Below, in pieces: positions 1 through 64,000 of a DNA stretch of 64,000 bases. Origin of the DNA: an uncultured delta proteobacterium (lineage in GTDB: Bacteria > Myxococcota_A > Polyangia > Polyangiales > Polyangiaceae); the NCBI GenBank assembly GCA_963716725.1, contig CAVQUB010000005.1:160001-224000 (forward strand). The letters run 5' to 3'. The notes below the pieces were generated by a model. It did not search any database, was not told the origin of the DNA, and saw only the letters and a list, made by a program, of their open reading frames with translations. Position 1 is the first letter of the stretch, and each line of letters starts with the position of its first letter. A program made the position numbers and the translations under genes.

Positions 1-119
1 ATGGCGCGGGACATTGGTGGCGCGAGTGGTCGCTCGCAGAGCACGCCCACGGCCCGACTGAGCCGGGTGCGCGGCAGCACTTTCAGGAGCTGCGCGGCGG
101 CGAAGGTGGCAGCACTCAC
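1..119 (-). CDS. psd: Phosphatidylserine decarboxylase, 5' part (runs off window)
   Basis: Own translation from GTG at 119: MSAATFAAAQLLKVLPRTRLSRAVGVLCERPLAPPMSRA, resembling the LPxxxLSRxVG N-terminus of bacterial Psd. Not in the ORF track. Confidence 0.6.
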   Translation of the reverse strand, partial: MSAATFAAAQLLKVLPRTRLSRAVGVLCERPLAPPMSRA

Positions 120-222
120 GGGGGGTCCTCGAGCAGACAGCGCGAACTCCCCCGGGTCAGCGGAAGAGCCATCTGATTTCGCACAGATGCGCGTGTGATG
201 CTAGGCGGCCCGGCTCCGACGG

Positions 223-1752
223 TCAATCTCGCGGCAGGAGCCGGCTCGACTCGCACAGCGCCCGACGCGAGGAGTCGACCGGAAGGGCCGGAATCGGCTC
301 GCCGGGGCGCCGCGGCCTCCACCGGCCCTCACACGCCACCTCCTCGCTGAGCGGGTCGACGGCGATCCCCAGGCCGAAGGCGGCATCGGCGCCACGGGCG
401 TCGCCGGACTCTGCGCGGAAACGCCCGGCGAGCGCTTGCCAGCCGCCGTGGATGGAGCGGAAGTCCCCTTGGCTGCCGAGCGCGGTCCGCGCCTCGGCGT
501 CGCGGCCGGCTCCCGTCAGCGCCCGAGCCCATCGAAACCTCACGGAGGGCTCGGAGTCGAGGGTCCCGGCCGCCACCTCGAGCTGTTTCGCCGCGGCGGA
601 GGCATGCCCGCGCGAGAACAGCAGATCTCCGAGTCGGACCCGGCGCGCCGGATCTTCTCGTGTGGGTGGGGTCGGTGCGGCGGGCGGAACCGCTTCGGGC
701 TGCTGGGCGACGAGCGCGAGCTGCCACTTCAGCAGCCATGCGTTCAGGTCGTACCCGGTCACGCTCCGGAGAACTACGCTGGCGTCTTCACCGCCGCTGC
801 CCTTCAGATCTCTCAGCAATAGGTGGAGCGCGGGGACCCCGCTCTCGCTCACCCAGTAGGCGACGAAGCTGGTCACTTCCGAGAACGCCGTCGCGGCGGC
901 CTCGGGGGTCGGCAGCATGGCGATCGACGGACCCAGTTTGTCCACGCCCACCGAGCGCCCGGAGAGGATGGCGGCGCGGGCGACGGAGTCGGCCGGCGGC
1001 GTGGAGTCGAGCGGCCGCGGCGACCGCCAGCGCGTCTCCTCTCGCTTCGCGATCCCTTCTTGGAGCCAGAGCGGAGCGCGATCGCGCGTCGCGCGGCTCA
1101 GGGCCAGGTGGGCGATCTCGTGCGCGAGGGTGTCTTCCCAGGGATAACCCAGATGAGTCGTGCGGGGAGAGATCATGGTGACGCGCCCCCAGCGAGCGAC
1201 CGCGACGGTCCCCGTGGTCTCGGCCGCGGTCACGGGAAGGCCCGAGATGGCCGAGAGCGTGAAGAGATCGCGAACGAGATCGATCCGGAGCGGGCGCGGC
1301 AGCTCGGTGCCGAGATCGATCTCGATCTGCTTTCGCGCGCGCACGGCGACGTCCACGATGAAGGGCACGAGGGCGCGGTCCGCCTCGTCTTGGAGGCGAA
1401 TCCAGACGCCCGCGTCTCGATCGTCGTGCACCACCGCGCCAGCAGTCGCGCGGGCGCAGCTCTTCGACAGCTCGAAGAGCCCGCCGCCTTCGGGGGTCGT
1501 GCTGAGCTCGGCCGAAGCCAAGACGGCCGCCGCGGTGTCGCAATCGCCCAGGTAGATGGCCAGCCGCGCGCGCTCGAAGGCAAAGGTGGGCGATGTGGAA
1601 TCGGTCTTTTCCAGCAACTCTCGTCCGCGTTCCACATCGAGTTCCGTGATCGCATCCGCGATGGCCTGAGCCCGGCTCGGCGCTTCGGCGAGGGAAGACC
1701 CGGAACCCAGCAGGCCCGCAGCGACCATCAAGCTCGCGAGCTTCCGTCTCAT
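223..1752 (-). CDS. Exported peptidase MA-like (HExxH) protein with TPR-like helices
   Basis: Signal peptide; TLAHEIAH followed by PLWLQEGIA (gluzincin-like); TPR-like C-terminus; 4-nt overlap with the upstream gene. Confidence 0.7.
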   Translation of the reverse strand: MRRKLASLMVAAGLLGSGSSLAEAPSRAQAIADAITELDVERGRELLEKTDSTSPTFAFERARLAIYLGDCDTAAAVLASAELSTTPEGGGLFELSKSCARATAGAVVHDDRDAGVWIRLQDEADRALVPFIVDVAVRARKQIEIDLGTELPRPLRIDLVRDLFTLSAISGLPVTAAETTGTVAVARWGRVTMISPRTTHLGYPWEDTLAHEIAHLALSRATRDRAPLWLQEGIAKREETRWRSPRPLDSTPPADSVARAAILSGRSVGVDKLGPSIAMLPTPEAAATAFSEVTSFVAYWVSESGVPALHLLLRDLKGSGGEDASVVLRSVTGYDLNAWLLKWQLALVAQQPEAVPPAAPTPPTREDPARRVRLGDLLFSRGHASAAAKQLEVAAGTLDSEPSVRFRWARALTGAGRDAEARTALGSQGDFRSIHGGWQALAGRFRAESGDARGADAAFGLGIAVDPLSEEVACEGRWRPRRPGEPIPALPVDSSRRALCESSRLLPRD

Positions 1753-4586
1753 CGCAGGAGCCCCTCTGCGTAGCGCTTCACCGCCGGGGCCAGGCGGTTG
1801 TTCTTGCTCTTGCCGAGACCGTCGATCACGCGTCGACGGAACTCTTCTGCGCTCTTCTTGTCCTGATCGCGCGGAACCTGGCCGCCGGTGCGCATCGCTT
1901 TGCCGCGCTCGCCCTGCGACTCGTTCGGGCGCGGCTCCTTCGCGGGTTGGTCTTCGTCGTCACCGGTTTGGCCGGTGCTCGCTTGCTCGAGCAGGCGCTG
2001 CGCTTGTCGCTGGAGCTCGAGCCCGCGGTCGCCCTTGCCATCCGTGAGCTCGCGCGACGCTTCCCGCATCAGACCCTCGGCGCGCTCGAGGTTCTCGAGC
2101 GCATCTTCGGGCAGCGCGGTGTCGGTGTTTTTCCCGCGGGACGCGAGATTGCCGGCGCGACGCGACAGCTCGTGTTCGCGTTCTCCAGCGCTGTTGGTCG
2201 CCGATCGGGACTTCGCTTGCGCGTTCTTCTTGAGCTCGTTCAGCTGCTTTTCGGCCCAACCGAGCTGAACCGCGAGCTCGCGTTTGGCGCGCTGGATCTC
2301 TTCGGGAGGCAATGCGTCGCTGGCGCCAGCGCGCTTCTCGGCGTCGGCGAGGGCCGCCAGCGAGCTCTTACCGCTCTGAACCGCGTCGCCCAGTCCGAGC
2401 CGTTCCAGAGACTCGGCCATCGCCGTCCCGTGTTCCCTGCTCAGTGCCGCGGCGGAGCGCGCCGAGCCGGGGGTGTGACTGAACTGAGGCAGGTCGGCCA
2501 GGGCTCGCCGAATCGCGTCCGCGCGCTGCTTGGCCTCTTCGCGCAGGCCTTCGAGATCGACCCCAGCTTCGGCCTCCGCCAGCGCTTGCTCGACCTTGCC
2601 GATTTCGTCCGCGTGATCGGCGGCGAGCTTCTCCAGCTCCGCGGCCAGCTCGTCGAATCGATCGCTCGTATCCGAGGGCTCGTCGCCCGCCCCTCCGCCC
2701 TGGCTCGGTGCGCCGGACTCGACGCCGCCGCGCTGAGCGCTGCCGAAGGATGGATTCGGGCGACGGAGTCGCGCGGCCAGATGACGCGCGGCCAGCTCGG
2801 CGTGTGTGAGATCGTCGGCCTTGCGCGAGCGCTCGACGCGCCCCAAGTCCGCGTGCGCGATGCTCCCGAGGTCCTTGCCCAACATTCCGAGCACCAGGAG
2901 CCGACCGGCGCCATCGCGTGACGCCGACAGCGCGGCGTCGAGTCGCGCGAGCCCCGCCGCGCTCTGCTCTGTCTCGCGGGCTTGTCGGGCGCCATCTGCA
3001 ATCTCTTCGACGACGTCAGCCAGCCGTTTGGCGACGCTCTGCGCGTCCTTGGTCGAGAGCATTCGCAGCACCGCGTCCAGCGCCAGAACGACGTCTTCGG
3101 TGCGGCGGATCCTCGACTCGCCGGGTCGGAGTGAACGCTCCAGCACCCGCATTTGTCCCAAGATGAACGCGCGCAGTCCCGCGGGCACTCCCAGGCCGCC
3201 GTAGGTCTTGTCCGCGGCCTTGCGCACGGTGTCGGCCGCGCGACGCGCGTGATCGGACTCCTCCCGCGCCGGACGCTCGGCGTCCTTCTTGCTGCTCCGC
3301 TCGGACTGCCAGGCCAAGAAATCGAGCACGGCTCCCTGCCCGTCGGCCAGCGCGGCGTAGCGCGACGCTTCCGGCTCGCCTACTACCGGTGGAATCAGCG
3401 TGATGGCGGCGCTCCGCCCCCACTTCGGTCCTGCGACGGGATCGTTGTCTCGGGCCTCAATCGTGACGTGCACGGGCAAGTACATGCGGCGCAGGAATGG
3501 ATCGCGCGGTGACAGGACGTGGTTGCCACGTTCGAAGGTGGTCGCGCCGTCCAGACGCGCGAGCACCCGGCGGTCTTCGCGATCGCCGGCGCGCATCACC
3601 ACGTCCAGTTGTTTGAGGCCGTGGTCGTCACTTGCTTCGTAGGACAGCTCCAGGGCTTCTAGTGTCTTGAGCTCCACGGTCTTCGGCGCATCCGCCAGAG
3701 TGACCTCCGGAGCGTCATCGGGGAGGGCCTTCACCGGGATCGATTCGAGCTCGTGGATCAGGACCTTTCCGAAGCGAGCCGCCACGCTGAGCTCACCGCT
3801 AGCGGTCACCGTCCAGCGTGCAACGACGCCGCCGGCGCCGTCGGCGACGAAGGGCACCTCGAGCTGGCCATCCGTGAGCACCAGGCGGCGGCCGTCGCGC
3901 CGCGGGATGCCCCGCACCGACAACAGTGTGCCCTCCGGGTGTCGTGACTCGAGCCCCGGCAGCACCGAGCGCCCGGGCAGCTTGAGGTAGGCCGGCGGCT
4001 CGGCCGTGACCTTCATGAAATCGATCCACGCGAGGGGCAGCGGAGCTCGGCCCTTGCGCGCGAAGAGCACGTCGAGTCCTTCGACCACGCGCATTGGACC
4101 CAGGGCAAACGCCGCCACGACCAGGGAGAGGCCGAGCAGCACGCCTCCGCGCCAGAGCCGCGCGCGGCGGCCCGCGCTGCGTTCGACCTCGGGCAACGAA
4201 GCGCGGGCGATCAGCCGCTCGAAGTGGAGCCGCGCGAGCTGGGGCGACCCCGCAGTGGAGTCGCGCTGCGTACGTTCCATCAGCGTCACCGCGCGCAGCG
4301 CGCGCTGTCCGAGCTCGCGGTCGGTGGGGACCAGCACCGCGGAGATCGTGCGCCGGAGATCGAGGTAGGTCCGCCGTTCGCGCCAAGCCCGAGCGATCAT
4401 TGCGACCACCACTGCGCCGATGAGCGTGGCGGTCAGCCCGCGCGTGAGCGGAGTCCCGTTGCGCGCGAGGTGGGCACCGCCGACGATGGCCAGGACCAGC
4501 GCGGTGAGCAGCGCCTGCCGTGCCGCCGTGCCAACGCGGGCCCGCCAGGCCAAAGCCAGGCGGTTGATCAGCTCGGTGACGGCCAC
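1749..4586 (-). CDS. DUF4175-like membrane-anchored coiled-coil protein
   Basis: N-terminal TM helices, PPAY and ASDDHGL motifs, long helical region, C-terminal EFRRRVIDGL...VKRYAEGLLR. Confidence 0.65.
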   Translation of the reverse strand: MAVTELINRLALAWRARVGTAARQALLTALVLAIVGGAHLARNGTPLTRGLTATLIGAVVVAMIARAWRERRTYLDLRRTISAVLVPTDRELGQRALRAVTLMERTQRDSTAGSPQLARLHFERLIARASLPEVERSAGRRARLWRGGVLLGLSLVVAAFALGPMRVVEGLDVLFARKGRAPLPLAWIDFMKVTAEPPAYLKLPGRSVLPGLESRHPEGTLLSVRGIPRRDGRRLVLTDGQLEVPFVADGAGGVVARWTVTASGELSVAARFGKVLIHELESIPVKALPDDAPEVTLADAPKTVELKTLEALELSYEASDDHGLKQLDVVMRAGDREDRRVLARLDGATTFERGNHVLSPRDPFLRRMYLPVHVTIEARDNDPVAGPKWGRSAAITLIPPVVGEPEASRYAALADGQGAVLDFLAWQSERSSKKDAERPAREESDHARRAADTVRKAADKTYGGLGVPAGLRAFILGQMRVLERSLRPGESRIRRTEDVVLALDAVLRMLSTKDAQSVAKRLADVVEEIADGARQARETEQSAAGLARLDAALSASRDGAGRLLVLGMLGKDLGSIAHADLGRVERSRKADDLTHAELAARHLAARLRRPNPSFGSAQRGGVESGAPSQGGGAGDEPSDTSDRFDELAAELEKLAADHADEIGKVEQALAEAEAGVDLEGLREEAKQRADAIRRALADLPQFSHTPGSARSAAALSREHGTAMAESLERLGLGDAVQSGKSSLAALADAEKRAGASDALPPEEIQRAKRELAVQLGWAEKQLNELKKNAQAKSRSATNSAGEREHELSRRAGNLASRGKNTDTALPEDALENLERAEGLMREASRELTDGKGDRGLELQRQAQRLLEQASTGQTGDDEDQPAKEPRPNESQGERGKAMRTGGQVPRDQDKKSAEEFRRRVIDGLGKSKNNRLAPAVKRYAEGLLR

Positions 4587-4614
4587 GGTGGCAGCTTAGC
4601 GCTAGCGCCCGGCG

Positions 4615-5406
4615 GTGGTACTCTTTGCGGACGTGCGGGACGTCCGACGCCTGAAGCGCCTATTGCTCTCCTTCGCGGACACCGGTGTCCGCGTGGGATG
4701 GCTGGCGGAGCAGCTCGAGCTGTGGCCCGTTGCGAGCGCGGCCCGCCTGCTCGACGAGCTGTGCGACGAGAGCGAGCGCTCGGACCCCGAGGCGCGGGAG
4801 GCGCTCTTGGCCCTGTCTTTGTACCTGGTCAGCCGAGGGCCGAGCGCGTGCGTGGATCGCCTGCGAGAAGAAGCCGAGACCCGCCACTTGCTCGGGCTCG
4901 CGCGACTGCTGCGGCGCGGGCCGCCGCCGGTGATGGTGGATCGTCCGGCGACCGAGCTGCCCGTCCCCGACTATGGCGCGGGGCGCGAGCTCACGCTCGG
5001 CGAACGTCGATCGCTCGCGCGGCGCCCGAGCCGACGGTCCTTCGAGAAGCTCCTGGCGGATCCCCACCCCTTGGTCATCCGGCTCTTGCTCCAGAACCCG
5101 AAGCTCACCGAGGACGACGTGGTGCGCCTGGTCGCGCGGCGCCCGGCGCGCCAGGCGGTCATGGCAGAGGTCGCGCAGTCGTTGCGCTGGCTCTGCCACG
5201 GTCGGGTCCGCCTCACGCTCGTGCTCAACCCGGGGTCGCCTCCCGAGATCGCCATGCCGCTCCTGCCCATCTGCAAGCGAACCGAGCTCAAAGAGGTGGT
5301 GCGCGCCACCGAGACCTCGATCGTGCTGCGCGCCACCGCCCTCGAGTTGCTGGAGCGCCGGCCCCCCATCAGAGTCGTCGACTTGGCCGACGTGGTGCTG
5401 CAGTAG
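4615..5406 (+). CDS. Hypothetical helical-repeat protein
   Basis: Coding-like ORF with LLADPHPLVIRLLLQNP / LVLNP motifs. Start uncertain. Confidence 0.6.
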   Translation: MVLFADVRDVRRLKRLLLSFADTGVRVGWLAEQLELWPVASAARLLDELCDESERSDPEAREALLALSLYLVSRGPSACVDRLREEAETRHLLGLARLLRRGPPPVMVDRPATELPVPDYGAGRELTLGERRSLARRPSRRSFEKLLADPHPLVIRLLLQNPKLTEDDVVRLVARRPARQAVMAEVAQSLRWLCHGRVRLTLVLNPGSPPEIAMPLLPICKRTELKEVVRATETSIVLRATALELLERRPPIRVVDLADVVLQ

Positions 5407-5450
5407 GTCTCAGAGGTGTCCGGAACAGGAGATGCTGAGATCCAGCTGTA

Positions 5451-5510
5451 CCCCGGGATAAATCCCGGGGCACGAGGGTTGTCCCCCAAGCCCGCCCTTC
5501 GGGCGGGCTG
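5451..5510. repeat. REP-like double-hairpin element, left copy
   Basis: CCCCGGGATAAATCCCGGGG and CCCGCCCTTCGGGCGGG hairpins; reverse complement of 6181-6240 except for the spacer and one loop base. Confidence 0.85.
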
Positions 5511-5516
5511 CTGGCG

Positions 5517-5960
5517 TCACAGGAGGTTGGCTTCCCAGGATTCGGCAGGCGCGTTCGCGGCGTGATGTTCGCGCTGTCGGCGGACATAGGCGGCGAGCGT
5601 GTCGAGGGCGCTCGGAGTCACAGACTCGGCCCAGTAGCCGACCTGCCAGACGAGTCCCTGGGTCTCGGGGAGAGTGGAGTGAAACGCGCGACTCGAGGCC
5701 CCTTTGAGCCGATGCGCGATCTGCGCGACGGGGACGCGCGGCGGGTGGCGGAGGAGGACGTGGGCATGGTCGTTGGCGTTTCCGACGGCCAATAGCTGGC
5801 AGTCGAGCGTACGCGCCTTGCGGTCGAGCAGAGCAGCGAGCCAACTGTCGAAGCGCGGATGGATCCAGGGCACGCGGTTGCGCGTGGACCAGGTCATGTG
5901 GACGACGAGGACGGTCGCGGCGTGCGCGTGCCAGGGAAGGAGTGGAAACGGAGGGTCCAT
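5517..5960 (-). mobile_element. tnpA: Y1 HUH transposase (IS200/IS605 TnpA or REP-associated RAYT-like)
   Basis: HMTWSTRNR, NDHAHVL (HUH), LKGASSR, WQVGYWAESV and YVRRQREHH (catalytic Tyr). Confidence 0.85.
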
Positions 5961-6180
5961 GGCTACCCGTTCGGCCGGTTTCGGCGGAAGTTGCGCGCGC
6001 AATGGAAATAGTCTGCCTCGCCTTGATGTTGAGACGCCTCGACCGCGTCGCGCAGGATGGCACGCGCGTGCGCGCGTCGGCTTCGGCGCCCTCGTTTCGG
6101 CGCGAGGCATCGCTCCTCGAGTACCGCGCGCAGCCCGTCGGCTGACCCGTCCGCGGCGCGACCACCCTTGCCCCCGCGAT

Positions 6181-6240
6181 CAGCCCGCCCGAAGGGCGGG
6201 CTTACCTAGCAAACCTCGTGCCCCGGGATTCATCCCGGGG
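6181..6240. repeat. REP-like double-hairpin element, right copy (inverted)
   Basis: CAGCCCGCCCGAAGGGCGGGCTT...CCTCGTGCCCCGGGATTCATCCCGGGG. Confidence 0.85.
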
Positions 6241-6296
6241 GCTTCCGGGGCTCCCAGATGATTCGCATCACCGATCGCGCATTGCCGGACACATCT

Positions 6297-6527
6297 TCAG
6301 CCCTCTTCTTCTTCGCCCACGTCCCAGCGCGTCAGCGCGCCGACGGTGATCTCCGAGGCGCAAGCTTCACACAGCGGCGGCTCTTCGTAGCGGACCTCGT
6401 CGCCGCGGGTCCACAGAAACAACCCAGCACCGCCGGGCGAACCTTCGAAGGACTCGCCGCAGGCGTCGCAAACGAAGCGCCTTTCCGGCGCGGCTTCGGC
6501 GACCGGCTCGAATCGCGAGGCGGACAT
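6297..6527 (-). CDS. Small protein with two CxxC motifs (putative zinc binder)
   Basis: MSASRFE...CDACG...LCEAC, acidic tail; directly downstream of the Fe-S gene. Confidence 0.6.
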   Translation of the reverse strand: MSASRFEPVAEAAPERRFVCDACGESFEGSPGGAGLFLWTRGDEVRYEEPPLCEACASEITVGALTRWDVGEEEEG

Positions 6528-6561
6528 CGTGTCGAAGGATAGCACCTTGGCAGCAGACCGC

Positions 6562-8868
6562 TCACGCGTCGCTGGCCGCGGCCTCTGCCTCGGGCTTTTC
6601 CTTGGGTCCGGCCTCGGCGCCGCAGGCCGTCGCCAAGAGCTCGACGATGTCCAGGTTCTGGATCTCGGCCTCTTTCTCCTCATTCTTGAGGCCGTCCGTC
6701 AGCATGGTCATGCAGAAGGGGCAGGCGGTGGCGATGGTCGTCGCGCCGGTCTCGAGCAGCTGCAAGGTGCGCTTCACGTTCACGCGGTCCTTGTTCTGCT
6801 CCTCCATCCACATCTGCGCGCCGCCGGCGCCGCAGCACATGCCCTTGTTGCGGGTCCAGTACTCGGGCTCCACCAGCTCGACGCCGGGGATGCGGCGCAG
6901 GATCTCTCGGGGCGATTCGTAGATCTCGTTGTAGCGACCGAGGTAACACGAGTCGTGATACACGACCCGCCCCTTGACGGCTTGGGTGGGCTTCAGCTTG
7001 CCCAGCGCGACCAGCTCGAGCAGGTAGTCGGCGTGGTGAACGACCTCCCACTTTGCGCCAAAGTCGGGGTACTCGTTGGCGAGCGTGTTGAAGCAGTGCG
7101 GACAGGTGGTGATGATCTTCTTGACGCCGCCCTGCTCGCGGTAGCCGTTGATGGTCGCGACGTTTGTCTCCGTCAACATCAGGAACAGCAGCTCGTTGCC
7201 GGCTCGGCGCGCGGAGTCGCCCGTGCACGACTCCTCTTGGCCCAAGATCGCGAAATCGATGCCGGCCTGCTTCAGCAATGCGACCGTGGCGCGCGCGATC
7301 TTCTTGGCGCGATCGTCGTAGCTGGCGGCGCAGCCGACCCAGAACAGCACGTCGGCCTTGGGCTTTGCCGCCATCGTCGGCACGTCGAGCCCTTCGGACC
7401 AGGTGGCTCGATCGACCCGCGACAGATTCCACGGGTTGCCGTTGGTCTCCATGCCCTGGAAGGGCTTGTTGAGCTCCTGCGGGAAGCTCTCGCCGCGGAT
7501 CATCACCAGGTTGCGGCGCATCTGCACGATCTTGTCGACGTAGGTGATCATCACCGGACACTGCTCTTCGCAGGCGCGGCAGGTCGTGCAGGCCCAGAGC
7601 ACGTCTTCGTGCACGACGTTCGGGATCAGATCGACGGGTTTGTAGTCGGGCTTCTTCTCCGCTTCGCTGGCGTCGGCGGGCGCGGGTTTCTCCTCGGCCT
7701 CGGGCCTCTCTTCTGCTTCCGGCTCGGTGGCGGGCGCCGGCGCGATATCGAGGTTCACCCGGGGCACTTCGCCCAGCTCCAGGAACTCTTCTTGCCTCGA
7801 ATACAGGTGATTGCGCAGGTCGAGCGTCAGGAACTTCGGGCTCAGGATCTTGCCCGTGGTGGCGGCCGGGCAGTTGTCCGAGCAGCGCCCGCACTCGGTG
7901 CAGGTGTAGAAATCGAGTACGTCTTTCCAGCTGAAATGCTCGATGCGGGCACTGCCGATGGGCGCGGCGAGCATGTCATCTCGCTCCATCGCCTTTTCCA
8001 CCTTGGCCATCAGCTCTTCGGCGTCTTTGGCGATGCGAGGCAGGCGGCCGGGTGGCGTGATGTCGCTGAGCGCGACGTTGGGCACCGCCGTGATGATGTG
8101 GAAGTGCTTGGAGTAGGGCAGGATGTTGAGGAAGATCAGTACTAGCGACGAGTGGATCCAGAAGCCCGCATGGGCGATGACCACCAGGCCCGACACGCTC
8201 ACGCTCGAGAGGGCCAGGGCCCAGGCGCTACCGGCGGGCTCGGGGTAGGGATGGAAGGCGAGGGGGCCGGCCGCGGGCGCGAAGGGTTTGATGATCGTCG
8301 CTGCGGCGCCGCACCAGTCGCTGCTGCGCGTGCCGCACTCGGCCGCCAGCTTGTGGTTCAGAACGATGGCCGCGCCGTCGTAGATCTGGTCGGCGATCAT
8401 CATCGTCACGATGATGCAGAGGATCACCAAGCCCTCGACCGAGAGGGTCATGCGCTTCTGTTTGTTGAGCGTGCGGTAGTAGATGAACACCATCGCGCCG
8501 AGCACCACCAGCGTGGACACGACGTCCTTGAGGAAGCCGTAGATCTGCCCCGCCGTGTCCGTGGGCCCGAACACCCAGAAGTTGAAGCTCGGATCGAAGC
8601 CGCGCCCCCAGAGGATCAGGGTGCGCAGCAAGAGCACGCTGAAACCCACGAAAATCAGGTTGTGCGCGACGCCCGCCGTCAGGTAGTAGCGCATCTTCTT
8701 TTGGAAGAGCGCGAAGGTCCAAACGCGACCGAGGCGTTTGCCCAGGCTGCCAAAGCGGCTCTCCTGGGTAGGCCCGCCGACCTTCAGCAGTCCCCAACGC
8801 TGGCTCGCACTCCACAGGAATGCGCCGGTGAGACTCAGGATGACGACGGCCATCGCTACGGGATTCAT
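6562..8868 (-). CDS. Membrane-bound Fe-S oxidoreductase (FadF/HdrD-like, CCG domains)
   Basis: TM region with SKHFH; CTECGRCSDNCP and CTTCRACEEQCP ferredoxin motifs; TCPHC, YHDSCYLGR, CCGAGG, ACPFC. Confidence 0.92.
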   Translation of the reverse strand: MNPVAMAVVILSLTGAFLWSASQRWGLLKVGGPTQESRFGSLGKRLGRVWTFALFQKKMRYYLTAGVAHNLIFVGFSVLLLRTLILWGRGFDPSFNFWVFGPTDTAGQIYGFLKDVVSTLVVLGAMVFIYYRTLNKQKRMTLSVEGLVILCIIVTMMIADQIYDGAAIVLNHKLAAECGTRSSDWCGAAATIIKPFAPAAGPLAFHPYPEPAGSAWALALSSVSVSGLVVIAHAGFWIHSSLVLIFLNILPYSKHFHIITAVPNVALSDITPPGRLPRIAKDAEELMAKVEKAMERDDMLAAPIGSARIEHFSWKDVLDFYTCTECGRCSDNCPAATTGKILSPKFLTLDLRNHLYSRQEEFLELGEVPRVNLDIAPAPATEPEAEERPEAEEKPAPADASEAEKKPDYKPVDLIPNVVHEDVLWACTTCRACEEQCPVMITYVDKIVQMRRNLVMIRGESFPQELNKPFQGMETNGNPWNLSRVDRATWSEGLDVPTMAAKPKADVLFWVGCAASYDDRAKKIARATVALLKQAGIDFAILGQEESCTGDSARRAGNELLFLMLTETNVATINGYREQGGVKKIITTCPHCFNTLANEYPDFGAKWEVVHHADYLLELVALGKLKPTQAVKGRVVYHDSCYLGRYNEIYESPREILRRIPGVELVEPEYWTRNKGMCCGAGGAQMWMEEQNKDRVNVKRTLQLLETGATTIATACPFCMTMLTDGLKNEEKEAEIQNLDIVELLATACGAEAGPKEKPEAEAAASDA

Positions 8869-9013
8869 GGTCGGTGCTCCACCCCTTCGGGTATGCCCCT
8901 CCGGGCCCGCCCCTTCGGGTGTTCCGAAGCGGCTCCGACGGGGGCGGGTCTCACCGAGGTCTTAAGGCGCCATGCCGCTTCGCGTCAACCTGGACGGAGT
9001 GGCTGCGACGAAA

Positions 9014-9661
9014 TCAGGCGCGACCGCTGAGCCGAAGCCAGGCCAAGAGCGCGAGCCAGACGAAGACGAGCAGCGCGACCCACAGCACCGTGCGGCGTGG
9101 AGTCGCCGGCGCGGCCGGGCCCACCAGGACCGCAAGGGGTTCGCCCTGGTCGGCCGCCAACGCCTCACGTTCGGTGAGCACCGGCGGCGTTGCGGGCTGC
9201 TCGATGCGCCGGATCCCGGGATCCGAAGCTTCCGAGGGAACGACCGCCAACAACAACAGGCCCCGTGGCAACTGCGGGCTGTCCGGCAGGCCACCTCGCT
9301 CGGGGATGCGGATCACGAGGGTCCGCCCCGATGCGGTGGATTCCAGGTCGCTCTCGTCGCGCCTCGGCAGCGTGACCTGCAAGACCTCGCTCAGCTCTTT
9401 CTTTCCGCGCACGCTGATGGCGCCCGAGCGATCGCAGGTGTCGCAGCCGCCGCCGTCGCAGGCCGCGCACTTCAGGTTGCGCGGCAGCTCGATCTCGATC
9501 AGCGCGCCCTCCTCGAGCCAATCCGCCGCCACGTGGATGCGGTGAATGACGTCGGCGCCTCGCGGCACGTCGATCGCGCCGGTGACCTTTCCGAGTCGAT
9601 GTCTCGACACTTGAGGAGAAGCGTACCCCCCGCGGCGGCTCGTGGATAAGATTTTCCACAA
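9014..9661 (-). CDS. Protein with DnaJ-like Zn-finger/C-terminal segment and C-terminal TM anchor
   Basis: CAACDGGGCDTCDRSG, LQVTLP, IRIPERGG...GLLLL; hydrophobic C-tail. Start uncertain. Confidence 0.6.
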   Translation of the reverse strand: MWKILSTSRRGGYASPQVSRHRLGKVTGAIDVPRGADVIHRIHVAADWLEEGALIEIELPRNLKCAACDGGGCDTCDRSGAISVRGKKELSEVLQVTLPRRDESDLESTASGRTLVIRIPERGGLPDSPQLPRGLLLLAVVPSEASDPGIRRIEQPATPPVLTEREALAADQGEPLAVLVGPAAPATPRRTVLWVALLVFVWLALLAWLRLSGRA

Positions 9662-9853
9662 GTCGCGGCTCTGGGCTGCCGAATCGGGCGTCCGTGGGAC
9701 TACGTCGCGAGAGTCCGCACGGATCTTTCAGCTTCCTACGCCGGCATCTGCTGCTCGGCGAGCGACAACATCGTCACGATCTGCGGCAGGCCCCCCACCT
9801 ACGCGGGCACTACCTTGCAGGCCACCGGTGAGTCCAAGAGGGTGCGCCGACTA

Positions 9854-10330
9854 CTACTTCTTCTTCCGCGGGCCCCGCTGACAGCGGCCTTCGTCGCAGA
9901 TCGGCTCACAGGTCCACGGCTCGCACTGCGCCATGGTTCCGCAGCCGTTCTTCTTCGCATCCTTGACCAAAGCGTCCAGCTTCTTCGCGGTGGCCTTCTC
10001 GACGATGCCGCCGCAGTCGTTGCCGGGGATCTTCGAGAGCTGTCCGGGGAAACACCCGCAGTCAGCGTCCTTCTTGCAGGCGTAGGTCGCCGCCGACAGC
10101 GCCTCGTCGAAGTCGTGCAAGGTCTTGTCGCAGCCCTTCAGCTCCTTGGGCGGCGCTGCCGCCTCGGGCTCCGCCGAGGCCGGGGGGCCCGGGTCTTCGG
10201 CCTTCGGTGAATCGTCGGCCTTGGCGCTCTCCGCCGGGGGGGCAGCCGCGTCTGCGGGGGGCTTGCTCGCGCAACTCGGGAGCGAGAATGGGAGCGCGAG
10301 CGCGAGCGCGGTGATGAACGATCTCTTCAT
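9854..10330 (-). CDS. Cys-rich lipoprotein
   Basis: GGAG RBS, lipobox LPS-C, Pro/Ala linker, Cys-rich domain. Confidence 0.7.
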   Translation of the reverse strand: MKRSFITALALALPFSLPSCASKPPADAAAPPAESAKADDSPKAEDPGPPASAEPEAAAPPKELKGCDKTLHDFDEALSAATYACKKDADCGCFPGQLSKIPGNDCGGIVEKATAKKLDALVKDAKKNGCGTMAQCEPWTCEPICDEGRCQRGPRKKK

Positions 10331-10347
10331 GATGTCTCCGTGGGTTT

Positions 10348-10941
10348 TCACAGCTCGATGACCACCACCCGCTCGTCTTCGGGCTTCGTCAGCTCGAGCT
10401 CGAGGGAGTAGGTCTTGGGCCCGACGCGCGCGCCGAGCATCACTTGAATCGGCGGGTTCTCACCGCCGAGCTTCTCGAGCCGCACACGCACGCGGTACTT
10501 GCCGCGCGGCGCGTCCCCCTCCTCGAGGTACACGTTCTCCATGTTCTGCCCCCGGCAAGCGTTGCTCTTGCCCGGGCAATCGCGGTCTTTGACCAGTCCG
10601 CTCTTGGCGGCCCGGCCCACCTCCGCCAGCTCACCGTTCGGGTCCATCACCTCGAGATCGACGTCCGCGCCCGCTTGGGGCCAGGCGATGACGAACTGAA
10701 CCAGGCCGGTCGCGACGCCGCAGCCCTCGTCGATGATGCCGTTGCAGTTGTCGTCCCGAGCGTTGAAGCAGAGCTCCGAGCCGCTCGGAGTGCAGGCTTC
10801 GCGGACCACCACGCCGGGCGCGGCGGTGAGCTGGATGATCCGCGGGCCCTTGTCCGCGGGCGAGGCTGCGGGGTGCTTCTTCCCGCAGCTCACCGAGCAG
10901 AGCAACGCTAGGAGGGCGCTGACAGCACGAGCGCGCCCCAC
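10348..10941 (-). CDS. Lipoprotein with putative metal-binding (DDNCNGIIDEGC) motif and YfaP/DUF2135-like domain
   Basis: Lipobox VS-C; ELCFNARDDNCNGIIDEGC; WPQAGADVDLEVMDPNGE. Confidence 0.7.
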   Translation of the reverse strand: MGRARAVSALLALLCSVSCGKKHPAASPADKGPRIIQLTAAPGVVVREACTPSGSELCFNARDDNCNGIIDEGCGVATGLVQFVIAWPQAGADVDLEVMDPNGELAEVGRAAKSGLVKDRDCPGKSNACRGQNMENVYLEEGDAPRGKYRVRVRLEKLGGENPPIQVMLGARVGPKTYSLELELTKPEDERVVVIEL

Positions 10942-13610
10942 TACTTCTTGCCCTTACCCTCACCCTCGGCGCCCTCGGGCACCTTCACGCCTGTGATGAC
11001 CTTGGGATTCATCAGCTCGAAATAGGCCGCCGACGCCAGCTCCCCGGTCGGACCCTTGTCGTCGCGCAACGCCAGCAGCACGCCCTGCTCCTTCATGAAC
11101 TTGAGCGTGCGGATGGCGCCTTCCATCAGCTCCTTCTTGGAGGTGTCCCGGGCCATTTGCATCAGGCGGTGCCTCAAGACGACGCGGGTGAAGGAGTGCG
11201 GTCCGTTGTCGAACTGCAGATTGTCGAACTGCTTCATCAGCAAGAAGGGCGCCCAGTCTTGGGGCACGCCCTTCAGCTCCACCTGCTGGATGCCGACGGC
11301 GTTGTCCACCCACTTGAAGATGCGCCCGCTGCTCAGATCTTCGTGGGACCAGTAGCCGAAAGCGTCGTACCAGAGGTTTTGCAGCTCCTCGATGGTGGCC
11401 TTGGGTCGGTCGGAGAAGGTCGCCACGGCGCGCTTGGCCGTGTCGGTGGAGCCGCCGAGGATCAGCGCGAGCGCTGCGTCCGTGACCAGCGATTCGGACT
11501 TCATCATCTCGAACAACTTCTGTTCGACGTCGTTGTCGAAGCCCGTCTTGCCGACCGCGACGGCGACCTGGTGGCGCGTTTCGAGGGACGCTTCGGGGTT
11601 CAGCATCGGCAAGAGCGCGGCGGCCGTGCCTTGGATGGGCCGGCGGATGAAGGCCTCGAGCAGGCAGCCGCGGCGCTGGGAGTCGGCCTTGTCGGGCTTG
11701 TTGTACTCCTGCACCTTCTTCGCGACCTCGAGCATGTCCTCTTTGGACCCGACCCAGGGCAGGGCCGCGCAGGCCGACAAGCGGCTCTGCTCGTTCTCTT
11801 TGGGTTCCTCGATGTACTTGAGCAGTGGCTTGAAGCCCTTGGGGTTTTGCCACTGCGCCATGCCGTCGGCCGCGCCGACACCCAGGGCGCGGAGGCTCAT
11901 GCCCAAGATCGCGAGCCCGCCAGCCATCAGGCCATCCATGGTCACGTCGAGCTTGGGATCGCGGCGGGTGAGGGAGCGCTCGAGCACGCCCCAGCTCTGC
12001 TCGTCCTTGAGCCAACCGACGTAGCGCATCGCGCTCTGAGCGATGACCCACTCCTCCGGGAAGGGAGGCTGCTGGCCCTCGAGGGGCAGCGGCTTGGCTG
12101 GATCGGCCCACTTGCGGAACGCAGTGATGTCCTTGGTCGAGCCCATGGCCGCCAGCGCACGCAGGCCGTTGGCGTGCGGCGAGGGCATCTCGTGGATCCA
12201 GAAGATGACCGCGTCCTCACCCTCTTTTTGGAGGTACTCGTGCTTGTCCGGGTGCATCACGGCCAGATCCGCGATCATGCGCGTCGCGACCACGCGCTCT
12301 TGGTCGTCGCGCTTGAGCAGCTGCTCGTGGTCGTACTGATCGCTATAGATCTTCAGCGGGTCCATGCGCAGGCGCTTGGCCAGCGTCGGCACCGCGCGCA
12401 CGTCACCGATCTCGGCCATGGCCGTCGCGGCCTCGGTCTGCCAGTGAATGTGGGGCTTGGTCTCGATGTACTTCAGCAGCGCGTCGCCGCAGCGCGGGTC
12501 CTGCAGTTCGCGGACCAGATCCAAGATGACCTTGGTCTGGAACCACGCCTTCTCGACGCCGTCGTCATTCGAGGCCATCGCGAGCAGGAGGCCCTCGCAG
12601 CCGATGCCGTCCTTGAGCGCGTGCAAGAACTTCTTGCGGCTCTCTTTGTCCGTCTTCTTCAGGGCGGCGACCAAGGGCTCGCGCGCGCGCTGGTCGCCGA
12701 TCTTGCCCAGGCCGGGGGCAGCCTGACGAGCGATCTCGGCGTCGCTGTCCTGGACCAGCTTGATCAGCACGTCGGTGTACTTCGCCGAAGCATTGCGCGA
12801 CAGCACCGTGGCCACGAGCTGGCGCACGGCGCCGCTCTCGTCGCCGGCGTAGGTCGCGAGCTTGTCCGTATCGATCAGCTTGACGATCTTCTCGGGATCG
12901 AAGGCCACGCCCCCACCGAGGCGTTGCACCTTCGACAAGTGCCCGGCGCGGTAGAGCACCATGATCTGGTCGAAGGAGGCAGCCTCGCCCAGCACCACCA
13001 GCGCCCACGCGATCTGAGGCTTGGCGCCGGGACCGGCCTTGGCCAAGGCCTGCATCAGCGGCCCCTTGGCGCTCTCGGCCATGGGCAGGCCGTACTCGGT
13101 GAGGCAAGTCGCGGCCATTGACTGGATCGGCTCGCTCGGGCGAGCCAGGGCCTTGATCGCGAGATCGACACCCGCCGGATCCTTCGCGAACGCGAGCTGC
13201 TTGAGCGATTCGGCGACGAGCTCGTCGCTCGCGTCCCCGGCCGCCCACTCTCGCCACTTGGGCAGCTGTTCGTCCTTGGGCAGGATGAAGGTCGCTTTCT
13301 TCCGGTCTTCGACCTGCTCTACAGTGAGCTTCTCGGCGTCCTTCTTGAGGCCGATGAAGAGGAACAGCCCGAGCCCGATGACGGCCACGAGCCCGACCAG
13401 AATGACGAAGGGATTGAAGCGTCCCTTCTTGAAGTTTCCGTCGCCCATGTCGTACGAACCAGGCGCGCCGCCGCCGGGAAGCTGCGGGTTTCCGCCCCCG
13501 CCGTCCGGACCGCCGATGGCGAAGTGGACGCGCTCCAGAGGCGTCTCCCCTGCGAGCGGTGGGACGGGCCGAGGAGCGGGCTGCGGGGACGGCGGGATCG
13601 GTTCGAGCAT
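10941..13610 (-). CDS. Membrane-anchored HEAT-repeat protein
   Basis: Single N-terminal TM helix, then many HEAT/PBS-lyase-like repeats (AAPGLGKIGDQRAREPLV, AMAEIGDVRAVPTL). Confidence 0.8.
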   Translation of the reverse strand: MLEPIPPSPQPAPRPVPPLAGETPLERVHFAIGGPDGGGGNPQLPGGGAPGSYDMGDGNFKKGRFNPFVILVGLVAVIGLGLFLFIGLKKDAEKLTVEQVEDRKKATFILPKDEQLPKWREWAAGDASDELVAESLKQLAFAKDPAGVDLAIKALARPSEPIQSMAATCLTEYGLPMAESAKGPLMQALAKAGPGAKPQIAWALVVLGEAASFDQIMVLYRAGHLSKVQRLGGGVAFDPEKIVKLIDTDKLATYAGDESGAVRQLVATVLSRNASAKYTDVLIKLVQDSDAEIARQAAPGLGKIGDQRAREPLVAALKKTDKESRKKFLHALKDGIGCEGLLLAMASNDDGVEKAWFQTKVILDLVRELQDPRCGDALLKYIETKPHIHWQTEAATAMAEIGDVRAVPTLAKRLRMDPLKIYSDQYDHEQLLKRDDQERVVATRMIADLAVMHPDKHEYLQKEGEDAVIFWIHEMPSPHANGLRALAAMGSTKDITAFRKWADPAKPLPLEGQQPPFPEEWVIAQSAMRYVGWLKDEQSWGVLERSLTRRDPKLDVTMDGLMAGGLAILGMSLRALGVGAADGMAQWQNPKGFKPLLKYIEEPKENEQSRLSACAALPWVGSKEDMLEVAKKVQEYNKPDKADSQRRGCLLEAFIRRPIQGTAAALLPMLNPEASLETRHQVAVAVGKTGFDNDVEQKLFEMMKSESLVTDAALALILGGSTDTAKRAVATFSDRPKATIEELQNLWYDAFGYWSHEDLSSGRIFKWVDNAVGIQQVELKGVPQDWAPFLLMKQFDNLQFDNGPHSFTRVVLRHRLMQMARDTSKKELMEGAIRTLKFMKEQGVLLALRDDKGPTGELASAAYFELMNPKVITGVKVPEGAEGEGKGKK

Positions 13611-13705
13611 TTTCCTCCGACGTTGTGCGGTCCCGTCGACGAGGACGTCGGCGCTCGAGCCCGCACATCGAGCGGCCGCGACCTTATCCCAGGAGCCAGG
13701 CGACC

Positions 13706-14503
13706 GTGAAGCACGGAGCCGACCAACCCGCGGAAATATCGGAGGCTCCGCCGACGGACGAGCCGCCGCTCCGGCCCCCGGGCGAACCCCCCACGCGGCG
13801 GAATGGCCGCCCAGCGTGGCTGGTCCCGGTGGGCATCGCGCTCGGGACGAGCGCCGTCGTCACCGGGCTTTCTTACGGAATGCCCGACAAGTACGCGGCT
13901 ACCGCGGTGGGTCTGGGCTTCCTGGCCGCCACCTATTGGGTCGCGCTGCGCCGGGACCATCCCCTGGCCCCCGACCACTACGGGCTCGCGCTCGGCGGGC
14001 TGCTCGACCCCGAGCCGATCTCTCCGAGACGGGTCGCGGGTGACACCGCTCGCGCCTTGGCGTGGGCCGTTGGCCTCGCGCTGGCCATCTTTCCCCTCTT
14101 CTGGTTCGCCTACCGGTGGTGGTGGAAACCCCGACACGCGTTCGAATCCGGCAGCCTGCCGTCCCTCGGGGACGACGTGCTCGGTCAGCTCCTGGTGATC
14201 GCGCTGCCCGAAGAGGCCTTCTACCGCGGCTACCTCCAGACCGCCCTCGACGACGCGTTGAAGCCCCGCATCAAGATCCTTGGAGCCACGGTCGGCTGGG
14301 GGCTCTTGATCTCGAGCGTGCTGTTTGCGCTCGGGCACTTTGCCACCGAAGCGCACCCGAACCGTCTGGCGGTGTTCTTCCCGGCGCTCGCCTTCGGTTG
14401 GTTGCGTGCGCGCACCGGTGGCATCGGTGCGGGCATCGTGTTCCACGCGCTCTGCAACCTGTTCGCGGCGTACCTGGCGCGGAGTTATGGGATGGGGCGT
14501 TAG
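13706..14503 (+). CDS. CPBP (Abi/CAAX) family glutamic intramembrane protease, myxosortase-like
   Basis: LPEEAFYRG, FALGH, FHALCN motifs; multiple TM helices. Confidence 0.85.
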   Translation: MKHGADQPAEISEAPPTDEPPLRPPGEPPTRRNGRPAWLVPVGIALGTSAVVTGLSYGMPDKYAATAVGLGFLAATYWVALRRDHPLAPDHYGLALGGLLDPEPISPRRVAGDTARALAWAVGLALAIFPLFWFAYRWWWKPRHAFESGSLPSLGDDVLGQLLVIALPEEAFYRGYLQTALDDALKPRIKILGATVGWGLLISSVLFALGHFATEAHPNRLAVFFPALAFGWLRARTGGIGAGIVFHALCNLFAAYLARSYGMGR

Positions 14504-14760
14504 CCCCCACCCTGCCCCGTCTTCGCGCGCTCCTCGAACGCCGCCTCGAGGTGCATCAGCATCAGCTTGTCCTTCGGCCGCGACAGATGTCGCTTGACCT
14601 CGACCAGCTTCTCGAGCGTCAGCACACGGACGGGATACTCCCCTACCTCGAGCACTTCGCTGCCTGGGAGGAGATCGACGTATTCCCCGCCCCTGTCGAT
14701 TGATCCAAGCACGTCGAATCTGAGATTCCCGGCCTGAAGAAGCTGGTTGCCCGCACCACG
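14500..14760 (-). pseudogene. 3' fragment of a nucleotidyltransferase-like gene
   Basis: FDVLGSID...VRVLTLEKLVEVKRHLSRPKD resembles the C-terminal half of small AbiEii/DUF6036-like NTases; no GG/DxD N-terminal half. Confidence 0.5.
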
Positions 14761-15026
14761 GGAGAGCTGTCTTGCAGGGCAGCCGCGATTTCGTTTCTTC
14801 ATGTGCCCCTAGGCTGTTTGGGCTCGCGGTCTGTTGGGTCCACGATCGGCGGCTGTCACGCCATCTGCATCGCGAGGGCATTTGGAACCGCCGCCCGCAA
14901 CCGGCGCGCAGCCGCCGGTCCCGCCTTTCGTGACGGCGAGAGTCCCGACGGAGTGGGCTAGCCATGAATGCTCGGACCACCTCCGTGGGGAGTCCCAAGC
15001 GTCCGCTCCTTCGCTTCAATCGCCAA

Positions 15027-15359
15027 TCAGAGCGCGATGCGGATCAGATCACTTCCGTGGAATCCCAGAATGAAAATCAACTCGGACGGCAGCTCCTCCG
15101 AACGCCGAGGAGCGACCTTTCGACGGGGATACTGCGTGAGATAGCCTTTGACGTCCTCCACGGCGGCAGTGACCTTATCCACAATCGCGTCGTGCTCAAC
15201 CACTGGTGAACCAAAATCACCAGCCGTCCAGTACCAACCTGGCGGTAGTGCACGGGTGGCTTCGCCATCGGGACCCGGAACCCAGACTCCGTCAGGAAAG
15301 TGATAGAGCGGGCGCAGCTCCGGGGCTTCTTTGACCCACCGAACAGCCACAATGCGCAC
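15027..15359 (-). CDS. Hypothetical protein or gene fragment
   Basis: 110-aa ORF downstream of the HTH gene with protein-like composition; no recognised motif. Confidence 0.3.
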   Translation of the reverse strand: MRIVAVRWVKEAPELRPLYHFPDGVWVPGPDGEATRALPPGWYWTAGDFGSPVVEHDAIVDKVTAAVEDVKGYLTQYPRRKVAPRRSEELPSELIFILGFHGSDLIRIAL

Positions 15360-15395
15360 CGGACCTGTGACCAGAAGCGGCGGGTGGCGTCAGGG

Positions 15396-15896
15396 TCACC
15401 TCGTCCACTCCATCGCGATGTCCGTCTCCGACAGGTCCAGCGCGTTCGCGATCTTGTACAGGGTCGAGCGCCGAGGGATCGAAGGCGAGTTCAGCATCCG
15501 ACTGAGCGACGGCTGCGGGATCCCGCTCTTCTGAGCCACTGCGGAGACGCCGCCGTGCTTGTCGATGAGCTGCCGGAGCTTCGCCTTCTCTGCCATCACG
15601 CGCTGGGCAACGTCATCGAGCTGGTCGTACTTGATGTACGGCTTGTGCAAGGGCTCCTGCGGCGCCTCGGCGTAGTCGTCGATCGATTCATGCAGATCCG
15701 CGATGATCTCGTCCCGCTCTGCGGGGTCGCAGGCTGAGTCCATCCAGAGCGCCATCAAGTCATGGACACCTTGGTCCGCGCGGCCGAGTTCGGCAGCCTT
15801 CACGATGAACTCGTGATCGAGCCCCGCGTTCTTCATCTCGACCATGATCGAGGCGAGCGCCAACGCCTGCTCGGCTGAAGTCTTGAAGGGGATCAT
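15396..15896 (-). CDS. XRE-type HTH protein (putative antitoxin)
   Basis: C-terminal GGVSAVAQKSGIPQPSLSRML...TLYKIANALDL; ATGA overlap with the upstream gene. Confidence 0.8.
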   Translation of the reverse strand: MIPFKTSAEQALALASIMVEMKNAGLDHEFIVKAAELGRADQGVHDLMALWMDSACDPAERDEIIADLHESIDDYAEAPQEPLHKPYIKYDQLDDVAQRVMAEKAKLRQLIDKHGGVSAVAQKSGIPQPSLSRMLNSPSIPRRSTLYKIANALDLSETDIAMEWTR

Positions 15897-16339
15897 AGGG
15901 TGCCTCGGTAGATGTAACGACCCAGGGAAATGAGGTTCATGCGCGTCTTGAACACCGCCATCTTTCGCTGATCGACGGCATCGCTCGACTTCACGTACGC
16001 CTCGCACAGGAACGCGGTCTGCTGCCCGGCCATGACGGGCAACCGCAGTTGCACCTGACCCGAACCCAAGTTGTGCCACTTCATCTTGTACCCGCTGGGA
16101 AGGACCCTGCTCCCCTGCTTGGCGGGTCCCCAGAAAGTCGGGATGGCGAACTTCGGCTCCGGCGATGGGATCCCCGTTCGCAGCAGCTCAACGTCCGGTC
16201 GGAGCAAGGTCCAGTAGTCTTTGTCCGCGAAGACATTGGCGTGCTTTAGCCTGAGGTACGAGTCCAACGCCCACTCCGTGATAACGACGGTCCACGGCTG
16301 GGCCGATATTCCGGCTGGAGCGGAGGGGGGCTGGCTCAT
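15893..16339 (-). CDS. Hypothetical protein, divergent RelE/HigB-like toxin candidate
   Basis: WTVVITEWAL start; YKMKW, QLRLPV, FLCEAYVK strand pattern; coupled to the HTH gene. Confidence 0.5.
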   Translation of the reverse strand: MSQPPSAPAGISAQPWTVVITEWALDSYLRLKHANVFADKDYWTLLRPDVELLRTGIPSPEPKFAIPTFWGPAKQGSRVLPSGYKMKWHNLGSGQVQLRLPVMAGQQTAFLCEAYVKSSDAVDQRKMAVFKTRMNLISLGRYIYRGTL

Positions 16340-16375
16340 ATAACATTTCATAACACTCGCTCTGGGACAGCGCAA
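16340..16375 (-). promoter_or_regulatory. Putative sigma70 leaderless promoter with TGTTAT direct repeats
   Basis: Minus strand TTGCGC-17 nt-TATGAA, then ATGTTAT and the ATG; AT-rich patch in GC-rich DNA. Confidence 0.45.
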
Positions 16376-17087
16376 GTCTCCAAGGGTTTTTACGGGTTCG
16401 TTGGATGCGAGCGCCTCAGGAAATCTGGGTTTGTTTGCTTGCGAGTTCGTCCGATTCCAGCGCGGGGACCGGCGGGCCCGCGAGTGGGGCAGCGAGTAGC
16501 GGTGGCAGCGCCGGCACGGGAGCGAACAACAGCAGCGGCAGAGCCGCAGCCGCAGGGAACACCGCGCCGTGCCGGGGGCCCGACAACCTCGGAGCGACGC
16601 TAGGTGCGTGTTGCAAGTCCCCGCAGCCGCCGCCGGCAGCGCGGCGACCTCCGTCTCGATTCACGAGCTCACGGGCCAAACGCCACCGGTGTTCGTCGGA
16701 GCGACCCAGGTGGGCCCGGCGTTCACGGTCGCGGCGAATCAGCCCCTCGCCGACGCCATCAGGCGCGTAGGAAAATCCAGCCTCGCTCGGTGGGTCGCGT
16801 CGTCGAGCTTCCGAGAGTCGGCGGATCGCACCACCGATGCACGAGGCTCGCAGCGTGACCACGATTCCACCCGGCGAGGTTGGGTTTTCACCACCCACAA
16901 CGGTCGCCCAACAGCCTTCCGGAACCGCACCGGCCCACCTCACGTCCGAGATCCCCTTGGGCCTTGCCGGCTGCGCTGCCGCGCCGCGTTTCGTCCAAGA
17001 ACCTTCGCGTGACTGGCTTCGCTCGCTCGGCTCCCTCGCAAAGGCTCGGGACCTCACGCGCTCGAGTCACGCCGGAAGCTACTGCTT

Positions 17088-17125
17088 ATGCGATCTTGTT
17101 CGATCCTGCCGGGGCGCGCCGCTGG
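17088..17125. repeat. 38-bp inverted repeat, left arm
   Basis: ATGCGATCTTGTTCGATCCTGCCGGGGCGCGCCGCTGG; 37/38 match to the reverse complement of 19180-19217. Confidence 0.85.
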
Positions 17126-17248
17126 TCCGCTACGGGAAAGGTCGACCCCTCTTCTTCGCGGACCCGCGTGCGGCGACCGAGGTCCGCGCGAAGTGTCGCT
17201 TCGGCTCGAGGATGTCGGGCGACCCGAGATTCGTGTTCCTCGTGGTTT

Positions 17249-17761
17249 TCAGTCCCTCGCCGCCGCGACGACGTCGCTCGCGGTAGCTTCGGCCGGGGCG
17301 ACCCAACGCACCTTGCCGGTCGCCTCGAGGATGACGGTCCCGGGCAGCTTGTCGATCGCGAGCTCGCGACGAAGGACGTCGCCACGGTCGACCAAGAACG
17401 GTGATTCGGCGCCCCACCTCTTCAAAGCGGCGGCGGCGTCCGCATCGCTCTCACCGTCGGAGAGCACGGCCACGAGCACGAGCATCGCACCGCTCTCGCG
17501 TAGCGCAGCCTTGTGGGCGAGGAGGCCGGGCACCTTCTTCGCGCACGGCTCGCAGGTCGGGGCGAAGGCGTCCACGATCGTCACCCGAGTGTTCGGCTGC
17601 GGGACCGTGACGAGGGCGCCTTCGTTCGAGGGGAGCGCGAACGTGGTGGTCGTGCCGAGAGCGGGGCTCTGCGCCGAGGAGGGGGCCGATCCGGCGCCCC
17701 CACTGCATGCGGAAAAGACGAGAGGAACGACGAGCGCGACGAAGGAACGGCTCATTCGCAT
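17249..17761 (-). CDS. TlpA/thioredoxin-like lipoprotein
   Basis: Lipobox FSA-C; VDAFAPTCEPC; LPGTVILEATGKVRW. Confidence 0.8.
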   Translation of the reverse strand: MRMSRSFVALVVPLVFSACSGGAGSAPSSAQSPALGTTTTFALPSNEGALVTVPQPNTRVTIVDAFAPTCEPCAKKVPGLLAHKAALRESGAMLVLVAVLSDGESDADAAAALKRWGAESPFLVDRGDVLRRELAIDKLPGTVILEATGKVRWVAPAEATASDVVAAARD

Positions 17762-17793
17762 GGCCCACTGGGGGGTGCCGCCACAGTGGCCGC

Positions 17794-19104
17794 TCATTTC
17801 AGCTCGGCATCGGCGCGCTTGCGCACGGCCTCGGAGAGGTCGGTGCGAGGAGCACCCCCGAGGCTCTTCGCGGCCTCCTCTTTGCCCGACTTGCTCCAGA
17901 TTAGGTCCTGCTCCGAATACACCGCGATGAAGCCCTGCTCCGTCGCGACCTTGCCGGCGATGGCGGTGATCTTGTCTCCCAGCTCCTTCATGCGGCGCCT
18001 CTCCAAGTCCCCCACCTCCCGCTGGTACTTGATGTAGAGCGCCTGGAGGTCCGCCGTCTCGCGCTGGTGCTGAGCCCGCTTCTCTTTCGTCTTGTCCGCG
18101 CCGAGCGCCGCCTCCTGCTTTTCGAGGTCCGCGGCGCGATTCTTGAGCTCGGCCTGCTTCTTGTTGAGCTCGTTCTGCCGCTGGTCGAAGACGGTCTTCA
18201 GCTCGGCTTTGGCGCGCTTTCCCACGGCCGATTCGAGAATAACGTTGTCCAGGTCGACCCGCGCGATGCGGTCCGTCGCCACACATCGACCTTCCTCGAA
18301 CTGGCTCCCCGGGGGGCAGTCGACTCGGGCTCCCGCCGCGCGGCCCTCGATCCGCGTCAGCCCGATGCGCAGGGGCACGCTGCAGCCGACCTCCCGCGTG
18401 CCCTCTCGCTGCGCCTTCTCGCAAGCGTCGGCGTTGCCCTCGCGGGCGAGCCGCTCGGCGGTTCGGTCCTGACTGCCCCCCGCGCCGACTCCAAAGATGC
18501 TCGCCGTTGCGGACAGCGCCTCGCTCTCGCCTGCCGCCATCGCGAAGCCACCGAGGTAGACCTTGCTCACGACGTGGGTCGCGCGGTCGCAGTCCCCGTC
18601 GAGCTGGTCGGCAGGAAAGGTCTTCATCACCGGAGTCGCGAGCAGGCCGGCGAGCATGTAGTCGGTGCGGAGCGCGCGTCCGCCTCCGACCTTCCCGCCC
18701 AGCCTCGCAGCGCCGATGGGAAGCTCGGCGAACAAGTCGCGTTGGCTCTTCGCCGTCTTCGTTTCGGTCGCGCTGTACGGTGAGAACTTGTACTCGGCGC
18801 CCTTTCCCACGCAGTTCAGGACCTCTAGCTCGACGTTGCAGCCCTCGGCCTTGTAGCGGACCCCGACGACCCCGGTCTCTTGGAGCGCCTTCAGGTTCAG
18901 GCGTGAACCCGAGTCCCAACCCATCAGATCCGGCTCGGTCGGCGGACGGATGGCGCTGCACTGCGTGCCCTCGAACGCCTCGCCCGTCTTGGTCGGCTCG
19001 AGCAGATCCGGTGTCGTGATGCTCGACGTGCCGCACGCCGCGACAGCGAACGCCGAAACGACGAACCTCGAAGCGACCAGCCCCTGCAAGCGTGCGTTCG
19101 ACAT
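17794..19104 (-). CDS. Lipoprotein with C-terminal OmpH/Skp-like domain
   Basis: Lipobox VAA-C; Cys-containing N-domain; IARVDLDNVILESAVGKRAKAEL, coiled coil, TDLSEAV. Confidence 0.75.
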   Translation of the reverse strand: MSNARLQGLVASRFVVSAFAVAACGTSSITTPDLLEPTKTGEAFEGTQCSAIRPPTEPDLMGWDSGSRLNLKALQETGVVGVRYKAEGCNVELEVLNCVGKGAEYKFSPYSATETKTAKSQRDLFAELPIGAARLGGKVGGGRALRTDYMLAGLLATPVMKTFPADQLDGDCDRATHVVSKVYLGGFAMAAGESEALSATASIFGVGAGGSQDRTAERLAREGNADACEKAQREGTREVGCSVPLRIGLTRIEGRAAGARVDCPPGSQFEEGRCVATDRIARVDLDNVILESAVGKRAKAELKTVFDQRQNELNKKQAELKNRAADLEKQEAALGADKTKEKRAQHQRETADLQALYIKYQREVGDLERRRMKELGDKITAIAGKVATEQGFIAVYSEQDLIWSKSGKEEAAKSLGGAPRTDLSEAVRKRADAELK

Positions 19105-19179
19105 GAACGCGGATCATGCCACGGCGTGGGCGTGGCTTCCGAAAACCTTTCACGCCCACCCACGTCGTCGGCCGCCGCG

Positions 19180-19217
19180 CCAGCGGCGCGCCCCGGCACG
19201 ATCGAACAAGATCGCAT
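19180..19217. repeat. 38-bp inverted repeat, right arm
   Basis: CCAGCGGCGCGCCCCGGCACGATCGAACAAGATCGCAT. Confidence 0.85.
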
Positions 19218-19500
19218 GGGCAGCTATGTAAAACGCTTCCCGGCGTTGCAACGCTCCTGCGACTACTTCACCGTATTCGCCGAGGCAAGGCGCGCCACGC
19301 GTCCTGGCACTCTTGATCGGAAGTCGGCGAGCCGAGCGCGGCCTTCGCCGGCCGGTGCGAGAGTCAGGGGCAGGGGCGAGGGCGATGACCGAGGCGGTGG
19401 CCGCGCTCGGCTCGCCGACCAGGGCTAGGGCCAGGGGGCGGAAGCCAGGTCTGCTGACCGGAGCGGGGCTGTCAAAGAACGAGGCGGCGCGAGGCCTGGG

Positions 19501-20190
19501 TTACGACTGGGCGGCGACGGGCGCGAGCCGGTGGCGGCGCAGGGCGAGAAGGTGCTCGTCGGTGGCGGTGACGGCGGCGAGCAGAATGTCGCGCATCACG
19601 TTGCGCCAAGGCCGAGTGCTTTGCTCGTCAGAGCGCAGGGTTACGCCGCGCTAGAGCGTGAGCAAGGTGTAGGCAATGCGGCGCAACACGATCACGACGA
19701 CGGTTGCTCGTGGATTCTGCTCGATCCATGGATGGTCGCCCCTCGCCAGGGACTTCCAAGGGTCGTCCTCTGCGAAAGCCGTGTCGAGGATTTGGTGGGA
19801 GGTCTCGACACCCCAGTGCCGACGCACGACGAGCAACCATTGCGCATGCGTCAGCCGAGAGCGCGGCAAGCTCGAAACGAAGTAGCGGTTTTCAACGTGA
19901 TGCAGTTGCCCTTCTGGTCGAGCGTCTCGACCTCGACACGGAGCACGGTGCGCAGGTGGTCCCAGCCTTCTGGCGCGGCGCCGGCTTCATCGATGTAGAG
20001 CCGACGCACCACGGTGTTGCCGTGGTCGAAGTCGCTGCTGGTTGCTACTGCTTGTGCCGGCGCACGTTCACCCAACCAGCGCACGGCCTCTTCGTACAGT
20101 GTCGGCTGTGTGCTCTTGATGGCCATCAGGTAGTGAAGCCCGCGGTCACGTGCGGCCTGGGCGTTTTGCTTCGAGCAAGCGCCGGTATCG
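19501..20190 (-). pseudogene. ISAs1-family transposase remnant
   Basis: YLMAIKSTQPTL and VRRHWGVE...LDTAFAED...LRRIAY in different frames; internal stop at 19651; 5' part absent. Confidence 0.8.
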
Positions 20191-20257
20191 TCCCTCGTCA
20201 GCTCACGATCAGTCACATCTTTTGATCCGGTTTCGTCCTCCTGTGCGTCCGGAGAGC

Positions 20258-20600
20258 ATGGCAAGAGCGAAGGCGAAGGTGCGAGTGTCTGTGGCGAAGG
20301 AGTTCGAGGGGGGTGAGCTTGGGGATCGGCGGCTGAACGCCCGACTGGAGCGGATCGCGCGAGCAGCGGACGCGAACCCGAGCGATACCTTTCCCGACAT
20401 GATGGGCTCTGGGGCAGAACTCGAAGGTTTCTACCGCTTTGTCCGGAACGAAAAGGTGAGCTTCGACGAGGTGCTCCGGCCGCACGTCAGCGCCACAGTG
20501 CGTCGGGTTGCGGAGCACGACGAGGTGATCGTGATGCACGACACGACGGAGTTTCGGTTCTTGGGCGACAAGCGCCAGGGGCTCGGCAGGGTCGGCACCC
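20258..20600 (+). pseudogene. IS4-family (Tn5/IS50-like) transposase, N-terminal remnant
   Basis: EFEGGELGDRRLNARL, FYRFVRN, VMHDTTE; similarity ends after GLGRVG. Confidence 0.85.
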
Positions 20601-20908
20601 CATTTGCACCCAGTCGTGGGTGTTCTGCAACCGCTCGTCGATCTTCGTCGCTAGGCGCCGACGCTGTGGCCGACGTCGTCGTCTGGATCACGCTGCGACC
20701 GAAGTGAGCGCTGGCTAGTATCGCGCCGGTGAGGATCTGACCGGTTCACGCGGCCAGCTCGAGACTCGATCAGCCACGCGAGCGAGGCGCCGAAAAGGCG
20801 CGACAGCGACTCGAGAGCATTGGCGGATCCTGACGACCGTCCAGACCGGACTTGGAGTCGCGCCCGGCATGGGCGCAGAACAGAAGGCGAGAACGCGTGA
20901 GCTCGGAG

Positions 20909-21652
20909 CTACTTGTAGTTCTGCACCGCCCAGTTACCTGCTGAGCTGAAACCACACGCCACTTTCGTGAACCATTTTGCGCTCATGTTCACATAGTGGC
21001 CGCACACGTCGCCGGTTTGGGAGCCGTAGAAGTCACAGCCTGTACAGCCGCCCGGGCCGGTGCACTGGTCGCACCCGGCGCAGCCGGCCTTGTCCTTCTC
21101 GTTCCACATGCTGTTGAGGCAGCCGGTGATCCCCCCGCCCAGGCATTCGTTCTGACCGGAACCGCCATCACAGCCGAACTTCTTGGAGCTCCACGCGCCG
21201 TGCGCTTTGCCCGTCTTGTTGTCGTCCGTGGCTTGGAGGTCAGCGCAGTTTTCGCCGTCGGTCCAGCGCTGCAGCGGCTGCAGGCTCTTGGTCGCGCGCA
21301 ATTGGTTGATGGTATCCACGCAGGCCTGCCGTTGCGCTGCAAATGGGTCGCCGCCGGTCGTGCCGCCGCTCGACGCGCCGCCAGTCGATGCGCCGCCAGT
21401 CGATGCGCCGCCAGTCGATGCGCCGCCAGTCGATGCGCCGCCAGTCGATGCGCCGCCAGTCGATGCGCCGCCAGTCGATGCGCCGCCAGTCGCCGCGCCG
21501 CCAGTCGATGCGCCGCCAGTCGATGCGCCGCCAGTCGATGCGCCGCCAGTGCCCGAGGGCCCTGCGTCTTCGAACGACAGGTTGTCGTATCCGAGCACGT
21601 TGCTGCACGACAGGAGCGCTGGCAGCGCAAGCAACATCAAGCCACGCAACAT
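20909..21652 (-). CDS. Lipoprotein with (GGAST)n linker and CAP/SCP-like domain
   Basis: Lipobox LLS-C; CVDTINQLRA, AHG, GHYVNM, KVACG. Confidence 0.75.
   Translation of the reverse strand: MLRGLMLLALPALLSCSNVLGYDNLSFEDAGPSGTGGASTGGASTGGASTGGAATGGASTGGASTGGASTGGASTGGASTGGASTGGASTGGASSGGTTGGDPFAAQRQACVDTINQLRATKSLQPLQRWTDGENCADLQATDDNKTGKAHGAWSSKKFGCDGGSGQNECLGGGITGCLNSMWNEKDKAGCAGCDQCTGPGGCTGCDFYGSQTGDVCGHYVNMSAKWFTKVACGFSSAGNWAVQNYK
21370..21550. repeat. 15-bp coding tandem repeat, about 12 units
   Basis: (GCCGCCAGTCGATGC)n encoding GGAST, with single GGAAT and GGASS variants. Confidence 0.95.
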
Positions 21653-21765
21653 GAGCTCATAATGCGCGGTCTTGGCGTCCTCGTCGAGGCGCTGCCGCCT
21701 GACGGGCCCACTCTGACAAGAGCGCGCCCAAGACATCGATGATGCGCGCGGGAAACCGCTCCTTC

Positions 21766-23163
21766 TTACTCGAGCCAGCGAGCCAAGCCGCGGGCGTCCG
21801 GCAGTTCGATCACCCCGTCGGAGTCCAAATCTTCGACTCGGGTCTGCCACTCGGGGGTCTTGAAGCTCGAGCTCAGCACGCAAGCGCCGCTCGGGTGGAT
21901 GCTCGGCGCGTTGAACGAGCCCGGGAACTTGCCGAGCCTGGGTGCGGCGCTGCCCCGCACGAGCTGGAGGCTATCGCCGCTGAGCGAGCCCTTCGGCGCG
22001 GGGTCTTGCCAGATGTCCGACGGCGTTCCGCAGTAGGTGTCGCTGCCGTCGGAGCCGACGATGGCGACGGTGCCGCCGCGCTCGACCAGACCCAGCGCCG
22101 CGATGCTCGTCAACGGGGTGCCGACAGGGGTCTCGGCGGTCGGCGACGTCAACCACACCTGAAGCTGGCCGCCGGCGATGCGCGAGCGAAGCAGGGAACC
22201 GCTCGACGTGAGCGTGCCAGGCCAGCCGGAGTTGCAGTAAAACGAGAGATCATCGGGTTTTGGGCTGGTGTCCGGATAGAAGTCGAGTTTCGCCGTGGAG
22301 ACGTGGACGACCAATACGTCGCCCTTGGCCCAAGTGTCGCGGCGAAGCAGGGCATAGCCCTCGTCGCGTACCTGCTCGATGATTGGGGAGTGTTCGTCCG
22401 TTGCTCCGAAGTCTCCGAGCGCCAGCGCCTGAGTGCCGTTCGGGGTTGCGATTCGGAGTGTCTGGGTCAGCGGCTCGATGAAGACGAGGCGCTCACCGAC
22501 GCGCCACACCGGCGCTTTGCCGGAGTAGACAGGCACCACGCTACCGCTCTCGGAGATGAAAGCGTGAGCGGCGTCGGCGCTCCAAGTTGAGCGTGCCGGA
22601 GTGAAGCCGTTCGCGGTCGGGCCCACCGGGATCCACGGCCCGAGACTGGTCAGCGTGCTGCCGTCCCAACGGAAGCCCTCTTGGTCTTCGCCTTTTCCGA
22701 GCGTGAACGCCACCCACCCGTCATCGCTGGGGAATGGGTGGCTGATGAAGCCGTCGGTAAACGACCGCTGCGCGAGCAGCGTGCCGCGGCGGTCGAACAT
22801 CTGCAGGGTGCTTTGTTCGCCGACGTCGGTATGAGTCGCCACGAAGATCCGCGTAGCGGACGATCGCACTTCGGCCTGCACCGGCGGCGCGGTGCCCGGC
22901 GCAGACCAAGCGATGCTGGAGCTGCCGTCGTGATGCACGAACTCCACGCTGTTCGTTGTTGGGTAGTAGAGCGCGACATCGTGGCCGTCCGTGACGGGGG
23001 CTCCCGAGCAAATCAGGCTCTTCGCCGCGGGTGGGGTCGGCGTCGGGGACGGGGCAGGCCCGGGCGTCGGATCCTGGTGCGCGGGCGAGTCGACGGCGAC
23101 GCCGCCGCAGGCGGTCAGGGAGAGCGAGAGGGAAGCCGCGAGGCCAAAGCGAAGGTGGTGCAT
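21766..23163 (-). CDS. Lipoprotein, possibly beta-propeller-like
   Basis: MHHLRFGLAASLSLSLTA-C, Pro/Thr linker, beta-rich body. Confidence 0.7.
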   Translation of the reverse strand: MHHLRFGLAASLSLSLTACGGVAVDSPAHQDPTPGPAPSPTPTPPAAKSLICSGAPVTDGHDVALYYPTTNSVEFVHHDGSSSIAWSAPGTAPPVQAEVRSSATRIFVATHTDVGEQSTLQMFDRRGTLLAQRSFTDGFISHPFPSDDGWVAFTLGKGEDQEGFRWDGSTLTSLGPWIPVGPTANGFTPARSTWSADAAHAFISESGSVVPVYSGKAPVWRVGERLVFIEPLTQTLRIATPNGTQALALGDFGATDEHSPIIEQVRDEGYALLRRDTWAKGDVLVVHVSTAKLDFYPDTSPKPDDLSFYCNSGWPGTLTSSGSLLRSRIAGGQLQVWLTSPTAETPVGTPLTSIAALGLVERGGTVAIVGSDGSDTYCGTPSDIWQDPAPKGSLSGDSLQLVRGSAAPRLGKFPGSFNAPSIHPSGACVLSSSFKTPEWQTRVEDLDSDGVIELPDARGLARWLE

Positions 23164-23304
23164 GGCTCTGTGATGCCAGCGCCGGGGCCTTCGGACCAAC
23201 GAAATGATTCGCACGTATCGTTCGAAACAGCAGAACGATTTCAGGGCCCCTTCAGCGATTGCTGGGACAAACGAGAGGCCTGCGCGTCGCGCGCGGGGTC
23301 GTCC

Positions 23305-23406
23305 GCCCCAATCCGTCGGGCCGTGTGCTTCCCGGCGCGCGTGTCTCTCTGGCTGCGTGCGCTGTTCGCGGCGTACCTGGCACGGAGCTACGGGTTCGCG
23401 CGTTGA
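23305..23406 (+). pseudogene. Degenerate duplicate of the CPBP protease 3' end
   Basis: AVCFPARVSLWLRA-LFAAYLARSYGFAR* vs AVFFPALAFGWLRA...LFAAYLARSYGMGR*; 20 identical nt at 23362 and 14459. Confidence 0.8.
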
Positions 23407-23415
23407 GGTGATACG

Positions 23416-24270
23416 GTGAGCGCCGTGTTCGTCTCGAGTTTGCTCGATCGCATCGTCGATCTCGCGTTGGCCGAAGATCTCGAAGGCGGCGACTTGACCA
23501 CCGAAGCCACGGTGTCGCACGAGGCTCGCGCGGTGGCTCGCGCGGTGGCGCGGACCGATTTGGTGGTCTGCGGAGGAGACGTCTTCGCGCGGGTGTTCTA
23601 TCGGGTAGATCCGGGGCTGCGCGTCGAGCGCCTGCTCGACGAAGGCGCCGACGCGAAGCGGGGCGACGTGCTCTGGGTGGTCGAAGGCGCCGCGCGTTCG
23701 TTGCTGATGGGCGAGCGCACCGCGCTCAACTTCGCGCAGCGCATGAGCGGGATAGCGACGCTGGCCCGGCGCTACGTTCGGGCGCTGCCCGAGGGATCGG
23801 CCACGCGCATCACCGACACCCGCAAGACCACGCCCGGGCTGCGGGCCCTCGAGCGCTACGCGGTGCGGACCGGCGGCGCCCACAACCATCGCGACACGCT
23901 CGGCTCGGCGGTGATGATCAAGGACAACCACATCCAAGCGGCCGGCGGCATTCGAGTCGCCGTCGAGCGGGCGCGGGTCCGGGCACCGCACACCTCGAAG
24001 ATCGAGGTCGAGGTGGCGTCCCTCAGCGAACTCGACCAGGCGCTGGCCGCCGGCGCGGACATCGTGATGCTCGACAACTTCGCGCCGGACGAGGTGGTGG
24101 AGGCAGTAGCCAAGGCCAAGGGCAAGGCGTTGGTCGAGGTCTCGGGGGGCGTCACCCTCGATCGCATCGCCGAACTCGCGGCCAAGGGCGTGGACGTGAT
24201 CAGCTCGGGCGCCCTCACGCACTCGGCGCCGAGCGCCGACATCGCGCTGGATCTCGAGCGACTGGGATGA
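23416..24270 (+). CDS. nadC: Nicotinate-nucleotide diphosphorylase (quinolinate phosphoribosyltransferase)
   Basis: ERTALNF, DTRKTTPGLR, IKDNH, IEVEV, IVMLDN, SGG. Confidence 0.97.
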   Translation: MSAVFVSSLLDRIVDLALAEDLEGGDLTTEATVSHEARAVARAVARTDLVVCGGDVFARVFYRVDPGLRVERLLDEGADAKRGDVLWVVEGAARSLLMGERTALNFAQRMSGIATLARRYVRALPEGSATRITDTRKTTPGLRALERYAVRTGGAHNHRDTLGSAVMIKDNHIQAAGGIRVAVERARVRAPHTSKIEVEVASLSELDQALAAGADIVMLDNFAPDEVVEAVAKAKGKALVEVSGGVTLDRIAELAAKGVDVISSGALTHSAPSADIALDLERLG

Positions 24271-25043
24271 GCAGCCTCGACGCGGCGCGAGTCGCGGAGC
24301 TGCGCCTTTTGCGCGGCGTCACGATTGGAGATCCCCTGGTGGCCGTCTCCGAGACGGGATCGACCAACGACGACGCCATGGACGCGGCGCGGGCCGGCGC
24401 TCCGCACGGTGCGACCTTCGTCGCTGACACGCAGACCCGCGGACGCGGGCGGCGCGGGGCGCGTTGGACCTCGCCGCCGGGCGAGAACCTGCTCGTGTCG
24501 GTGTTGCTCCGGCCCGAGCTGTCGCCCGAGCGCACCGGAACGCTGACGCTAGCCGTGGGGCTCGCGGTGCGCGAGGTCGCGGCGGCGCGGACTCGGGCCG
24601 ACCTGCGCGTGAAGTGGCCCAACGACGTGCTCGCGGGCGACGCCAAGCTCGCTGGGATCTTGCTCGAGAGCCAGCTCGAGGCCGGTCGCGTCACGGCCGT
24701 GGTGGTCGGCATCGGGATCAACGTCGCGATGCGCGAGCTGCCCTCCGAGCTCCGAGGCGTCGCGACCTCCCTCGCGCTGCTCGGTGATCCCAGCCCGAGT
24801 CGCGAAGAGGTCCTGGTCGAGCTGCTCGCAGCGATCGAGCGACGCCTCGCCATCCACCAGCGCGACGGGCTGGCCCCGGTGCTGGACGAGCTGCGCTCCT
24901 TCGACGCGCTCGCGGATCGCCGGGTGCGGGTCGATCGGGTCGAGGGCACGGCCGCCGGCATCGCCGAGGACGGCGCGCTCCTGGTGCGGACCGACGCCGG
25001 GATCGAGGCACGGATCACCGCCGGCGGCGTTGTGCTGGTCTGA
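24267..25043 (+). CDS. birA: Biotin-protein ligase (no HTH domain)
   Basis: STN, QTRGRGRRG, KWPND, KLAGIL, GIGINV. Confidence 0.95.
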   Translation: MSSLDAARVAELRLLRGVTIGDPLVAVSETGSTNDDAMDAARAGAPHGATFVADTQTRGRGRRGARWTSPPGENLLVSVLLRPELSPERTGTLTLAVGLAVREVAAARTRADLRVKWPNDVLAGDAKLAGILLESQLEAGRVTAVVVGIGINVAMRELPSELRGVATSLALLGDPSPSREEVLVELLAAIERRLAIHQRDGLAPVLDELRSFDALADRRVRVDRVEGTAAGIAEDGALLVRTDAGIEARITAGGVVLV

Positions 25044-25156
25044 CGCGGGCGGCGTGCCATGTGTGCCACTGTGCCGCCAAAGCGCACACAAACCAGGAAA
25101 ATCCTGGGAATTTGTCAGGGGCACATCCCGGCACACTGGTTGCTCTAGGTCCCCAC

Positions 25157-25843
25157 ATGATCAAGACCCTCGCCCTGACCGTCGCCGGCCTCGCCCTCGT
25201 GCTCACCGCCGCTTGCGGCGGCAAGACCGACGACCCCAACAACAACTCGGGCGGCAGCGCTGGCAGTGGCGCCACCGGAGCCACCGGAGGCGGGGGCAGC
25301 GGCGGCGCGAGCGGGGGCAGCGGCGGCGCGAGCGGGGGCAGCGGCGGCATGCCGGTCGAGTGTTCGGTCCCCATCACCGAGCCCGGGCCGTACCCGACCA
25401 AGCTCCGCTTCGTGAACCCTGGCAGCGCGTCGCTCTTCGTCCGCGAAGACTGCCAGCTTCGCTGGGAGCTCTATTCGTGCGCCGACGGCTACTCGAAGGA
25501 GGTCCCGCACGAGGCCGACTGCATGTCGTCCTGCGCGGAGGCGGGCATGGGCTGCATCGCCTGCGGCGCTTGCATGATGCAGGCGATCGAGGTGACGACC
25601 GCCAGCCCCCTCGAGACCGATTGGAGCGGATCGACGTTCGACTTCGCGCAGAAGAACGGCTGCTCCTGCTACAACAAGAGCAACGCTGTGCCCGGAAAAT
25701 ACGCGATCCGCGTGCCAGTGTTCACTTCCAAAGAAGACGCCGAGAGCTTCAGCGCTGGCTACGAAGTCTGGGGCTACTTCGATCTTCCCGCGAAGAACGG
25801 CGTCGTCGAGGTGACCTTGGTGCCGACGCCCGAAGAGGGGTGA
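25157..25843 (+). CDS. Gly-linker, Cys-rich lipoprotein
   Basis: Lipobox TAA-C; GGSGG linker. Confidence 0.75.
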   Translation: MIKTLALTVAGLALVLTAACGGKTDDPNNNSGGSAGSGATGATGGGGSGGASGGSGGASGGSGGMPVECSVPITEPGPYPTKLRFVNPGSASLFVREDCQLRWELYSCADGYSKEVPHEADCMSSCAEAGMGCIACGACMMQAIEVTTASPLETDWSGSTFDFAQKNGCSCYNKSNAVPGKYAIRVPVFTSKEDAESFSAGYEVWGYFDLPAKNGVVEVTLVPTPEEG

Positions 25844-25849
25844 CGAAGA

Positions 25850-25974
25850 GTGAACGCGTCTGCCCCCACCTGTCCGCGCTGCGCCGAGCCGCTCGGAATT
25901 GCGCAGGCGCCGGACATGCAGGGGGGATGGTCCACGAGTGGCTGGACGCGAGCGTTCGCAGCCGGGGTTTCTAG
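25850..25974 (+). pseudogene. 5' remnant of a zf-TFIIB-type zinc-ribbon gene
   Basis: GTG NASAPTCPRCAEPL..., with WLD in a shifted frame. Confidence 0.4.
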
Positions 25975-25992
25975 CGGCTGGCCCGGACGCGC

Positions 25993-26036
25993 GTCAATAC
26001 ACCTGTATTGACATAGGCTCGAGTCGGGCTCAGGCT
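25993..26036 (+). promoter_or_regulatory. Palindromic operator overlapping -35 of a putative leaderless promoter
   Basis: GTCAATACA-CC-TGTATTGAC (25993-26012); TTGACA at 26008, 17 nt spacer, CAGGCT at 26031, GTG at 26044. Confidence 0.7.
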
Positions 26037-26043
26037 GGGAGCT

Positions 26044-26535
26044 GTGGCCACCAAGACGACTCAACTCCAGATCCGGGTGACGGCTCGCCAAAAGGCCAGG
26101 CTCCGGCAACGAGCCAAGGCCGCGCGGATGAGCCTGTCGGAGTGGGTGCTGGCGCAAGCGTTTCCCCCCCGCCGCGCCGAGTTCGACCGCCTGGTCTCGG
26201 AGCTCGAGTTCGAAGACCGGCGCTCTTTCGCGCTCGCGGCGCTGCACGACTTCCTGGCCGGGCTCGACGCGGACGAGCTGCCTCGGGTGCTCGACGAGCC
26301 GCCGGTCGCGCGTCCGCCCGCGCCCTACGACGCGGTGCTCGCCGCGATGATCGAGCATGCAGCGTCGCGCGCGTCCGCGCGCGTGCCGGTGTGGGTTCGA
26401 GACACCCCCGCAGTCCCGACTCCCTGGTTTGCTTCCGCTCTCAGGAGCGTGCGCCTGCACTTGCTCGCCAGCTCTCCGCCCGCGTTCCGACGCCGCAACC
26501 TATTCGTGGACACGGCCGTCGGGGGACGAGTGTGA
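26044..26535 (+). CDS. RHH (DUF1778-like) N-terminal protein, putative antitoxin
   Basis: TTQLQIRVTARQKARLRQRAKAARMSLSEWV; C-terminal SPPAFRRRNLFV; GTGA overlap with the next gene. Confidence 0.75.
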   Translation: MATKTTQLQIRVTARQKARLRQRAKAARMSLSEWVLAQAFPPRRAEFDRLVSELEFEDRRSFALAALHDFLAGLDADELPRVLDEPPVARPPAPYDAVLAAMIEHAASRASARVPVWVRDTPAVPTPWFASALRSVRLHLLASSPPAFRRRNLFVDTAVGGRV

Positions 26536-27062
26536 TCGACAGCGCACTCTCGGCGGCAAAGATCCGCGTCCTGCTCTCCGCCCTCGAAGCGAAGCTTCGG
26601 GAGCGCAACGTCCACGGTGAGCTCTACGTGATCGGAGGAGCAGTCATGTGCCTGGTGTTCGGTGCGCGCGAGGCGACGCGTGACGTAGACGCCCTGTTCG
26701 CACCCACGCGGGAGCTGCGCGAAGCCGCAGCGCGCGTGGCGACCGAGCACGGGCTGCCAGACACCTGGCTCAACGACGCGGCCAAGGGCTACCTGAGCGC
26801 GACCGGCAGCTTCGCACCCTTTCTGTCGCTGCCGAACCTGAGCGTCGCGACCGCTACGCCGGAGTACCTGCTGGCGATGAAGTGTCTCGCGATGCGCCTG
26901 GGGCCCGAGTTCCACGATGAGGCGGACGTGCGCTACCTACTGCGATTTCTCAACATCGACCGCTACGCTGACGCCGTCCGGATCCTGGAGCTGTTCTACC
27001 CCATCCAGCGATTTCCGCAGAAGACGCTGTACGCCCTCGAAGAGATCTTGGACGGGGGGTAG
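26532..27062 (+). CDS. Nucleotidyltransferase (DUF6036/AbiEii-like), putative toxin
   Basis: VIGGAVM, ATRDVDA, WLND, YLLAMK, R...D..D. Confidence 0.8.
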   Translation: MIDSALSAAKIRVLLSALEAKLRERNVHGELYVIGGAVMCLVFGAREATRDVDALFAPTRELREAAARVATEHGLPDTWLNDAAKGYLSATGSFAPFLSLPNLSVATATPEYLLAMKCLAMRLGPEFHDEADVRYLLRFLNIDRYADAVRILELFYPIQRFPQKTLYALEEILDGG

Positions 27063-27077
27063 CGACGCGCCGGATCC

Positions 27078-27151
27078 CGAATCAGGCCGCTTCAGCCAAC
27101 GCCGGCGCGTTCGTCTCGCGCAGCCGTTCGGCCAGCAGGCGGCGCCCGCGG
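27078..27151 (-). pseudogene. Duplicate of the ECF sigma 3' end
   Basis: RGRRLLAERLRETNAPALAEAA* vs RGRRLLAERLRETIAPVLAEAA*; about 67/74 nt identical to 31782-31855 by eye. Confidence 0.9.
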
Positions 27152-27276
27152 TCGGTCCGGCCGGGGTCGCGCTCGACCTGTGCGCGGCCCACGGCACTTG
27201 GTTCGACGTCCTGGAGATCCAGCGCATCATGAGCGACGCGGAGCATCGGCCTCGAGCGCCCGCTCAGTACGAGTAG
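27152..27276 (+). pseudogene. 3' remnant of a zf-TFIIB-type zinc-ribbon gene
   Basis: GVALDLCAAHGTWFDVLEIQRI parallels IDACPEGCGIWLDVGELQAL of 53051-53497. Confidence 0.55.
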
Positions 27277-28091
27277 GTCAACTCGTAGCTGTCGCACGCG
27301 TCGGCCGTTTGCGACACGGTGGTGAACAGCGTCGCCGCCTGCGTGCTGCCCACGCCCGAGCAGCTGACCTGCAGCTCCACGGCTTGTGTCCCGCAGCAGC
27401 CCTTGCGCCCGGCCGGAGAGGTCGCCGTCGTGCCCTTGGTGCACAGGATGTTCGCCGCGCCGTTGGTGCAGGTGGCGTACATGCAAACGTCGAGGGAGGC
27501 CTTGTCCACGGAAGCCTTCGCCTTCGGAGAACAGCCGATCACGGCGCCGGCAGCCTCGATCTTGTACCAGTCGACGTCTTTCTTGCCTGCCAAGATGCCC
27601 TTCTCGGTCTTGGCCGCAGCGCTGCAATTGACGCCGGCGATGGGCGCTGCTGCGGACTCGCTTTCGTTGGGCTCGTTCAGCGGGTCAGGGCAGTTCGCGG
27701 TGCCGCCGGTGCCGCCGGTAGCCGCGCCGCCCGTTCCACCGCTGCCGCCCGTTCCACCGCTACCGCCCGTTCCACCGCTGCCGCCCGCGCCGCCGGTTGC
27801 TCCGCCGCTGCCGCCCGCGCCGCCCGTTGCGCCACCGCTGCCGCCGCCCGCGCTGCCTCCCGCTCCAGCGGCTCCGCCGGTCGCCGCGCCCCCCGAGCCA
27901 GCATTCCCAGCGGCTCCGCCGGTCGCGCCGGCGCTGCCGCCCGCGCCGCCCGTTGCGCCGCCGCTACCGCCCGTCGCACCGCCCTTGCCGCCGGTGGCGG
28001 TGAACGAATCATCCTCGCCGCCGCAGCCCACGGCCGCAGCCGAGAGAACGATGGCCAACCCGGTGATCCATGACAGTTCGAATCCACGCAT
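27264..28091 (-). CDS. Gly-rich lipoprotein with EPNE/DVDWY domain
   Basis: Lipobox AVG-C; long GGATGG linker; EPNESE and DVDWY (PPC-like). Confidence 0.75.
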   Translation of the reverse strand: MRGFELSWITGLAIVLSAAAVGCGGEDDSFTATGGKGGATGGSGGATGGAGGSAGATGGAAGNAGSGGAATGGAAGAGGSAGGGSGGATGGAGGSGGATGGAGGSGGTGGSGGTGGSGGTGGAATGGTGGTANCPDPLNEPNESESAAAPIAGVNCSAAAKTEKGILAGKKDVDWYKIEAAGAVIGCSPKAKASVDKASLDVCMYATCTNGAANILCTKGTTATSPAGRKGCCGTQAVELQVSCSGVGSTQAATLFTTVSQTADACDSYELTYSY

Positions 28092-28190
28092 GAAGATACC
28101 TCCTGTCAGCCAGTGTTCTTCAGGCGGAAATGCGACGTGAGCGTTGTTTTTCGACGCCGCCGTCGGCTGCCGACACCCCTGTCGGCTTCG

Positions 28191-28787
28191 CTATTTCTCG
28201 GGCTCGTTCGTGTCGTCGTTCGACGGCCCCTTTTCGTCACCCAAGCAGAAGCCCTGCCAGCGTCGCCGGAGCGGCGTGCTCGTGCGCAGCTCGGGTATCA
28301 TTGCCCCGGCCATCGAGATCCCGGCGATGAACGCAGCGGCGGTCCTCGCGTCCGCCGGCAACGCTCCGGCCTTGCTGCTCAGCCGCTCCAGTCGACCCAA
28401 GAGCTGGCGCGCCTCGTCGCGGATCTGAGCCAGTTGCTCGCCTGAAAAGGCAGGCCGCTTGTCGACGGACGCATCGAAGAGCAGGGTGAACGCGGCGGGC
28501 CGCGACTGTGCCAGGCGCACCGGGACGTCGAGGGACTCTGCCAGCGACTTTGCCTCTTCCAGGCGTTCTTGCAGGTCCTCGAGGGCCGATCGTGCCAACT
28601 CCTGAATCAACGTCTCGAGGGACTCGAAGTAGGTGTAGAGGGTGGCGCGTCCGAGCTCCGCGTGGGACGCCACGCGCTCGACGCTGAACGTCGCCCAGCC
28701 GTGCTCTTCGGCGACCTGCCAGGCGGAGGCCAGGATGGCGGTCCGCCGATTGGCCTTTTCGCGTTCGCGCCGCTCGTTGATGCCCAC
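28191..28787 (-). CDS. TetR/AcrR family regulator
   Basis: RREREKANRRTAIL...SVERVASHAELGRATLYTYF. Confidence 0.9.
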   Translation of the reverse strand: MGINERREREKANRRTAILASAWQVAEEHGWATFSVERVASHAELGRATLYTYFESLETLIQELARSALEDLQERLEEAKSLAESLDVPVRLAQSRPAAFTLLFDASVDKRPAFSGEQLAQIRDEARQLLGRLERLSSKAGALPADARTAAAFIAGISMAGAMIPELRTSTPLRRRWQGFCLGDEKGPSNDDTNEPEK

Positions 28788-28831
28788 GCTCCAATCGAAC
28801 GCTACGTTGCACACTCCGTCAAGCAAGGGGG

Positions 28832-30244
28832 CTAACGCAGGTAGGGATTGGATTCGGAGATCCCATCGGGCGCCTTCGGCCCCGGCGGCTTGCGCGGCGC
28901 GGGCCCCGAGTCGCGTGGCCTGGGGGCGACGGTCGCTGGCCCCGCGCTGGGTGCAGGGTGCGAGCTCGACGACGGCACGACCGCCACGGGCTGGGAGTCG
29001 CGCGGCGCCGAACTCGCTGACTCTGGCGGCGCTGCGAGCCGAGCCGCGCTTTCGAGCGGACTCGCCATCGGCTCCGACCCAGCTAAAGGCGCGTTCGACG
29101 ACGAGCGGCTCGCCAGAACGAAGGCCACGGCCGCGGCGATGCCCGCCACTCCGACCAAGCCCCAGGTCCTCGCCTTGCGTCCCGCCGAGTGCTTGCGTCC
29201 GATCTGGGTCGGGCCCGTCGAGGTCACCTCCGCGGATGCCGTGACAACGCCCGCGTGCGGCAGCGCTCCCGACTGCAGCAGCGCGGCCAACCTCGAGCGG
29301 CGTTCGGCCAGCTCCGCGCCGGTCAGCTCCTCGAGCATCAGAGCGACCTCGGCGTGTGTTGCGAGCCAGCCCGTGTCGCGGGCTATTTGCTCGATCGCGT
29401 CCGCCATTTCCCGAGCGCTGCCGAATCGATCTTCGGGCTGCTTGGCGCAAGCGCGGGCGACCAATGCTTCGATCCGAGGGGCCACGACCAGCGCACCCTG
29501 TGAAATGGCCGGCAGAGTTTCGCTCATCACCAGCTGCACCAATTGTCCTTCGCTGGCGCCCGGCCAGAGGTCGCGGCCCGCGAGCATGAGCCAGAGAGTC
29601 AGTCCCAGCGAATAGATGTCGAGACGAGCGTCGACGCGCCCGCGCCGCAAGTATTCGGGAGGCATGTACAGGAGCTTGCCGATCAAATATTGCTCGTCGG
29701 TCACCACCGATCCGAACGCGCTCTTGGCGATACCGAAGTCCGCAATCCGTGCCACCCCTTCGCGCCCGATGAGCACGTTCTGCAACGAGACGTCGCGGTG
29801 CAGCATCTGCAGGTGCCTCCCGGCGGAGTCAGTGGCTTCGTGCACGGCCTGAAGGCCCGCCAGAACGTCGAGCGCGATGCGCAAGGCCACCGGCGGCGGG
29901 AGCTGGCGCCCGCGCAGCGCCGCGCGATCGACGAGCTCGTCCAAGCTCGCGCCTTCCACGTAGTCGAGCACCAGATACGGGCCGGCATCGTCGCGACCGA
30001 CCTGTTGCGTGCCCACGACGTTGGCGTGACGCACGTGAGCGGCCAAACGCGCCTCGTTCATGAAGCGTTCGACGGCTTCCGGAACGCCGAGCAAGTGCGG
30101 ATGGAGGCGCTTGACCACGACCAGGCGCTCGAAGCGATCCGCACCCAGGGCGCGTGAGAGAAAAGCCGCGCCCATTCCGCCCCGTCCCAGCTCGAAGAGC
30201 GGTTGGTATGCGCCGATCGGCTCGAGCGGCGGGGAGCCCACCAT
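28832..30244 (-). CDS. Hanks-type Ser/Thr protein kinase with TM helix
   Basis: LGRGGMG, VVVK, HRDVSLQN, DFG, YMPPE; C-terminal NPY. Confidence 0.95.
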   Translation of the reverse strand: MVGSPPLEPIGAYQPLFELGRGGMGAAFLSRALGADRFERLVVVKRLHPHLLGVPEAVERFMNEARLAAHVRHANVVGTQQVGRDDAGPYLVLDYVEGASLDELVDRAALRGRQLPPPVALRIALDVLAGLQAVHEATDSAGRHLQMLHRDVSLQNVLIGREGVARIADFGIAKSAFGSVVTDEQYLIGKLLYMPPEYLRRGRVDARLDIYSLGLTLWLMLAGRDLWPGASEGQLVQLVMSETLPAISQGALVVAPRIEALVARACAKQPEDRFGSAREMADAIEQIARDTGWLATHAEVALMLEELTGAELAERRSRLAALLQSGALPHAGVVTASAEVTSTGPTQIGRKHSAGRKARTWGLVGVAGIAAAVAFVLASRSSSNAPLAGSEPMASPLESAARLAAPPESASSAPRDSQPVAVVPSSSSHPAPSAGPATVAPRPRDSGPAPRKPPGPKAPDGISESNPYLR

Positions 30245-31179
30245 CAGAAGCGACCCGAGAGGTGCAAGCCGACCGCGCCCGCGCCGCTTCGGGGTGAGGG
30301 GGCTGCACGACCGCCGCTCCAGTCGACCCAGGCCACGCCCGCGTAACCCGTGGCCGCGCCGACCAGCAGCGATCCGGCCAGCAAGATGTCGGTGCGCCGC
30401 ACGCGCCCGCGCACGGCGTCCACTTCTTCGGAGCTGGGTTGAGCCGGCAGGTCGTCGCGTCCCTTCAGCGCATCGAGGCCCGACCAGGTGGTCACGCCAG
30501 CCAGCACGACGGTCACCGCGGCGCCCACGTAGAAGATCGCGGGGGAGAGCGGGCGAGTCGAGTCGGCAGGCGCTCCGGGAGTGGGCGGGGCCGCCCGGCG
30601 CGTCGGCGAAACCGGCGCGCGCTCGCCGCGCTCCACGCGGATGCGCAGATGGAGCGCGTAGCTGCCGCCTGCGACCGTCCGCAGCTCTTCTCGGACCTGA
30701 GACGTCCCATGCGACGCGACGGCCTGGTGGGTGCCTGGGAGCAACCACTCTTGCCCCGCGGGCAGCACCTCGTCGCCGACGCGGATCTCGCAAGGGGCAG
30801 GCTCGCAGCTGAGGCGGACGCGAGCCAGGTGCGGCGCCGCGGCGGCCAGCGCTTCCCGAGCCTTGGCCTTCACGTCCGCGCTGGCCTCTCGCCGCCGCTC
30901 CGCGCGTTCGGCTGCACGCGCCACCAGCAAATGCTCTCCCGCTTTGCGTCCAGCTGCGATGGCGTTGCCGAGGGCGTCGTCGCTGGCTTCAATGGAGTCC
31001 GCACGGAAGAAGGCTCGGGCCGCTGCTGCAAAGTCGGAGCGTTGATAGAGCTTCAGTCCCACCTCGAACTCCGCCGCCGCCCGCGTTCGATCGTCCGCAG
31101 CTTGGGCCTCGGCCCCTCGTGGACCCGAAACGGAGACCAGCGCCATCACGGCCAAGTGGGGGAGGATGCGGAAGACCAT
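30244..31179 (-). CDS. Exported TPR / PEGA-like protein
   Basis: Signal peptide, TPR-like helices, beta domain, hydrophobic C-terminus; TGATG overlap with the kinase. Confidence 0.7.
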   Translation of the reverse strand: MVFRILPHLAVMALVSVSGPRGAEAQAADDRTRAAAEFEVGLKLYQRSDFAAAARAFFRADSIEASDDALGNAIAAGRKAGEHLLVARAAERAERRREASADVKAKAREALAAAAPHLARVRLSCEPAPCEIRVGDEVLPAGQEWLLPGTHQAVASHGTSQVREELRTVAGGSYALHLRIRVERGERAPVSPTRRAAPPTPGAPADSTRPLSPAIFYVGAAVTVVLAGVTTWSGLDALKGRDDLPAQPSSEEVDAVRGRVRRTDILLAGSLLVGAATGYAGVAWVDWSGGRAAPSPRSGAGAVGLHLSGRF

Positions 31180-31197
31180 CTGCGCTACCCTGGACTC

Positions 31198-31704
31198 GTG
31201 CATTCCTCGAAGTGGGCAGTCTTTGCCTTCGTCGCGTCGGCTCCTGCCTGCGCGCTGATCATCGATCTTCCCGAGGGCCACGACAAGTCGGCTGCGGGCG
31301 GCGCCGGCGGCAGCAGTGGAGACAGCGCCGCTGGCGGCGGGGGCGGCGTGTGCAAGACCCCCTGCGACTGCGACGAGGACGGCGTGAAGAGTGTTGCGTG
31401 CGCGGGCACCGACTGTGCTGACGATGACGCGAATGTGAAACCCGGTCAAATCATCCACTTCATCGATGCGAGCTCGAACCCCAGCATCGGATTCGATTTC
31501 GACTGCTCCGGGGCCGCCGAGCGCGAGCACGACACGCCAGTCAAGTGCTTGGGGCTCGCCCTCGTGGCGTGCGACACGAAGACTCAAGGGTTTCTCGAAA
31601 CCCTTCCTCCCTGCGGCCAGAGCGGCGACTGGGGCACGTGCAAGAAAGGCACGGTCGCCTGTGAGAAAGACGTCGTTCAGAGCAAACCCATGGCCTGCAA
31701 GTGA
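31198..31704 (+). CDS. Cys/Asp-rich lipoprotein (putative metal-binding motif)
   Basis: APA-C lipobox-like; DCDEDG, DCADDDANVKPG, FDFDCSG. Confidence 0.7.
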   Translation: MHSSKWAVFAFVASAPACALIIDLPEGHDKSAAGGAGGSSGDSAAGGGGGVCKTPCDCDEDGVKSVACAGTDCADDDANVKPGQIIHFIDASSNPSIGFDFDCSGAAEREHDTPVKCLGLALVACDTKTQGFLETLPPCGQSGDWGTCKKGTVACEKDVVQSKPMACK

Positions 31705-31785
31705 CCAGGCACTGGGCCGGAGGCTCTCGTCGACCACCAAACCATGCAATGAGCGCGGGGCGCGCCCTTTCAACTTACTATCGAA

Positions 31786-32340
31786 TCACGCCGCTTCGGC
31801 CAACACTGGCGCGATCGTCTCGCGCAGCCGCTCGGCGAGCAGGCGGCGCCCGCGGAACAGCCGACTCATGACCGTGCCCACCGGCACGCCGAGGATCGCG
31901 GCGGCGTCTTTGTACGATCGCTCGTCGAGATCCACGAGGCGAACGACTTCACCGAATTGACGAGGCAGGTCGCGGAGCGCACCTTCGACTCGGGGCGACA
32001 GGTGTTGCATCACCGGCGCCGATTCGGAGTGGGTCCACGAACACGGATCGTGGGTCAGCGACTCCAGCGCCCGACGCTCGCGGCGCAGGCGACGGCAGCG
32101 GGTCACGAACACGCTGAACAGCACCTGCTGCATCCAGGCGCGCAGGTTCGTGCCCGGCTGGTAGGTCGACTCGAAGCGCAACGCCCGCTCGACCGTGTCG
32201 GCCACGAGATCCTGCGCCTCGGTGGGGTTCATGCTCAGCTTGAGCGCGCGCGCTCGGAGCGCGGGCAACAGGGCCGCGATCTCGTCGCGCAGGGGGCGGT
32301 GCGTGGGGGCGGTGGCGAAGCTCGAAGGGTTGCTGAACAT
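31786..32340 (-). CDS. ECF RNA polymerase sigma factor
   Basis: EAQDLVADT, NLRAW, SYKDAAAILGVPVGTVMSRLFRGR. Confidence 0.93.
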   Translation of the reverse strand: MFSNPSSFATAPTHRPLRDEIAALLPALRARALKLSMNPTEAQDLVADTVERALRFESTYQPGTNLRAWMQQVLFSVFVTRCRRLRRERRALESLTHDPCSWTHSESAPVMQHLSPRVEGALRDLPRQFGEVVRLVDLDERSYKDAAAILGVPVGTVMSRLFRGRRLLAERLRETIAPVLAEAA

Positions 32341-32454
32341 CGTGGGGCGTTTCCTCTGGCCCGACCCCATCGCAAGCCACGTGCCAGCCCCGAGATCGCT
32401 GGATTTGCGCTGTTTCCTCGATGATCGTGCGTCCACGAGGACGCACGGGGCGTG

Positions 32455-34014
32455 TCAATCTGGCATCTTCTCCGCCGCGCCTGCCAAGCGGGCAAGCGCG
32501 TCGGGGATGCCGTCGGCCACTTCGCGAGCGATCAGCCCTCGGTCGGCGCCGGTCGCCTCGGCCCAAGCTTCTGCCGCACACGCATGAACGTGCGCGCCGA
32601 AGATCGCCGCGAAGCGCGGCGGCAGGTGTTTGGCGAAGGCCGCGATGACCCCCGCGAGCACGTCGCCTGCGCCGGCCGTGGCCAGTGCTGGCGAACCGGC
32701 GGCCGTCACCAGCGTCGTCTCCCCGGGCGCTGCCACCAGCGTGCGAGCGCCCTTCAAGAGCACGACCGCTCCGGTCAACTCTGCCGCGCGCGCCACGGCG
32801 GTGTAGCGATCGCGCTCGACCTCGGCCGCGCTGGTCCCGAGCAGACGCCCCAGCTCGGCGGGGTGCGGCGTGAGGATCAGCCGCCCGCGCGCCCGGGCGA
32901 GCTCGACTCCGCGCCCTTCGAATGCGCTCAGCGCATCGGCGTCGACGACCTTGACGCCGTCCCAGGTCGCGACCACGTGCTCGGCGACGCGACGCGCGCG
33001 ATCCGACAGGCCGAGACCCGGACCGACGACCACCACGCTTGCGCGCGAGAGCGCTTGGTCGAGCGACGCCTCGATGGCGTCGGGATTGATGCGCGTGGTC
33101 ATCTCTTCGAGCACGCGCGCGTCGAGGGCGTCCGCCGCTTCCGGGAAGGCGCAGATGGTGGCGAGGCCAGCGCCGGCACGCAGCGCGCCGCGCGCCACCA
33201 ACAGCGCGGCGCCGGACTTCCCGGGCGAACCGGCCACTGCGAACACGTGCCCCGCGGTGCCCTTGTGGGCCGCTACGCTGCGGGGCACAAAGAGCTCGCG
33301 TGCGTCGTCGTCGTCGAACAGGAGCGCGGAGCAACCGACTTCGCGATAGAGCTCGCCTGGAACGCCGATGTCCACCACGTGCACGTCGCCCGCGTGTTCG
33401 GCCCCGCTCGGAGTGAGCAAGCCCGTCTTGAGGTGGGCGAAGGTGATGGTGGCCTCGGCGCGCACCGCGACGCCGAGCACCGCGCCGGTGTTCGCGTCGA
33501 GCCCCGACGGCAGATCGAGGGAGAAGGTTCGCGCGTCGCATTCGAGGATCGCCTCGATGACTCGCGCGAGGTTGCCTTGGACGTCGCGATCGAGGCCGGT
33601 GCCGAGCAGCGCGTCGACGACGACGTCCGTCGGACCGAGTGACGCGAGGGCCGCAGCCAGCGCCATCACACCGGCGTCATCCATTGCCGACGTCACGCGA
33701 CCGCCGAGCCCTCGCCAAGCGTCGTGGTTCGCGCGAGCGTCTCCGCCGAGCTGCTGCGGATCTGCCACGAGAAACAGCTCCGCCGTATGCCCAGCCGTCA
33801 AGAGCCTCCGCGCCACGACGAAGCCGTCGCCGCCGTTGTTGCCCGGCCCGGCGACCACCACCACCTTGCCTTGGGAACCCTCGAGTGCGCGCAAGATCAC
33901 ACTGGCGGCGTTGCGCCCTGCGTTCTCCATGAGCACCAGGCTCGGCACGCGACACACTTCGATGGCGTGACGATCGAAGTCTCGGATTTGCTCTCGGGAA
34001 AGAACCGGGATCAT
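32455..34014 (-). CDS. nnr: Bifunctional NAD(P)H-hydrate epimerase/dehydratase
   Basis: LMENAG, GPGNNGGDG, DALLGTG, HKG, VDADAL, TPHPAE, LATAGAGDVLAG. Confidence 0.95.
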   Translation of the reverse strand: MIPVLSREQIRDFDRHAIEVCRVPSLVLMENAGRNAASVILRALEGSQGKVVVVAGPGNNGGDGFVVARRLLTAGHTAELFLVADPQQLGGDARANHDAWRGLGGRVTSAMDDAGVMALAAALASLGPTDVVVDALLGTGLDRDVQGNLARVIEAILECDARTFSLDLPSGLDANTGAVLGVAVRAEATITFAHLKTGLLTPSGAEHAGDVHVVDIGVPGELYREVGCSALLFDDDDARELFVPRSVAAHKGTAGHVFAVAGSPGKSGAALLVARGALRAGAGLATICAFPEAADALDARVLEEMTTRINPDAIEASLDQALSRASVVVVGPGLGLSDRARRVAEHVVATWDGVKVVDADALSAFEGRGVELARARGRLILTPHPAELGRLLGTSAAEVERDRYTAVARAAELTGAVVLLKGARTLVAAPGETTLVTAAGSPALATAGAGDVLAGVIAAFAKHLPPRFAAIFGAHVHACAAEAWAEATGADRGLIAREVADGIPDALARLAGAAEKMPD

Positions 34015-34016
34015 CT

Positions 34017-34391
34017 TCACCTCTCGAGCACGACGACCGCGGCGGCGACCCCGGCGTCGTGGCTGATGGAAACGAGCGAGCGCGTGACGCCGAGATCCAT
34101 CAAATAGGGCAGCGCGGGGCCGTGCGCCACGATCTCGGGGGCGCCGCTCGGGCTCCGGCGCACCTCGACGTCTTGCCACCACACGTCTCGGGGCGCGCCC
34201 AGCGCCTTGCTGAAGGCCTCTTTCGCGGCGAAGCGTCCGGCGAGGGCCGCGGCGCGGTCGGCGTGGCGGGCCGCCAGCTCCACCCGCTCGCGCGGCGTCA
34301 GGACTCGCGCCCAGAACTTCTCGCCGAAGCGCCCCAGGGCGCTCTCGATGCGCGCGACACTGCACACGTCGATGCCCAAGCCGACGATCAT
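34017..34391 (-). CDS. acpS: Holo-ACP synthase
   Basis: GLGIDV, FAAKEAFSKALG, VSISH. Confidence 0.95.
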   Translation of the reverse strand: MIVGLGIDVCSVARIESALGRFGEKFWARVLTPRERVELAARHADRAAALAGRFAAKEAFSKALGAPRDVWWQDVEVRRSPSGAPEIVAHGPALPYLMDLGVTRSLVSISHDAGVAAAVVVLER

Positions 34392-35122
34392 GAGCCCCTT
34401 TTGGCGACGCCCCGCGCGATGGCCAGCTTGAAATCTCGGACCGCCTTGCCGAGCCCGCCGAACACCGCGTCGGCGATCACCGCGTGGCCGATGTTGAGCT
34501 CGACGATGGGTCCGATGGCGGCGACGTCCACCAGGTTGTGTCGGGTGAGACCGTGCCCTGCGGCCACTTCGAGCCCCAGCTCCGCGCCGCGGATCGCGCC
34601 GGCCTTCAGGCGTGCGAGCTCGGCGAGTCGGGCCTCGCCGCTCAGGTGACAATACTCGCCGGTGTGCAGCTCGATCTGCGCGGCGCCGACGGCCTTGCTG
34701 GCGGCGATCTGATCGAGGTCCGGCGCGATGAACAAGCTCAGCCGGATCCCGACCTCGCTGCACATCGTGGCGACCTTCTCGATGGCTTTCCGCGCGTTCT
34801 TCACGTCGAGGCCGCCTTCGGTCGTGCGCTCCTCGCGCCGCTCGGGCACCAGCGTGATCACGTCCGGGCGGATGCGCCGCGCGATCTCGGTCATCTCGTC
34901 CGTCGCCGCCATCTCGAGGTTCATGATGGTGTCGATGGAGGCCCGCATGCGCTCGACGTCCTCGTCCCGAATGTGGCGACGGTCCTCGCGCAGGTGCAGC
35001 GTGATGCCGTCGGCGCCGGCCCGCTCGCAGAGCTGCGCGGCGAAGACCGGATCGGGGTAGCGCGTGCCCCGGGCGTTGCGCAGGGTCGCGACGTGGTCAA
35101 TGTTCACGTGAAAGCGGATCAC
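34388..35122 (-). CDS. pdxJ: Pyridoxine 5'-phosphate synthase
   Basis: VNIDHVATLR, HLREDRRHI, IELHTG, AGHGL, ELNIGH. Confidence 0.98.
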   Translation of the reverse strand: MIRFHVNIDHVATLRNARGTRYPDPVFAAQLCERAGADGITLHLREDRRHIRDEDVERMRASIDTIMNLEMAATDEMTEIARRIRPDVITLVPERREERTTEGGLDVKNARKAIEKVATMCSEVGIRLSLFIAPDLDQIAASKAVGAAQIELHTGEYCHLSGEARLAELARLKAGAIRGAELGLEVAAGHGLTRHNLVDVAAIGPIVELNIGHAVIADAVFGGLGKAVRDFKLAIARGVAKRGS

Positions 35123-35202
35123 GGCGGCACCATACGCTTTTGCCCTGGGAATAGGGTGGACAAGGTCCCCCCTCCGGCTATGCTTCCGAGGGGAGGGAAA
35201 TC

Positions 35203-35574
35203 ATGCTTCGATGGATCTCGCTCGTGCTCTGCGCCGGCGCGTTCGCCTGCGCCAGCGACTCGCAGGAAGCCGCCGACACGGACTCCGGATTGAACGGCAA
35301 CGTGACGCCCTGCGTGCACACCACCACGGACTCGGTCGCGCGGAGGGACTCCGACACCTTGCCGACCGGTGCGTGCACCCCGGATCCGGACGAGCCGGAG
35401 TGCAAGCTCGTCCTCCGAGATTGCCCGTGTGTGAACGTGCAGTCGCCGCGGAGCCTTTACACCTGCACCTGCACCGGCGGCAGCTGGTCCTGCACGCTCA
35501 CCTCTCAAGACTTGGGCGCGTGTCCCGCTCCGGACTCGGGTTCTTGCGAGCTGGGCGACGCCGGGGGCGGCTGA
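35203..35574 (+). CDS. Small Cys-rich lipoprotein
   Basis: RBS, lipobox AFA-C. Confidence 0.7.
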   Translation: MLRWISLVLCAGAFACASDSQEAADTDSGLNGNVTPCVHTTTDSVARRDSDTLPTGACTPDPDEPECKLVLRDCPCVNVQSPRSLYTCTCTGGSWSCTLTSQDLGACPAPDSGSCELGDAGGG

Positions 35575-35604
35575 GGCCCAATCCGCTACGTTGGCTGGGT
35601 GAGG

Positions 35605-35907
35605 CTACAGTCCGAGAGCAAAGCGCAGCGCATCGTCGAGTTGCTGCAGCTTCGACGCGCTGAGACTGCCTCCTCGCTCGATCAAGTCCTCCTTGGGAAC
35701 CGTCACCAGCCAATCACAATTGACCACACCCATCCGGGGCAGACCCTCCGCCCGCCCGATTTTGACCTCCACTGCGAAGCCGCGAATGGTCGTGGTCACC
35801 GGTGCGACAATCACCAGCGCGCGGACCGCATAGGCTTCGTGGCGGGAAACGAGCACCACCGGGCGTCGCTTGTCCAGGCGTGCCCACCAGACTTCTCCGC
35901 GCCTCAC
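35605..35907 (-). CDS. mazF: PemK/MazF family toxin
   Basis: RRGEVWW, KRRPVVLVS, VAPVTT, LDDALRFALGL. Confidence 0.92.
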   Translation of the reverse strand: MRRGEVWWARLDKRRPVVLVSRHEAYAVRALVIVAPVTTTIRGFAVEVKIGRAEGLPRMGVVNCDWLVTVPKEDLIERGGSLSASKLQQLDDALRFALGL

Positions 35908-36170
35908 GCCTCGTCCCAAGGCAGTTGGGCGATCGATCGCCGCGCGAGCTTCCGAGCTTCGGTCACCTGCCGCGGGCTCTCCGGTACGGCCCGGTAGGCC
36001 TCGACGTACCGCTCGATCTCTCGCTCACGGGCCTCGATCTGCAGCAATTGTCGCAGGGCGCGTCCGAGCAGGGCGCTGCGCGTCTCCCCAGTCGCCTTCC
36101 TGAGCCGCTCGGCCTGCGCGAGAAGGTCACCGTCCAGGCTGACTCCGATCTTTTCGGCCTTCGCGCTCAC
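35904..36170 (-). CDS. RHH/CopG antitoxin (MazE-like)
   Basis: KIGVSLDGDLLAQAE...TRSALL; GTGA overlap with mazF. Confidence 0.85.
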   Translation of the reverse strand: MSAKAEKIGVSLDGDLLAQAERLRKATGETRSALLGRALRQLLQIEAREREIERYVEAYRAVPESPRQVTEARKLARRSIAQLPWDEA

Positions 36171-36184
36171 GGTATGAATTTGTC

Positions 36185-36358
36185 CTACCGCGGGACCTTC
36201 GTCAAGTTGGACCCGGCCCCCGTCGCAGGCATCGCAGGCATCGCAGGCATCACCGGCGTCACCGCTTTCAGCGGCGCTCTTCGCCACGCCGGCAGCCAGA
36301 GCCGGAGCTCGTAGCCGGTCCGGCTCACCGGGATCTCTGCGTTCACCGGCGACACCCC
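36185..36358 (-). pseudogene. Short duplicate of the PMT-like gene 3' end with an alternative tail
   Basis: 36242-36358 matches about 41757-41871 (SRTGYELRLWLPAWRR), then (PAM)n from a 9-bp repeat and TAG at 36187-36185. Confidence 0.85.
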
Positions 36359-36414
36359 TCGAGTGCCCGAATGGCCGTTCCACCGATCACGTGCACCTCC
36401 GGGAAAGCCCGGCG

Positions 36415-36955
36415 CTAGGAGCCGGGAAAAAGAAAGCCATCATTCGCAAACGGCGGCGTTGCGCGCCGTTCAACAGGGGCCAGGGGACAGGCAACAGGCA
36501 ACAGGCAATGGTCCGGACGCGTGGAACGCCCGCACAGCGGCGCATCCCGCGGCTCACGCGGGCCTGCGCGGCGCGATGGCTTTGGCGCTTCGGCACGCGC
36601 AGTGCGTGCCGAAGCGCCCAGGATAGCTGCCAGCTCGTTGGCTTCGCCGAGTAGCGCCTCGGGCACTGGCCAGCCGCACCGCTCGATCAGGGCGAGCCAG
36701 TAGGCTGTTTCGCGCATCTCTTTGGCGGCGATGCTCGCCTTGTGGGCAAAGTCGTCCCGACTCTCGGCGGCACGTGCCTCCTCGTAATTGGCCCCGGCAC
36801 TGGTCGCGCAGCGGACGAGCTGCATGGCGATGTGACGACCGGCGTGACTTCTCGGGAGCCGGGCCGCGAGCAGAAGCGCAGCGGCGCCGAGCTCGAGCAA
36901 GCGTTCAGCAATGTCGCTCCCGCGCCGTAGGGACTGCCCGTTGCCGGTGGCCTGA
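36415..36955 (-). CDS. Four-helix-bundle (23S rRNA IVP-like) protein, native 5' end apparently lost
   Basis: QLVRCATSAGANYEEA...DFAHK...KEMRETAYWL...EANELAAIL. Confidence 0.85.
36471..36511. repeat. Degenerate heptamer array
   Basis: CAGGGGC CAGGGGA CAGGCAA CAGGCAA CAGGCAA TGG. Confidence 0.8.
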
Positions 36956-37066
36956 CTGATGCGCGGCGTCACCGCCGCGCGCGACGAGTTTCGGCTCATC
37001 GCGCTGACGCACAACCTGCTGAAGCTGTTCCGCTCCCGGAGCCGTCCGGCAATGCTCGCGCCATGA
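36956..37066 (+). pseudogene. IS1182/IS5-like transposase C-terminal remnant
   Basis: Own translation LMRGVTAARDEFRLIALTHNLLKLFR* matches the LRGxxxxxxExxLxxxxHNLxK terminus. Confidence 0.7.
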
Positions 37067-37220
37067 CCAACGGCGGCCGTTCCAACGCTCATGCGCTCGC
37101 TCCGCAGTCGAGCGGCCGTTCGAGCGACTCAGTCGCCCGTAGCCTGGCACCGCGACCGACGGAGGCTCGCTTGCGGACGGGAGCTCGACCCCTGACGGTG
37201 GGGGAGACGCAGGCGGTGGC

Positions 37221-37793
37221 GTGTGTGGCACCGGGTTGCTCGCCGAGGTGGCCGTGCCCGGTGCGAGCGATCCGTGGCTCGCGGGGATGCCCGACGGTGC
37301 GACCGCGTCTTCGGGCGACGTCGCTCCAGACCAATCGCCGGCGCTCGCCACAGCCAGCGTCTCGGGCTGCACTCTGACCTTCTCCGTGACGGGCGGGGTG
37401 CACTTCGATCCGGGCTGTCCGCCGGCCTGCACCGGGCCCGACGGAATGGTCGGTGGCGGGGCCCATGCAGCCGGCGCCGAGAACGGGATCTCCTCCACGG
37501 TCGCGCCCTGGAACGCGCTCATGGGTGTGTTCGTGGGCAGCGACCCGCCGAACCTCACCGCTCCGCCCGACTCGCTGGACTTCCTCTCGGGGGCCCGCGA
37601 CTTCGCGCACCTCGAGCCTGAGCTGAAGCAGGTATTCTTCATCGGCGACGGCCTCACCGGGGAAGGGCTCGGAGCCACCCAGACGTTCCTGGTTCCCGAG
37701 GGCGCGACGCGACTCTACCTGGGCACCATGGACGGCTCGGGTTGGTTCAACAACAGCGGCTCCTTCGACGTGCGGGTCTACAGCGCGCCGTGA
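37221..37793 (+). CDS. Secreted-type beta domain, probably 5'-truncated
   Basis: ALMGVF, QVFFIGDG, VPEGATRLYLG, NNSGSF; no signal peptide; follows the IS remnant. Confidence 0.55.
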   Translation: MCGTGLLAEVAVPGASDPWLAGMPDGATASSGDVAPDQSPALATASVSGCTLTFSVTGGVHFDPGCPPACTGPDGMVGGGAHAAGAENGISSTVAPWNALMGVFVGSDPPNLTAPPDSLDFLSGARDFAHLEPELKQVFFIGDGLTGEGLGATQTFLVPEGATRLYLGTMDGSGWFNNSGSFDVRVYSAP

Positions 37794-38103
37794 GCGCAGG
37801 TGCTGCGACGGCGCTCCGGGCTCGACGGTCGACCGCGTCACGGACGTTGGGCGAGCCTGAGCCGGTCTCGTAGCGCGTGGTACATCGGGACGGTCCTCGA
37901 TAGATCGATTTCCGCCCGTGCAGGCACCCAGGTCCGGATTAGGCTCCACCGGTTGAACTGCTGGCGCGAGCCCAACACGGTTGCTTCGGCGCACTCGGTG
38001 ACCTTGCTCGGGCCCACTCGACAATGTCGTGCCCGCCCGCCTTTCCGAGCCCGCGGACATCCCAGGTGGCCTGGCGCCTAGTGGCTGGCTATAGTTTGCA
38101 CGC

Positions 38104-38685
38104 GTGACCGAACCGGCGAAGAAGCTCGCTACGTATCAAGACGTGCTTGCCGCGCCGCCTCATATGATCGCCGAGCTCATCGACGGGGAGTTGCGACTTC
38201 AGCCCCGGCCGGCCAAGCCCCACGCTGCCGCCGCAAGCGCGCTCGGTGAGGAGCTGGGCCCACCTTTCAAGCGCGGCCGTGGTGGACCTGGTGGCTGGGT
38301 GATCCTCGACGAGCCCGAACTGCATTTGGCCGCCGACGTTCTCGTTCCCGATCTGGGAGGTTGGCTCGTCGAACGCTTGCCTGCGCTCATCGACGACGAG
38401 CCGTTCTTTACGCTGACTCCGGATTGGGTCTGTGAGGTGCTGAGCCCGCGCACCGCGAAGTACGATCGAACCGACAAGCTGCGAATCTACGCTCGAGAGC
38501 AGGTGCCCTGGGTCTGGTTCGTCGATCCTCTGCAGCGAACGCTCGAAGTCCTGCGGCTCGAGGCGGGCAAGTGGACCGTGCTGGATACTTGGCGCGACGA
38601 CGCCACGGTACGCGCCCGACCCTTCGATGCAATCGAGCTAGAACTCGCAGCCCTCTGGCATCGGGTCGTTCTCCGAGAGCCTTGA
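38104..38685 (+). CDS. Uma2 (DUF820) family endonuclease-like protein
   Basis: AELIDGEL, LVPDL, PDWVCEVLSP, D...K...Y, WFVDP. Confidence 0.93.
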   Translation: MTEPAKKLATYQDVLAAPPHMIAELIDGELRLQPRPAKPHAAAASALGEELGPPFKRGRGGPGGWVILDEPELHLAADVLVPDLGGWLVERLPALIDDEPFFTLTPDWVCEVLSPRTAKYDRTDKLRIYAREQVPWVWFVDPLQRTLEVLRLEAGKWTVLDTWRDDATVRARPFDAIELELAALWHRVVLREP

Positions 38686-38855
38686 ACCGGACGTCGAGAT
38701 CCGGCACTACGGTTTGCTCGCACCGTGTCGCGTGTGGCAGCCAAAAACCCGTTCGAGCGGATTGTCTTGAGTACGGCCGGCGCATTGGCGCTCCTGAAGG
38801 ATACCCGGTCGGCTCGTTCGACTCGCCGCTGACAAGCATGTCCGGCCGGGCGACG

Positions 38856-39341
38856 GACAAGGCTGATGATTGCTTCGTGTTCGAGGTCGAGCCGGACCGA
38901 CAGCCCGCGGCGGACGCCTGGGGCTTCTGCCTGCCCAAGGCCATCTGCGCGGCGAGCGCCGCAACGCTGCCCGGCGGCCGGCGCTGCGAATAGGGGGAGT
39001 TTCCCCGTTAGGATGGGGCTCCATCACACTGACCTCAACGACCCGCAGGAAGCCGCGCAGGCGTCACCGGCGTCACCGCCTTCAGCGGCGCTCTTCGCCA
39101 CGCCGGCAGCCAGAGCCGGAGCTCGTAGCCGGTCCGGCTCACCGCGATCTCGGCGCTCACCGGCGACACCCACCACGAGCAGATCGTGATCGCGCCGACG
39201 CCGACGAGCCCGAGGCGCTTTCGGTCTGCGAGCGCCCGCGCGATCTTGCCCGCGACCAGCGCGACGCCGAAGCCATACGCAGGCAGATAGTGATAGATGT
39301 ACGAGTCGCGGCGCGAGACGATCCAGGGCACCAGCGGGAGC
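38856..39341. repeat. About 485-bp direct repeat of 41557-42042 (3' ends of the lipoprotein and PMT-like genes)
   Basis: Near-identical sequence at offset 2701, including both stop codons and the intergenic spacer. Confidence 0.95.
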
Positions 39342-39464
39342 AAGCCTCCGAGGGCCGCGATCATCGACAGACTAGACCTGGACGGACCAGACCGCGGCTT
39401 GACCCCGATGGCGACCTGGGGATAGTCTCACAACAGAAGAGCAGTCGTGCGCAGGAGGGGGAGC

Positions 39465-40845
39465 ATGAGCAACTCGCAACTCGCAACTCGCAACTCGCGG
39501 TTCGACCTCGGCGCACCGAGCGCTGCGTTCGAGTCCTGCGCGAGCCGTCCAGCTGATCGTTGCGGCGGGCTTCGCGCTCGCGTGTGATTCCGAGGAGGTC
39601 GAGATCCGCGCCAATCAGCAGGTCGTTTGGGCGTCGCGCCTGGGCGGTGATCGGTTGGTGCGCGATTCGCAGCTCGGGTTGAGCCAGTACAAGCAGCCAC
39701 CGTATTTGCTCACCGTCGATGTGGACTCCGACGCGCAGCGGACGGAGTTGTTGTTCTTCCCTTTCGATCCACAGACTTCTTTTGTCCCACTCTCGAAATC
39801 GGGAGGCAGCGCGCCGGTGGCGCCGAAGGGAAACGCCGTGGGCTTCCTCCACGCTGGTGGCGTCGCGACGTATCAGGTCGGCTCCAGCCTGGCGTTGATG
39901 AATGGCCTGCAGCCGCAGAGCATTCGGGGGCACTATCAGCGCAGGCATGGCGAGTGCGAGCTCGAGGTCTCGTGGAAGACGCTGCTCGACGCCGTGTTGG
40001 CTGGGGTGGATGACAGCTCCGGCGAAGGAGAGTGCAACGCGTTGTTCTGTCCGGACTACGACGTCCACTACACGAAGCGGGTTGCCACCAGCTACCTGCG
40101 GCAGGTCGGCACCCGCGGCCAGGGGGGCTTCGGGCTCTTCTTCGAAGGCGAGACCGAGGTCGATTCACCCGTCATCGATGACCTCTCCTTCTACGGCAAG
40201 GCCGCCTACGATCTTCGGTTGTCCGAAGCGGGACTTCCGGAGCTCGTCGTCGCAGCGGGACCGTTCTCGGGCACATGGAATTGCTCGTCTTCACCCTTCA
40301 CTACGTGTCCGCGCGAAGACGTCGAAGATGGCGTCATCGAAGGAATGGCGGAGGCAACGGGGAAGCTGAACGGCATCTTCGAGGAGTGTCTGTTTGCCCC
40401 GATCGAGGCGGACTGCGAGACGGCCGTGGATTGTGCGGACGATATTCAGGTGGTTTTCTTGGCGAGCGGCGCGCGCCAGGAGGCTGAACAACGGGGGATG
40501 GCCCCTGCAATCGCGAACAAGTTCGAGTCCGCTTTGCTCGACTCCGCCAATTGGCGCTGCGCGCCGGTGACGAACACCTGCGCCGCGTTGACCGGGGCCG
40601 ACCCGACTCCAGAGCCCGCCTGCCAGCTCCGGCTGGCGGCAACGGACATCGTCTCGATGCCGGATCGCTTTGGACTGGTGTGGTACCCGGAGGATCCCGG
40701 CGCCGCGCCGGTGACAGCGGCTCAGGGGTTGTATCTGGGCCTCAGCTTTCTGGGCCAAACCGACGAACTCTTGCAGCTCTGCTCGCCGCGACCCGCGACT
40801 CGAGCGAGGTCGTTCGTTCGTGTGGTGGACAACAGCTCGCACTGA
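39465..40845 (+). pseudogene. Lipoprotein gene out of frame at a heptamer repeat (candidate phase-variable, OFF state)
   Basis: AGGAGGGG RBS plus ATG 39465 in one frame; signal VQLIVAAGFALA-C and the long ORF in the +1 frame. Confidence 0.65.
39469..39496 (+). repeat. (GCAACTC)4 perfect tandem repeat
   Basis: Read directly from the sequence. Confidence 0.95.
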
Positions 40846-40860
40846 GGCGCGGGGAGCCGA

Positions 40861-41694
40861 ATGTTCTCGCCCCGAATCAAGCTCGCGCGACCCACCCTTG
40901 GCACCGTGTTGCGGGGGGCGCTCGTGTTCAGCCTGCTCGGCTGTGGCGGGCAAGTCGACGCCGACGGCGGAGCCACGGGTGGCGGCGGCATCGGCGGCGT
41001 GGGTGGAACCGGCGGGACCGGCGCCGCGGGTGGAACCGGCGCGACCGGTGGCGCTGGTGGATCCGGCTGGACGGAGTGTTCGACTCCGGATTGGGCTGTG
41101 TGCGGCACACCCGAGTGTCCAGAAGGACGGCCTGGGTGTTCCCTCTGCTTCCCGGCAAAGGGCCCGGGGCTCTTCGGGATCTGCGCCGAGACGTTTCCTA
41201 CCGGCGCAGTCCCGTGGAAGGCAGCGGATGGGAAGATCTTCGTTGGCCTCTTCCCGACCATTGATGAGAAGCCGGGGAACATCCTCGAGGCCCCCTTCAG
41301 CGCCGGGGTCTTCCTCGCAGCCCACGGCCAGGCCGCTCGGGTGGCCTACGCGGACCGCGGCGTGTGGACGGGCGATCCTCTCCCGCTCCCAGACACCTGC
41401 CCGTCGATCGCCGACGTGACGAGTTGCGGTGGTAACTGCGGAGGTTGTCCGAGCGGGCAGATCTGCACGGGCCGGTCGCCGCTCCACCCTTACGGGATCT
41501 GCGTACCCACGGACTCGTATTGCTCCTTGAACCCCGATGATCCCGGGCTGCCGTGCGACAAGGCTGATGATTGCTTCGTGTTCAAGGTCGAGCCGGACCG
41601 ACAGCCCGCGGCGGACGCCTGGGGCTTCTGCCTGCCCAAGGCCATCTGCGCGGCGAGCGCCGCAAAGCTGCCCGGCGGCGGACGCTGCGAATAG
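40861..41694 (+). CDS. Gly-linker, Cys-rich lipoprotein
   Basis: Lipobox LLG-C; GGTGG linker; many Cys. Confidence 0.75.
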   Translation: MFSPRIKLARPTLGTVLRGALVFSLLGCGGQVDADGGATGGGGIGGVGGTGGTGAAGGTGATGGAGGSGWTECSTPDWAVCGTPECPEGRPGCSLCFPAKGPGLFGICAETFPTGAVPWKAADGKIFVGLFPTIDEKPGNILEAPFSAGVFLAAHGQAARVAYADRGVWTGDPLPLPDTCPSIADVTSCGGNCGGCPSGQICTGRSPLHPYGICVPTDSYCSLNPDDPGLPCDKADDCFVFKVEPDRQPAADAWGFCLPKAICAASAAKLPGGGRCE

Positions 41695-41735
41695 GGAAAG
41701 TTTCCCCGGTAGGATGGGGCTCCATCACACTGACC

Positions 41736-43073
41736 TCAACGACCCGCAGGAAGCCGCGCAGGCGTCACCGGCGTCACCGCCTTCAGCGGCGCTCTTCGCC
41801 ACGCCGGCAGCCAGAGCCGGAGCTCGTAGCCGGTCCGGCTCACCGCGATCTCGGCGCTCACCGGCGACACCCACCACGAGCAGATCGTGATCGCGCCGAC
41901 GCCGACGAGCCCGAGGCGCTTTCGGTCTGCGAGCGCCCGCGCGATCTTGCCCGCGATCAGCGCGACGCCGAAGCCATACGCAGGCAGATAGTGATAGATG
42001 TACGAGTCGCGGCGCGAGACGATCCAGGGCACGACCGGGAGCGCCCAGAGCAGCAGGCACCAGAGCTCCGCCGAGTCGAGGCTGCCGATGGTCCCGAGGG
42101 GCGTCGGGCGTGCCCGAAGCACGGCGCGTGCGCGCTGGGAGAGCGCGGAGAGCAGCCCAGCCAGCGCTACCAACACCGACAGGCTCGCGCCCCACCAGAG
42201 CAGCGGGTTGCCCATCGAGGTCATCGACCGCACGACGCCGTCCAGCTCCGAGTAGCGCATCGCGATGGGCTTCAGCGGCAGCAGCCAGGTGTACCAGCGC
42301 GAGATCAACGCGTGCTTTCCGTCCGTGAGTTTGGCGTGGTGCTCGTAGAGGTCGCGCGTCGCGGCGACGACGTCGGCCACGCCGTGCGGCGCGTGCTGGA
42401 GCATGAGCCCGTGGCGGTAGACCAAAAAGTAGGTGAGCGGAGTCAGCGCCAGCAACAGCACCGACCAGCGCGGCGCTCGTCCGACCAGCGTCGCGATCAA
42501 GAGTGGGACGACCATCACCACGGCGCTGAATTTCACCGAGCAGCCCAGCCCGAGCAGCACCGCGCCGACGGCGACGCGTTGCGCGCTCTTGGCCCGGATC
42601 GCGACGCAGGCAGCGGCCAAGACCAAGGTCGCGAGCACGCCGTCGAGCAGCGCCGTGCGCGAGTACGCGATGAAGAAACCATCGCCGGCCAGGAAGGCGG
42701 CGGCGATCAGCCCGGCGCGCCAGTTGCGAAACAGGCGAGCCGCGAGCAAACCCCCCAGCGCGATGTTGGCGATGCCGCTGGCGAGCGCCGACGCACGCCA
42801 TGCGAACGAGACGTCGCCGAACCAGTGGATGGCCTGCGCGATCAACAACTTGCCGAGCGGTGGGTGATCGTTCCAGTCCTTGGCGCCGACCAGATAGTTC
42901 TGAGCGGTGCGCACGAAGTGATGCTCGTCCCACGCGAGTCCGACGGGCTCGCCGAGTCGCTGCACGCGCAGCCAGATCCCGATCGCGACGGCGATCAGAC
43001 ACCAGCCCACCAACAGCAAATCCTGTCGCTTCGACGCCGACACCCGAGGCGCCTCTCTACCAGAAGCCGCCAA
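41736..43073 (-). CDS. PMT-family (GT-C) lipid-carrier-dependent glycosyltransferase, copy 1
   Basis: WDE, DHPPLGKLL, SRTALLD, GNPLLWW, YIYHYLP; many TM helices. Confidence 0.88.
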   Translation of the reverse strand: MAASGREAPRVSASKRQDLLLVGWCLIAVAIGIWLRVQRLGEPVGLAWDEHHFVRTAQNYLVGAKDWNDHPPLGKLLIAQAIHWFGDVSFAWRASALASGIANIALGGLLAARLFRNWRAGLIAAAFLAGDGFFIAYSRTALLDGVLATLVLAAACVAIRAKSAQRVAVGAVLLGLGCSVKFSAVVMVVPLLIATLVGRAPRWSVLLLALTPLTYFLVYRHGLMLQHAPHGVADVVAATRDLYEHHAKLTDGKHALISRWYTWLLPLKPIAMRYSELDGVVRSMTSMGNPLLWWGASLSVLVALAGLLSALSQRARAVLRARPTPLGTIGSLDSAELWCLLLWALPVVPWIVSRRDSYIYHYLPAYGFGVALIAGKIARALADRKRLGLVGVGAITICSWWVSPVSAEIAVSRTGYELRLWLPAWRRAPLKAVTPVTPARLPAGR

Positions 43074-43174
43074 CCGTCGCTTGCGACCGCAAACCTCCGG
43101 TTGGCACCCGACCCGGCAGATCTCGCTGAAAATCCCCCTGCGGACGCTGGTTCACCGCTTGCAGATCCCTCCGC

Positions 43175-44713
43175 GTGCGCGCCATCAAGCTCTCGACGTT
43201 GCTCTTGGCCACGACCCTCGCCGCCGCGGCCCAGGCTGCCCCGACGCCGGTCACCCCGAGCTTTGGCAAGGCCTGTGATGGCTTCGCTAGCTACGACGCT
43301 CAGGACACCTGCGATCCTACGGCCAAGCCCGGCGCCGTGGGCTTCAAGGACTTCATCTTGAAGACCTACCCGAGCACCGGCGACTACGGCATCACCCGCG
43401 CGTGCAACTCGGGTGGCACGAGCGAGCACAAGGAGGGGCGCGCCTGGGACTGGAAGGTCAACTACAACATCACCGCCCAGCGCGACATCGCCGACACCGT
43501 CATCGGCTGGTTGCTCGACACCGATCAGCACGGCAACGCCTGCGCCAATGCTCGTCGCTTGGGCATGATGTACTTCATCTGGAACAGCAAGATCTGGGGC
43601 GCGTACCGCTCGCCGAACGCCTCCTGCGCGAGCGCCGGGTGGAAGGCGTATACCGGATCGAACCCGCACACCGACCACGTGCACATCAGCTGGGCCTGGC
43701 CCGGTGCCAAGAAGCAGACCACGTGGTGGACCTCGGCGCTGCCGCCGGAGCCGGTGAACACCAAGCCCAAGGGCTATCTCGACGGCGCGAGCTGCGAACG
43801 GGTCTGGGGCTGGTCGCAGGACACCGACGCGCCGACGAAGGGCATCGCCGTGCACCTCTACTTCGGTGGTCCGGCGGGCGACGCCAAGGCCAAGGGCGTG
43901 CCCATCGACGCCAACATCGACCGCAGCGATCTGTGTACGCCGCTGGGCTCGTGCAACCATGGCTTCGAGGTCGCGTCGCCGCTCAGCCTGCACGACGGCA
44001 AGCCCCACCCGGTTCACGCCTACGGCATCGACACCGCCGGCGGCGCCAACGCCGAGCTGGCCCAGAGCCCAGACACGCTCGACTGCGACGCCGTGATCCC
44101 AGCGGGATCAAAGCGCTTGGTGAAAGACACAGCCAGCTTCGACGACTGGGGCTTCTCGGAGTTCTGGGACGTGATGCCGGTCGCCGACGGCGATCTCGGC
44201 GCGATCCCCGAAGAAGCCGCGCTGCCCGACAGCCCGCTCTTGGTCCAGTCCACCGACGGAAGCCCCGAGGTCTGGCTGATCGACGGTGAGTTCCGCCGGC
44301 AGGTTCCGAACCTGGCCGTGCTCGCGACCTGGGGCTTCGACTCGGCGGCAATCGTGAAGTGGGCGACCAAGGATCTCGAAGCCCTGTCCGTCGGCCCGAA
44401 GCTGCGATCGCGCCCCGTGCTCGTGCGCGGCAGCGGCTCCGAGATCTACTTGATGGACGACGCGTTGCCGAAGCTCGGCGAGCCCGCGGGTAGCGGCGGA
44501 TCGGGCAGCGGCGGCGCTTCGTCCGGGGGTTCGAGCAGCGCCACCGGCGGCAAACCCGGCTCGTCGTCGGGTCAGCAGACCAAGGTGCTCTCCGACGAAG
44601 AGCAGGGCTGCGCGTGTCGGACCACCGGCGACGCCCAGAGCACCGGCTACGAGCTCGCGCTGTTGGCGCTCGGACTCATGGGCGCTCGCCGCCGCCGCGC
44701 GAGGACCGCGTGA
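43175..44713 (+). CDS. MYXO-CTERM surface protein with LAS-type (M15-like) Zn-peptidase domain
   Basis: Signal peptide; SEHKEGRAWD and HTDHVHIS; Ser/Gly linker; GCAC + hydrophobic + RRRR tail. Confidence 0.8.
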   Translation: MRAIKLSTLLLATTLAAAAQAAPTPVTPSFGKACDGFASYDAQDTCDPTAKPGAVGFKDFILKTYPSTGDYGITRACNSGGTSEHKEGRAWDWKVNYNITAQRDIADTVIGWLLDTDQHGNACANARRLGMMYFIWNSKIWGAYRSPNASCASAGWKAYTGSNPHTDHVHISWAWPGAKKQTTWWTSALPPEPVNTKPKGYLDGASCERVWGWSQDTDAPTKGIAVHLYFGGPAGDAKAKGVPIDANIDRSDLCTPLGSCNHGFEVASPLSLHDGKPHPVHAYGIDTAGGANAELAQSPDTLDCDAVIPAGSKRLVKDTASFDDWGFSEFWDVMPVADGDLGAIPEEAALPDSPLLVQSTDGSPEVWLIDGEFRRQVPNLAVLATWGFDSAAIVKWATKDLEALSVGPKLRSRPVLVRGSGSEIYLMDDALPKLGEPAGSGGSGSGGASSGGSSSATGGKPGSSSGQQTKVLSDEEQGCACRTTGDAQSTGYELALLALGLMGARRRRARTA

Positions 44714-45282
44714 CCACGCGGCGAGCAGCCGGCGTCGCCTTCGGGATGGTGGTCCTGGCAATTGCGGCGATTGTGTGGATGAAGCGCGCCGACACCAACG
44801 CTCCGCTGCCGCCCGATGAGCAAGCGTCTTCGAAGCTCGAAGGCCAGCGACGACCTCGGTCGACGAAGCCCCGGCTCGCGGCTCCCGAGACCCGCGAAGC
44901 TTCCGTGAGTGCAGGTGCAAGCGCTGAACCAACCGCGATTGTCGCGCCAACGACCACGACCGCAGCGCCGACGCGCACCGCGCAATTGGCGACCACGGTT
45001 CTCGCCGCCGCCGTGCGCCACGACTGGATGGTCGTGGACGATCACGACACGCCCTGCCCGCCCCAACAGATCCGCATCATCTACGACGCACCCTCCGATC
45101 TCGGGAGCTATCAGAAGGGCGCATACTTCGAGCCGCTCGGGCCGGGACCAGGTGACAGTGACGTCGAGGTCAACGGCCTGATGCTCTGCGAGGGCTCGAC
45201 CTTCCTCTACCGCGGCTTCGAGGCGTACTACCGTGCCGATCGGGGGCAGTGGGACGTCTTTCCCTTCCCCGTCATCGAATGA
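44710..45282 (+). CDS. Membrane-anchored protein with Thr/Ala-rich stalk
   Basis: N-terminal TM helix, PTTTTAAPTRT; GTGA overlap. Confidence 0.65.
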   Translation: MTTRRAAGVAFGMVVLAIAAIVWMKRADTNAPLPPDEQASSKLEGQRRPRSTKPRLAAPETREASVSAGASAEPTAIVAPTTTTAAPTRTAQLATTVLAAAVRHDWMVVDDHDTPCPPQQIRIIYDAPSDLGSYQKGAYFEPLGPGPGDSDVEVNGLMLCEGSTFLYRGFEAYYRADRGQWDVFPFPVIE

Positions 45283-45309
45283 CACGTTGACGCCCTCGGC
45301 GGCGCCGTC

Positions 45310-45825
45310 TTGACTCGCGCCGTGCAATCCACCGCTGCTCGCTGGGGCGCTGTCGCCCTCTGGCTCGGGCTGGCGCCGCTGCTGGTGCTCTCCGGCTCGA
45401 GCCCACCGTTTCACGCGGGGGCGATCGCGGAGGTGGAGATCACTCTCGTGAGCAGTGACCGCGGCGCTCTCGCCTGCACCTCCGACCGACCGCTCTGGGG
45501 GCATGCTTGCAAGTACCGTGAAGGAGGTCGGGTCGTGCAGCCGAAGGGCACGATGGTGCCCTGCATGACCTCGGATCGTCGTCCGTTGTTGGTGCCGGGT
45601 CTGTTCGAGCAGCCCGCCGTGGCCGCGCGCGTCGCGCGTGACGAAGGCGTGCCCTTGGAAATGCGCGGACGGTTCTTGGCGCGCTGCCGCGTGCGCGTGC
45701 TCGATCAGGTGAGCGGCGTGCAGGTGCGCTTCTCGCCAGCGGCACCCTTCGTCGAAGGGCCGAAGTCGTGGCTGGTGTCGCCCATCGCGTGCTCCGTGCA
45801 CGAGGATCGAGGCGCCAGGCCATGA
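45310..45825 (+). CDS. Exported hypothetical protein
   Basis: Hydrophobic N-terminus; ATGA overlap with PMT copy 2. Confidence 0.6.
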   Translation: MTRAVQSTAARWGAVALWLGLAPLLVLSGSSPPFHAGAIAEVEITLVSSDRGALACTSDRPLWGHACKYREGGRVVQPKGTMVPCMTSDRRPLLVPGLFEQPAVAARVARDEGVPLEMRGRFLARCRVRVLDQVSGVQVRFSPAAPFVEGPKSWLVSPIACSVHEDRGARP

Positions 45826-47129
45826 GCCGTCCGAAGATCCTCCAGCGCCTGCGCGACCCGGATTCGCCGCTGGTCGCGGCGTGTGGCGTGATGATCGCGT
45901 TCGGGATCTGGTTGCGGGTCCAGCGGCTGGCGTTTCCCCGCGGGCTCACCTGGGACGAGCACCACTTCGTGAACAACGCCAGGAACTACCTGCAGGGGCT
46001 GCCGGACGGAAACGACCATCCACCGCTCGGCAAGCTGTTGATGGCGGTGCCCATGCACTTCGTCGGCGACAGCTCCTTGGGCTGGCGCCTGGCGCCCTTG
46101 GTGCTCGGGATCCTGCTCATCCCGCTGGTCGGGGCGGTGGCAAGCTGGGCCACCGGCCGGCGGAACGCGTTTTGGGTCGGCTGCGCGCTGGCCGCCGGCG
46201 ACGGCTTCTTGATCGCGTACTCGCGCTCGGCGCTGCTCGACGGCATGCTGGCCTGCCTCTGCCTCGCGGCGGTGTGGGTGGCGCTCAGCTCGAGATCGTG
46301 GCTGGGGCTCGCGATCGCATCGCTGCTGCTCGGCTCGGCCTGCGCCATCAAGTACAGCGCGGTGGTCTTTGCTCCGCTGCTGCTCTGGGCCGCGCTGAGC
46401 AAGCCGTCCCGCTGGGTTTCGTCGCTGACGCTCGGGCTGGTGCCGGCGGTCTACGCCGGCTGGTTCAGCCTGGGCCTCTGGCTGGCCAAGCAGCCCTTTG
46501 GGCTCTCGTCAGTGGTCGCCGAGACGAAGCGCTTGTACCTGCACCACGCCGGCTTGACGCAGTGGGTACACCCGCTCTTGTCCCATTGGTACCAGTGGTT
46601 TCTGCCGACGCGTCCCATCCCGATGCGCAACGATCCCCTGAGCGACGGTCGGACCCGAGTGCTCGCGGCCATGGGCAACCCACTGCTCTGGTGGCTGGTG
46701 GACCTGGCCGTCATCGTCGCGGTGGCGTCACTCATCGTCGCGCTCATCGGGGTCGCAAAGCGGCGCTCCTGGGGCAGCGCGCTCGGTCATGCGCTGAGGC
46801 TCGACGGCCCTGGGGTGCGCCGCGGGTTCTTGCTCGCGGCCTGGTGCGCACCCATCGCGCCCTGGTGGATTTCAGCGCGCGACTCGTACCTCTACCACTA
46901 CCTGCCCGCCTACGTCTTCGGCGTGGTCCTCGTCGCGACGCTCTTCGAAGCGGCGCGCCAGCGACGACGTACCGTCAGCTTGATCGCGCTGCTCGTGGTC
47001 GGACAGCTGAGCTTCTACTACTCACCGATCTGGGGCCAGCTCCCGCTCTCGCGTGAAGGTGTCGCGGCGCGCGCCCTCTGGCGGCGCTGGCACGTCGCGG
47101 TCTCGTTGCGCTCCCCGTGGGATCCCTGA
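45822..47129 (+). CDS. PMT-family (GT-C) glycosyltransferase, copy 2
   Basis: WDEHHFV, DHPPLGKLL, SRSALLD, GNPLLWW, YLYHYLP. Confidence 0.88.
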   Translation: MSRPKILQRLRDPDSPLVAACGVMIAFGIWLRVQRLAFPRGLTWDEHHFVNNARNYLQGLPDGNDHPPLGKLLMAVPMHFVGDSSLGWRLAPLVLGILLIPLVGAVASWATGRRNAFWVGCALAAGDGFLIAYSRSALLDGMLACLCLAAVWVALSSRSWLGLAIASLLLGSACAIKYSAVVFAPLLLWAALSKPSRWVSSLTLGLVPAVYAGWFSLGLWLAKQPFGLSSVVAETKRLYLHHAGLTQWVHPLLSHWYQWFLPTRPIPMRNDPLSDGRTRVLAAMGNPLLWWLVDLAVIVAVASLIVALIGVAKRRSWGSALGHALRLDGPGVRRGFLLAAWCAPIAPWWISARDSYLYHYLPAYVFGVVLVATLFEAARQRRRTVSLIALLVVGQLSFYYSPIWGQLPLSREGVAARALWRRWHVAVSLRSPWDP

Positions 47130-47201
47130 GCTTCGCTCAGTGTCGAGTTCCCGCGGCGAAGATCTGCCACGCTCTCGGCGTCATGGTAGCTTCGTTCTGC
47201 G

Positions 47202-49073
47202 ATGGCGGAGCAGATCGATCTGGCGACGACTCCGGCCAGCGTCGCCGATTTTCTGACCCGCCACCCTTGGCCGCGCGATTTGCTCGAACACGGTCGTCCG
47301 CTCGAGTTTCTCTGGCACTTCGACCTGATCGCGACCCCCAGCGAGGCCTGGGGCTTCATCAGCGACACCTCGAGGCTGAACCGCGCCATGGGCGTCAGCC
47401 GGATGCACTTCGAAGAGCGCGAGGGCGCCTTGCACGGTCGGGCGACGAACGGCGGATTCTTGCAAGAGTGGGTCGAGGTGCCGTGGACCTGGGTAGCCGA
47501 GCGCGAGATGAGCTCGGTGCGACTCTACAGCCGCGGGTTTGCGCACTCGGTCCGGGGCATCTTCGAGATCACTGCGATCGGCGAGCGCACCCGCGTGTCG
47601 GTGTATTTCGGCTGGGTCCCCCGGGGCTTCTGGCAGCGCTGGCTGCTCGGCGTCGGCATGCGCTCCCTCGAACGGCAGTTCGCTCGCGTGATTCAGGAGG
47701 CCGAGGCGAGCATTGCGGACACGCGACGCGCGTCGATGCCCTTCGTCGCCATGGCCGCGCCGCTGTCGCCCGACGCGGCAGAGCGATTGCAAGCGTTGGG
47801 CGCGCGCCTGACCGCCGACGGCGTCGATGAGCGTCTCGTCTCGCGCCTCGCTGAATACCTGAGGACCGCCGACGAGATGGACCTGGTGCGCATCCAGGCA
47901 CTTCCGCTGGCGCGTCGCTGGCGAGTGGACGAGGACGCGGTGCTCGATGCCTTTCTCAAGGCGACGCGGGTCGGTCTCTTGGACCTGTCGTGGGACGTCA
48001 TTTGCCCTCACTGTCGGGGTGTCCGCTCGGATCTGCGGACCCTGGGCGAGGTGCCTCGCAAGGGGGACTGCGGGGTGTGCGACGTCGACTTCGAGACCGA
48101 CGCCGAAAACGCCATCGAGGTGACCTTCCACGTTCACCCGTCCATCCGCGCCGTAGAGCGCGTGTTCTACTGCAGCGCCGAGCCGGCCTTCAAGGCGCAC
48201 ATCAAGCTGCAGCAGATCGTGCCCGCGGGGGAGCGGCTGCGTATTCCCACGGCGCTGGGGCCCGGTCGCTATCGCCTTCGAGTCTCGGGAGTCGGGACCG
48301 CGACGACGCTCGACGTCGAGCCCGACGCGGCTGAGAGGCAGGCCCTGTGGAAGCCTCACGCTTCGGCGTTGCCCAGTGTCGGCTCGGCCCCCGAGCTGGT
48401 GCTCGAGAACGACAGCGATCAGGCCCGGACCTTCGTCGTCGAGACCCCGACTTGGTCCGACGACGCGCTTCGACCGGCGCGGCTGCTGAGCTTTCAGCGA
48501 TTTCGGGATCTGTTCACCGAAGAGTACGTCGGCTCCGACGTGCAGCTCTCGGTGGGGAGCCAGACCATTCTCTTCACCGACGTGGTGGGGTCCACCAAGC
48601 TCTATGCCACCCGGGGTGATCCCGGCGCCTTCATGGACGTGAAGCGTCACTTCTCGGAGATCCTCGAGGTCGTGCAGACGAACCACGGCGCCGTCGTGAA
48701 GACCATCGGCGACGCCGTGATGGCGGCGTTCCCCAGCGCGGCTGATGCGCTCTCGGCTGCGGAATCCATCCAGTTGCGGCTGCCGCCGGATCGCGAAGAT
48801 CTGCGCATCCGCGTGCGGGCCAGCTTGAACACCGGTCCCTGCATCGCCGTGAACTTGAATACGAACATGGACTACTTCGGCAACACCGTGAACGTCGCGG
48901 CAAAGCTCCAAGCCTGCGCTGAGGCGGGCCAGGTGGCGTTTCCGGCCAGCCTCGTCGAGCAGCCGGGCGTGCGCGCCTTGCTCGAGGCTCGGAAAGCCAA
49001 GCTGAACGAGCGCAGCTTCGAGACAGCAGGTTCCAGCGCGTTCGGCGTGCTCACCTGGGACGTCAGTCCCTGA
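47202..49073 (+). CDS. Class III adenylate/guanylate cyclase with SRPBCC-like and DUF5939-like domains
   Basis: WDVICPHC...CGVC; LFTDVVGST, VKTIGDAVMA, DYFGNTVNVAAKL. Confidence 0.9.
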   Translation: MAEQIDLATTPASVADFLTRHPWPRDLLEHGRPLEFLWHFDLIATPSEAWGFISDTSRLNRAMGVSRMHFEEREGALHGRATNGGFLQEWVEVPWTWVAEREMSSVRLYSRGFAHSVRGIFEITAIGERTRVSVYFGWVPRGFWQRWLLGVGMRSLERQFARVIQEAEASIADTRRASMPFVAMAAPLSPDAAERLQALGARLTADGVDERLVSRLAEYLRTADEMDLVRIQALPLARRWRVDEDAVLDAFLKATRVGLLDLSWDVICPHCRGVRSDLRTLGEVPRKGDCGVCDVDFETDAENAIEVTFHVHPSIRAVERVFYCSAEPAFKAHIKLQQIVPAGERLRIPTALGPGRYRLRVSGVGTATTLDVEPDAAERQALWKPHASALPSVGSAPELVLENDSDQARTFVVETPTWSDDALRPARLLSFQRFRDLFTEEYVGSDVQLSVGSQTILFTDVVGSTKLYATRGDPGAFMDVKRHFSEILEVVQTNHGAVVKTIGDAVMAAFPSAADALSAAESIQLRLPPDREDLRIRVRASLNTGPCIAVNLNTNMDYFGNTVNVAAKLQACAEAGQVAFPASLVEQPGVRALLEARKAKLNERSFETAGSSAFGVLTWDVSP

Positions 49074-49089
49074 ATTCGGCGCCTCGTCC

Positions 49090-49806
49090 TTGACTCATGC
49101 AGAGGGCGAGTTACGAGACCAGCTCTTGACCACGAACGCGCAGGCCTCCGCTCTCTCGACCCTCGCGGGCGTTCCGCCGCGCCTGCGCCACGCCGTGTTC
49201 GCCCTGATCGCGCTCTTGGCTATCGGCAACGCGGTCGGCACGGCGCTCTCGCCCTATCTGGTGGTGAAGTATCCACTACTGCTGGTGGTGATCTCGCCCG
49301 AAGGCCGCCACGTGGTCCTCGCCACGAGCGGCGTGGGCCCCGAGTTGCTGGTCGCCGTCGGCACCTTGCGCCGCCTTCTGGGCATCATCGGAGGCTTCGG
49401 TCTGGGCTTGATGTACGGAGAGGCCGCGGTGCGCTGGGCCGAGCAACGCGCGCCGCGTTTCGCGCGAATCATCTTGTTTGTGGAGCGCGCCTTCGGGCGC
49501 TTCGGGCTCTATCTGCTCTTCTTCATTCCGCTGCCCTCCATCGGTGTCTTGGCCGGCGCGGCGCGGACGCGCTTCCCGCTGGTAGTTCTGGTGGGTGCTC
49601 TCGGCCAGGCGGTGTGGATGACGCTCACGGTGTTCTTCGGTGAGGCCATATCGGCGTGGACCCAACCGGTCCTCACGTTCTTCTCGCGCTACCTGATCGA
49701 GAGCACGATCGTCGCCGCGGCGCTGGTGGGCTTGCAGCAACTCGTGGCGTACCAGCGACGCAAGCGCGCCCGGCCTCCGGAGGCCACTCCGGACGGCTCG
49801 GGCTGA
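49090..49806 (+). CDS. DedA/VTT-like membrane protein
   Basis: Multiple TM helices; ERAFGRFG...LAGA pattern. Start uncertain. Confidence 0.55.
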   Translation: MTHAEGELRDQLLTTNAQASALSTLAGVPPRLRHAVFALIALLAIGNAVGTALSPYLVVKYPLLLVVISPEGRHVVLATSGVGPELLVAVGTLRRLLGIIGGFGLGLMYGEAAVRWAEQRAPRFARIILFVERAFGRFGLYLLFFIPLPSIGVLAGAARTRFPLVVLVGALGQAVWMTLTVFFGEAISAWTQPVLTFFSRYLIESTIVAAALVGLQQLVAYQRRKRARPPEATPDGSG

Positions 49807-49818
49807 ACCCGAGGGAAC

Positions 49819-52800
49819 TCACTCGCCGCCGACGAACTCCCAATCCGCCGCGAAGTCTTCACCCTTGGGCGTGGACAGCGCCTCGCCCTTGGGTCCGTCG
49901 CGGCGCACCACGATGGTGTGGCGGCTCGCGGTGTCTTCGTTTTCGCGAGCGACCACGGTGACGACGTTCATGCCCGGGTTGAGCATTGCGTCGAAGCCGA
50001 ACTTCAGCTTGAGCTGATCGGCCCCTTTGCGGTTCGACTGGTAGTAGACCTTGTGCGCGCCGACGAAGACGTACACGTCGAGCACGCGATCGCCGTCGGT
50101 GGCGGTCCCTTCGATCTTGACCTTGTCCCCGCGCATGGACAACGCAGTCGGCTCGAGGGTGATCAGCGGTGGCGAGTGGCTCAAATGCGCCTTGAAGCTG
50201 GGCTTGCCCGCCCCGGCCCCGTCCTTGAGCGCCGTCGTCTCGACGAAGCCGAAGCGCTCTCCGTCGATGCGCACCTTGGTGAAGGCCGCGAAGGTTCCAA
50301 GTCGATCCACCACCGATCCCTTCGCCAGCTCGCCGACGACGACAGCGCTCGCCTGCGGCTGCCCGCGGACCTGAGCTGGTTGCTCGACGCTGACCTTGCC
50401 GGTCGCTTGGTTGATGAAGACCCCGGAGCGAGTGACGGGGATCACGATCTTCTCGCTCGAGACGACCCTGAGATCGCGATCCGCCATGCTCATCTCGAGC
50501 TTGGCAAAGTTGTCGGTGAGCCCGTCGAGCACGTCGAAGGAGAACGCGACCTCACGCACATCGCCGGGGTTCATACTGGGCAGCTCGAAGCGTCCGCCGC
50601 GCAGCAACAGCCCGTCTCCGGTCAGGTTCCTGATGTTGGCTTGCGTCTCGAATGACTTCCCAGTGCCGACGTTCTTCACCGTCAGGTAGACCGTGACGCC
50701 TTCACCGCGCTGCACCTGCCCATCGCCGTTGGCCGAGCGGTTGTCGGTCACCTGGTACGAAAACGCGAAGGCCGGCCGCGGGAGGCTCTGCACGGTCGGG
50801 CGCAGCTCCTGGTCCTTTGGCGGAGCGCCGCCCTCACCGAAGAAGCGCACCTTGACCACGTCTTGTCGGGTGGTGGCATCTACCGGGATCTTGCACACGC
50901 GCTTGGCGTCGGTGGGCAGCGGCTTGGTGCTCCCGGGCTTGCGGCCGTCGAGCTCGCACCAGCCGAAGGGCACCGTTGCCGTGCGCGATTTTCCGGGTTC
51001 GAGCTTGCCGAAGGCCAGCTCCTTCTCGTCGTAGTAGCCGCCGTCGCTCTTGGTCACGGCCCGCAGCTGATGAATGGGCTCGGTCCCGTTGTTCTTCACG
51101 GTGACCTTCAGGTTCATGGGTTCGCCCGCGGTCACGGTGTCGCCCTTGCGATCGGTCTCGAGTTTGACCTCGAAATCGCCAGCCGCCGGGCCCTTGGCGT
51201 CCTTCGCTGGGGCGCTCCAGTCGATGCCGAGCTTCTGGAGATCGGCGCTGATGGCCTGGATCTGACCGTCCTGCGCCTTCTCGATCACCGGCTTGGCCGC
51301 CCGGAGCTGGTCCGGTCGTTTGCCCTGCGGCAGCTTGCCGACCAGGTCGCGCCCGAAGGCGATGGGGAAGTCCAGCTGGAACTCGTCTTCGAGATCGCCG
51401 CCGAGGTCGCGCATCTTCGCGCGCTCGGTCTCGGGCAGGTTGTAGCGCAGCTTGTAGTTCGGCCGGTCGCTCGATCGGCGGCTCGCTCCGCCCAAGCTCT
51501 TCGTGAGGTCGCGCTCGCGCACGGGGCTCTCTTCGCTGTAGAGGTCCATCTCGAGCGTATCGGCGGTCATCGGATCGAGCTGCACGTCGGGCGCAACGCC
51601 CACACCCTGGATCGACACGTCGCCCGGAGTCAGGTACTGCGCGATGGTCAGCTTGAGCGCCGCGCCGTCGGGGGTGATGCGCGGGAACACCAGCTGCACG
51701 GTGCCCTTGCCGAAACTGGTCTGGCCGACGATGACCGCCCGCTCTTGGTTCTTGAGCGCGCCGGAGACGATCTCACTGGCGCTGGCGCTCGATCCACTCT
51801 GCAAGACCACGATGGGGTAGTTCGGCTCGGTGCCCCGAGGCGTAGCCTTCTTTTCTTCACGGCCCTCGGCCGCGCCCACGGTTGCCACGATCGGGCCGTT
51901 CTCGAGGAACTTGTCGGCGACCTTCGCCGCCTGATCGAGCAGGCCTCCGGGGTTGCCGCGCAGATCGAGCACCAGCCCCTTGAGGGCTTCGCCCTTGGAC
52001 AGCGCCGAGAGCGCCGCGTCGAGCTCGTCGGCCGTGCTCGACTGAAACTGCTTCAGGCGCACGTAGCCGATGCCCGGCGCCAGCGAGCGGTAGTCCACGC
52101 TCTTGATGCGGATCTCTTCCCGCGTGAGCTCGAAGGGGCGCGACCCTTGCCAGCCCTCGGTGCCGTCGCGGTGCACCCAGATGGTGACCTTGGAGCCGGG
52201 CTTGCCCCGCAAGCGCTTGACCGCGTCGTCCAGCGGCATGTTGAGCGTCGACTCGTTGTTGATCTTCATGATGCGGTCGAGCCGCTTCAGCCCCGCACGA
52301 CCCGCCGGCGTGTCGGGCATGGGGCGCATGATGGTGAGCTGCTGATCGCGAATGGAGATGACGATGCCGAGCCCGCCGAAGTGCCCCGACGTGGAGAGGT
52401 TCATCTCCTTGTAGGCCTCGGGGCTCAAGAAGACGCTGTGGGGATCGAGCGTGCGCAGCATGCCGTTGCAGGCCGCGTACTCGATGTCACGCAGATCGAC
52501 CTCGGTGTCCTTGAGGTTCGACTGGAGGAAGGCGAAGACCTCGCGCAGCCGTGCCGCCACGTCCCACGGGCCTTGGATGTTGTCGACGCGGAAATCCTTC
52601 TCTTCGGTGTCGACCCGCACCTTGACGGTTGGCGACTTTTCTTCGTGAAGGATGATGACCTGCGCGACCTCTTTCTGAACCTGGTTCAACGCACTCAAGA
52701 ACATCTGCTGGGGTTTGACGCGCCCGGGATCGACGTACTTGTCGCGGATGGTCTTGAGCGTCTCGTTGACGGCGGTGAGCTGCGTCAGATCGTAGGGGAC

Positions 52801-52947
52801 CTTGGCGCCGCCCGGCGCGCCGACCGCGTGGGCCGCCTCGAGCCCCTTCCAGAGGCCGCCAGTGCCGAACTGGAGCGCGAAATACGAGGCGAGGGCGAAC
52901 ACCCCCAGAACGACGACCGCGCGGCCGAGCCGCTCCAGAATTCGCAT
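49819..52947 (-). CDS. S41 tail-specific (Ctp) serine protease, long myxobacterial type
   Basis: LDPHS, GGLGI (PDZ), DLRGNPGG, SASASEI, SFGKG; long C-terminal extension. Confidence 0.93.
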   Translation of the reverse strand: MRILERLGRAVVVLGVFALASYFALQFGTGGLWKGLEAAHAVGAPGGAKVPYDLTQLTAVNETLKTIRDKYVDPGRVKPQQMFLSALNQVQKEVAQVIILHEEKSPTVKVRVDTEEKDFRVDNIQGPWDVAARLREVFAFLQSNLKDTEVDLRDIEYAACNGMLRTLDPHSVFLSPEAYKEMNLSTSGHFGGLGIVISIRDQQLTIMRPMPDTPAGRAGLKRLDRIMKINNESTLNMPLDDAVKRLRGKPGSKVTIWVHRDGTEGWQGSRPFELTREEIRIKSVDYRSLAPGIGYVRLKQFQSSTADELDAALSALSKGEALKGLVLDLRGNPGGLLDQAAKVADKFLENGPIVATVGAAEGREEKKATPRGTEPNYPIVVLQSGSSASASEIVSGALKNQERAVIVGQTSFGKGTVQLVFPRITPDGAALKLTIAQYLTPGDVSIQGVGVAPDVQLDPMTADTLEMDLYSEESPVRERDLTKSLGGASRRSSDRPNYKLRYNLPETERAKMRDLGGDLEDEFQLDFPIAFGRDLVGKLPQGKRPDQLRAAKPVIEKAQDGQIQAISADLQKLGIDWSAPAKDAKGPAAGDFEVKLETDRKGDTVTAGEPMNLKVTVKNNGTEPIHQLRAVTKSDGGYYDEKELAFGKLEPGKSRTATVPFGWCELDGRKPGSTKPLPTDAKRVCKIPVDATTRQDVVKVRFFGEGGAPPKDQELRPTVQSLPRPAFAFSYQVTDNRSANGDGQVQRGEGVTVYLTVKNVGTGKSFETQANIRNLTGDGLLLRGGRFELPSMNPGDVREVAFSFDVLDGLTDNFAKLEMSMADRDLRVVSSEKIVIPVTRSGVFINQATGKVSVEQPAQVRGQPQASAVVVGELAKGSVVDRLGTFAAFTKVRIDGERFGFVETTALKDGAGAGKPSFKAHLSHSPPLITLEPTALSMRGDKVKIEGTATDGDRVLDVYVFVGAHKVYYQSNRKGADQLKLKFGFDAMLNPGMNVVTVVARENEDTASRHTIVVRRDGPKGEALSTPKGEDFAADWEFVGGE

Positions 52948-53050
52948 CGGAGCGGCAGTATAGAACGAGGAATCGAGTTCAGCCGCTTCGTTGCAGGGCC
53001 CCCGTCTTTCTTCGGGAAACCCGCCAAACTCCCTGTTACCCTGCGCCGCG

Positions 53051-53497
53051 ATGTCCCTGAGCTGCCCCCGCGACCAGAGCCCGCTCACGCCCCAGACCTA
53101 CGAGGCCAAGATCGAAGTCGATGCCTGCCCGAGCTGTCGGGGCGTGTGGCTCGACAAGGGCGAGCTCGAAGCCATCCAGGAAGCCAAAGAGAACGACTAC
53201 TCGAAGACCTTGGCGGACCTGCCCGACTCCGTGGCCCGGAGCGTCAACAAGGTCGCGCAGACCCACAGCGGGCCCGTCGCTTGCCCCAAGTGCGGCACCG
53301 AGATGGACGTGCGCGAGTACGCCTACTGCTCCCAGATCATGATCGATGCCTGCCCGGAGGGGTGTGGCATCTGGCTCGACGTGGGCGAGCTGCAGGCGCT
53401 CGAGAAGTTCTTCGAGCAGAGCCAGGCCGAAGCGGGCGATCTGATCCCGCTGCGCTGGCGGCTGTGGGCGACGCTCTCCGGCGTATTCCGCAAGTGA
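53051..53497 (+). CDS. Double zf-TFIIB zinc-ribbon protein
   Basis: CPRD...CPSCRGVWLDKGEL and CPKC...CPEGCGIWLDVGEL. Confidence 0.85.
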   Translation: MSLSCPRDQSPLTPQTYEAKIEVDACPSCRGVWLDKGELEAIQEAKENDYSKTLADLPDSVARSVNKVAQTHSGPVACPKCGTEMDVREYAYCSQIMIDACPEGCGIWLDVGELQALEKFFEQSQAEAGDLIPLRWRLWATLSGVFRK

Positions 53498-53564
53498 AGG
53501 CGCGGGTGCGCGAGGGCGAGGTCGAGGACACGGCCACGCTCCACGGGTGTAGCCTGACGGCGTC

Positions 53565-54272
53565 ATGATGCGCCACGGACTTTGGATTGGCGTTGCGCTG
53601 GTGCTCGTCGCAGCCTGTCGCGATCGAGCGAGCCCCAGCTCGTCGCCGCCCGGCACGTCGGCCGCGTCTGCGCCGTCGACTCTCTCAACTGCGCCGAGCG
53701 CGCCATCGCCCACGGCCCCGTCGCCGGACTCGGTCTGCACCAGGGACGACGAGTGCGCGGTCGCGCGCATCGCCGTGGCGGGCAAGTACGCGTGTTGTCC
53801 GGCCTGTGAGACGACGCCGGGCACCCGTCGCTGGCACGCGACGCTCCAACGTCACTGCGCAGCGCAGCCGCCGACGGACTGCTTCCCCCTCGCGTGTCCG
53901 CAAGGGCCGACGCGAGCTGTCTGTCGCGAAGGACGATGCCAGGCGACAGCTGACGGACCCGATGGAGGCCCCGCCTTCGTCCAGGTGGAGCGACGCTGCC
54001 TGCCAGCGCTGGTGTGTGATTCTTGGGCGGGTTGCACCCTCGCGATCGGCAACGCACAGGACGGATGGTTCGTGCACGAGTCGGAGCGAGCATCACGCGG
54101 CGAGATCGTCGGTCTCGCTCGGGTCGCCACGACCGACGGAGGGGTGGCAGAAGCGTTTCGGCTGAGCCCCCGTGACGTCAAATGCCTGCCGCACGGCGTG
54201 CCTCCGGTGCTCTCGCCGCCGCCGTCGTGCACGGAGGTCGACGGGCACTGCCGACCGGCCGGCGGCAGCTGA
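53565..54272 (+). CDS. Cys-rich lipoprotein with Ser/Pro/Thr linker
   Basis: Lipobox VAA-C. Confidence 0.7.
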   Translation: MMRHGLWIGVALVLVAACRDRASPSSSPPGTSAASAPSTLSTAPSAPSPTAPSPDSVCTRDDECAVARIAVAGKYACCPACETTPGTRRWHATLQRHCAAQPPTDCFPLACPQGPTRAVCREGRCQATADGPDGGPAFVQVERRCLPALVCDSWAGCTLAIGNAQDGWFVHESERASRGEIVGLARVATTDGGVAEAFRLSPRDVKCLPHGVPPVLSPPPSCTEVDGHCRPAGGS

Positions 54273-54877
54273 TTCTCGCGCTCGAGAACCCGCGCATACT
54301 GTCCGTGCATGTCACGCGCCCTCGTCGCCGCGTCCATCGTAACGGTCGGCTCGCTCGTCGGCTGCGGTGACGAAGGCGATGGCGTCGTCGTCGCCCTCGC
54401 CTGGGCTTGTCCAGTACAGAATGCTCTGGCACGACGCCGGAACGAGGTGAATACGCGCAGCGATGTAGTGACCGAACTCGTGCGCTGGCGCGCCCAAGGG
54501 TGAGGTTTCGTCGAGCGCCTCGCCAAGGCGCTGGTCCATGCGCGCGGTGGCGCATTCTGCCTCGCGTGACGGTCAGCAGCGGCAACCCGAGCTCAGTCAG
54601 CCACCCAGACCTAACTCTCGACCTCTGACCGCCACGCGCGTGCCCTTGGGCTCGGTGGCCTTTGGCAGTTCGTTCTTCCTACGCGCTCGTTCTTCCTACG
54701 CGCCAGCACGACGAGAAACCGCCCGTGCCACATCATGGGCCCAGCCCCATTCTCGGGTCCGCGTTGGCCGCGCGGGGGCGGCTCAGGCTGGGCATTCGGT
54801 CGTTCTGATGCAAAAATCTGGAGCATGAAGCTCACTCGCCGACGCCCGCTGTCCGCGCCGCAGCGGCTGGCCTCGCC

Positions 54878-55673
54878 ATGACTCCCGGGCAGCTGCACGA
54901 GGTCTGGGCGATGCTCGACCGCGAGCACCTGGCGCAGGTGGCGCGCAGGGGACCGACTCCGATCTTCGCCACCATCAGCGGCGCTCATCTCTACGGGTTC
55001 GCCTCGCCGGACAGCGATGTCGACCTGCGCGGCGCCTTCATGCTGACCGCACGCGAGATGCTCGGCCTGCACCCGCCGTCGGAGACGATCACGATCGACG
55101 ACAAGAGCAGCATCGACCTCGACTGGGTGGCGCACGACATTCGCAAGTTCGCACGCTTGATGACCAACCACAACGGCTACGTCCTCGAACAGCTCTTCTC
55201 TCCTTTGGTGGTGATCTCGACTCCGCACCACGAAGAGCTGATCGAGCTCGGCAAGGGCTGCGTCACCCGGCCGACAGCGCGGCACTACCAGGGCTTTGCC
55301 CGGGGCCGGCGCCAGCGTCTCGCCGAGCCAGAGCCCACGGTCAAGCACCTGCTCTACGCCTACCGTGTGTTGCTCACCGGGATTCATCTCATGCAGACCG
55401 GCGAAGTGGTCGCCAACATCTTGGTGCTCAACGAGCGGTTCCGCCTCAGACGAGATCGAAGAGTTGGTGGCGCGCAAGCGAGAAGGCGCGGAGAAGATGC
55501 GGCTGGACGCGCGTGATCTCGACGAGCACGCGAGCCTGCTCGACCGCCTCGAATCCCAACTCCAGGAGGCCCACGACGCGAGCAGACTCCCCGAGGAGCC
55601 GACCTCGGCGGCTGCGCTCGATGCCTTCGTCGTCCGCCTTCGGCTTGCTGCAGCGGGCGAGGAGGCCGGCTGA
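54878..55673 (+). CDS. RlaP/YcgL-like (pol-beta superfamily) nucleotidyltransferase 1, frameshifted near 55449
   Basis: SGAHLYGFASPDSDVDLRG, NGYVLEQLFSP, KHLLYAYRVL; continues in another frame as DEIEELVARKREG. Confidence 0.85.
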
Positions 55674-56830
55674 TGTTCGATCTCGGTCAGCACACCATCT
55701 TCCTCACCCTAGCCGGCAGTCATGCCCACGGGACGGCTCGGCACGGCTCGGACATCGACTTACGCGGAGTCTGCATCGCCCCGCTGTCGCTGCGGCTCTC
55801 GCTCTTCCGTGGTTTCGAGCAGTATGAGGGTGTATTGCCGGAGGCCGTGGGCGAGGCCGTCCTCCCGGGCATCCAGGCGCATCCGAGCGCGTCACGGGCG
55901 CTCGACGGCAAGACCGAGTGCGTGATCTTCGACGTTGCGAAGTTCGTCGGCCTCTGCGCCGCCGCTAACCCGAACGCGCTCGAGATCCTGTTTGCCGATG
56001 AGCGGGACTGGGTCTTCGAGACACGCGCCTGGCGGCGGCTGTACGGCGAGCGCCACCGATTCCTCACCAAGAAGGTCCAGCAGACCTTCCTTGGCTACGC
56101 GATGGCGCAGCTCAGGAAGATCAAGACCCACCGCTCATGGCTCCTGAATCCGCCCGCCAAGAAGCCCGCCCGCGAAGACTTCGGGCTGCCTGTCGCTGGC
56201 GGCACTCTGGGCCGCGACGACCAGAGCCGCATCGAGCAGAGCGTCGCCGACAAGATCCGCAGCTACGGGATCGACAACATCGACATGCCCAAGCCGACAC
56301 GCGTCGCGGTCCAGGAACGCTTGGACTCCCTCTGCTGCGACCTGCTCTCAGCCTCGGAAGACGACCTGGAAGCGCGCATGCGAGCCGTAGCCACACGCTC
56401 GCTGAGCCTCCCGCCGGATGTCGTGGCCGCGCTGAACGCGGAGAAGAAGTACCAGGCCGCGGTGAAGCACTGGGAGGCGTTCCAGACCTGGAAGACCAAC
56501 CGCAATCCCGCTCGCGCGGAGCTCGAGCGCAAACACGGCTACGACAGCAAGCACGCGATGCACCTCGTCCGCCTCATGCGCATGGGGCTCGAGGTGCTCG
56601 AAACCGGCGCCCTCCGGGTCCGGCGTGACGATGCCGACGAGCTGTCTGCCATCCGCGACGGCGCGATGTCGTACGCGGGTCTGCTCGAACAGGCGGAAGC
56701 CCTGCGCTCCCAGATGGGAGCGGCGGTTGAGAGCTCATGCCTGCCCGACGACGTCGACTACCCCTGCATCGACGGCCTGGTCCATGAGCTGGTCATGTCT
56801 GCCGACGCCACGGGCGTGTCGTCGGGATAG
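55673..56830 (+). CDS. RlaP-like nucleotidyltransferase 2
   Basis: GSHAHG...SDIDLRG, NPNALEILF, FLGYA, GYDSKHAMHLVRL, AIRDG; TGATG coupling. Confidence 0.9.
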   Translation: MFDLGQHTIFLTLAGSHAHGTARHGSDIDLRGVCIAPLSLRLSLFRGFEQYEGVLPEAVGEAVLPGIQAHPSASRALDGKTECVIFDVAKFVGLCAAANPNALEILFADERDWVFETRAWRRLYGERHRFLTKKVQQTFLGYAMAQLRKIKTHRSWLLNPPAKKPAREDFGLPVAGGTLGRDDQSRIEQSVADKIRSYGIDNIDMPKPTRVAVQERLDSLCCDLLSASEDDLEARMRAVATRSLSLPPDVVAALNAEKKYQAAVKHWEAFQTWKTNRNPARAELERKHGYDSKHAMHLVRLMRMGLEVLETGALRVRRDDADELSAIRDGAMSYAGLLEQAEALRSQMGAAVESSCLPDDVDYPCIDGLVHELVMSADATGVSSG

Positions 56831-56869
56831 CCGTCAGCGCGCCTCGAGTCGGCGCTGCGCAGCGCTGGC

Positions 56870-57510
56870 AATGGCCCGACAGGCGGCGCTGTTCGGTGGC
56901 AGTCGAGGCTTTGGGGTAGAGCAAGTGCCTCAGCTCGCGATTGCGGAAGCCGGCGGTGGCGAATTCGCCACGTGAGATGGCGTGCAGGATCGCCAGGTCG
57001 TCGGCGTCGCCGATGCGCAGGGCGCGGAAGCGTCGGCCGCTGTCGACGACGGGGCGAGCGACGGCGTCGAAGAGGTGGGCGCACGGGGTGGTGTCGTCGA
57101 CCGCGGCGAGGGCGTCGAGGTAGCGCTCGTTGGAGCGCTGGGAAAGCTCGGCGCGACGGTGCAGGTCGGCGACGCCCTTGCGCAACGGCCGCCAGTGGAG
57201 CTTGCCGTCGGGGTCGTCGTGGGGCGGCCGCAGCACCTTGAAGTCGTTGGTCCGCGCGATGGTGGTTTCGACGCGCAGGATGCTGCCGGCCTTGTCGTAC
57301 ATCTTGATGGAGTTGCCGCGCACCCAGTGCTTGACGCGCACGCCCTCGGCGCGGTCCTTGAAGCTCGTGGTGATCTCGCCGGTGAAGTTGCCGCTGGCCT
57401 CTGCGCCCGAGAAAGCGCATCACGTCGGGGCTCTGGAAATGCTGGATCGCGGCCGGCCAGTCGGTTTCGAGCTGCTCGTCCATCAGGCGCTGCGCGAGCC
57501 GCGGATTCGA
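56870..57510 (-). pseudogene. Fragment of a mobile-element-type protein with YDK...LRVE motif and winged-helix-like tail
   Basis: DVMRFLG / GVRVKHWVRGNSIKMYDKAGSILRVETT...ERYLDAL...GFRNRELR; frameshifted and truncated at both ends. Confidence 0.55.
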
Positions 57511-57572
57511 CGCGCCCGTGCCAAGAGCGCTTCCGAGCCCTCGAAACCACGCTGACAGCGCCGCCCCGATTC

Positions 57573-57612
57573 CCATTGCCTGTTGTCTGTTGCCTGTCTC
57601 CTGTCTCCTGTT
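57573..57612. repeat. Degenerate heptamer array (same family as 36471-36511, opposite strand)
   Basis: CCATTGCCTGTTGTCTGTTGCCTGTCTCCTGTCTCCTG. Confidence 0.8.
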
Positions 57613-57641
57613 ATCCCGTGCCGCGGCCGCTCGCTTTTTTC

Positions 57642-57656
57642 CCGACAGGCTCCTAG
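57642..57656. mobile_element. Possible orphan IS end (IS5/IS1182-like) with CTAG
   Basis: CCGACAGGCTCCTAG resembles such termini from memory; no partner end confirmed. Confidence 0.35.
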
Positions 57657-57661
57657 TACAC

Positions 57662-58216
57662 TCACAGACCCTCTGGGTGAGCGGAGAGCCAAGCGGACCA
57701 TCGGTGGCGCAGCTCCGCCACTCGCGCTCGGCTGGCGAGAAAAAGGTCGGCTCCTCCGTCGTAGGGCGCGTAGACCTCGCCCGAACGAGGGTTGTAAAGC
57801 GCAACCGACGGCAGGCGATCGTCAGCAATGTCGCGAATCAGATCGTCCCAGTGGCCTGCGGACCAGAGCGCTGGGCTCGCGCTGACCGCTAGCGGTCCGT
57901 CCGTGGCGTCTGGGTTCGCGACCACGATTTCGGAAAAGGAAAGCCGCCTTGCCCAGGGAAATTCCGCGAAGGACGCTGCATGGTCTTCGGGACGACCCCA
58001 GGTGCAAAGGCAGATGACCACCTGCTCCCCATCACCCAAGACCTCGACAGCGACGTCGTTGTGTCGGCGCAGCAACTCGGCGTACTCGGGCTCGGTGTTT
58101 GCGTATCGTTGCGACCCGGGCAGGCTGTGAATTCTGAGCCAGCGCTCGGGCAGTTCCCGCCGGAGGATGTGAGCTACCGCCGGAAGCTCGCCGTAGTGTT
58201 CTGTCCAGGACTTCAC
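57662..58216 (-). CDS. DUF3885-like protein
   Basis: WLRIHSLPGSQRYA...LLRRHN...APYDGGAD...WL. Confidence 0.7.
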   Translation of the reverse strand: MKSWTEHYGELPAVAHILRRELPERWLRIHSLPGSQRYANTEPEYAELLRRHNDVAVEVLGDGEQVVICLCTWGRPEDHAASFAEFPWARRLSFSEIVVANPDATDGPLAVSASPALWSAGHWDDLIRDIADDRLPSVALYNPRSGEVYAPYDGGADLFLASRARVAELRHRWSAWLSAHPEGL

Positions 58217-58319
58217 CTTCAGCTGCCCGCGAGCGTTAGCGTTTGACCTCGACGCTATCCGAGGGGTCAGGGTTGCTGCAAGACGCCGGCGATGAGCGCC
58301 TTGAATTCGAACTGGTGAG

Positions 58320-58665
58320 CAGGCAGTTCGTCGCCGGCACGCCCGTCGGGGACCCTTCGCTGGTGTTGCTGCCTGCTATCCAGAAGCACCTCACGGACTA
58401 CCTGATCCCGACTTCGAGCGCGTGGACGGCAAATTGGATCGTGATCGCCGCTCCCAGCGGGACGAAACTGACCTTCGATGGCGCGCCGCCCAGCGGGTGC
58501 AGCGTGGAGCCCGCCGGGACGCTCGGCGGAAAGGCGTACGAGTCCGTCCGGTGCGCCGTTGGCTCCGGCGTGCACCGGCTGAAGGGCGACCAACCCTTCG
58601 GGGTGACAGTCTACGGGTACGGCACGAGCAGCTCCTACGCGTTCGTCGGCGGCGCCGCGCGCTAG
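58320..58665 (+). pseudogene. 3' remnant of an IgGFc-binding-protein-like domain gene
   Basis: GDPSL...Y...GVHRL..DQPFGVTVYGY...SYAFVGG; no 5' part. Confidence 0.65.
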
Positions 58666-58680
58666 AAAGCGCGCCACGTT

Positions 58681-59970
58681 TCAGGCTGCGCCGTTCAGGG
58701 CGGCGACGCGTTCGTGCTTCGGTGGGCTCGGCACTCCCTGCGCGCGCGTCTGATACACTCGATTCAAGAAACGCTCGACGCCTTCGATCACGCGCACGCT
58801 GCGCGGCGAATAGAATATATCGAAGGCGTGCTGGGCGCCGGGCAGCTCTGCGTAGGCCACTGCGGCTCCGGATCGCTCGCGCAGCAGTTGCACGAACGCT
58901 CGGGCGTATTGTACTGGCGCCAGGGTATCCCGGTCGCCGTGGATCACGAAGAAGGGCGGCGCGTCCTCGCGCACGTGGTCCAGAGGAGAAGCGTCGTGGA
59001 ACCTGCTCGGCTCCTCCGTCAGTTTCGCCTTCATCACCAGGGGCTCGAGCAGCATCGACAAGAACCCCGGGGGATACAGCTTCAGCCGATCAACAAAGCA
59101 ATACACCCCATAAAACGGCACTGCGGCTTGCACCGACGTGTCCAGCGTTTCGAATCCAGGTTGGTACGCTGGATCATTCTGGGTCAGCGCCATCAACGCC
59201 GTCAGGTGGCCACCGGCCGAGCCGCCCGTCACCACCACGAAGTCCGGGTCGACGCCGTACTCGTCCGCATGTTCGCGGATCCACGCCAGGGCGCGTTTGA
59301 TGTCGACCAGGTGATCCGGAAATGTGGCGCCCGGGCTCAGCCGGTAATCAACGTTGAAGCCAACCCAACCATGACTCGCCAGGTGATACAAAAGCGGTAG
59401 CCCTTGATCGCGACGGCTCCCGAGCACCCAGGCGCCGCCGTGGATCTGGAGCACCGCCGGGCGCTTATCGCCTGGCGTCGCGGGCTGATACACGTCGAGC
59501 AGCAGGCGTTTCTTGCCGATCCGTGAGTACTCGACACCGCGAGATCGCTGCACGCCCCGGCGACTCATGAGCAGCGGCGTCAGCAGCTTGGTCCACGGCA
59601 CCCGCGGCCACTCTTCGAAAGGCTGGAAGTCCGAAAGCGCCCCGCGCACGACCTGCTCCGCGCGCCGTGCGCTTGCCCGGATGGCGATCAGCGTTGCCCA
59701 TGAGATCGCCGTGAGACTGAGTGCCACCCATCCTGGCCAATATTCCAGCGCGCCCAGCCAGACGAACAGCGTTGTGCTGAGCAACTGCCAGACGAACTGA
59801 TGCGCCACCATCTCGCCCACGACCAACGACGACAGAAACGCCGGAATCAACAGCAGCCGCCCGCCCTTGATCGGTCGCAAGGCGTTCAGCGTGAAGCCGG
59901 CTCCGGCCAGCGCCACAGCCAAGAACAGCCACGCCACATAGGGCGTCCATTGGTCAAACCAGGCGGGCAC
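58681..59970 (-). CDS. Membrane-anchored alpha/beta hydrolase (HSL-like esterase)
   Basis: HGGAW, GGSAGG, HGDRD, AQHAFD. Confidence 0.92.
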   Translation of the reverse strand: MPAWFDQWTPYVAWLFLAVALAGAGFTLNALRPIKGGRLLLIPAFLSSLVVGEMVAHQFVWQLLSTTLFVWLGALEYWPGWVALSLTAISWATLIAIRASARRAEQVVRGALSDFQPFEEWPRVPWTKLLTPLLMSRRGVQRSRGVEYSRIGKKRLLLDVYQPATPGDKRPAVLQIHGGAWVLGSRRDQGLPLLYHLASHGWVGFNVDYRLSPGATFPDHLVDIKRALAWIREHADEYGVDPDFVVVTGGSAGGHLTALMALTQNDPAYQPGFETLDTSVQAAVPFYGVYCFVDRLKLYPPGFLSMLLEPLVMKAKLTEEPSRFHDASPLDHVREDAPPFFVIHGDRDTLAPVQYARAFVQLLRERSGAAVAYAELPGAQHAFDIFYSPRSVRVIEGVERFLNRVYQTRAQGVPSPPKHERVAALNGAA

Positions 59971-60161
59971 GTACCTACGCCATCATGCAACCGTTCGGCG
60001 CAGTGTAAAGGGCGCCGGACTACCGCTTGCGCTTCTTGGGCTCGAACAGCAGCCACCAACGCGCACGCTTGGAGGCGGGGTTGAAGTGGAGCCAGAGGTC
60101 GTTCGTCTCTCTCTCCAGAAGCGCTTCAGTATTTGTTGGGCGCTGCCTCAGCGAGCTCAGC

Positions 60162-62075
60162 TCACCGCCGGAGCAACTCGGCCTTCTTGGCCAGTTCGAC
60201 GAACTCACGCCGACGTTCGTCGAGCTCGCCCGTGCTCGCGAGGCGCAGGACGTCGGCGTAGGTCGAGCTGCCCCTGTGCGGCGAGTCTCGGAGCAGCATG
60301 CCGAACTGGGCCACCGCGGCCGCGAAGCGGAAGTCGTTCGACTCTCTGGCGTCGGCGTCGCGGACCACCACCTCCATGAGCTGGCTCGTGTCGCTGCTTG
60401 GCGCCTTGTAGCGAAGCTTCACCGTTCCGAGTTCGCCTTTCGCCGCCTTGCCCGTGGGCGCGCCGGGGGCCTGGTACTTCAGCGGATCGACCCCGGGCAT
60501 GCCGCAGCCCTCGCCCCGCCGGCACGATCTCGTACAGCGCGGTCACGGTGTGGCCGGCGCCGATCTCGCCCGCGTCCTTCGTGTCGTCGTTGAAGTCCTG
60601 CGTGCGCCAGCACGCGGTTCTCGTAGCCGATCAGCCGGTAGCGCCGCGACCTCGCGCCGGGTTGAACTCGACCTGGATCTTCACGTCCTTGGCGATCGTG
60701 ACCAGCGTGCCGCCGACCTGCTCGACCAGCACCTTGCGCGCCTCGCTCAGCGTGTCGATGTAGGCGTAGTTGCCGTTGCCCTTGTCGGCGAGCTTCTCCA
60801 GCGTGCGCGTCCTTGTAGTTGCCCATGCCGAAGCCGAGCACGCGTGAGGAAGACGCCCGTCTTGGCGCTTCTGCTCGATCAGGCCGACCAGCTCGCTCTG
60901 GCTCGGTGACGCCGACGTTGAAGTCGCCGTCGGTGGCCAGGATCACGCGGTTGATGCCGCCCTCGACGAAGTTCTCCGCGGCGAGCTGGTAGGCCAGCTC
61001 GATGCCCTGCGCCGCCGTTGGTCGAGCCGCCCGCCTCCAGCCGGTCGAGCGCCTCGAGGATGGCCCCGCGCTCGGTCGCCGGGCGTCGGCGGCAGCACCA
61101 GCGCCGGCCGCTCCGGCGTAGACGACGATCGCGACCCGGTCGCTCGCGTCGAGCTGCTGCGACCAAGCAGCGCGAACGCCTGCTTGAGCAGCGGCAGCTT
61201 GTTCGGCGTCGTCCATCGAGCCCGAGACGTCGATCAGGAACACCAGGTTGGTGCCGGCACGCTCCGCCGGCGTCGACGTCGCTTGCCCTTGAGGCCGATG
61301 CGCACCAGCCGGTGCTCGGGCGCCCACGGGCAGCCGCCGACCTCGCGTCGTGACCGAGAAGGGACGCTCGCCCGTCGGGCTCGGGATAGTCGTAGCGGAA
61401 GTAGTTGATCATCTCCTCGATGCGCACCGCGCCCTTGGGCGGCAGCTGCCCATCCGTCAGGAAGCGCCGGACGGTCGCGTACGAGGCGGTGTCGACGTCG
61501 ATCGAGAAGGTCGAGCGCGGATCGGTGGCGACGCGAACGAAGGGGTTGTCGGAGTAGTGATCGTAGGCTTCGCGATCGAAGCGCTTGCCCTCCCCCTGCC
61601 CGTCCCCGAGCTTGCCCTTCTCGGCCGGGGCTGCTGCTGATGCGAGCGATGGGGCCACCGGCATGTCCGTCGAGTGCAGAACACTCTTCCGCTCGAGGTG
61701 ATCGATCGACGCGGATTCGGGGCTGCGCTGCTCGGCGCTCACGAAGAAGAGCGCGCCGGCCGCCGCCGCCGTCGCCGCCAGCGCGGTGAAGACCGCCGCT
61801 CGCAGGCCCCGTCGGCGCGGCTTGGCCTCGATGCGGGTGACCTTCGTGCCTCCGAGCTCTTGCCGAATGCGCTCTCGCCGCAGGTCGTCCAATGCCCGCT
61901 CTGGCCTCGCACCGAGCTCGCTCCGAATCGCATCGAGCGTGGCCTCGATGCCCGAGAGTTCGTCGCGCAGGTGCTCAGAACTCGCCAACTCGGCTTCCAG
62001 TGCCGCGCGCTCGTCGCCGACCAGCTCTCCCAGTGCGTAGGCCGTGAGCCGAGGATCTTCCGTTGCGGTGTTCAT
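60162..62075 (-). CDS. Anti-sigma-like N-terminus fused to YfbK-type VWA domain, multiply frameshifted as assembled
   Basis: [11 protein letters not shown] helix, [26 protein letters not shown] (MIDAS), [30 protein letters not shown] in changing frames. Confidence 0.85.
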
Positions 62076-62602
62076 GACGTCCTCCCGAGAGTGCGGGCCG
62101 GCAGCCCGGACTCGGCTGCGATTTCGCGCTTCATGCGCGTGACCGCCGTGTGCAAGATGAAACCCACGTTGCTGGTGGTGAGCCCCATCACTTCGGCGAT
62201 CTCCCTGTAGCTGAGCCCCGCGTCGAGCTTGAGCACGAGTGCCTCGCGCTCGCGCTCGGGCAATGACTCCAGCGCCGCGCCGATGCGGGTCATGGCTTCC
62301 TTTCGCTCGAGTTTGCTCACAGGTCCACTGTCGGGTGCTTCGTTCACGTCTGCCTCCTCCAAGCTGTGAAGGCGACGCGCTTTGCGACTCAGGTCGAACG
62401 CACGGTGCTTGCACACCGTGAACAGCCACGCGGCCAAGTGCCCCTCCACCGATTCTCGGTTTGCTCTACAGAGCTCGAGGAAGGTGTCTTGCACCACGTC
62501 CGCTGCTTGCGACTCGCCGACCAGGGTCGTTGCATAACGGAGCAGCGCGGCTTCGTACCGAGTCAGGGCATCCATCACCCACCGCGCCGCTTCGTCCTGC
62601 AT
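62072..62602 (-). CDS. ECF RNA polymerase sigma factor
   Basis: AADVVQDTFL, AWLFTV, LSYREIAEVMG; ATGA overlap with the VWA gene. Confidence 0.92.
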   Translation of the reverse strand: MQDEAARWVMDALTRYEAALLRYATTLVGESQAADVVQDTFLELCRANRESVEGHLAAWLFTVCKHRAFDLSRKARRLHSLEEADVNEAPDSGPVSKLERKEAMTRIGAALESLPEREREALVLKLDAGLSYREIAEVMGLTTSNVGFILHTAVTRMKREIAAESGLPARTLGRTS

Positions 62603-62762
62603 CGCCTTCGAGTGGACAACGTGGCCGTCGGGGGTTTCTTAGAAGATTTTTTCTCTCCACCGAAGCCCCGAGAAATGCAGGACTTTTCCCGGTGAGTGGG
62701 GGCGCGGGGTTTCGGGAGCCGCTCGCCGGCCCCAGGTGGGGCAGTCTCGACGGAGGTCACGG

Positions 62763-64000
62763 GTGGATCACAGCGACGATCGCGACGCGCTCGCCGAGCG
62801 CTTTCTTCGGGTGCGAACCGGCACCGAAGCGCTTGCTTTGCCCTTGTCCGCGGAAGACCAGCAGCTGCAGTCCATGCCAGATGCGAGCCCGACCAAGTGG
62901 CATCGTGCCCACACCAGCTGGTTCTTCGAGGAGTTCCTGCTCGGACCAGCGGGAGTGCCCCCCATCGACGAGCATTGTCGCTACCTCTTCAACTCTTACT
63001 ATGACGCGGTCGGTCCACGTCATGCGCGTCCTCGGCGTGGGATCCTGTCTCGGCCCAGCGCCGACGAGATCACGGCGTATCGGCGCGCCGTGGACGGCCG
63101 CATGGTCGAGCTGTTGCGAGGCCTCGACGAGGGGCGGCTGGAAGAGATCCGGCCCTTGGTCGCCCTCGGGCTCGCGCACGAGGAGCAACACCAAGAGCTG
63201 ATCCTGACCGACATCCTGCACGCATTCTCCGAGAGCCCGCTCCTGCCGGCCGTGCGCCCTGCCGGCGAGCGACCCGAGCTCGGGCCCGAGTCGAGTCCGC
63301 CGCTCGCGTTCGTGGAGTTCGCTGGCGGGGTCGTCGAGATCGGGGCCCCGCCCGCTGCGGGGTTTCACTTCGACAACGAAGGCCCCCGGCACCGGGTCTT
63401 CCTCGAGCCCTTCGCGATCGCTTCGCGCCCCATCAGCGTGGCCGAGGTGCGGGCTTTCATCGAGGCCGGAGGCTATCGGAGGTCCGCGCTGTGGCTCTCC
63501 GAGGGCTACGAACATGCGCGCAGGCAGGACCGGGAAGCGCCCGCTTGTCTGCGCCTCGATGGGGGCCGAGCCCTGATGTTCGGAGTGGATGGCGAACGCG
63601 AGGCGCTCGATGACGAGCCGGCCTGTCACCTGAGCTACTACGAAGCGGACGCCGTCGCGCGCTTCTTGGGCGGGCGCCTGCCCACCGAGCACGAGTGGGA
63701 GCATGTGGCCGCGCGCAGCGACCCGAGTCGGGGAAATTTCCGAGAGAGCGGCGCGCTCCGCCCTCGGCCGGCCTGCGACGGGGACTTCGCGGTGCGGCAG
63801 CTCTTCGGCGACGTGTGGGAGTGGACGCGCGTCGGCCTACGCCGCGTATCCGGGCTTCCGGCCGGCGACGGGCGCCGTGGGTGAGTACAACGGCAAGTTC
63901 ATGGTCAACCAAATGGTGCTGCGCGGCGGGTCGTGTTTCACGCCCCGCGGTCACGTTCGGGTCTCGTACCGAAACTTCTGGCACCCAGGCACGTTCTTCC
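62763..64000 (+). CDS. egtB: Ergothioneine biosynthesis sulfoxide synthase (frameshift near 63831; runs off window)
   Basis: [38 protein letters not shown], then EYNGKFM...LRGGS...SYRNF in a shifted frame. Confidence 0.93.

Follow-up and report, generated by a model that had tools for sequence, protein, structure and literature searches.

Three unrelated genes in a 64-kb stretch of myxobacterial DNA (hereafter the window) are followed by accessory cargo and by diverged copies of their own 3' ends. The same architecture recurs across the genome, where such displaced copies (orphan tails) are overwhelmingly direct and downstream. Roughly one third of them begin exactly at the end of a hairpin repeat, termed E; this association between E and orphan tails is new. 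Together these features point to an integrase-free mode of gene addition that spares the host gene.

The host is a soil/water myxobacterium represented by a metagenome-assembled genome (MAG). Genes were predicted with our own caller and compared with those of five relatives of the same genus (G001-G005). Self-blastn and a repeat search of the window recovered all the repeats named in a first-pass annotation, every one of them direct and downstream in gene orientation. They concern a CPBP protease, an ECF sigma factor and a PMT-like gene, whose 3'-end copies lie on the same strand and are 43-486 nt long and 86-98% identical (Table 1). Pfam matches agree that the associated DNA is accessory: they include an HTH antitoxin-like gene, MazF/RHH, an RHH and AbiEii-like pair, Uma2, a Tn5-type transposase fragment and a 23S-IVP protein. 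The description of this cargo as toxin-antitoxin pairs, Uma2 and IS debris holds except for the sigma block, which instead carries a TetR regulator and a Ser/Thr kinase.

Table 1 Features of the three sites and of the E repeat in the 64-kb window
Feature	Position	Strand	Remarks
CPBP (Rce1-like) protease gene	13559..14503	+	Pfam PF02517, E-value 3e-17
CPBP resident tail copied downstream	about 14356-14503	+	
CPBP hotspot cargo block	14504..23289	mixed	Pfam
HTH_3 antitoxin-like gene	15396-16079	-	CPBP cargo, Pfam
E copy, subfamily B	16761..16900	+	sole copy in window; nhmmer E-value 5.5e-39; co-oriented with CPBP
Redoxin	17249-17797	-	CPBP cargo, Pfam
OmpH-like	17794-19104	-	CPBP cargo, Pfam
Tn5-type transposase fragment	20150-20707	+	CPBP cargo, Pfam
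Pro-rich ORF with 15-nt repeats	21183-21662	+	CPBP cargo
Decayed orphan CPBP tail	23307..23404	+	11 nt upstream of nadC start; 23362-23404 = 14459-14501 (43 nt, 86%, self-blastn E-value 1e-6)
Core block nadC-birA-X	23416..25843	+	Pfam; synteny kept in 5/5 relatives
RHH (NikA/TacA-like) and weak AbiEii/DUF2204-like pair	26044..27062	+	Pfam; between sigma orphan tail and gene X
Orphan ECF sigma tail	27078..27151	-	stop kept; 74 nt, 90.5% identical to resident tail, self-blastn E-value 7e-22
Sigma cargo: Gly-rich ORF, TetR regulator, Ser/Thr kinase, ORF without assignment	27152..31781	-	Pfam
ECF sigma factor gene	31786..32436	-	Pfam; resident tail 31782-31855
MazF toxin and RHH antitoxin	35605..36170	-	Pfam; PMT cargo closest to pdxJ
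Third PMT tail copy	36242..36357	-	frame runs on to stop at 36185
PMT cargo block	36415..38685	mixed	Pfam
23S-rRNA-IVP four-helix protein	36415-37092	-	Pfam
ORF in PMT cargo	37221-37793	+	
Uma2 nuclease	38104-38685	+	Pfam; 95% copy at C5:263700
Second PMT tail copy	38856..39341	-	330 nt coding and stop, plus 179 nt after stop
Cargo between PMT tail copies: ORFs 39655-40845, 40861-41694	39342..41556	+	no Pfam family
PMT-like glycosyltransferase gene	41736..43073	-	Pfam PF16192, PF02366, PF13231; resident repeat 41557-42042

In alignments with the same-genus genomes, the blocks behind the sigma and PMT genes prove to be insertions, and every species has a hotspot between CPBP and nadC. The CPBP gene itself is 78-84% conserved in G001-G005, while the gap behind it spans 3-59.5 kb and is filled with other DNA; the window's CPBP cargo has no counterpart between CPBP and nadC in the five relatives, and several of its pieces are multi-copy within the genome. 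Upstream of the 43-nt match the orphan retains a weaker stretch (14356-14411 versus 23307-23362, 75% identical). Its alignment shows an internal deletion of roughly 40 nt and a conserved stop codon position (TAG versus TGA). In G003 the CPBP tails are mosaic, combining two alleles that differ at the protein level.

At the other two sites the relatives carry a single tail with its adjacent flank. Gene X lies 0-12 nt from the sigma gene in G001, G002 and G005, so that window positions 25844-31785 represent an insertion. The sigma orphan differs from the resident tail at 0, 2 and 5 sites in codon positions 1, 2 and 3, and the neighboring RHH and AbiEii-like pair has a homologue within the CPBP island of G003. 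Similarly, pdxJ and the PMT gene are only 67-100 nt apart in G002 and G003, which identifies 35137-41735 as an insertion. Here the main repeat (41557-42042 = 38856-39341) is 486 nt long, ungapped and 97.9% identical. It is longer than first annotated and extends 179 nt beyond the stop codon, where it overlaps the 3' end of a convergent ORF (40861-41694). This ORF was considered as a native neighbor of the PMT gene and rejected, having no similarity to the ORF at that spot in G001/G005. A core of 116 nt (95.7%) is common to all three copies (41757-41872, 39056-39171 and 36242-36357); the third diverges 21 nt before the stop and uses its own. A fourth copy (91 nt, 98%) lies on another contig (C1:138547-138637), is linked to E and has the same 5' boundary as the third.

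Strain variants of one locus might have been stitched in series during assembly, since the MAG is 84% complete with 3.9% contamination and the 2-14% divergence of the repeats is what strains would show. Such an artefact is scarcely credible: a unitig of run X2 bridges junction 39341/39342, unitigs of runs X1 and X2 bridge junction 41556/41557, a run from a second study contains exact pieces, and the architecture is found in independent assemblies of other species (among them the five-contig assembly of G002 and a 1.02-Mb contig of G003). In the reads, no contig covers the whole 6.4 kb, and neither alternative joints nor a polymorphic empty site were found; a single joint entry in run X5 (36475 to 40981) was set aside because it touches a low-complexity Gly-rich stretch.

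The first-pass annotation had taken three cases in 28 kb to suggest a genome-wide process, and a whole-genome test of 3' against 5' ends agrees. Direct, downstream orphan tails make up 45 records in 37 genes, against at most 7 genes in any 5'-end or upstream class (head/upstream, 9 records in 7 genes; tail/upstream, 5 in 4; head/downstream, 3 in 3); one tail copy is inverted. Targets include ftsZ and purC, and six genes carry two to three orphans each. This excess is hard to reconcile with local tandem or segmental duplication of a gene end and its downstream DNA, after which one copy would have lost or exchanged its content. Tandem duplication with an intragenic breakpoint would indeed leave a downstream orphan 3' fragment, but equal numbers of 5' and 3' orphans would be predicted, the sequences flanking each orphan have nothing else in common, and homology stops abruptly even in the PMT repeat at 97.9% identity. 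We regard this origin as very improbable.

Resident and orphan tails are 67-100% identical (median 89.9%). Their mismatches fall at codon positions 1, 2 and 3 in 130, 121 and 277 cases; the substitution matrix is symmetric in direction and the orphans show no AT drift. This third-position bias, combined with symmetric changes, gives the tails the appearance of alleles that came from other lineages rather than of decaying duplicates. Adenines are not over-represented (A in the orphan copy at 107/585 mismatches). A diversity-generating retroelement was rejected, as differences are not confined to adenines and no reverse transcriptase lies beside a template repeat.

The same data bear on long, variable target duplication, in which DNA enters at staggered breaks, gap filling duplicates the resident tail and the copies then drift. 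Direct repeats above 30 bp (43-486 nt in the window) flank inserts and are single-copy in relatives at the sigma and PMT sites. Across all orphan tails they measure 38-572 nt and the inserts between them lack a mobility gene, as described for restriction-modification genes in PMC2853133. Two resident/orphan pairs are 100% identical and in small cases only 30-240 nt separate the copies. However, drift of duplicates does not predict mismatches that concentrate at codon position 3, symmetrically and without AT drift in the orphans, and in G003 the orphan CPBP tails represent a different protein-level allele from the resident. Moreover, in one array (C12:103053) the older, distal orphan matches the resident tail at every position, against 94% identity for the proximal one. 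We consider target duplication unlikely. The identity pattern of the C12:103053 array would require gene conversion or exchange under our preferred reading, joining of an incoming tail by homology, and the fully identical pairs also fit duplication of the resident tail at insertion.

The reported absence of an integrase, a tRNA and a shared core was confirmed. Neither tyrosine nor serine recombinases (PF00589, resolvase or recombinase matches) were found among 96 window ORFs, nor any recombinase among 194 ORFs from the gaps of G001-G005, in a scan pre-filtered on third-position GC content from which atypical genes may escape. The window contains no tRNA or tmRNA, no shared core was found there or in the relatives' gaps, and the youngest cassette (C12:67604-70928) has no recognisable recombinase. 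PF00589 has no match anywhere on contig C5 or near any array examined, and an IntI integron was rejected on this ground. Just two RVT_1 matches occur genome-wide, both in group II introns (C1 and C13). Integration might still depend on a site-specific recombinase encoded elsewhere, with decayed, integrase-less elements accreting at att sites in a CIME-like manner and E acting as an attP arm. The genome has 19 PF00589 matches elsewhere, E is conserved exactly at the junction, and the topology, in which a new tail and cargo separate the gene from its old tail, is typical of elements that integrate at the 3' ends of genes or tRNAs. We nevertheless consider this rather improbable: no recombinase gene was found within or next to the examined gaps of six genomes, and at least 25 different targets share no common core at their junctions. 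Orphan tails also begin at about four positions in the CPBP gene and two in the PMT gene, which dismisses a fixed crossover core. None of the outcomes named beforehand as contrary to the first-pass annotation (unspanned junctions, no 3' excess, an integrase/att system at each site) was observed.

E is 75-220 nt long and comprises two hairpins, one of them long, and a conserved, G-rich 3' tail whose final base marks the junction to the orphan tail. Fifteen of the 45 orphan tails start exactly at this 3' end, compared with none of 12 head orphans and 2 of 46 internal fragments. There are 58 copies with an intact right end, with compensatory changes in 8 of 38 stem pairs. Among the genomes searched E is limited to this genus; an exact-pattern scan of the species genomes, too strict a pattern, gave only three matches, all within two other MAGs. 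The CPBP hotspots of the relatives G002 and G003 contain six clear E copies, each followed by a CPBP tail, as is one weak copy in G005, and in the relatives these junctions lie at about four different gene positions. The window's own copy (predicted hairpin -67 kcal/mol; nine genome copies at 79-91%) precedes no recognisable gene tail and its flank has no genome match. None of the window's four orphan tails adjoins E, which implies that E is not required or was lost there. Although the three window sites lack it, its presence at about one third of orphan tails, which the first-pass annotation does not mention, argues for a dedicated cassette end over a purely general route. The earlier proposal is supported in part: the architecture is free of integrases in cis, it extends over the genome with a 3' excess, and the tails look like imports from relatives. 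Homology-facilitated illegitimate recombination is one candidate route.

Several identities for E were examined. It matches no Rfam family, the sole Rfam hits being to the group II intron. Scanning for a larger parent of a MITE, with split arms at a spacing of 0.3-4 kb, turned up nothing beyond chance matches. One-ended transposition of the IS91 rolling-circle type was rejected, as the right end of an IS91-like element is unlike E and the junction flanks follow no tetranucleotide rule such as the GTTC/CTTG target of IS91. A REPIN/RAYT origin was rejected as well: E does not resemble by eye the 66-nt inverted repeats that flank the window's RAYT-like gene, a Y1 transposase at 5516-5960. A TnpB guide-RNA scaffold was rejected (no PF07282 match in the genome), as was an oriT (no PF03432, PF08751 or PF03389 relaxase match in a genome of the completeness given above). 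A ribosome site in the G-rich tail was also rejected: an in-frame start follows within three codons at 7 of 25 unique junctions (null 0.18; 15 of 32 before eight IS21 copies were collapsed by hand), which was judged not significant. Cargo genes show no orientation rule relative to E (40 opposite, 18 same). By eye, in aligned and folded copies, the R''/R' core boxes of attC sites (RYYYAAC/GTTRRRY) are not apparent at the stem base.

On balance we favor, by a modest degree of belief, tail-anchored cassette arrays in which the incoming tail is joined by one-sided homology. Foreign DNA would start with its own copy of the last 40-500 nt of the target gene, which homologous pairing would join seamlessly to the gene; this would remain intact, now using the incoming tail. 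The far end would attach where the resident tail is broken or nicked, displacing the native tail downstream as a silent orphan, and further rounds would yield arrays of alternating tails and cargo. A unit flanked on both sides by homology (gene body and orphan tail) could then move from strain to strain through ordinary recombination, or loop out and re-enter in Campbell fashion. E, a putative cassette end acting in cis, would be the substrate of a cutting or joining enzyme whose gene lies elsewhere. Further observations count against this reading: no enzyme was found (no TnpB, no relaxase of three families, only group II intron reverse transcriptases), at the sigma and PMT sites the last orphan is separated from the native flank by extra cargo, the orphan tails of the window adjoin no E, and the reads show no polymorphic empty site. 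Predicted Uma2 or DUF559 nucleases occur in some cassettes (window 38104-38685; C12:102291; C34:142433 and 144322) and are missing from many.

More tentatively, E-ended cassettes may constitute a new gene-capture system with an integron-like outcome, in which the last few hundred bases of a gene serve as dock, an attC-like E as end, and an unrecognised enzyme as joiner, possibly a cassette-borne PD-(D/E)xK nuclease or an HUH-type protein. If so, even the essential ftsZ and purC could host arrays unbroken. To our knowledge, most bacterial gene-gain hotspots have no recognisable mobility genes. This genome, with its dozens of parallel examples each scarred by a displaced tail, makes the route of cargo entry testable: a foreign allele is predicted, the joints are located, and E, as DNA or RNA, could serve as enzyme bait. 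If it proved general, the route would explain how essential or operon-internal genes can acquire cargo behind them and escape polar effects.

Parts of this scheme are found in known systems. In ICE/CIME accretion and tycheposon islands, serial insertions at the 3' end of a gene or tRNA leave similar rows of partial gene-end copies between cargo. Those depend on a site-specific integrase and one fixed crossover core, whereas here no integrase was found and junctions vary within a gene. Integron cassettes are likewise small, with one or two genes, many of them toxin-antitoxin, and end in a structured repeat; attC sites are about 60-140 nt long, lineage-specific and conserved in fold above sequence. 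Unlike integrons, the arrays have no IntI/attI platform, each being anchored to a different ordinary gene whose tail it repeats. Homology-facilitated illegitimate recombination in naturally transformable bacteria imports foreign DNA with one homologous anchor and one illegitimate joint, as proposed here, but is usually described with loss of recipient DNA and not, as in our arrays, with retention of a duplicated anchor.

Two known systems come closest. One, insertion with long and variable duplication of the target, was described by Furuta et al. 2010 (Kobayashi group, PMC2853133), citing Nobusato et al. 2000. Direct repeats above 30 bp (46-423 bp in the tables) flank inserted genes without other mobility gene, occur once in the empty genome and in some cases overlap a gene 3' end. 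Their cargo is restriction-modification genes and their repeats are near-identical, in contrast to the diverged, allele-like repeats described here. The available part of that paper reports no 3'-end rule, arrays or conserved end element, while a structured repeat marks many junctions here. The other is that of mobile ORFs in fungal mitochondria, which bring in a foreign C-terminus; it is described by Beaudet et al. 2013 (PMC3630166), who cite the Allomyces atp6 case. Each of these elements carries a LAGLIDADG or GIY-YIG endonuclease, whereas the present cargo is mostly toxin-antitoxin or unassigned genes, with some Uma2/DUF559. The inserted tail there differs in DNA and much less in protein, and the order is the one seen here: gene body, in-frame foreign C-terminal part, mobile ORF, and then the displaced native C-terminal part.

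Self-comparison of the window recovered every repeat listed by the first-pass annotation, which had described CPBP protease, ECF sigma and PMT-like genes with copies of their 3' ends downstream, accompanied by accessory cargo. All are direct and downstream of the gene concerned (Table). We call the 3' end of the intact gene the resident tail and its extra copy the orphan tail. The CPBP orphan is decayed, with an internal deletion of about 40 nt and a weaker second stretch (75% identity) upstream of the 43-nt match, and alignment with relatives places its end 11 nt ahead of nadC. The PMT repeat is present as listed but is longer than first stated, since it takes in 179 nt past the stop codon, which form the 3' end of a convergent ORF. 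In a third PMT tail copy divergence sets in 21 nt ahead of the stop, and a fourth (91 nt) lies on contig C1. The 9-nt unit GATGCCTGC occurs three times consecutively in the third copy (window ~36190-36245) where the resident gene has one similar stretch. Pfam profiles confirmed both the gene identities and the cargo (antitoxin-like HTH, MazF/RHH, an RHH and AbiEii-like pair, Uma2, a transposase fragment and a 23S-IVP protein, with TetR and a Ser/Thr kinase in the sigma block). Searches likewise gave no tRNA in the window and no tyrosine-recombinase match over the whole of contig C5.

Coordinates of the features (window positions unless a contig is named)
Feature	Position	Strand	Detail
Y1 (IS200/RAYT-like) transposase gene	~5516-5960	-	within 5451-6240
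Inverted repeats flanking Y1 gene	5451-5516 / 6175-6240		66 nt, 85%; unrelated to E
CPBP gene	13559-14503	+	tail 14459-14501 = orphan 23362-23404, 43 nt, 86%
E copy	16761-16900		only one in window
Inverted repeats	17082-17125 / 19180-19223		44 nt, 93%; around redoxin and OmpH-like genes (17249-19104)
Pro-rich, extensin-like ORF	21183-21662		twelve tandem 15-nt units, 21313-21580
Insertion, X to sigma	25844-31785
ECF sigma gene	31786-32436	-	tail 31782-31855 = orphan 27078-27151, 74 nt, 90.5%
Insertion, pdxJ to PMT	35137-41735
Third PMT tail copy	36242-36357		95.7%
ORF convergent with PMT	40861-41694
PMT gene	41736-43073	-	41557-42042 = 38856-39341, 486 nt, 97.9%, ungapped
Second PMT-like gene	45768-47129	opposite to first	~70% DNA identity to first over part (42631-42988 vs 46252-45895)
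DUF559 + E units	C34:142433-145003; C5:376840-377245; C13:81739-86800
Group II intron (D1-D4, RT/maturase ORF, D5-D6)	C1:284400-286400 (locus L027, 12421-14400)		second copy on C13 near 95 kb
IS91-like family	C13:110100-114500; C8:414600-417300		includes tandem partial copies, 1180-nt spacing
141-codon ORF, GyrB C-terminal domain alone	C1:141387-141812		54% identity to gyrB on C2; IS-rich accessory region

The core order CPBP / nadC-birA-X / sigma-yjeF-pdxJ / PMT, in which X is the conserved gene following nadC-birA, is kept in five genomes of the same genus. The spacing from X to sigma is 0-12 nt in G001, G002 and G005, and that from pdxJ to PMT is 67-100 nt in G002 and G003. Because X abuts sigma and pdxJ lies near PMT in these relatives, the corresponding stretches of the window are insertions. 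The gap between CPBP and nadC differs in each species (3, 11.9, 14 and 59.5 kb), and G002, G003 and G005 carry orphan CPBP tails of their own (40-393 nt). A scan of 194 ORFs from the relatives' gaps, retained after a third-position GC filter (five border-crossing ORFs left out, one re-added partly), identified toxin-antitoxin genes, proteases and kinases, with IS elements in G003, and no tyrosine or serine recombinase.

The window (C5:160001-224000; GC about 68%) comes from a metagenome-assembled genome (7.9 Mb, 35 contigs, 84% complete, contamination 3.9%), and the nearest named records to the window PdxJ are uncultured Polyangiaceae/Myxococcales assemblies. Assembly error is therefore a rival to be weighed, and the first-pass annotation had called for junction-spanning reads. 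Logan unitigs bridge two junctions, 39341/39342 (run X2) and 41556/41557 (X1 and X2); these two runs may be the source samples and are therefore not independent support. Exact pieces of the region are present in X5, a run from a different study. The runs examined contained neither a contig across the whole stretch nor an alternative joint, and the junction between the PMT tail on C1 and its repeat E (see below) appeared as a loose end at 36357 in three of them.

The 3' bias anticipated by the annotation extends to the genome. A codon-likelihood caller predicted 6597 genes, and 251 overlapping 60-kb windows were each compared with themselves by blastn (1524 HSPs, 488 gene-partner groups). We counted partial copies at most 30 kb from genes of at least 300 nt and classified them by the gene end reached and by whether the partner sits within a longer same-strand gene. 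Matches extending more than 60 nt past the gene end, mostly intergenic repeats, were removed, and the 68 records of the main class thereby fell to 45. These direct, downstream tail copies concern 37 genes, against at most 7 in the head (5' end) classes: 9 records from 7 genes for direct upstream heads and 3 from 3 for direct downstream heads. Direct upstream tails gave 5 records (4 genes) and inverted tails one. Many "internal" orphans likewise lie near the gene 3' end. Median values for the main class are 81 nt in length (38-572), 89.9% identity and 4.3 kb in distance, and six genes have 2-3 orphans each. Among the targets are ftsZ, purC and genes for a ferredoxin-like protein, an adenylate cyclase and an L,D-transpeptidase; the cargo includes HigB/HTH, MqsRA, AbiEii, HEPN/NTase, Uma2, DUF559 and RCC1-repeat proteins.

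Mismatches between resident and orphan tails fall mainly at third codon positions (130/121/277 for positions 1/2/3, about 1700 columns each), the substitution matrix is symmetric, and the orphans are no richer in AT than the resident tails. In G003, one CPBP orphan encodes the genus-typical protein allele while a different allele is common to the resident tail and another orphan. To judge from these patterns, resident and orphan tails look like alleles rather than products of decay, which speaks against the rival reading of a true long target duplication. A DGR signature was ruled out, adenines not being over-represented (107 of 585 mismatches).

The junctions revealed a G-rich motif directly ahead of many orphan tails, exact to the base. 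It is the 3' end of a repeat family of 75-220 nt, here called E, with at least eight subfamilies, all predicted to fold into a long GC-rich hairpin followed by a second hairpin, with a conserved terminal sequence similar to GAG(G/T)(G/T)GGGGCA...A. Compensatory changes occur at 8 of 38 stem pairs in an alignment of 18 sequences from three species. Searches with nhmmer gave 86 matches, 58 with an intact right end, and E had no match in Rfam. The E right end forms the 5' boundary of 15 of the 45 tail orphans, compared with 0 of 12 head orphans and 2 of 46 internal fragments, and at about 25 distinct junctions the flank of an E copy matches the 3' part of a gene, partly on other contigs. In the CPBP hotspots each of the six clear E copies (two in G002, four in G003) precedes a CPBP tail, as does a weak E-like copy in G005, with junctions at about four different positions within the gene. 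No E lies beside the window's own orphan tails, and no recognisable gene tail follows its single copy; however, on C1 an E adjoins the PMT tail at precisely the boundary that the third window copy has. By blastn the best-conserved subfamily has 12 copies here and 5 in G001, with two weak partial matches only in 39 other sampled genera of the family. The most successful of the cassettes is a small unit in which E accompanies a gene for a DUF559 (Vsr-like) nuclease; it was found at least seven times, following three or more different genes.

Two further rivals are segmental duplication and an integrase that acts in trans. Of the 19 tyrosine-recombinase matches in the genome, none lies near the arrays examined. 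Two Y1 matches were found, one being the RAYT-like gene of the window; each of its flanking repeats has two small GC hairpins, a layout resembling that of REP-associated transposases. There are 14 IS91-type Y2 matches; in the IS91-like family the right end is constant but the left ends are many and different, and E was rejected as a Y2 end because this right end differs from it. Neither TnpB nor a relaxase of three families was matched in this 84% complete genome. Both reverse transcriptases belong to group II introns, one of which sits just 5' of an E copy: only a few bases separate the end of the C1 intron from the left edge of this E, and an orphan ftsZ tail follows the E.

The observations establish the architecture, the insertions, the 3' bias, the allele-like divergence and the association of E with tails, and from them a mechanism can be inferred. 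The best fit is probably one in which foreign DNA arrives with a gene-tail copy of its own. Incoming DNA would join by homology within the target gene, and a second joint, non-homologous or E-directed, would fall inside the resident tail, so that the native tail would be displaced. Later spread of the units may rely on ordinary recombination or on loop-out with Campbell-type re-entry. Two described kinds come closest to the tail arrays. One, as presented in PMC2853133, is insertion with long target duplication. The other, according to PMC3630166, is that of fungal mitochondrial mobile ORFs, which supply a C-terminus of foreign origin, the native one being left downstream.
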